From the NCBI GenBank assembly GCA_964199315.1, contig OZ116712.1, forward strand, positions 8,556,001 through 8,620,000: a DNA stretch of 64,000 nucleotides. Reading direction: 5' to 3'. Source of the stretch: Orbicella franksi (Eukaryota). A program made the translations under genes and the position numbers. This document shows, piece after piece, positions 1-64,000 of this stretch (position 1 is the first letter of the stretch; every line of letters starts with the position of its first letter). The notes beneath the pieces were generated by a model that was not told where the DNA came from, did no database searches, and worked only from the letters and a program-made list of their open reading frames with translations.

Positions 1-12042: not shown

Positions 12043-15000
12043 TTGAGAAAAGATAATTACTTACGAAGCTTTCAGTATTCTTCTATTATAATTATGTTAC
12101 TTACGGCAAAGGTTCGGTGCTCTCCAGCTTAGTACAATATTATTCAAGGCACACTGTCTACTGTATCGGGTGAGCATGGCACACACCATGTCGTCACGCT
12201 GGTCCAGGGGGCTGGCACAAACATCGTTCATGCAAAGTGTTTTCAAATAAGTAATATCAACGACGCTGCTGCAGGCAGAAAATACGTTCTCCTCTAGCTT
12301 CGAGCACATCTGTTCCGCCTGTATCTGTTCATCGCATGGTCTTGGAGTCACTGGGCCAGACACGCAATTGTTATCTATGAACGAATTGGCGAACGCATAT
12401 TCTTTTTCTTGGACCTGTCCGTCAGTATCCATGAACTCGTCTTTGATATTATCATTGAAGGTTCCACAAAGACCCGCAGTTTTGGTTTTGAATTCTTCTG
12501 GGAGCTGAATATCTGCTGACCGCTCTCCATCCCATATAATATCCGCCTTGTCTTTTGTCGACACTACGATGTATTGCTTGGCGCCATCTGCTGGGAACTT
12601 AAAGAAAACAAGGAATGTGTTCTTCATCTCTGTTTATTTTCCATAGAGGGTCTTCAGGTGTGAGTACAAGTTTTTACTTCTGGTTTGCAGGCTCCACATT
12701 ATCACATCACATACCCATCTCATCCTATGAGCTAACCTATCTTTCTAAAACCAACATGAAGAGCGAGGACTCTGAAAATGTCACTGGTTTGAAGTTCGAA
12801 GTAAAAAATTAACTATTTTATTAATTTTTTTTTTTTTGCTTTGTAAGAGCACCATGCACAGCACAGCATTACTTTGCATTATATTAACTTGATCACATGC
12901 ACCTGCGCCAGCACTCCGTGGCCGGATGTGCAACCTTTGCCATGTCATAAAGGAAATGTGAAGCGTACTCGTACTCAATTTTAAACTCGTATTCCAATCT
13001 GAGGGTCCGATATGTATTCTCTTTGGCAGGTCTACTTTACATGTGTATATAAATTTACTTATAACAATTTATCCGAACACAAGTATACAATGATAAAAAA
13101 CAAAGAATATCTAAAATACAAAAATTAATGCAAATGATAATAATAATGAGGTTATTAAAAATGAATGAATAAGAAATAATAAAATGTCTGCAAAACGCGT
13201 CCAAGACCCCATTCGAGGCAAGAAATCATTGATCTAAAAATTACACAGAAAAGGTAATGATAATGAAAATAACAAAAGGTTATTAGAGCAGTATTCAACT
13301 TGGCATCGTAACTAAAACCAAAGTAATCACTATGGACAATCATAGGGAGGTAGAGAATCCATTGAACCAATCAAACCTCCAGACAAATACATGAAGCTGT
13401 CGCAAAGCACGGTGACAGTGAGTCACGATTTGTTTTGGTTTCACATTTGCTTGCCAAAGTGGCGCGAGTTTTTTAAGCCAATCACGAAGCGCGGTAATGC
13501 AAAACCAAAGAAAAAGCAAGTAACGTTCGACACTGAAGTGAAAACTGCTTTATATGACAGATTAATTTGAATTCAGCAAATTAAATTATTTGTTGGTGTT
13601 GTTATTTACGAAGTTGTTGTTATTGTGTTTCCCTGCAGCTATTTTTCCATAGTGTAAGTTACACGAGGTTTCGTCTTAATACTCTATGAACTAACTTAAA
13701 CCATACATACCATGACTCTAATATACACTGCTCGGTCAGGCTGGTGTAGATATGGGAACTTATTAATTTCTGCACCGTCAACTTTCACCAGAAACTGCCC
13801 ATTGCTTTCTCTTTTACCGAGTTCAACCTCAACCCCGTAAGCAATAACAGTAAGCGTCTTTTGGCAGGGTGTAAGAGGGTCGCATTGAGCATCATTGTTG
13901 ACGATCACTTTCAGCTTGTCCGGTTCTGATGGGATTTTTACCATGACGTAATTGCATTTGCCGTTGAAGCTATACGTCAAATTGTCAAAGGTGTTGTAAT
14001 GTGCGATTCCAAATATAGAGCACGTGCCATAACCTGGAAATCGATAAAGCAGCGTAGCACGTGTTATTAAAGTGACATTAACTTACTAAGGCCTTGTTCA
14101 TACGACATAATGGTATATCGACAACATCGCTGATGTTGGTAAGGTGAACATCGACATAAAGACATAAGAAAAAGATCAGTTTTTATTTCCTTATGTTGTT
14201 ATGTTCATGCTCTCATGTTGCTATTATGCCATTATGTCAGGATGTTCATACTGCAAACATAACGCCGAACATAACGTCCTCGGCGTTATGTTTATTTCGT
14301 CACGTCACAATGGCACTAGTGTGAACTAGCAATTTACAAAACTTCAAGTCAAGTAAGCTTTTAAAACATAGACTCACCCATCTACTTTTAAAGATGAAAA
14401 GTACGAGGCGGCAAACTAATTTCCCACAAATTTATCAAAGTTTGAACTGGGCACGAACAACTGGTTCGGACCAGAGAAAAAAAATGTACGTCTAATTGCT
14501 TTCTCTATAGACTTCATAGTGCTTTTAAACACAGTAAAAACAGAAACAACCTTTAAAAATAAAATAACCGGCTGCCTACCAGGCTATATTGCAGTAGTAT
14601 GCTATCAGTTTTGTATACAAAAGAATGTATGGAAAAGAATGTATAGCTCAGAATTTAGCACATTCGATATGTAAATATGTTTCAGTTTACCTTCCTCAGA
14701 ATAATTCCTCAAATACTTTGTGGGTGCATTTCAAGCTTTCGCTTTTTTAGTGGGAGCTACATTATAACAAAGCTTCAGGTGAGCATTTCAAAACTGGCGA
14801 CTCCAGTATGGGCAATAAGTGTTTTACACTACCTGGCAACTTTCTGAATATACAAAGCGCAGGCTCATATTCAATTCTTGGGGTAAAAATAGATTCTAGT
14901 CACCAATGGATGATTTAAGTGGTACTGCAGTTAGACATGTTACATCTTTATTTCTGCGATTTTCTTTAACAGTCAAACTTACTGTTGATCGCATCTTGTG

Positions 15001-18000
15001 CACTACCAGCTGCATTACCGCCAGCACTACGTTCGTCAAAAACTTCGGGTGCCACTGTTGTACGAAAGACATAGAAATAGTTGAAGTAAAATAAAGTCGG
15101 CATTCGCACGTAAATGGCCCATCAGGATGGAGCTCATCTCAAGTTTCAGTAGCATGAAATCTACTTCCTCTCGAATGAGACTCTTATTCATCTCAGGGTT
15201 ACCCCCGACATTTACTTCACCGGTATCCATTTAAACTGCTGGGTGGGCCCTTCCTTCTTGCTCTAGATATTACAAATACAAACTTTTTTTATTTTGTTTA
15301 TGAGATATAAATATTCCAAAATCTGATCACTCACTCAAAACGAAGATGACGTTTCTTACAGTAAGGACACTCGAACCATTAACACTTGAGTTTATAAGAT
15401 CTGTATTTTTTTGGTACAGATTAACGCTAAATACTGTCTTTAATCAAATGCACCAAAAATTTTAAATGTTTACAGTGCAAGAAATATTGATTAATTTAAT
15501 GATTGACTGGTTGGTTAGTTGGTGGGTGGGTGGGTGGGTGGGTGGATGGATGGATGGATGGATGGATGGATTGAATGACTGGTGGTTTGGTTGGTTGGTT
15601 GCCTCCTGAAAGAGAGAGCACCCCTTAACAAGAATTTACTATGAACTTTATTCATTCCATAAGTACTTATTTATTTTCTTTAAGGTATACTCACAGTTGT
15701 ATGCTGATTGGCAGTCTTCCAGGCTGATGTAGTTATTTTCGTTACCAAGGCAACCACCGTAATTGAACTGTAAACAGGTCTGGGTGGCTGGGCGGTAGTA
15801 CCAGCGCTTTTCTGTCTGAATGTAAGTTTCTCCGTATAATTCGGGTTCCCATAGTTTGTAACAAATACCATCTGTTTTCATGGGCACTATAAGGAAATTA
15901 TCAATTGGTTACTGAACGTTTTACTCTTTTTGAAATGTTTAATCTAATGCGTTCAAGGAGTTACGTCGTAGATTAGAAAGTTTAGCCCAATTTTTTTTAT
16001 TTATTTTGTCCTTTGTAATCCGTGTTCATCTTCTCCATCCTTAAACATTCTTGATCCTTTAAGGTTTATTCTTTTCCCATTGGTGCTTTTCAGGTTTCCT
16101 TCAATTCAAAGGTAACTTTGTACGTGGCCAAAATAACTGAAAATTCCGAGACCGAGCTCCGTTAATTAATTAAACACCACCAACTTACCACAATTAGAGA
16201 AACAGTCTCTTTTAGTCACAGTGGAATTGAAATCGTCACAACTCTTCTGGAGTTGATCCAGGAATCTGAAACAAGCATCTGTAGAGGCTCCATAGCCTCG
16301 TTTACGCAGAATACTGCCAAGGGCTTGTTGAAGAAAAACTTTGTTTATTCCTTGATCAGGTTTAGGTACAGGTGCTGTTATTGTCAGCGGTGACCTTTCC
16401 TCCACTGTAAAAGAAATTATCAATCATTTTGGTGAGCAAGGTGTATCTCACCCTGCAAACTCAAGGTAACAGGACTGGAGGATAGAAAAGGACAGGTCAA
16501 AGGTTGTAATACATGTAGATGATTCCGAGTTCTCTCGGTTTAAAAATGAAGGCAAGTGTAAAACGTTTATATGAAAGCTAGCGAGCTATACGAAAGCTAC
16601 TGAGCTTCCAGACCAGAGTAGATTTTGAATGATAGCTGTTCATCTCTCATGTTCCGGAATTTTTGGTCGAAAGGATTGTCTTGTTTCTTCATTGCACATG
16701 TCCAAAACCAAACTACTGCTTAAATAGTCTTGAGCCTTATTTTTTTTTTTTAAGTCACTCGAATCAGTTCCACTTTGCTCAACTTGGATGCAAGGCAATT
16801 TCCGGTAGTTTCCTGATTTTTGCATCTATTTGAGATTATCTTATATTACAAATGAGAAATGTTCATCGTGAAAAGAGCTTTTCCTAAACCCAATTTCCGG
16901 TCATTTTTGGTAAATGGTATCCCCAGACAACATGGATGTCAGGCAGTTTCGGGCAATTTTGTAAGTTCTGATTTCTTTCTAGATGCTTCGTATATACCTC
17001 AACATCAAATTGTAGCACGATTGAGAAAAGTTAACCGTGAAAAGACCTATTCCCATCCACAATTTCCGGATATTTTTGGTGAATGGTGCACATCCTGAGT
17101 CTTGCCCAAACGAAAACAGTCCTTGGATCGAGGTAGATAAATGCACGTTACTTTACTTGCTTTAATTATTTACTCAATGATTTTAAATGCTTTAATGATA
17201 CTGACAAGGACCAAACACAACCTTGTCATCAGTAGAACGGCCAAAAAGATTGAAAAGTTTGGCGAATGCATACGAAATCAGTTTTTTTTTTTTATTCGAA
17301 TAAAAATAGGCGTCGGTAAAACAACACTGCCTGCATCAGAAACAAAGCAAGGACTTCAAAAAAGGTACAATTTGCAAAGTTGGGTCAGCTTTGTCTTTTA
17401 CTTCTTCATAGTTTTCTTAATCATGTTGATTTTGCAGCACAAGAGAGTAAGAAATAAACACTTGGAAACATCCCCAGTTTAATATATGAAAATTCTTACA
17501 TGACTACGAGGCTTTCTGTGCCCGTTTTCAAAATTTCCCAAGATTCCTTTGTCTGGTGGTTCCCACAAGAGACTCGATACAAAGAAAATAAGCCCAAATA
17601 TGGAAGTTTAGCAGAAATCCTCGAAGGTATGTTAGAATTTGGATAGCTATAACATGGGCTATTGGAGGCAAGCAAAATTTACATTTCAAACTTGGGAAAA
17701 CGACCCACTGAACATAGCAAATGCACAATTAAGCGAACTGTCATGGTCTTTGCTAAGGTCAGAGATAATTTATATTAGAAAGCACCCTGTGGGAAAGAGC
17801 TTGCATGAAGCCATACTTCTACAGCAGGGTTGCCACCCACTGGAACAAAAAAAAATCCCTGACTTTTCACTGACTCTAAAGCAATTTTCACTGACCCTGC
17901 AGGATGACTATTCTGGCCATGGATCAACAAAATAAGGATGGCTCAGATAATTTTTAAAACAAAATTGCCTTGTCTATACAAGAACATCTAATAAAATAAT

Positions 18001-18122
18001 TTGCGGCAACCTTAATATAAAATTCCCTGACTTTTCACTGACTTCGAACTGGGATTTGGGAACTCCCTGACCTGATACTAAACTCCCTGACTTTTCCCTG
18101 ACCTTGAATAAAATCTCATTTT

Positions 18123-18153
<31 letters not shown>

Positions 18154-21100
18154 TACAGGAGCGGATTTAGGGTGGTAGGGGTGAGTTGGCCAGCCACCAC
18201 CCTTTTGAAGAAGCAAAACATAAAAAAATTGAAAAAAGTTTCGAATAATATGGCAAAAATAAAGGCAAACTCTCTGGACAGGTACCTCATTGTTATTTCT
18301 ACTTTGTGGCATCGCTGGTATTTCTAGTGAAAAGGTTTTCAATTAGGTTTCAATTCTCAAATTGCAACATTTTGGAAAGATGCCCTCTTGATTCTGCAAG
18401 CCCAAGGTACCAACCCCCTCCCCCTTGAAAAATCTTGAATCCGCCCCTGTTCTATAGGTATAACTCGAAACTCCGAACTAGCCTGACAAGCATTTGAACC
18501 AATAACGAGCAAAGAGACTTCCATTATCGAAATAAACGACTCATTTCCACCTCTTCTTCTCGCAGTGTTGCCGAAAAAAAAAATAAAAAAATTTTCTCCA
18601 TGCTTCTATCTATTGTTTCTACCGCCAGGAAATTTGGGAGAGCTCGAACTTACGGCTCTTGTTTTCACAGCATTTTTCGTTCGCCCAACTTCAATTCGAG
18701 TTTCCATTTAACAATAACTTGGATTATGCGCTCGAGATTTATATCACGCATAGAAATCGAGAGCGAATTATCGAATTGTTCTGGCATAAATTTTCAAATC
18801 GTTTAAAAATTTATCTGTCCTCTTCACAAACACTTCGAAAACGCAAAGGAGCAGCCGTCATTTTGCTAACAACCGCACACTGCTGGGCTACTCACTATCT
18901 GAGACAAAATAGGTGGTGAATAGCGTGTTCAATAAGAGAACGGCATTCGTGATAGAACGCTAGTAGATTATACTAAAACTCGATTGAAACGGAGAAGGTA
19001 GTTCGTTGCTAATCATCTGGATTATCCCTAAGGAACGCACCCTACGATGAATTTCGAGTTGTGTGATTCTCTGATTTGTTCGCTGCGCTCTCTTGTAAGT
19101 ATTTTCTATTGATAAAAGTATCATGAAAAGTTGTCTTCCTGTGTAGCAACTGAATTTCTGACCTCAAGCAATGTTTCAGTTTTTTGATCGCATAACTCAG
19201 TCATCATTTTCAATTCGATTCAATGTTTGTGAAAATTATCTATTTTGACGCGACGGGGGGAAAACTGGCATTTATGTTTTTTTTAATTTTTTTATTCGAT
19301 AGTCGTACTGGCTCTTCAAAGACTGGAAGACTCGTAAAAACAAACACACTAAAATTCCTAACAAAAGATTTGAAATACCAACCCCTATTAATGACTCGCC
19401 GTTAAATTTATACCAGCGCCACAAAGTTGGCGAAAACTACACCCACATACAAGTTATGTTCGCGTCGAATACTGGATGAAAGACCAGAATTTCTATTTTC
19501 TGGAAATGCTTTAACTCTGACGAGTGGAACGAACCAAAACAAAAATGAAAAAATATTGAAAGTAACAATGAATATAGAGAGACTACGGAGGAACTTCAAT
19601 TCCGTTTTCTTGACAACTACATTTGCATCAGAGATTATTGAAGTCCCTGAATGAAATTTAAGGAACTAAAGTACCCGTCAGCGCTTAGAGAATTAAATTT
19701 TCATTTCGCAACAACTGCTCTAAACTTTCTCTTTACCAGCACTCAATCCACCTAGGGCACTACATAAAAGCCACATTGCGTGCGAATGTTTTCAGTTGCG
19801 CTCTTCTGTATGTTGCTACCCAGTCGAATCGCCCTTAGCAACAATATAAGTTGGTTAATTACGAGAGGTTTTGCTCACAAAAATATATCCACACGAGATA
19901 AACTTATCATAGGTTCCAATGTTGAATTTTATTTTATTTTATTTTTCTTTACTTTTACAGTTTGGGGAAAAGGTGCTTGAAGACCTGGCTTGCGTCGCGG
20001 CCGCGGGTTATTCATTTCGACTTCAATTTTAACTCCAGTGGAAAACATAATCTTCTGTCCGCCCACTTCAACGCCTGGCATAAAAATTCACGTGCACAGA
20101 TCGTGGTGTTGTCCAATCGAAAGAGAGGAAATGTCCCTTTGACCTTTTCAAGTAATAATATCGAGATACACCGAGACTGACAAAAATGTTTTTCGTAATT
20201 TTTGAAATTATCGACTGGAAATAACATAGAAGGAGATAAACAAAAAACTCCTCAAAGCCGTATACGTTGAAAAACGGTGTTTTCTCCATTTATATAGAGG
20301 AGGCACTAGGTCTCTGTCCTAAGGTTGTCATGAAAACTGGAGTTTTAAACAAAAATGCATTTATTAGGTGCTACCTCCACGGGTGTCAAGCTCATAAATT
20401 TTATAATGCCTTCATGAGGGCATCCGGAGCTGAAGACGTTTATGTAATATTCTGCGAATAAATTCTCGGCAAATTGCGATTAAAAACGTCGCTTCACAAA
20501 TTGAGAGAGTTCACTAATAAATATCAAAACAAAGCAGACAACTGCCTTTGAGTGAGCACTTACAACTCCTCAGTGACCGCTGATTTTCCAGTTGCACAAG
20601 GCTGTCCACCTCTGTCTCAAATGTGTTCTCTAAGTCATATCTGGTAGAAGGAAAATACAAGAGGATTGATTAGCAACCACTGGATTTTATCGAGATTGAA
20701 GAAACTGATTGCTGTCGTTGGTTTAACAGATTCGTTTAAAAGCACTTTTCCCAGGAAGAAACATTGTCCTATATCGATTGGCACTTTAGTGAAAATAATT
20801 AGAAGGCAAACAAATGGGAAGTTTTCCTCTAGTTGAGTTAAAGGCGCCTATACAAGACAAAAAAACATCTTTTTTTTTATTTTCCGTTTTTGTTAGTAGG
20901 AGAAAGTCATGAAATGGAAACCGCTTTGTAGTGAATCCCTTTACTTATGACATTTTTCGGGACTTGGACCGAATTGTGTGCTCTGAAATAAGATCTACTC
21001 ATTTAATTTTTCAATCACAGTGTTTTCGGAATTGGTTACCAATGTGGATAAGAAAAAAAAATGAAAGAGAATCGATTCGCATGTAGTAGCTTTAGAATCT

Positions 21101-31900: not shown

Positions 31901-34863
31901 CAAACCTCTCTAATCTTGTACTGCTTCTATTGAATAGCCTGTGTACATCTGCCCCCTCCTCTCAAAAAAATCGAGTTTTTTTAGGGGAAGGGGTGGATGC
32001 CACCAAATACTTTTCTGATGGTCTGAGGATTTGAGTGTTATAACCTAGGGAAAAAAATAACACAGTGAAATGCTGTACTAGGGAAACAAATTTGAATCAA
32101 GGATTCTGTTGATTTTGGGCAACGAAGTCATTTATTTTGGTAAATTAAATAGAACGATTCCCTCTATATCGTTAGCAAACGGCTACACATTTCGTGTAAA
32201 CCACACAAAAGTCGACGTTTTGAGCTGTCACGCTAGGAGCGTTGCGTGAAGTCGCAAATATTGACATATGAACACATATGGAACATCGACAAAAACATAC
32301 AATTTTTAACTGTATCAAGTCATAAATCACTACAGACTGCTAACTATTGAGATACATAACATTTCTGTAAGGGCTATAAGACTTTTTAGAGAAAATCAGC
32401 GGTGGATAAGACTAGAAAATACCTTGACTGATCCTTCTTCGCTGTAATTCTCCTACTATTGCAATAGATTTGCAGTATATCATCACCAAGCGTTCATTCC
32501 TTAGCAAATAAAATATTTGTCTTTTATATTAAATGCATTTAGTTTTATTTCGAGGCTCGAACAAGCGTCAAACAATCTTACTTGGCCTTTATGAGTTCCT
32601 TTGTTCATTTTGTAGCACGTTGCATATGGCGAGTTTATCTCGTCACTTTCTTGTTTCTTCATTATAGCTGTCCTCGTAATTGTGTCACTCCGAACCAGTT
32701 TTGTCGCTTATTTTTTTCAATATGTGACTCCAAACAAGAAAGAGGTAGTAGCCGATGATTTGACGAAACCGTAGCTAGCCCCATGAAGCATACTATTTAC
32801 ATATTGATGATATTGAAAATGTATGAGGTTGTATGGAATTCAGAACTAAGACTTTCTGCCGATAAATAATGTCCAAATCACGAAATAAAGTTCACGAAAC
32901 TGCATCTGGTGTTGCTGCCTATCGCTACGTTGTGTTTCTAGGTAATTTGAGCAAATTTTCTGTCATGTATTACATAAAAGCGCAGGAAAGACGGCGAGTC
33001 GACACGAGCCTCTAACGTTCGCAAATTGCCCGAAATATAGCACAAAAATAGCTAATGCTGCCATTCTACTTCGTCAGCCTTGTGGGGCAAGAGTTTAACA
33101 ACATCTCCATTCAATAAAATTGCACATACCTTGTTTTTTAACAGAATTAGCAGCGCCATAAAACTCAAATACCGTTTTGAAATTGCCGCCGTGAAGGGGT
33201 GAACACATAAGCGCGGCCAGCATTGGGTATCAGGTTAAAAAAAATCCTTACGGGGAGGGGCATGTCATTTTGGGGACAGAGGAAAGTGGCCTTTGTAGAG
33301 AGGTGGCCGTTATGGGAAGGTAGGGGTGTAGGGGTTTTTTCCTGGGTCTTTAAAAATGCATAGTGTAGCATGTAAATACGTAACACAGTCAACATATATC
33401 AATAAAACAGAAACCAAACAGAAACGATACGAACGGTATGGATCAAGTTTCGTGACCTTTCCCAGTAAAAAATGAGGTTTTGTATACACCGTTCGTCAGT
33501 TGTTGATTGCGTGTAACTGGCCGTTGTTGTTTCGGCAGTTGGGACGCGCTTCAGTGGCCGTTGCGCATGCCGTTGTGGAGAGGTGGCCGTTAGTGGAGGT
33601 TCGATTGTAATTTGCTACACCTGCCAAACCGGCCGTGTTTGCAGATTGAGGAATGCCTTCTTTTTTGTTTTCTTTTTTCTTTTCCCTATTTTTTGTTTGG
33701 ATTTTTTTCTTTTTATAGCCTCTTAGAAAGCATCGCGCAGAGCTTTATCTAGATTCTGCGGAGGGGACACACATTTAGTAATATAAAAAAAAGAAAATAC
33801 AGAAAGAACCGTGTATACAAATAGGTCACGCTAGTGTCACGGCATGTGTGAGGTCCTGTCAATTTGTCCGAACAGTTCTTAGCCACGTCACAGACCATCC
33901 ACATCGCACTGTTTTTCCCAAGAAAATTGCTGAAAATATAAACCATTTATCCCGGACATAATTTCTGTCTAGCCTACCCATGTTAAAACAGCCGGTATCC
34001 TTACGAAGGTTAAAATTGGCTGGTTCAAAAAAGTCTTTTTATTCTCTTCAACTTCTTTTCGTTTAAAAGGGGCTGTGCGATACACGGCGTGACACTCGCC
34101 ACGCGATCAGTGGTATAATGGGCGTTTTTTAACCTTTTTCTTGGACACATGATTAGAAAAAAATAAAATAAAAACGGCGACCTAACATATATCCACGCTC
34201 GCGTATCGTGCTTGGCGCTACGCCCTTCCAAACCACCTGTTCCGTAGGCTACTTTATAGAAACACCACCCGGAGAACTCTCTGTCGTTTATACTTTGTCT
34301 TCATTGTTGGAACTTAACGAATTCTAAATTCTAAACTCACGCCTTTTGCCATTAATAGCATGTGTTTTTGTTCAGAGGCGTGATTTTATTTCATTTCATA
34401 ATTTTAGCCAATCGTGGCCCAAAACGTGCTCGCGCGTTCGCTTGAACTTTGATGTCGTAAATTTCCAGATTTTCTTCTTTGTTGTAATTTTTTTTGGTCG
34501 TGTGAAGGTTTTTGGCCACCCTCTTCGCAGTTTTTAGCCATTGTAATTTGTGTTTCGGTAGGCGCATTAAATAGTTCACTCGTTTCGTTGGAGTCTAAGC
34601 CTACAACTCGCTGAAACAATTTCTCGTGTGTACACTGAGAAAATTCAAGTGACTCGCGAGATATTCCACGGCATACCACTTTAAAGCGCTACATAACTAG
34701 TATTTATCATGCCGAAGTTAGCAAATATGTCAAGTTTCACAAGAATCTGTTGCAAGGTCATGGAAATATGGGACCCCCAAACTTGTTAATTTTCACCTGA
34801 AAGAAATGTATGCCAGAGGGCAAGTGCTTGCCTCCTTGTATACATTTCTTTGTAAAAATTGGC

Positions 34864-34909
<46 letters not shown>

Positions 34910-34916
34910 GTAATAA
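34864..34916. repeat. (AAT)n microsatellite
   Basis: Seen directly. Confidence 0.92.
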
Positions 34917-35133
34917 TTATCAACTTTATTTATTGAGGGTTGCACACAACAGTAATCACTGGCAAGTAAGTAGAAGTAAAGAAATAAGAAATACGAGCCC
35001 TTTTCGGCAAACATTACAAGTGAGATCAGGAAGGCACGCGCGCATACACGCTTGCAAGCAAACACCCACGCACACACGAATTTAAATCTAAAAAGACAAG
35101 AAACATATCAATTTGTCAGTTCCAGGACACTGA

Positions 35134-35139
35134 TTTATT
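35134..35139 (-). terminator. Candidate polyadenylation signal of gene A (AATAAA)
   Basis: AATAAA about 125 nt after the stop. The hexamer is common in AT-rich DNA, so this is not proven. Confidence 0.4.
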
Positions 35140-35262
35140 TTGAACATGTATTTCTCCCGTTTCACAAAGCTAGTAATTTTGTTTCCTCTCAGAAGGTAAT
35201 AACTTTAACGCAGTTACTGTCTATTTAACAACCCAGTTTTTCCCCGAAATCTATCTGACTAT

Positions 35263-35666
35263 TTAACGACGTCGTCGACGACCGACACCTTGCTGATTAA
35301 TTTCCACTGTTTGCCCTTTCTCGTTGATTTCTTCCATGCCGCCCTTATCCGGCTCAGAAATACACTTGTACTGTCGACAGCGGCACGACTTGATCTCCAT
35401 GAAGTTGGTAACGCGGGTCTCGCCGTTTTCGCACGTCAGAGTTGCTGTCCTGAGTTGACCCAAAGCCGGCTGGCAACAAGAGCAGAAGGTTTCCACACCA
35501 GTTTCTCCGTAAGTCGCGTTGGAAGAGGAATCACAACTTCCCATGCACCTATTGTGCAGATACTTCAGTTTCGATGTGCAGTTGTCTCTGGTACGGATAT
35601 AATCAAACTTCACCTTTTCTAGCTTGCAAGTACCACTGATGGTGATGTTGTAATCAGGCCCGGGTT
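35263..35666 (-). CDS. Gene A terminal exon: C-terminal cystine-knot (CTCK) domain plus 32-aa tail
   Basis: GTC...DNC...NRCMGSC...FCSCCQP...LTC...KSCRC...YKC, 11 Cys as in vWF/mucin CK domains; poly-T acceptor; stop TAA at 35265-35263. Confidence 0.92.
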
Positions 35667-37184
35667 CTGGAAAAAAAAAAAAAAAAGAATTAAATATGGT
35701 TTTAGACAACTTCGGAAAAAATGGGCCTGGGCTGGCCATTCCCACAAACACTTGTCAATTAACCACCATACCTTCCCTCCCGCACTGAGACCTTATAACT
35801 AAAAATGCGGTTTACTATGTCAATTTCGATATGTTAAAATTCTAACTTAGCGCCGAAGCTTAGGGGAATAAAACAAAAGAACTCCTTTATTCATCCCTTA
35901 ATTTCCATGTGATTTCTTTTGTGTTATTCCTCTAAAACTCAGCGCTAAGTTAGAATTTTAATATATCGAAATTGGCCTATTCTTATTAAGAATATTCCGT
36001 TAAAAATATTGAATCTTCTTACACTCGTTCGAAGCTGCATTTCTTACTTACCACATGGAGGACAACATTCTTTGTCATTGGCAGGAGGACGGATATAACC
36101 CTGCGATAAAATTATGAAACGATGTAAGAAGCAATTTATCTAATTCAGTAAAACACAATAGCATCGGGATATAATGCCTGAACTAATAAATGTTATGTTG
36201 GCATAGGAATTCAGCGACTGACTGTAAATAGTGTATGAACACAGACCGCATGGTATTTGAAAGACAGTGAATCTGAAATAATTTAAAAACAAAACAAAGC
36301 GAAGAACACCATAAGCTCATACACAGGTTTTGATAATTCTCAATATTTGAGCTCTTATTCCACGTAATCAGCCACCGAGAAACATTACTTCGCTGTATTA
36401 CGGTTGTCCTAGAAAGCAAATATCACATCGTCAGACTTCGGACAATCCCAAGCCAGCAAGGACCGAGATTCTACTAAGTTGCATCAAAATCACCTTAAAA
36501 AACATCACTTCTGGACGTACATGCAGCAGCCAATATTTAGGACTTTTCGAAAACGACGTTTCAACTCCTTTACCTCATTATGAGCTAAAGGGGTCAGAAA
36601 TTGTACGAACAGGTCGCCACAAGTCTATAGCAACTAACTGCGTGCAACTCAATTTTTTGTACAATACTGCTACATATGCTAAAATCACTCATGAAAATTT
36701 TGCATGGTAGGATATCTACTACATGTATGAAGGCCTTTGGTGATATTGAAAGGACTTCCGGCCTGTGCTGCAGATGTGAAAACAGATGAAGTACCAGAAA
36801 AAACTGTTATAAAACATACCGCTGGGCATTTATCGCAGAAGATGTGTTCAGTGTAGATCTGTGCACTCTGGTTCAAAGGATAACACGGGTTCACAGACAG
36901 TTCGCACTTCAACCTCTTGCAGCTGCCATCTGTCCAAGAAGAGCCCACCTACAACCAGAATATATAACCAGGACCTTAGAACACAGCTCAATATGGGGCA
37001 AAACAAAGAAAATGTAATCGCTTCCAGGAACTCCACTTGCACAAATCAAAGCACTGTGTAGTCTTTGAAAAATTTACGAGGGCTTATTTATTGCAAATTG
37101 CACCAGAAAAAGCATTTAAGTAATCGCGCGGGTAATTTCCAAATTGTATGAGCGCGAAGCGCGAGGCCGATTTGATATTACGAA

Positions 37185-37220
<36 letters not shown>

Positions 37221-38878
37221 GTTACTAATTAATTATATCTATAACAAGTTTTGAAACTAAAAAAGTCTTTTAAGGACTTCTTTTGAGCGAAAAAGTCAGT
37301 TGCGCTTTCTGCGAGTCAATTCAAAAACTGTAGGAAACATTGAGAGGGAAGACATTAAAGCGCGCGTAAGTAAGGCGCGAATGGCGTGGGTATTCAATTA
37401 CAAGTATCCAATTACGAAAAGCTGTAATTGGATACCCGTAATTTGATACCCCATGGTCATGCGCCGATTACGTGACAAATAGGTACAGGGAAAACCAATC
37501 ACGATCGAGAATTTTGTTTTAGATACCATTAATACGTTATCACTCGTGAAAGTTTGGGAGAACTCGAAAAAGCTGTGGATACACTCGCCTATCCGCTCTT
37601 GTTCCCACAGCATTTTTCGTTCTCCCAAACTTCGTGTTTCTATAACTCGATATAAATACGAAACATGTTTTCTATTTCTTAAATAAAGAGGTTGGGCTTC
37701 CTTTGAGGTAATTAGATGGATGTATGGATGGACTATAGCTCTTGGCTCATGTAACTCACCGCGTGATATTCTGTCTCGTTTTTGCTGTTTATGTACACAC
37801 AAGAAGGACAGAAAGAAGCTGCAGGAATGAAAAAGGTACAATCAGACAGTGTAAAGTTAAAAAAATGCCTACATCGAATGCCTAAATCACTGATAATTTT
37901 TTAAACCATACAAAAAAGCACTCAGTTCTTGTACAGAAATAGAACAGTCATTAACGGGTGGGCCTCAAAGCAGCTATTACGTTTATGATTTGTGAAGCCA
38001 AGGCAAATAAAATAGCGGAACTTTGGTCAAAGATCTGAAACCATCCAAAAATTTGTGTCTTGCTGTGTCTATGTAAAATAAAGGCCACAATTATTCTAAA
38101 TGGCCGAGGAAAGTCAAGAATATTCCACTCGCCCGCAATCAAATTAACTGTTTAAGCTAGGGCCCTAAGAAGTCCTCCTTCTCTGGTAGTGGGGCTTGGA
38201 AACGAGTCTTGTAAACAGCACTGAGGACACGGCAAACTAGCCAAATACCTTAACAGAGTACATGAGAATTCTTAAAGAACAGTCAGTGAAGACTCACTGG
38301 TACGATCTTTATAAAAGTGCGGTAACCTGATTTCATCGCTGGCTTCTTGATACCATAGTCAATAGTAAAAGAGTAAATTTGGAACAAGTAGGACCCATAT
38401 TTGCCCTGATTTTGCGTTCCCTCTTTATGCATATTAAAAGCAACCAATCAATACTTACAAATACTCGAGGATATCGAAATAGTGGACGACAGAGTAGGAG
38501 TGATGGTGCTGAACACACTCACTGAGGAAGAATACGAGGAAGAGATACTTGAAGACGTGGACACTGTTGGGGTGCCTGTGGTTACCAAACTGCTCGAGCT
38601 GAAAAGGGAATCAAACATTTCTTACAACTTTCAATCGGTCAAGTCTGCGTTCGAGCCCAGCGGCCCACCACGCTAGCACTTCTCTCCGGTTTCCTTGGCA
38701 TGAAGTGACTAGGAGTCTTTCTACTCCCCCCTGAATGAGATGCCAACCCATCGCAGGGTTACCCGAACCATCAAATACACCCCAATCTATTTATACACCT
38801 CGCCCCAGTTGTTTGAAGGCCATCGGAAAAATCGCTATCCAGTGGATAACTCTTAACAAAACAACGCAGGCTAGCCGC

Positions 38879-38915
<37 letters not shown>

Positions 38916-41900
38916 TTTCCCACAAACCAGGCCTGGGCAGAGAGATGCATTGCGAGAGTTACGTCTCTTGCGGAAAATAAATCCTGACAAGGAAGGCAAC
39001 AAAACAAAAGTTAAACCGTAGCATATAACTTACTTCACCCCCGTGACAAACCATTCGAAATTAAACGATAAGTTCTGTCAATATTTTTCGCCACGCATTT
39101 CGTAATCTTAAACATTAAACAGAAATATTATTAAATATTAAACAGAGAAAGCAGTGGTTAATTTCATTTAGGAAAACCGAGACAAGAGTTTGAAACACAA
39201 CTGGCAAGGTCTCTGGAATTCCGATGAAACACTTTCTCGAGTGTTAACTCGAGAAAGTGTTTGACCTCAACACATCTTTAACCTCATCTCCCACATTAAA
39301 ACAAAATGTAATAAGTGATAGTTGTGATTATCTTCATCTCAATTTGACGAATTATTCACAAGTTTGAGAAAAACAATTCATACCGTGATCTGCTGGTCGA
39401 AGTAGACGTTGATACTGTTGTAGAAACGGATGTTGATACACTTGTTGTAGTAGATGTTGACCCACTTGAACTTACAGAAGTGGACGTTGAGGTACTGGTG
39501 CTGGCACTTGAATATGTCGAGTAAACAGTTGTTGTTGGAGTACTGACACTTGATGAGGTTGATGTGGAAACACTGGTTGAGGTACTTGTGCTGATTGACG
39601 TTGATACACTTGAACTCAACGAAGTAGATGTTGAGGTACTTGTGCTTGCACTTGAATATGTCGAGTAAACAGTTGTTGTTGGAGTACTGACAATTGTGGA
39701 GGTTGACGTTGATGTAGAAACACTGGTTGAGACACTACTGCTGAGTGATGTTGACACACTTGTTGTGGTAGATGTCGAAACACTTGAACTCAATGAAGTC
39801 GTTGTTGAAATACTTGTACTGGCACTTGAATATGTCGAGTAAACCGTTGTTGTTGGAGTACTCACACTCGTTGAGGTTGATGTGGACACACTGGTTGAGA
39901 TACTTGTGCTGATTGACGTTGATGCACTTGAACTCAACGAAGTAGATGTTGAAGTACTTGTGCTTGCACTTGAATATGTCGAGTAAACCGTTGTTGGTGG
40001 AGTACTGACCCTTATTGAGGTTGATGTGGAGACACTGCTTGACACACTTGTGGTTTTTGATGTCGATGTGCTTGTTGACGCACTTGTGCTCAACGAAGTA
40101 GATGTGGAGGTACTTGTGCTTGCACTTGAATATGTCGAGTAAACAGTTGTTGTTGGAGTACTGACACTCGATGAGGTTGATGTGGAAACACTGGTTGAGG
40201 TACTTGTGCTGATTGACGTTGATACACTTGAACTCAACGAAGTAGATGTTGAAGTACTTGTGCTTGCACTTGAATATGTCGAGTAAACCGTTGTTGGTGG
40301 AGTACTGACCCTTATTGAGGTTGATGTGGAGACACTGCTTGACACACTTGTGGTTTTTGATGTCGATGTGCTTGTTGACGCACTTGTGCTCAACGAAGTA
40401 GATGTGGAGGTACTTGTGCTTGCACTTGAATATGTCGAGTAAACAGTTGTTGTTGGAGTACTGACACTCGATGAGGTTGATGTGGAAACACTGGTTGAGG
40501 TACTTGTGCTGATTGACGTTGATACACTTGAACTCAACGAAGTAGATGTTGAGGTACTTGTGCTTGCACTTGAATATGTCGAGTAAACAGTTGTTGTTGG
40601 AGTACTGACACTTGTGGAGGTTGACGTTGATGTAGAAACACTGGTTGAGACACTACTGCTGAGTGATGTTGACACACTTGTTGTGGTAGATGTCGAAACA
40701 CTTGAACTCAATGAAGTCGTTGTTGAAATACTTGTACTGGCACTTGAATATGTCGAGTAAACCGTTGTTGTTGGAGTACTCACACTCGTTGAGGTTGATG
40801 TGGACACACTGGTTGAGATACTTGTGCTGATTGACGTTGATGCACTTGAACTCAACGAAGTAGATGTTGAAGTACTTGTGCTTGCACTTGAATATGTCGA
40901 GTAAACCGTTGTTGGTGGAGTACTGACCCTTATTGAGGTTGATGTGGAGACACTGCTTGACACACTTGTGGTTTTTGATGTCGATGTGCTTGTTGACGCA
41001 CTTGTGCTCAACGAAGTAGATGTGGAGGTACTTGTGCTTGCACTTGAATATGTCGAGTAAACAGTTGTTGTTGGAGTACTGACACTTGTGGAGGTTGACG
41101 TTGATGTAGAAACACTGGTTGAGACACTACTGCTGAGTGATGTTGACACACTTGTTGTGGTAGATGTCGAAACACTTGAACTCAATGAAGTCGTTGTTGA
41201 AATACTTGTACTGGCACTTGAATATGTCGAGTAAACCGTTGTTGTTGGAGTACTCACACTCGTTGAGGTTGATGTGGACACACTGGTTGAGATACTTGTG
41301 CTGATTGACGTTGATGCACTTGAACTCAACGAAGTAGATGTAGAAGTACTTGTGCTTGCACTCGAATATGTCGAGTAAACCGTTGTTGGTGGAGTACTGA
41401 CCCCTATTGAGGTTGATGTGGAGACACTGGTTGAGGTACTTGTGCTGATTGACGTTGATACACTTGAACTCAACGAAGTAGATGTTGAAGTACTTGTGCT
41501 TGCACTTGAATATGTCGAGTAAACCGTTGTTGGTGGAGTACTGACCCTTATTGAGGTTGATGTGGAGACACTGCTTGACACACTTGTGGTTTTTGATGTC
41601 GATGTGCTTGTTGACGCACTTGTGCTCAACGAAGTAGATGTGGAGGTACTTGTGCTTGCACTTGAATATGTCGAGTAAACAGTTGTTGTTGGAGTACTGA
41701 CACTTGATGAGGTTGATGTGGAAACACTGGTTGAGGTACTTGTGCTGATTGACGTTGATACACTTGAACTCAACGAAGTGGATGCGGAGGTACTTGTGCT
41801 TGCACTTGAATATGTCGAGTAAACAGTTGTTGTTGGAGTACTGACACTTGTGGAGGTTGACGTTGATGTAGAAACACTGGTTGAGACACTACTGCTGAGT

Positions 41901-44900
41901 GATGTTGACACACTTGTTGTGGTAGATGTCGAAACACTTGAACTCAATGAAGTCGTTGTTGAAATACTTGTACTGGCACTTGAATATGTCGAGTAAACTG
42001 TTGTTGTTGGAGTACTGACACTTGACGAGGTTGATGTGGAAACACTGGTTGAGGTACTTGTGCTGATTGACGTTGATACACTTGAACTCAACGATGTGGA
42101 TGTTGAAGTACTTGTGCTGGCACTTGAATATGTCGAGTACACTGTTGTTGTAGGAGTACTCACACTGGCAGAGGTTGATGTAGATACACTGCTTGAAATA
42201 CTCGTGGTCTTTGATGTTGATATGCTTGTTGACACACTTGAGCTCAACGAAGTTGATGTTGAAGTACTTGTGCTGGCACTTGAATATGTGGAATAAACGG
42301 TTGTTGTTGGAGTACTGACACTTGTTGAGGTTGAAGTTGACGTGGAGACACTGCTTGACACACTAGTGCTGACTGATGTTGATACGCTTGATGTAGTTGA
42401 TGTCGACACACTTGAACTCAATGAAGTCGTTGTTGAAATACTTGTACTTGCACTTGAGTATGTCGAGTAAATTGTAGTTGTTGGAGTACTAACACTTGTT
42501 GAAGTTGATGTGGACACGCTGCTCGACACACTCGTACTAACAGATGTTGAAACACTTGTCGAAGTAGATGTTGACACACTTGAACTCAGAGAAGAGGATG
42601 TTGAGGTACTTGTGGTGGCAGTTGAATATGTCGAGTAAACAGTTGTTGTTGGAGTACTCACGCTTGCGGAAGTCGAGGTGGACACGCTGCTTGACACACT
42701 TGTGGTTACTGATGTTGACGTACTTGTTGACACACTTGAGCTAAGCGAAGTGGAAGTCGAGGTACTAGTGCTCGCACTTGAATATGTCGAGGAGACCGTT
42801 GTTGTTGGAGTACTGACACGTTTCGTGGTTGAGGCTGATGTGGACACACTGCTTGACACACTAGTGCTAACTGATGTTGATACACTTGTCGTAGTAGAAG
42901 TGGACACACTTGAACTTAGTGAGGTCGTTGTAGAAACGCTTGTGCTTGCACTTGAATATGTCGAGTAAACTGTTGTTGTTGGAGTACTCACACTCTTTGA
43001 GATTGATGTGGATACACTGGTTGAAGTACTTGTGCTAACTGATGTTGATGGGCTGGAACTTAACGAAGTGGATGTCGAAGTACTTGTGCTTGTACTTGTC
43101 GAGGTAGGTGTGGACACACTGTGATAAGAGAAAATGTTTACATGATAGCGGATTTCAACCGACTTAATTGCTAATATTTAGTCGTGGAGCATGGAAACTT
43201 CAATCCGTTTCATTCACTGAATTTGACTCTACAACTGTTTGTTTGTTTTTAATTTTACACTATGCAGTGGTACGTGCTTAGGGTAGCAAATTTGAGAATA
43301 GCTTCTGTCAAAATATTTGGTATTGAATTACTTTAAACTTCAGTTGAAAGTGATTTTCCGTATTTTGCTACCTGAAGTTTAGATTTTTCTTGAACTTACA
43401 TACGGTGTACAGCTGAATGAGAAAATGAATCATGGTGGGTGTCATGACTTATAAACAGTGAAATTTGAAAAGCTTGAACAACAACACTAAATTTACTGTA
43501 GCGTAGTTTGGTGGAATTCATGTTCTGCAAATTCATCTCTTACCTCGTGGAAACTGACGTGGATACACTTGTTGTTGTTGACGTTGACACACTTGAGCTA
43601 TGCGAAAATAACAATTAACATAGAATTAAATCATTGGTATTGGTATTATGCAATAATAACAACGAGGCCTTGTAGTATCACTAACTGTAATACAATAAGT
43701 TTCGTTTGTATGGACCATAAGTGGGTGAACTTGGGAAAAGTTACCGTCAGTCAGTCGGTTAGTCGGTCAGTTGGTCAGGTCAGTCGGTCAGAAAGAAAGA
43801 GAAAGTTACTAATCAACAAATGTTCGCATCTCCTCTCTTTTAGATTCCCCCAAAATGGCAATTATCACCCTTCCTCCCAAAAATGTTCCCCCCTTCTTCT
43901 CCATTACAATACTTGGTCTATATTCAAGAAAGTACGGTGCAAAAGATTTCCTTAAAAGGATGGCCATTATTAAGAGGGAACAGTACGATATGAGAAAGGA
44001 ATCCAACCAATACAAATGCTACAAAATCTGCTTGACATGTTGAGACTTGAAATGACCCCTACCCTCCTCCTCCGCCCCTCCACCTCCCTCTCTTTGTTTT
44101 TACATTCCGGCTCCCCCTCTATCAAGTCTCTTTCTGCTCTTATGCATGGTATCTCGGAATTGGGATGCACTCTTTTGTTCATGACATGAGTCACAGAACA
44201 CGTTCTTGCTTCAACTTCTTTGGGCTTCTCGAACTCTTGACCAGCCCTTCACTAACAGAAAAATCTAATAACCTGTAAGATGAAACAGTTGGTTTGGACG
44301 TTCGTGCCGGCGGCTTCAAACTTGGCGGTATTCTACTTGTTGTAGGAATGGAGAATTGTGTCCCTGTAGTTGTCACCACGGTAGACGGGAACACGGTGGC
44401 TGCGGTCTTCTGAGAAACTGATTTATATGAAGTTGTCTCTGATTCAGAGGATGACGGTGACGGGAACACTGGAGACGACTTTGTTGTTGACGTCACTGTA
44501 AACCCTGATCTTGGTGAAGATTCACTTATCACGCGTGAAGATGGAACTTGAGTGAGGACAGGTCTAAGCGGTTAGAACAAATGAGTTGGCACCTTTACAG
44601 ATCATCTTGATCTTAATGTAACTGTATTCATGGAATATACTAATAAGTCTTCCCCAGTAAAAACTCCAGTGTTAACAACGCCGTACCATTATCATATTAA
44701 AGCTTGAAAATTTAGAGTACTAGTTACTATTAGCATAACCCAGCGGCTGACTATCAGAAACCTCGCAATCTGTTTGGCTAAACGGCTACTTACCATTTAA
44801 CAATTAGATTATGAAGTTGAGATTTCTATGAGGTGATAGTTGACGAGGCCGAAGGCCGAATTAACTATCACCTCATTGAAATCGAAAGGGAATAATCTAA

Positions 44901-45569
44901 TTGTTTTAGTAGAAATCTTACTAAAATTCGTTCAAATAAATATTTCCAATTATTCTCTTCTAGTAAGTATTTAAGTTGACGGGAATTTAATTGTTTGTTT
45001 AGTCTTTTAGTTTTTTATATGCGATCATCAGTTAATTGAAAAAGTATGAGGTTTTAAAGTCGCTTAGCAGTCAATTTCCTTTCTTGAGTATTCTTGGGAA
45101 GTGCATTAGCCGATAACAATTCTAAATTTTTCTCGAAACATCGGAAAACGAGAAAATGCTCCCATCTTGAATAAGAACTCCAGCCACTGCACACTTATGG
45201 CTGATAGTGTACGAGTTGCCCAGCTAATCAAATTGCAGTATTTGCATTACTATAAGAGTAGAATTCTACTAGTAATCAATGGAAAAATCATAGAGCGTGC
45301 GTGGATTTTTGTGTATTATGGCCGAAAAGTACTCAACAAAATCTTGTATAAATAGCTTTAATCGACATTACATGTTTCGACGAACAGCGACTGGGTTAGT
45401 ATTAAAACAATTAATCTTCTAGCTCACGGTGTCTTGGACACCACCACCATCATCATCCTTGCCCCCTCGCCTTCCTCCTCCTCCTCCTCCTCCTCATCAT
45501 CATCATCATCATCATCATCATCACTATCACCAACTCAATCATCGTCATCATCATCATTATCACCATCTC

Positions 45570-45605
<36 letters not shown>

Positions 45606-48600
45606 TATTAGTCTTTGCCATTACTACTACAACACACCCCTCCCCCGCATCCTGAACGGAAGTACTCTACGCTGCGACCTGTGAAACCCAAATCCACGCT
45701 TCATTCACACGGAGATCAGCGAAAGACCCAAGACTATAAATAAGACCGAAGTTAGACCGCGGCCTTAAGATCCAACTACGACCAAATATGGCGAAACACT
45801 GTTGTTTACAGCAGCATATTTAACTGTTTATAAAACAAGCCGAGAAACGTCTTAAATAGAACTGGCTAACGAAATTGGTCAAAGCAACCGACGACTATGC
45901 TGAGGAGTCAGGCATCCCATATATGGCAACAATAACGTCATGCCCGATTTCCAAAAGGACAACACGGATGGCGAGAAAATGTTTGCTACATTTCCTGTCT
46001 TACAAAAATAGTAAGCATGAATTGTATCTGGTATTTGGAATAATACGTTCGGTTTGTAACCGCAAACTTGTGGTTAAGACTTTACCAAACTTATGTCTCG
46101 CAAATAAGAAACAAATATTTTTTTGAAACAATATTTCATTGTATTACATTTTTTCACAACATTATTACATTGCACCGATCCAATTTCGACAAATAGACCA
46201 TCAAAACGAAAAACAGCTGACATCAATGCCTTCTATTTGAAAGTCTACCTGAAAACTGCATTCCTTCGTCTCTGGGATTTGACTAGTTTTCAGAACAACT
46301 TAAAGCCTTTTATGCTTTTCTTACTTTTCTCTTGATTATCATTTGTGATTTGCCATTAAATATGACAACATAGCAATAGCTCTATACTGCCGTTGACCAA
46401 ACGACGGAAAGATCTGCTATTCCCGCTCAGAGAAGAGGAGAGAAGTTAATTAGTCAGATTTTTAACGTTCCAATCCCTAGTTACTTTTCCAAAAACTTGG
46501 TACAAAAGTACTTTGAGAATAAAAAGAGCTAACACAAAGAAAACCCCAGCTTTGAAAACATTCTTGTTCGATGTTACAAAATTTATATTTGTCTCTTTCA
46601 CACCTCATTTCCACAGCGAATATGTTATCCCGCAAGCAAAACGTATTTCTCGGCAATTGTCGCTTATATTTAGTCGTGACTAAGAGCTCTCAACCTAAGA
46701 AATGGGAAGTGGCACACGCTCTACAAACACACGCGGACCTACAAGCCCAGTTGGAAAAGAGCTGGTAAAGCTAGGTTATTGCTGACAGTTTTCCAAAGGC
46801 TTCGTGCAAATTCAGTCATCTTTTAGGTATATCAACTGTAACAGTCCAAAGAAAATCATTTTCTAAAACAACTTGCACACCTCAAGACGACCTTTCTCTT
46901 GTACACAAACATGGTCTGAAAAGCCAGAACTAGGACTAAATGTAAAAGGCCGACCTAAGTCTATGAAAAACCACCTAGCCAAGGACAAACACACGCACTT
47001 TACGTAGAATAACCAAGCAATCAAACTAATAAATAAACAATCACAGAATAATATAATCACTCATTGTTATCACGCGGCATACCTGGAAATACTCTTGGAC
47101 GTTGAAGTACTTGTTGAAGTTGAAGTAGACACACTACTTGACAAACTAGTGCTGACTGATGTTGATACGCTTGTTGAAATAGATGTTGACACACTTGAAC
47201 TTAACGATGTCGAAGTTGAGGTACTTGTTGACTTTGAAGTAGATACACTACTTGAGGTACTTGTGCTGACTGATGTTGACGCACTTGAAGTCGACGCGAT
47301 CGAAACTGTTGTTATCGGAGTACTGACACTTGCTGAGGTTGATGTGGACACGCTGCTTGACACACTAGTGCTGACTGATGATGACAAACTTGTTGTGGTA
47401 GATGTCGACACGCTTGAACTCAGGGACGTGGATTTTGAAGTACTTGTGCTGGAACTTGAATATGTCGAATAAACCGTTGTTGTTGGAGTACTCACACTTG
47501 TTGATGTGGAAGTGGATGTGGAGACACTGCTTGACACACTAGTGCTGACTGATGTGGATACACTTGTTGTGGTCGATGTCGACACACTTGAAGTCAGTGA
47601 TGTCGTCGTTGAAACACTTGTACTTGCACTTGAATATGTAGAGTAAATCGTTGTTGTGGGAGTACTTACACTTGTTGAGGTTGAGGTTGAAGTAGAGATG
47701 CTACTCGACACACTAGTGCTCACTGATGTTGATACACTTGTTGACACACTCGAACTTAATGATGTCGACGTTGAAGTGCTTAATGATGTCGATGCTGAAG
47801 TACTTGTAGACTTTGAAGTGGACACACTAGTTGAGGTACTTGTGCTAGCACTTGAATACGTCGAGTAAACAGTTGTTGGTGGAGTACTGACACTTGTGGA
47901 GGTTGAGGTTGATGTAGAGACACTGGTTGAGACACTACTGCTGAGTGATGTTGACACACTTGTTGTGGTCGATGTCGACACACTTGAACTCAGTGATGTC
48001 GTCGTTGAAATGCTTGTACTCGCACTTGAATATGTCGAGTACACCGTTGTTGTGGGAGTGCTGACACTTGTTGAGATTGAGGTTGAAGTGGAGATGCTGC
48101 TCGACACACTGGTGCTCACTGATGTTGATACACTTTTTGACACACTCGAACTTAATGATGTCGACGTTGAAGTGCTCGTCGACTTTGAACTGGACACACT
48201 AGCTGAGGTACTTGTGCTTGCACTTGAATATGTTGAGTAAACCGTTGTTGTTGGAGTACTCACACTTGTTGAGGTTGATGTGGATACGCTGCTTGACACA
48301 CTTGTGGTCACTGAAGTTGATGCACTTGATGACACACTTGAGCTCACCGAAGTAGATGTACTTGTGCTGGCACTTGAAAATGTGGAGTAAATCGTTGTTG
48401 TTGGGGTACTGACACTTGTTGAGGTTGATGTTGACACGCTGGTAGACACACTAGTGCTGACGGATGTTGATACACTTGTCGACACACTGGAACTCAGCGA
48501 GGTGGATCTTGATATACTTGTGCTGGCACTTGAGTATGTCGAGTAAACCGTTGTGGTTGGAGTACTGACACTAGCGGAGGTTGATGTTGAGACACTGCTT

Positions 48601-51600
48601 GATACACTGGTGCTAACTGATGTTGATGTACTTGTTGAGGTCGACGTGGACACACTTGAACTCAATGATGTCGATGTTGAGGTACCTGTGCTTGCACTTG
48701 AGTATGTCGAGTAAACCGTTGTTGTTGGAGTACTGACACTTGTTGAGGTTGATGTCGAGACACTGCTTGATACACTGGTGCTGACAGACGTTGACACACT
48801 TGTGGTAGTAGATGTCGACACACTTGAACTGAGCGAAGTCGTTGTTGAAACACTAGTGCTGGCACTTGAATATGTCGAGTATACCGTTGTCGTTGGCGTA
48901 CTGACACTTACTGAGGTCGAAGTTGATGTGGAGACACTGCTTGACACACTAGTGCTGACTGATGTTGATATGCTTGTTGACACACTTGAACTTAACGAAG
49001 TAGATGTTGAAGTACTTGTGCTTGCACTTGAATATGTCGAGTATACTGTTGTTGTTGGGGTACTAACACTCGCTGAGGTTGATGTGGACACACTAGTGCT
49101 AACTGATGTTGATACACTTGTTGTAGTAGATGTTGACACACTTGAACTCACAGAAGTGGATGTTGAAGTACTTGTGCTGGCACTTGAATACGTCGAGTAA
49201 ACCGTTGTTGTTGGAGTACTGACACTTGTTGAGGTTGACGTTGATGTGGAGACACTGCTTGACACACTTGTGCTGACTGATGTTGATACACTTGTTGTAG
49301 TCGATGTTGATACACTTGAATTGAGTGAAGTCGTTGTTGAAACACTTGTACTAGCGCTTGAATATGTCGAGTACACTGTTGTCGTTGGAGTGCTGACACT
49401 CGTTGAGGTTGATGTTGAAGTGGACACACTGCTCGACACACTTGTGCTAACTGATGTTGATGTACTTGTACTAGTTGACGTTGACGTAGATGCGCTGTTG
49501 AGATATCGTTAGATAAAAGCTTGTAAGAATCAATAACGACTTGGTTAGTAACGTTCCTCTCATTGTGACGCTGATGAAAGGAAAACTGTTATAAGAATTT
49601 TAAGTTTAGTTGAGTATAAATATTTTTACTTCAACATTTGCTGCCTTTTCTTCGCTCTCCACTCTTAAGAGGGTCGAGTTTGTTGTTGGTTCTTGTCCTT
49701 GCTCAGAGGGTTTTCTCCCTCCAAAAGAAAAACAGCACTTTCCAAATTCCAATTCGATTCAGAAGCAGTGGAGGAATAGCCACTCCGTGGAGGTGCTACT
49801 GATAATTCCCATTATTTTTGTTAACCATTTCATCAATTCTATTGAATGAGGGTTGAAACATGCATTTTTTTTCCTTCTCGAGGCAACGTTGTACAACATA
49901 ATAACAACATTCATCTTTGTAAAAAGTTAGGTTTTTAATGGCATATTTTCAGTGAAACATTTCAGTGTAGCTATACGACGCAGATATTTAAAACCAGATC
50001 AAACGTCTGCCACATCATTTTGAACATTGTGTTTAAAGCTGGCTTCGTGTAACATGCGTAAAGATCACCGACCGATACAATCGGCTACAAATCGTATTGT
50101 GTTGTATCGTATTTTAGGACAGTCAAGGGCAATTGCGAAATTTGAAGGTGAGTTCCCTTGAGACATAGTCAATACAGAGGAATGTTATGAGGCCCGGCAA
50201 ACATCAAAGGAGAAAATAGGGATGCCAAGATTTATGTTAGAAGGTCCACGACCGTGTACAAGCTTTTGTTTTGTACTCACGCACCATGCATGAATTACGG
50301 ACACAAAACCAAAACGTTTCTATTGGTTTATTCCTTAGAGTTGTCCTCAGTCAGAAGTAACAACTATTGTGTTTTGTGCAAGGTCAAAGCCAAAGAAGTA
50401 AACAAAAACATGCAAACAAACTTTTCGCGTTTCATAACCATTTCTCTCTATTACGATTAGTACCTTAATGTCCACTTTAATACCAAACTCAATTTTTCTC
50501 ATGCTCACTAATTTTTCCGCTTCAAGTAACTCGCGTTTGCGTGTAACCTGAGTTCAATGGTGTGCTTTAAAAACTCTCCACCTCGGAAAATGCAGCATCA
50601 TTTGGAGATTGAGGAATCAAATGCGCCTTTTTTCCTCACTATGTACAATGTATGATACTGCATAGATGTTACGGCTTCTCCAAAACAGTTAACTATCACA
50701 TTTGCACTTTAAAGATAAAAGAATGATTGCACCCTGTTCTCAAATCGGTAAAGAGTTAAAGCCGATGAACACGGTAAAAAAAAACAACCTTATTGTAAAA
50801 CATCTTTTAACATTTTTTTTAAGTTTCCTTTCAAAATGGAAACTAGCGTAGAATTCTTGAACATTTTAGTCCAACAATCTAGCCAATCGAATTAAATTTC
50901 TCTCCAGTGATACCATTCCCTCATACCAGGATCCCCTGGCCAAGGGGCACATGTGAACCTGCGGACGATAATGAGTAAAAGGCTGATGATGATTGGTACT
51001 TCGCAAACGCAATAAATTACCAACAACAATATCATCCACTGATTTACCGTCAAGTTGCTATCACTAAATACTTTAGAATTGATTCCCATGCTGAAAACAA
51101 AACCCAGTCTAATTACCTGTAAGATGAGACAGTTGACGCGGATGATCGTGTCGGCGTCTTCAAACTTGGCGGTATTCTACTTGTTGTAGGAATGGAGAAC
51201 TGTGTCCCTGTAGTTGTCACCACGGTAGACGGGAACACGGTAGCTGCAGTCTTCTGAGAAACTGATTTGTACGAGGTCGTCGCAGATTTAGATGAAGACA
51301 AGCTGAAAGAGGGCATTAGCATTGCTTTCAGTAAGATGAACATGGAATTCGTAAGCAAATCGCAAAGCACTGTTAAAATGGTTTGAATTTATCTCAAATT
51401 GGCAAAAACCTTGTTATATTTAGGTATCAATGCCACTAAATCTTACAAACAGCAGTTTGGAGAGCAATAATAATTTGGATAAGACCTTAATTAAATATTA
51501 TTTAATCTTAGAGGAACTATTTCTCGGCTTTGTACGTATTACCATACTCAAATTAGCAATTAGCCAATCAGAAGCCTCGTCCACTATCCTGATATCACTT

Positions 51601-54600
51601 TTTTTTTTATCTCAATGTCCTGATATCGTGCGAAATCAAGACACTGAACTGATATGGCTACGATATCATCAGCTTCGATGAGGCGATTACCCTATCGTAC
51701 ATTTTTGGTACGCTTCAGTGGCATACTAGCCTTGTTCCCATATTGCCATATTGGCAATTGCAAGCGTCTTAATCGACGACGAAAACCGTTACAGAAAGCA
51801 TCGTAAATCGTAAACCTTATTAATTTATTAACATAAAACCAATTAGCAGTACACACTCTACCTTGTACTGGTTGAAACGCTCGTAGTAACAGACGTAGAC
51901 ACACTTGAACTTAGTGAAGTCGAAGTTGACGTACTTGTTGACGTTGAGGTGGACACACTAGTGGAAACCGATGTGGAAACACTTGCCGTCGAAGATGTGG
52001 ACACACTTGAACTCAATGACGTTGATGTTGAAACACTTGTGCTTGCACTTGAATATGTCGAGTAAACTGTTGTTGTTGGAGTACTGATACTCGTTGATGC
52101 TGAGGTCGAGACACTGCTTGAAACACTAGTGCTGACCGATGTGGACACACTTGTTGAAATAGATGTGGAAACACTTGAACTCAATGACGTTGATGCCGAA
52201 ACGCTTGTGCTTGCACTTGAATATGTCGAGTACACTGTTGTTGTTGGAGTACTGATACTCGTTGATGTAGACGTGGACGTGGATGTTGAGGTGGAGACAC
52301 TGCTTGACACACTAGTGCTAACTGATGTGGAAACACTTGTGGTAGTAGATGTGGAAACACTTGAACTCAACGACGTTGATGTCGAAACGCTTGTGCTTGC
52401 ACTTGAATATGTCGAGTACGCTGTTGTTGTTGGCGTACTGACACTAGTTGAGGTGGACGTGGACGTCGAGGCCGAGACACTACTTGACACACTAGTGCTG
52501 ACTGATGTGGACACACTTGTTGTAGTAGAACTGGACACACTCGAACTCGATGACGTTGATGTTGAAACACTTGTGCTAGCACTTGAAAATGTCGAGTAAA
52601 CTGTTGTTGTTGGAGTACTGAGACTCGTTGATGTAGATATGGACGTAGATGTGGACGTTGAGGTCGAAACACTGCTTGACACACTAGTGCTGACTGATGT
52701 TGACACACTTGTAGTAGAAGTCGACACACTTGAACTCAATGATGTTGATGTTGAAACACTAGTGCTGGCACTTGAATATGTCGAGTACAATGTTGTTGTT
52801 GGAGTACTGACACTTGTTGAGGTTGATATTGATGTTGATGTTGAAGTGGACACACTGCTTGACACACTAGTGCTAACTGATGTCGATACACTGGTTGTAG
52901 TAGATGTGGACACGCTTGAGCTCAATGACGTCGATGTTGAAACGCTTGTGCTTGCACTTGAATACGTCGAGTACACTGTTGTTGTTGGAGTACTGACACT
53001 CGTTGAGGTTGATGTGGATGTTGATGTTGATGTTGATGTTGATGTTGATGTTGATGTTGATGTTGAAGTGGACACACTGCTTGACACACTAGTGCTAACT
53101 GATGTCGATACACTTGTCGTAGATGTGGACACGCTTGAGCTCAATGACGTCGATGTTGAAACGCTTGTGCTTGCACTTGAATACGTCGAGTACACTGTTG
53201 TTGTTGGAGTACTGACACTCGTTGACGTTGATGTGGATGTTGATGTTGATGTTGATGATGAAGTAGACACACTGCTTGATACACTAGTGCTAACTGATGT
53301 CGATACACTGGTTGTCGTAGATGTGGACACGCTTGAGCTCAATGACGTGGATGTCGACACACTTGTGCTTGCACTTGAATACGTCGAGTACACTGTTGTT
53401 GTGGGAGTACTGACACTCGTTGAGGTTGATGTTGGTGTGGACACACTGCTTGACACGCTCGTACTTACTGACGTTGATACACTTGTTGTAGTAGATGTGG
53501 ACACGCTTGAGCTCGATGACGTGGATGTCGACACACTTGTGCTTGCACTTGAATGCGTCGAGTACACTGTTGTTGTGGGAGTACTCACACTCGTTGAGGT
53601 TGATGTTGATGTGGACACACTGCTTGACACACTCGTGCTTACTGATGTTGATACACTTGTCGTAAGAGATGTTGACACACTTGAACTCGATGATGTGGAT
53701 GTCGACACACTTGTGCTGGCACTTGAATATGTGGAGTACACTGTTGTTGTTGGAGTGCTGACACTCGTTGAGGTTGATATTGATGTTGATGTTGAGGTGG
53801 ACACACTGCTTGACACACTAGTGCTAACTGATGTGGACACACTGGTTGTCGTAGATGTGGACACGCTTGTACTCAATGACGTGGATGTCGAAACGCTTGT
53901 GCTTGCACTTGAATACGTCGAGTACACTGTTGTTGTTGGAGTACTGACACTCGTTGATGTAGATGTGGACGTGGACGTGGAGGTCGAGACACTGCTTGAC
54001 ACACTCGTGCTGACTGATGTGGACACACTTGTTGTAGTAGATGTAGACACACTTGAACTCAATGACGTTGATGTTGAAACACTTGTGCTTGCACTTGAAT
54101 ATGTCGAGTAAACTGTTGTTGTTGGAGTACTGACACTCGTTGAGGTAGATGTGGACGTACTACTCGACACACTAGTACTGACTGATGTAGATGTGCTCGT
54201 TGACACACTTGAACTCAGTGAAGTTGATGTTGAAGTACTTGCACTACTAGCACTGAGATGGAGAACAATTAATACACAATTTGAGTGTTTGTCTTACAGT
54301 ACATTAGAAGTACCTTTGTAATTAAGAATTGATGCTTTAGGGCACATTATCGAATTATTTTTAAAGTTTGAAGAGTAATAAAGAAACGTAAGAGATGCTC
54401 CCTGTAGAATCTAGAGCTACTCGAGTTTTTGGAGTGCTCTCCAATCTTCTCAGGTATGATAACTGATGATGCGGAACTTGAAGTATTAAGGACTTCTTTC
54501 ATAACATTGCAAATAGAAACTGCGAAACGAAGTGAGCTGCTAACGCCATGAGCATGGTAGTTTTAAAGCGAAGCTTTGCTATCGAAATTATATAGAAATT

Positions 54601-57600
54601 GATAATTTTCTTGTCCAAGCTCTTTTCTCACTAATTCTTTTCCAGTGGTGAGTTGTAAACGACGAGACTGATTATCATTTGTGTGCTATACTTTTCTGTC
54701 GATTTCAGAGCTAAAACAACTCAGAAACAAAAAGCGGTACATGGAAGCTAGTTCTAGCTTTCACCTTTTGTAAAGACGTCATGGACAGGACAACAACTGC
54801 TCATGATTGTGTTTCAATCTCTAAGAGCCATCGTGCGGAATGACCCCACGAGTGTGTGTTGCAATCACATGAAAATCACATGACAGGGGAATTGTATTAC
54901 TGTCTTTACGCTCAGTCACGTAAAAGGAATCTCGTTACACCTTTGTGACCACCAATGTGGGGGATAGGTAGTTTTTACTGGTTTCATGCCTTTAAACCGA
55001 CTTTAAAATGCGCCGTTTCAGAGCCGACGGGAGTGATTAACCAAATTAACGTTATTACGCTAGTACGTTTATTCGGTAGAATTTATTGCTGTTGGAAACG
55101 AAATCCGTGCGATTGTAAATAGGTAATTTTCGTATACTCGGTTTTAGCTAGAGCTAGTCAGCAAAGAGGGATTTGTTTTGTTTTAAAATGCGAATCAAAA
55201 GAAGCCATTTTTTCATTATTCTTCTAAATTGTCATATTTTGTAACTTCATTTCAGTTTTATCTCGTACATTATAAATGTTCTGTTAAGTAATTGGACGAC
55301 ATGCTGGTACTGCACACACGTCACTGCTCTGAGATTTCCATCACGATCATTACAAACCAACTAACTGTCCACTTGTTCGTCAGACATATTGCAGACCGTC
55401 TAGAGTTTCTGTATATATTACTTTTCACCAAATATCATTACCATATTCAGGTTTTCTTTCCCTTACTTCCACCTTTCTAATTCTATAAGTATACGCCGCA
55501 GGCAATTACCTGTTAGATGAAACTGTTGACGCGGATGACCGTGTCGGCGTCTTCAAACTTGGTGGTATCCTACTTGTTGTAGGAATGGAGAATTGTGTCC
55601 CTGTAGTTGTCACCACGGTAGACGGGAACACGGTGGCAGCGGTCTTCTGAGAAACTGATTTATATGAAGTCGTCGGTGATTTAGATGACGAGAAGCTGAA
55701 AGAGGACATAAATGTATATTTCATTAATCGGGATTAACTTTAACTTTGATTTTATTTGAATTCGTTGCATACATAGGAAACCAAACTGATAAAATAATAA
55801 AATAATGTTAGTAATAGATAAATAAATAAATAAATAAATAAATAAATCATTAGCGTCAACAACTGGAGCAGAAAACAGGACGATGTCCGAATCGATATTC
55901 AGCCCCAACAAAATATATTTGAAATAGCAACAAAATGGTAATAATAATTGTGGTAGTAGTAAAACAGCAATAATTATTACATGATAATAATTTGATTTAA
56001 AAATAAATAATAATACATACTTACACCCCCACTATTTGGAAGAGCTTGGAAGATTATAACATTGTATAAGAAAATTTATAATTACTGCTAGGAGGCTTTC
56101 ATTTCTCTCAAATTTGTAACAAAACTTATGTACTGTGTTTGTATGTTCATGTCACCGTTAACTCCGATCTTCAAAATGACGCCTCTGTCATATATACCGT
56201 AATGAGGATGCAGTTTGGTAAGTGAAGATGAAATCGCAAGCACATTCAAGAAATCAATTTCTTCACCACTATATATCCCTGCCATATCACTATATTATTT
56301 GCGATAATGTGCAATACTCCCCGGTCCTTTAAGCCAATCAGTTCAAGTTCCCCTGAGGTGACATTCACGCTCCGGGTTTTTCTCGATCAATGAGAGAAAG
56401 AAAAGCCTACATGAAGCTGAAAGCTTAAAAGAAAGCAACAATGGCCTAATATTGTTCGGTAATATAAATCTGTAAGTACAATATTCATGTCCTTTTACAA
56501 AAAAGTGCGTCTATGGTTTAACCAACTCCAAGACCACCGAAAGCTGAACGTAACAAGCAAAAATCGGCTCACGTCTAACGAGGCCGGCATTTTTGAGACA
56601 ATGTAAGGTAAATTAAGACAGGTATGTCGTGCGTGAAAACTGGAACGCCTCCCCAGATTAGCGCAATCATTTCGCTACTTTAGCACGGAGGAGAAGACAC
56701 TACAGCACAATATCATGCAATAGACAAACCATCCTTGAAAAGGAGTCGTGTAACACGACACCAATTCCAAAAACGACATCTAAAAATGCAGGCCGGGAGC
56801 ACCTGAATCGGTGCTAACCGCAAAACAGCAAATCAAACAACAAGGTAATAAACTTCCACTTTTCTAAATCAAAAAAACAAAAATAGAACAGAATATATAA
56901 AAAATTATCTCATCCTACCTTGTGCTGGTTGACACACTCGTAGTCACAGAAGTTGACGCACTTGTCGTGGTAGAAGTTGAGGTACTTGAACTCAATGAAG
57001 TTGAAGTTGACGTACTGACGCTTTTTGAAGTTGATGTCGACACACTACTTGATACACTAGTGCTGACTGATGTGGACACACTTGTTGTCGTAGATGTTGA
57101 CACACTTGAACTTATGGAAGTTGTTGTTGATACACTTGTGCTGGCACTTGAATAGGTCGAGTAAACCGTTGTTGTTGGAGTACTGACACTCGTTGAGGTC
57201 GATGTTGAGGTGGAGACACTGCTAGATAAACTAGTGCTGATTGATGATGACACACTTGAACTCAACGAACTGGATGTTGATGTACTTGTGCTGCCACTTG
57301 AATATGTCGAGTACACTGTTGTTGTTGGAGTACTGACACTTGCCGATGTTGACGTAGACACGCTGCTTGAGACACTAGTGCTGAGCGATGAAGACACACT
57401 CGTCGTAGTAGACGTGGAAACGCCTAAACTCCATGAAATAGGTGTAGACGAGCTTCTACTAGCGCTTGAATATGTCGAGTACACCGTTGTTGTTGGAGTA
57501 CTGACACTTGTTGAGGTTGACGTTGAAGTGGAGACACTGCTTGACACACTTGTGGTGACTGATGTGGATACACTTGTTGTAGTAGATGTTGACACACTTG

Positions 57601-60600
57601 AACTCAGTGACGTGGTTGTTGAAATACTTGTGCTTGCGCTTGAATATGTCGAGTAAACCGTTGTTGTTGGAGTACTGACACTTGTTGATGTCGACGTTGA
57701 GGTGGACACACTGCTTGACACACTTGTGGTGACTGATGTTGATGTACTTGTCGACACGCTTGAGCTCAAAGAAGTGGATGTTGAGGTACTTGTGCTTGCG
57801 CTTGAATATGTGGAGTACACTGTTGTTGTTGGAGTGCTGACACTTGTTGATGTTGACGTTGAGGTGGAGACACTGCTTGATACACTAGTGCTGACTGATG
57901 TTGACACACTTGTTGACGTAGAACTGACACTTGTTGATGTTGATGTTGATGTAGAAACACTGCTAGAAATACTAGTGCTGACTGATGTTGATGTACTTGT
58001 TGAGACACTTGAACTCAAAGATGTGGATGTTGAAGTACTTGTACTGGCACTTGAATATGTCGAGTAAACCGTTGTTGTTGGAGTACTGACACTTGTTGAA
58101 GTAGAGGTTGATGTTGAAACACTGCTTGAAACACTAGTGCTGACTGATGTTGACACACTTGTTGTCGTAGAGGTCGACACACTTGTACTCAATGAGGTTG
58201 TTGTTGAAACACTTGTGCTTGCACTTGAATATGTCGAGTAAACTGTTGTTGTTGGAGTACTCACACTTGTTGAAGTTGATGTGGACACACTTGTGCTGAC
58301 GGATGTTGAAACACTTGTTGAAGTACTTCTTGAAACACTTGAACTCAAAGACGTGGAGGTTGAGGTACTTGTGCTGGCACTTGAATATGTCGAATAAACA
58401 GTAGTTGTGGGAGTACTGATACTGGCTGAGGTTGATGTGGACACACTGCTTGACACACTAGTGGTGACAGATGTTGACACACTTGAGCTGAGGGAGGTTG
58501 ACGATGAAGTGCTTGTACTTATGCTTGTTGAGGTGGAGGTGGAGACACTGGTACTAATTGAAGTTGATACACTAGTTGTAGTTGATGTCGACAAACTTGA
58601 ACTCAAGGAAGTAGAAGTTGAAACACTCGTGCTGGCACTTGAATATGTCGAGTACACTGTGGTTGTTGGAGTACTCACACTTGTTGAGGTGGACGTGGAA
58701 GTGGAGGTAGAGACACTGCTTGACACACTAGTGCTGACTGATGTGGACACACTAGTTGTAGTAGATGTTGACGTACTTGAACTCAATGAAGTGGATGTTG
58801 AAACACTTGTGCTGGCACTCGAATATGTCGAGTAAACCGTTGTTGTTGGAGTACTGACACTTGTTGAAGTCGAGGTTGAGGTGGAGACGCTGGTAGAAAC
58901 ACTAGTGCTGACTGATGTTGACACACTTGAACTCAATGAAGTGGAAGTTGAAGTACTTGTACTGGTGCTTGTAGAGATTGAACTGCAAAACAAGGAAATT
59001 GATAACAATTTGTATCTCCCGTCTAGTGTTCAGGGTATTGACGTAGACGGACTTGTAGGTGACGTGGCTAAATGTTTTTGTTGTTGTTGTTGTCTCAGGC
59101 AAACTGCTCATGTGCTACGTTGTATGTGAGTAAACCATACTCCATTTGTGCAAAGAGTAAAAGAGTTAATCTCCCACTGTAGGCCTTGACCCTTAAACCT
59201 TTCAAACCATTTTCATCCTTAACGAAAACATCCACTCAAAGGGCGTGATAACATTATGCGCGGAAGGACTAGGTAACATGTCTCAAAATAAATTCAAAGG
59301 GAGTTTTAGAAGGCTTTTAATTGTGATTAACTGTCTTACACTTCATCCTATCTCGATTTGGACAATGGCATGAATAACCACGCAGGAAGTGAGCTCAAAC
59401 AGCTAATAAAATGCCATCAATTACGACGGTCAATTCACAGTGCTTGAATGAGTCGATAATCACTTGCTTGTGATTGAACACGACCAAAACTACACATACT
59501 TTGTTCTCTCAGTACTCTTCCATGAAACAGGGAGAGGGGAGTGGGGTACCTATTCAACAGGGAAGCGTTTATTTTAAATTTTGGCCGATAGGAGGGGCGC
59601 TTATTTGAGGGGAGACGTTAATTCGAGAACTTATGGTATGTGTAACTTAGGATAGGTGTTACTTAGTTATTCAACGAACCTTCTGCACATTAAATTAGGT
59701 ATAAACAGAAATGTTTAATTCTAGCAAGAATATAATTGGAACTAAACAGAACTACTGTATCAGTCAGACAGAAGCACATATATGCAGAACTGCACGAATT
59801 TGTCAGCGCTCAATAAATTCAGAAACATTTTCCACTATTAAAGAATACAAACTAACGTGTAAGATGAAACAGTTGGTTTGGACGTTTGTGCCGGCGGCTT
59901 CAAACTTGGTGGTATCCTACTTGTTGTAGGAATGGAGAATTGTGTCCCAGTTGTTGTCACCACGGTAGACGGGAACACGGTGGCTGCGGTTTTCTGAGAA
60001 ACCGATTTATATGAAGTTGTCGCAGATTTAGATGACGACAAACTGAAAAAAAAAACGTATTTAAGATGCGAAGGTTAGAATCATTAAACGTTCGCGTAAA
60101 CAGAGCGAAATACAGTCACTTTTGGACTTCTAAGTATGTGAATTTGCCATAAGGACTCTGAAATAACGTCACAAGGAGACGTGATTTGATCAGCAAACTT
60201 GTATTTAATGTTGCACTAGGTATGGTCACAAACCTCGGTAAGACCAAATGAAACTATAAGAACGCACAACTTTGCTAGTAACAAATTCCTTCAGATCAAT
60301 GTATTTCTGGCATGTCTGGCATGTCCATCTATTGTAAATAGTACAACGTTTGGTATATTTTTCAACAGCTCGCGATGTTAGAAGTTCGAGTTCGACTTTG
60401 AGCAGCTGGTAGCTCAGGTTAGAAACTTTATTTTGGTTTAGTTTAAAGTATAGAGACCTTTCTGGTCTAATTTGAAAGGAAAATGGTGTTTTTATCAAAT
60501 CCTGGGGAAAAATGGCATTTACAAGATGACAATTTAGCGCATGATTTAAAAATATAATTAAGATATATTCGTACAGACTGTTTATAAAGTTACCATTCTC

Positions 60601-60793
60601 TACAATAAAATTAAAGCTAACCCTTCTCAAACCAACCGAAGATCTTATCAGGTTAACCAGGGTATTAACCATACGATAAGGCTGACATAAGTGCAATTTA
60701 GGCACCAACAAACACGAATTATGAGACACTCACACGCTGTTTTGAGGAAAAAGATCATGTAAGCTATATTATCTTATCGCAATTAACTAATAT

Positions 60794-60825
<32 letters not shown>

Positions 60826-63800
60826 AATCAAAGGCAACGGGCGCAGTCTTTGTGATCCGTATTATCAGCACCATCATTATCTAATCAGCACAATTATCCT
60901 TTTCAGAACCGAATATCGAGATACGAACACCGTTGCAACACCTCTCTTAGTCCTTTACAATTAAATCACTCTGTCAAGTACGCTCTATAAATGATCTCTT
61001 AAACACAGAACGAGCACAGGCCACAGAGGAAATGATGGCACGAGATTTTTCTCAATTGAAATAGACAAGGCATTTTTCTTTTCTCGAAATGTTTCTAAAA
61101 GAAATAGAAAGCATTCCCTCTGTGTTTATATCTAGTCAAAGAAACACTTGAGTAGAACTCCAAAAATCTGTCGAAACACACGCCTGTGGCTCGAGTTCCC
61201 ATAGAGTTTCCTTTTTCCTCAAAACTCGTGCTTCTATAACTCGCTCAACCAAGACCGGATTTTACAACAAAAACCCTATAAAATATAAGTAGTTCAAAAA
61301 TTAATCTGGAAACCTGGACTTCACCTTCTCTAAAAACTCGATACACCGAAACTTAAAAAGGAGTAAGGGAACGTAAAACATGTTACTGAATCATATATTT
61401 ATATCATTTACCCTTCAAAATTCATCTTAACCAAGCAGCTTACCTTGTACTAGTAGATACACTTGTGCTCGTAGACGTTGACACACTTGAACTTAGTGAA
61501 GTGGATGTTGACGCACTTGTACTCACACTAGTACTGACCGATGTTGATACACTTGTTGTAGTAGATGTTGACACACTTGAACTCAATGATGTGGATGTCG
61601 ACACACTTTTGCTAGCACTTGAATACGTCGAGTACACTGTTGTTGTTGGAGTACTGACACTTGTTGAGGTTGATGTCGAGGTTGATGTTGATGTTGAAGT
61701 GGACACACTGCTTGACACACTAGTGCTAACTGATGTCGATACACTTGTTGTCGTAGACGTGGACACGCTTGAGCTCAATGACGTGAATGTCGACACACTT
61801 GTGCTTGCACTTAAATATGTGGAGTATACTGTTGTTGTTGGAGTGCTGACACTCGTTGAGGTTGATATTGATGTTGATGTTGAAGTGGACACACTGCTTG
61901 ACACACTAGTGCTAACTGATGTCGATACACTTGTTGTCGTAGATGTGGACACGCTTGAGCTCAATGACGTCGATGTCGACACACTTGTGCTTGCACTTGA
62001 ATACGTCGAGTACACTGTTGTTGTGGGAGTACTGACACTAGTTGAGGTTGATGTGGATGTGGATGTTGATGATGATGTTGATGTTGAAGTGGACACACTG
62101 CTTGATACACTAGTGCTAACTGATGTCGATACACTGGTTGTCGTAGAAGTGGACACACTTGAGCTCAATGACGTGGATGTCGACACACTTGTGCTTGCAC
62201 TTGAATACGTCGAGTACACTGTTGTTGTGGGAGTACTCACACTCGTTGACGTTGATGTTGATGTGGACACACTACTTGACACGCTCGTGCTTACTGATGT
62301 TGATACACTTGTTGTAGTAGATGTTGACACACTTGAACTCAATGATGTGGATGTCGACACACTTGTGCTCGCACTTGAATATGTGGAGTACACTGTTGTT
62401 GTTGGAGTGCTGACACTCGTTGAGGTTGATATTGATGTTGATGTTGAGGTGGACACACTGCTTGACACACTACTGCTAACTGATGTGGACACACTTGTTG
62501 TCGTAGATGTGGACACGCTTGAACTCAATGATGTGGATGTCGACACACTTGTGCTTGCACTTGAATACGTCGAGTACACTGTTGTTGTTGGAGTACTGAC
62601 ACTCGTCGAGGTTGAGGTTGAGATTGAAGTGGAGACACTGCTTGATATACTAGTGCTGACGGATGTTGATACACTTGTTGCAGTAGATGTTGACACACTT
62701 GAACTCAGTGACGTGGTTGTTGAAATACTTGTGCTTGCGCTTGAATATGTCGAGTAAACCGTTGTTGTTGGAGTACTGACACTTGTTGATGTCGACGTTG
62801 AGGTGGACACACTGCTTGACACACTTGTGGTGACTGATGTTGATGTACTTGTCGACACGCTTGAGCTCAAAGAAGTGGATGTTGAGGTACTTGTGCTTGC
62901 GCTTGAATATGTGGAGTACACTGTTGTTGTTGGAGTGCTGACACTTGTTGATGTTGACGTTGAGGTGGAGACACTGCTTGATACACTAGTGCTGACTGAT
63001 GTTGACACACTTGTTGACGTAGAACTGACACTTGTTGATGTTGATGTTGATGTAGAAACACTGCTAGAAATACTAGTGCTGACTGATGTTGATGTACTTG
63101 TTGAGACACTTGAACTCAAAGATGTGGATGTTGAAGTACTTGTACTGGCACTTGAATATGTCGAGTAAACCGTTGTTGTTGGAGTACTGACACTTGTTGA
63201 AGTAGAGGTTGATGTTGAAACACTGCTTGAAACACTAGTGCTGACTGATGTTGACACACTTGTTGTCGTAGAGGTCGACACACTTGTACTCAATGAGGTT
63301 GTTGTTGAAACACTTGTGCTTGCACTTGAATATGTCGAGTAAACTGTTGTTGTTGGAGTACTCACACTTGTTGAAGTTGATGTGGACACACTTGTGCTGA
63401 CGGATGTTGAAACACTTGTTGAAGTACTTCTTGAAACACTTGAACTCAAAGACGTGGAGGTTGAGGTACTTGTGCTGGCACTTGAATATGTCGAATAAAC
63501 AGTAGTTGTGGGAGTACTGATACTGACTGAGGTTGATGTGGACACACTGCTTGACACACTAGTGGTGACAGATGTTGACACACTTGAGCTGAGGGAGGTT
63601 GACGATGAAGTGCTTGTACTTATGCTTGTTGAGGTGGAGGTGGAGACACTGGTACTAATTGAAGTTGATACACTAGTTGTAGTTGATGTCGACAAACTTG
63701 AACTCAAGGAAGTAGAAGTTGAAACACTCGTGCTGGCACTTGAATATGTCGAGTACACTGTGGTTGTTGGAGTACTCACACTTGTTGAGGTGGACGTGGA

Positions 63801-64000
63801 AGTGGAGGTAGAGACACTGCTTGACACACTAGTGCTGACTGATGTGGACACACTAGTTGTAGTAGATGTTGACGTACTTGAACTCAATGAAGTGGATGTT
63901 GAAACACTTGTGCTGGCACTCGAATATGTCGAGTAAACCGTTGTTGTTGGAGTACTGACACTTGTTGAAGTCGAGGTTGAGGTGGAGACGCTGGTAGAAA
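35263..64000 (-). CDS. Gene A (3' part, spliced): giant gel-forming-mucin-like protein; Ser/Thr repeat domain, VWC-like module, C-terminal cystine knot
   Basis: Join (transcription order): >64000-61444, 60042-59857, 58982-56919, 55695-55510, 54252-51862, 51302-51117, 49494-47083, 44563-44273, 43597-43544, 43118-39384, 38598-38459, 37818-37760, 36948-36820, 36100-36052, 35666-35263. All introns are GT-AG and the phases chain into one open frame of about 14.8 kb. Ends in an 11-Cys CK domain and TAA. Confidence 0.88.
35821..35974. mobile_element. MITE (154 bp) in the last intron of gene A
   Basis: 33-bp TIR CAATTTCGATATGTTAAAATTCTAACTTAGCGC with one mismatch. Confidence 0.78.
36052..36100 (-). 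CDS. Gene A exon: end of VWC-like module (GYIRPPANDKECCPPC)
   Basis: CCPxC motif that closes VWC domains; acceptor ttatcgcAG; donor G|GTAAGT. Confidence 0.85.
36820..36948 (-). CDS. Gene A exon: VWC-like module (VGSSWTDGSCKRLKC...CDKCPA)
   Basis: G-S-S-W-x4-C-x4-C pattern typical of VWC; acceptor ggttgtAG; donor GCG|GTATGT; phase 0-0. Confidence 0.82.
37550..37632. repeat. Palindromic repeat family member; related copies at about 18630-18695 and 61140-61245
   Basis: AAGTTTGGGAGAACTCGAAAAAGCTGTGG … CCACAGCATTTTTCGTTCTCCCAAACTT. Confidence 0.65.
37760..37818 (-). CDS. Gene A exon: start of VWC-like module (SFCPSCVYINSKNETEYHA)
   Basis: Acceptor tttttcattcctgcAG; donor GCG|GTGAGT; phase 1 to 0, which bridges the flanking exons in frame. 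Confidence 0.78.
38459..38598 (-). CDS. Gene A exon: last non-repetitive Ser/Thr segment (SSSLVTTGTPTVSTSSSISS...)
   Basis: Acceptor ccttttcAG; donor T|GTAAGT; phase 2 to 1. Confidence 0.82.
39384..43118 (-). CDS. Gene A exon: largest Ser/Thr repeat exon (1245 codons, 23 anchor motifs)
   Basis: Acceptor ctcttatcacAG; donor CG|GTATGA; 3735 nt, phase 2-2. Confidence 0.92.
43544..43597 (-). CDS. Gene A 54-nt micro-exon (SSVSTSTTTSVSTSVSTR)
   Basis: Acceptor ttttcgcatAG; donor AG|GTAAGA; phase 2-2; sequence matches the repeat unit. Confidence 0.75.
44273..44563 (-). CDS. Gene A extended spacer exon, copy 4 (97 codons; PVLTQVPSSRVISESSPRSG...TTSYKSVSQKTAATVF...)
   Basis: Acceptor ctaaccgcttAG; donor AG|GTTATT; 291 nt, phase 2-2; contains the same 41-aa core as copies 1-3. 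Confidence 0.85.
44799..44905. repeat. Hairpin element
   Basis: AACAATTAGATTA…ATGAGGTGATAGTTGA-GGCC-GAA-GGCC-TTAACTATCACCTCAT…TAATCTAATTGTT. Confidence 0.65.
45440..45607. repeat. (CCT)n(CAT)n compound microsatellite
   Basis: Seen directly. Confidence 0.92.
47083..49494 (-). CDS. Gene A exon: Ser/Thr repeat domain (804 codons)
   Basis: Acceptor atctcaacAG; donor AG|GTATGC; 2412 nt, phase 2-2. Confidence 0.88.
49670..49760 (+). mobile_element. SINE-like repeat fragment
   Basis: GGTCGAGTTTGTTGTTGGTTCT…CCTTGCTCAGAGGGTTTT…TTTCCAAATTCCAATTCGA resembles a common anthozoan SINE body (recognised from memory, not searched). Confidence 0.45.
51117..51302 (-). CDS. Gene A 186-nt spacer exon, copy 3
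   Basis: Acceptor ccctctttcAG; donor AG|GTAATT; phase 2-2. Confidence 0.88.
51862..54252 (-). CDS. Gene A exon: Ser/Thr repeat domain (797 codons)
   Basis: Acceptor tctccatctcAG; donor AG|GTAGAG; 2391 nt, phase 2-2. Confidence 0.9.
55510..55695 (-). CDS. Gene A 186-nt spacer exon, copy 2
   Basis: Acceptor ctctttcAG; donor AG|GTAATT; phase 2-2. Confidence 0.88.
56919..58982 (-). CDS. Gene A exon: Ser/Thr repeat domain (688 codons)
   Basis: Acceptor ttgttttgcAG; donor AG|GTAGGA; 2064 nt, phase 2-2, no stops. Confidence 0.9.
57581..58899. repeat. Near-identical 1.3-kb exonic duplication; partner at 62682-64000
   Basis: Constant offset of 5101 bp (e.g. antisense ORFs 57702-58067 vs 62803-63168 and 58407-58835 vs 63508-63936); very few substitutions. 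Confidence 0.92.
59857..60042 (-). CDS. Gene A 186-nt spacer exon, copy 1 (LSSSKSATTSYKSVSQKTAATVFPSTVV...)
   Basis: Poly-T acceptor ttttcAG; donor AC|GTTAGT; phase 2-2; paralogous to three other exons. Confidence 0.88.
60796..60824. repeat. (CAT)n microsatellite
   Basis: Seen directly. Confidence 0.9.
61444..64000 (-). CDS. Gene A exon: Ser/Thr tandem-repeat domain (starts upstream of the window)
   Basis: Open frame of STPTTTVYSTYSSAST-anchored repeats; donor ACAAG|GTAAGC at 61444, phase 2. Confidence 0.9.

Follow-up and report, generated by a model that had tools for sequence, protein, structure and literature searches.

Coral mucus is a major carbon sink on reefs and houses the microbiome of the coral, yet to our knowledge hardly any protein core of a coral mucin has been described. 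The mucins of Acropora mucus are reported to be highly O-glycosylated (PMC11189453), and gel-forming-mucin-like proteins have been reported from Nematostella and Hydra (PMC4948705). In the wording of the latter study a mucin domain is repetitive, has Ser+Thr of at least 40% and usually has Pro above 5%. Here we analyzed a 64,000-nt stretch of Orbicella franksi DNA (the window), and our results suggest that its repeat region is probably the central domain of a secreted gel-forming coral mucin and presumably carries dense O-glycosylation, and that within it a lattice with Ser at every second position (Ser-X) is kept by purifying selection and the even length of the repeat units is a by-product.

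The gene lies on the minus strand and spans ~55 kb. Its repeat core comprises seven large minus-strand exons (five of them in the window) and ~5,600 aa, in units of 48-86 aa. A unit was defined as the spacing between STPxTT anchors, and unit counts for the whole gene include DNA fetched upstream of the window. The features are as follows, in window coordinates.

35266-35754, minus strand: open frame with the predicted C-terminal cystine-knot exon (Pfam Cys_knot E 1.6e-7, DAN E 9.6e-9)
39384-43118, minus strand: repeat exon E1; 23 anchors, 22 units of 48/52/56/58 aa, no phase slip
43544-43597, minus strand: micro-exon of 18 codons, SSSVSTSTTTSVSTSVST, between a spacer exon and E1; joints in RNA
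44273-44563, minus strand: spacer exon of 97 codons, Cys-free and Pro-containing (PVLTQVPSS...KPTVSSY); joints in RNA
47083-49494, minus strand: repeat exon E2; 12 units, all even; donor 47083 from RNA, acceptor ~49494 predicted (AG site)
51117-51302, minus strand: predicted short spacer exon, homologous to the 3' two thirds of 44273-44563
51862-54252, minus strand: repeat exon E3; 11 units (9 even; the 2 odd ones of 73 and 63 aa); canonical splice sites
53017-53064, plus strand: perfect (GATGTT)8, on the coding strand (ACATCA)n, i.e. (Thr-Ser)n; tail of the 73-aa unit
55510-55694, minus strand: predicted short spacer exon
56919-58982, minus strand: repeat exon E4; 9 units, 1 odd (83 aa; slip at 57922)
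59857-60042, minus strand: predicted short spacer exon
61444-64000, continuing past the window end to ~64083-64130 (extended coordinates), minus strand: repeat exon E5; 12 units, 1 odd (83 aa)

Raw polyA reads and the RNA contigs of two further studies both show three GT..AG introns on the minus strand. The joints of the micro-exon are 43118>43544 and 43597>44273 (plus-strand CT..AC, equivalent to minus-strand GT..AG), those of the 97-codon spacer are 43597>44273 and 44563>47083 (polyA raw reads and the two RNA contig sets), and the spliced reading frame through both exons is open. For E1, the acceptor at 43118 is backed by RNA junction reads and a donor GT lies just past 39384; all four exon ends given in the initial annotation (43118, 39384, 51862 and 54252) are at canonical AG/GT sites. 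The spacer at 51117-51302 was predicted from alignment to the RNA-verified spacer, a polypyrimidine-AG acceptor and a GT donor. A Pfam search with the 44273-44563 spacer gave no match. Coding on the plus strand, where Asp/Val-rich open reading frames of 430-490 aa are present, was rejected, since it is on the minus strand that the introns read GT..AG, and 76% of the unit-to-unit differences fall at codon position 3 of the minus-strand frame.

Upstream of the repeats, minus-strand exons matched in Pfam a Kunitz domain, three VWD+C8 sets and three TIL domains, one of which falls below the Pfam cut-off. N-terminal VWD-C8-TIL assemblies (D1, D2 and D'D3) are thus present on predicted exons, and a cystine knot is found downstream of the repeats on the same strand (35266-35754); in five open frames between E1 and the knot, Pfam matched no additional C-terminal domain. 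Both the link from E1 to the knot and the N-terminal exon chain are based on open frames and Pfam matches, and the domain order that they predict is Kunitz, three VWD-C8 modules with TIL, repeat core and cystine knot. With respect to the mucin-domain definition, Ser+Thr make up 76.5% of the ~5,600 aa of repeats and Pro just 1.8%.

The composition of the repeats is Ser 46.2%, Thr 30.3%, Val 10.9% and Pro 1.8%, and among 3,844 repeat residues there are four Gly, no Glu and no Asp. Ser occupies 79-84% of the in-register positions vs ~10% of those out of register, and its autocorrelation is positive at lag 2 (~+0.6) and negative at lag 1 (~-0.5). The X positions are Thr (~55%) and Val (~20%), followed by Ser, Ala, Ile and Leu, and each unit of 48-68 aa is punctuated once by TPTTTVYSTYSSA. 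Phase slips are rare, ~0.8 per 1,000 aa, which is inside the range of the bacterial serine-rich repeat adhesins (SRRPs). The region had been described as a Pro-poor Ser/Thr/Val repeat with Ser at every second position and about one Pro per unit; composition, register occupancy and autocorrelation are all in agreement with this.

Even-length units account for 76 of 80 in the whole gene and for 62 of 66 within the window. As previously annotated, the E1 spacings are 144, 156, 168 or 174 nt (48/52/56/58 aa) and even in 22 of 22 cases, and those of E3 are even in 9 of 11, the odd ones being 73 and 63 aa. The unit counts are not independent, because E1 is a higher-order repeat, whose 22 units collapse to 11 clusters, and because E4 and E5 have in common a near-identical duplication of 3.4 kb (the upstream half of E4 is ~99% identical to part of E5). 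Merging units whose DNA identity reaches 95% or more leaves 43 even and 3 odd ones. Four or five phase slips persist, with at least three or four independent origins: one near 47285 within the degenerate last unit of E2, two in E3 at 53117 and 52712, each a one-codon deletion (TTT to TT) in units whose nearest relatives differ, and one at 57922 in E4, of which the slip at 63023 in E5 is a copy. One odd slip has thus been spread by later duplication.

The initial annotation took the even length steps as a sign that selection preserves the alternating register. Our results do not bear this out. Exact direct repeats of 8-10 nt with in-frame offsets of 3-96 nt fall at even-codon offsets in ~90% of cases, and for direct repeats of at least 9 nt the numbers are 190 at even-codon vs 21 at odd-codon offsets. 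When indels were inferred from a minimum spanning tree of the units, 35 were multiples of 6 nt and 6 were 3 mod 6, a proportion not above the 0.90 expectation (P = 0.89). The length variants map mainly to the (TS)n tail and the STSV blocks, which are sub-repeats of 6, 12 and 24 nt. Two-residue length steps would arise because the unit consists of nested even sub-repeats, namely of 2 aa in the (TS)n tail, of 4 aa in the STSV blocks and of 8 aa in further blocks, in which replication slippage or unequal recombination would find matching DNA almost only at multiples of 6 nt, so that parity would simply follow from the substrate on which mutation acts. No selection for register is needed to explain the even-step bias.

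Because the genome holds no unselected control copy (a search of it for other copies gave none outside this gene), this expectation was calculated from the mutational opportunity that the coding sequence itself offers. The calculation is partly circular, since the even-offset repeats in the DNA stem from encoding the Ser-X lattice; it makes selection dispensable as an explanation but does not demonstrate that there is none. The outcome that the initial annotation had set against its own reading, an even bias explained by hexamer slippage in unselected control sequence, was thereby nearly reached, with mutational opportunity in the place of the control. A simple hexamer microsatellite was rejected as the source of the repeat. 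The (GATGTT)8 at 53017-53064, which was annotated exactly, is the only perfect hexamer tract with at least four copies in the window, DNA periodicity at lag 6 is weak (identity 0.37 vs 0.32 at lag 3), and Ser is encoded by both codon families (TCN 1164, AGY 893). The codon family is fixed per column, and the lattice is therefore no young hexamer expansion.

At the protein level the picture is different from that of the length steps. Among units pN/pS is 0.126 at a synonymous divergence of 0.34, and the differences concentrate at third codon positions as given above. Nonsynonymous differences per codon are 0.049 at lattice positions vs 0.113 at X positions, while synonymous rates are similar; lattice positions thus change 2.3 times less than X positions. 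Taken together, these results show that the Ser lattice and the unit sequence are held by purifying selection on the protein. Of the earlier claim that selection preserves the alternating register, the protein-level part is thereby retained, on the evidence of pN/pS and codon usage, and the length steps are lost as evidence for it.

Adjacent to this gene (gene 1) is an old tandem paralogue (gene 2), with D domains that are 32-37% identical to those of gene 1. The gene models indicate that this long-diverged paralogue carries the same Ser lattice, in this case spread over at least 139 predicted micro-exons with even codon counts. In-register Ser is 92.5% in its repeat core, and its 3,667 aa, which span 138 predicted exon junctions, contain no slip. 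The micro-exons are of three classes, all with even codon counts, though a multiple of 3 nt would suffice. At the DNA level the paralogue bears little resemblance to the units of gene 1, and recent transfer is therefore unlikely.

These observations bear on the reading first proposed for the region, in which selection acts on the alternating register itself: the chain would be extended or beta and two-faced, with Ser on one face and Thr/Val/Ile on the other, and odd indels would be purged as they flip the faces. The stronger constraint on lattice positions, the ~85% of X positions that are Thr, Val, Ser or Ile, the rarity of slips in gene 1, as in SRRPs, and the slip-free paralogue with its even-codon exon classes are all in line with this. 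However, parity is no stronger than expected from the direct repeats, odd events have been kept that arose independently at least three or four times, one of which a later duplication propagated, and the three exon classes of gene 2 together with the few unit types of E1 amount to few independent observations. Dense glycosylation would in addition block beta-sheet packing. AlphaFold2 predictions of four units gave no confident fold (mean pLDDT 37), and the beta strands, present at low confidence only, speak neither for nor against beta structure. We therefore consider selection on the register itself unlikely. Equally unlikely, in our judgement, is a broader proposal, that the main coral mucus polymers are built on a conserved Ser-X lattice as a structural element in itself, a two-faced extended chain that spaces its glycans (or phosphates) at a constant pitch, of independent origin but mechanistically parallel to SRRP stalks, and kept in register by selection in two paralogues of entirely different exon design (giant exons vs at least 139 micro-exons).

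If the lattice is the core of a gel-forming mucin, as we prefer, its Ser and Thr (76% of residues) would be O-glycan acceptors, and the O-glycans would stiffen the chain into an extended brush, by analogy with other mucins. The Pro content of 1.8% is far under the ~5% of mucin domains (PMC4948705) and the dominant residue is Ser, not Thr, which suggests that the modifying enzymes may differ from the classic GalNAc transferases. Possibly, the Ser could carry phosphate instead. The Ser-x-Ser spacing found throughout fits the S-x-pS/E rule followed by secretory-pathway kinases, the [(SX)nE]m blocks of caddisfly H-fibroin form Ca2+-cross-linked phosphoserine beta-domains (PMC13267644, PMC4929942), and corals calcify and secrete into Ca2+-rich seawater, so by analogy one could imagine a scaffold in which Ca2+ bridges phosphoserine beta-domains, or a polymer that interacts with mineral or forms fibres. 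The caddisfly blocks end in Glu, however, whereas the coral repeat has no Asp or Glu to prime a kinase, and the domains on either side of it match a gel-forming mucin and not a fibroin, which makes phosphorylation very improbable. Least probable of all is a functionless, self-perpetuating low-complexity expansion for which any Ser/Thr-rich sequence would serve: although the mutation substrate favours keeping the register and mucin domains are in general fast-evolving and judged by composition (PMC9080433), such an expansion is hard to reconcile with pN/pS of 0.13 at synonymous divergence 0.34, column-fixed Ser codon families, a DNA identity at lag 6 hardly above that at lag 3, and the persistence of the lattice in a paralogue with just 32-37% identity in its folded domains.

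The preferred reading, a gel-forming mucin with a constrained Ser-X core, provides a concrete gene model for one coral mucin, RNA-supported at three introns. It presents the core of a coral mucin as an uncharged Ser-X lattice under purifying selection, common to the neighbouring paralogue, and not as a classic Pro/Thr/Ser domain. The lattice predicts which residues would bear glycans, and it suggests glycosylation rules unlike those of vertebrate mucins. The analysis also illustrates that regular indel sizes in nested repeats reflect the repeat substrate and are by themselves no evidence of selection.

Compared with the vertebrate gel-forming mucins (MUC2/MUC5AC/MUC5B/MUC19), the coral gene has the same three N-terminal VWD-C8-TIL copies, the C-terminal cystine knot and a very long Ser/Thr-rich tandem-repeat centre encoded by giant exons; it likewise sits in a tandem gene pair and is transcribed, with RNA over exons and junctions. 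It differs in its Pro content (1.8% vs the usual 5% or more), in having more Ser than Thr, and in a core with a strict period-2 Ser lattice, no charged residues and purifying selection on its units. Cys-free spacer exons, not CysD domains, interrupt the core, VWD4/VWC were not found between core and knot, and a Kunitz module stands ahead of D1. Caddisfly H-fibroin (PMC13267644, PMC4929942) is likewise a secreted underwater animal protein with Ser-X sequence, in which X is often aliphatic or beta-branched. Its blocks are short, Glu-ended, phosphorylated and fibre-forming and alternate with Gly-rich spacers, whereas the coral lattice is continuous over thousands of residues, acid-free and set in a mucin frame; (SX)n runs closed by Glu and Gly-rich spacers are absent from the coral repeat.

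Searches for orthologues, with the E1 protein and exhaustively by HMMER with E2, returned only Ser-X proteins of bacteria and phages and no eukaryotic relative, a result that does not show absence, because such repeats are poorly modelled in annotations. Sequencing runs from congeners do exist in which 80-98% of the intron words are present. The best match, P0121, is an SRRP of 4,608 aa, and SRRPs were the top matches in both large protein searches. The likeness to SRRPs (GspB, Fap1, SraP; PMC6973325, PMC3131266) proposed earlier is quantitative, and it is convergent, as also proposed, because the gene is a spliced animal mucin. The introns, the anchor of the units and the metazoan domains on both sides led us to reject horizontal acquisition from an SRRP, and Pfam found no SRRP domains. 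The two are without homology: the coral gene is an animal nuclear gene with GT-AG introns and lacks the KxYKxGKxW signal peptide, the LPXTG anchor, the accessory Sec locus and a binding region flanked by two SRR regions. Glu and Asp occur at the X positions of SRRPs but nowhere in the coral repeat. What they have in common is the lattice, hundreds to thousands of Ser-X residues with X as Thr, Val, Ala and others, rare slips and in-register Ser that is 84-97% in SRRPs; the coral metrics are comparable to those of 12 SRRP-type matches. SRRPs are O-glycosylated stalks, as the coral core would be, and the coral mucin thus offers a natural animal counterpart to the bacterial serine-rich adhesins.

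Gene 1, a gel-forming mucin gene on the minus strand, has five very long open frames (704-1,273 codons) between 39.4 kb and the end of the window, coding almost wholly for Ser, Thr and Val. The upstream DNA completes E5 and adds two exons, of 989 and 132 codons; window and upstream DNA together give a repeat core of ~5,600 aa in seven exons, in which the large repeat exons are separated by short Pro-containing, Cys-free exons.

Large repeat exons and RNA-supported introns of gene 1, with changes of the alternating Ser register as called by a two-state register tracker
39384-43118, minus strand, repeat exon E1, 0 register changes
43543-43119, minus strand, intron
44272-43598, minus strand, intron
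47082-44564, minus strand, intron
47083-49494, minus strand, repeat exon E2, 1 register change
51862-54252, minus strand, repeat exon E3, 2 register changes
56919-58982, minus strand, repeat exon E4, 1 register change
61444 to past 64000, minus strand, repeat exon E5, 1 register change

Three splice joints were seen in raw reads of polyA RNA-seq from one study and in RNA contigs from two others. The skipped parts start with CT and end with AC on the plus strand, as GT..AG introns of a minus-strand gene do, and the joints order E2, a 97-codon spacer exon, an 18-codon micro-exon and E1 at 43118, with an open joined frame. The remaining exon ends named in the initial annotation lie at canonical splice sites. 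Long plus-strand Asp/Val frames were rejected as mirror artefacts, since 76% of the differences between same-length units fall in third positions of the minus frame. Two short intron pieces (45178-45210 and 44795-44918) have high RNA depth with reads passing into unrelated sequence on both sides, and look like fragments of repeats expressed elsewhere rather than exons of gene 1. The same intron holds a simple trinucleotide-type repeat (45429-45655; poly-His, poly-Ser or poly-Met depending on frame), and another intron segment of ~165-270 nt at 61001-61243 is 70-77% identical to more than 40 sites spread over many contigs and probably represents a short dispersed mobile element.

The domain order of gene 1 is that of a gel-forming mucin, as a frame downstream of the repeats on the same strand (35266-35754) matches Cys_knot and DAN, and exons upstream of them match Kunitz, three VWD+C8 sets and TIL. 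It differs from the usual layout by the Kunitz module in front and by the Cys-free spacers in place of CysD domains, and no VWD4 or VWC was detectable ahead of the cystine knot. The Kunitz/BPTI exon (L007:5294-5575, minus strand; 89294-89575 in window numbering carried upstream; E 3.9e-12) immediately precedes the first VWD exon, and EGF-like exons farther upstream (90.5-93.7 kb in the same numbering) may belong to the gene as well. A mucin domain is usually defined by Ser+Thr of at least 40%, often with Pro above 5% (PMC4948705); by comparison the repeat (S 46.2, T 30.3, V 10.9 and P 1.8%) has an extreme Ser+Thr content and little Pro. In-register positions are 79-84% Ser and the other positions ~10% Ser. 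No copies of the repeat were found elsewhere in the ~497 Mb coral genome, and no published description of it in the literature.

A downstream tandem paralogue, gene 2, is of the same type:
start at ~23 kb in the window, gene 2
1847-12627, VWD/C8 exons of gene 2
G000:C15:8496001-8554000 (loci L013-L018), minus strand, below window position 1, Ser-rich core of gene 2

The D domains of the two genes are only 32-37% identical, and both genes carry the Ser lattice. The gene 2 core is split into 139 or more predicted micro-exons (105 of 72 nt, 33 of 102 nt and 1 of 78 nt), a marked departure from the giant exons in gene 1. Each has a polypyrimidine-AG acceptor and a GTA donor, the median intron is 237 nt, and the array extends past the DNA examined. 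Concatenated, they encode 3,667 aa with no stop (S 61%, T 21%, V 10%, P 1%); Ser fills 92.5% of in-register positions and the register never slips. The micro-exons are marked by the hexapeptide SVSTSS and, every few exons, by a VSTPTTT motif. DNA similarity between gene 2 exons and gene 1 units is low, which argues against recent transfer between the genes. Open frames at 629-1315 and 17974-18342 lie in intergenic or intronic DNA; they show no clear domain and resemble repeat-derived sequence.

A young hexamer expansion can be ruled out as the source of the lattice, since DNA identity is only 0.37 at lag 6 as compared to 0.32 at lag 3. Ser is encoded by 1,164 TCN and 893 AGY codons, with the codon family fixed for each column of the unit. 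Among 145 ungapped unit pairs, pS was 0.34 and pN 0.043 (pN/pS 0.13), and nonsynonymous differences per codon were 0.049 at lattice positions vs. 0.113 at X positions, with similar synonymous rates. The lattice is selected at the protein level and is conserved in two old paralogous coral mucins of wholly different exon design, a more interesting result than the even-step rule discussed below. Its function is most likely that of a dense glycan carrier. AlphaFold2 modelling of four repeat units gave no confident fold (pLDDT 37).

The initial annotation had also proposed that unit length changes in two-residue steps because the register is selected. Units were defined by splitting the translation at the STPxTT anchor, and its counts were reproduced exactly: 22 of 22 spacings in E1 are even (48, 52, 56 or 58 aa), as are 9 of 11 in E3 (odd, 73 and 63), and the (GATGTT)8 tract at 53017-53064 is exact and unique within the window. 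Overall, 62 of 66 units in the window and 76 of 80 in the whole gene are even. These counts are not independent, since E1 has a higher-order repeat structure (TRF periods 300 and 474 nt; 11 clusters at 95% identity) and E4 and E5 have a near-identical 3.4-kb block in common; after dereplication 43 even and 3 odd units were left. The block (57600-61000 vs. 62700-66100 in extended numbering; offset 5,101 nt, ~99% identity) covers half a repeat exon plus introns and one spacer exon. Either a tandem duplication of very recent date or an artefact of the assembly could account for it, and individuals may differ in how many such modules they carry.

Length varies mainly in the (TS)n tail (8 to 26 residues, always even) and in STSV or 8-aa blocks. 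As an opportunity null we counted exact direct repeats at in-frame offsets of 3-96 nt, taken as the substrate of slippage or unequal exchange, and ~90% had even-codon offsets (493 vs. 56 at ≥8 nt, 190 vs. 21 at ≥9 nt and 118 vs. 10 at ≥10 nt). A minimum spanning tree of 56 distinct units gave 35 indels in multiples of 6 nt and 6 of 3 mod 6, a split that departs strongly from 50:50 (P ~2e-6) without exceeding 0.90 (P = 0.89). Odd events have been retained: two one-codon TTT-to-TT deletions in E3, probably independent because the nearest relatives of their units differ, an 83-aa fused unit that was afterwards duplicated between E4 and E5, in one direction or the other, and, in E2, a slip within the final unit. 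Selection is thus not required by the data for the even-step rule, and as a sign of register selection the two-residue steps go no further than the repeat structure predicts. The null is partly circular, as even-offset repeats in DNA result from encoding a lattice, and shows that parity is self-perpetuating, not that there is no selection. The evenness of the exon sizes in gene 2 agrees in direction with a selected register, in just three independent classes.

For the suggested phosphate display or fibre, caddisfly H-fibroin, whose [(SX)nE]m blocks end in Glu (PMC13267644, PMC4929942), is the closer animal parallel; the coral repeat is without acidic residues (Asp + Glu = 0 among 3,844 unit residues). 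Two large protein searches retrieved no eukaryotic relative of the repeat and solely bacterial or phage Ser-X proteins, chiefly serine-rich repeat proteins (SRRPs). The SRRP likeness proposed in the initial annotation is measurable, since the lattice values are comparable: in-register Ser of 0.79-0.84 and ~0.8 slips per 1,000 aa in the coral, 0.84-0.97 and 0-5 in annotated SRRPs, and 0.66-0.97 and 0-9 in all twelve analysed matches (two unnamed). All other defining SRRP features fail in the coral gene, which is plainly metazoan, and the likeness is therefore convergence. The original reading of a mucin-type domain convergent with SRRPs is borne out.
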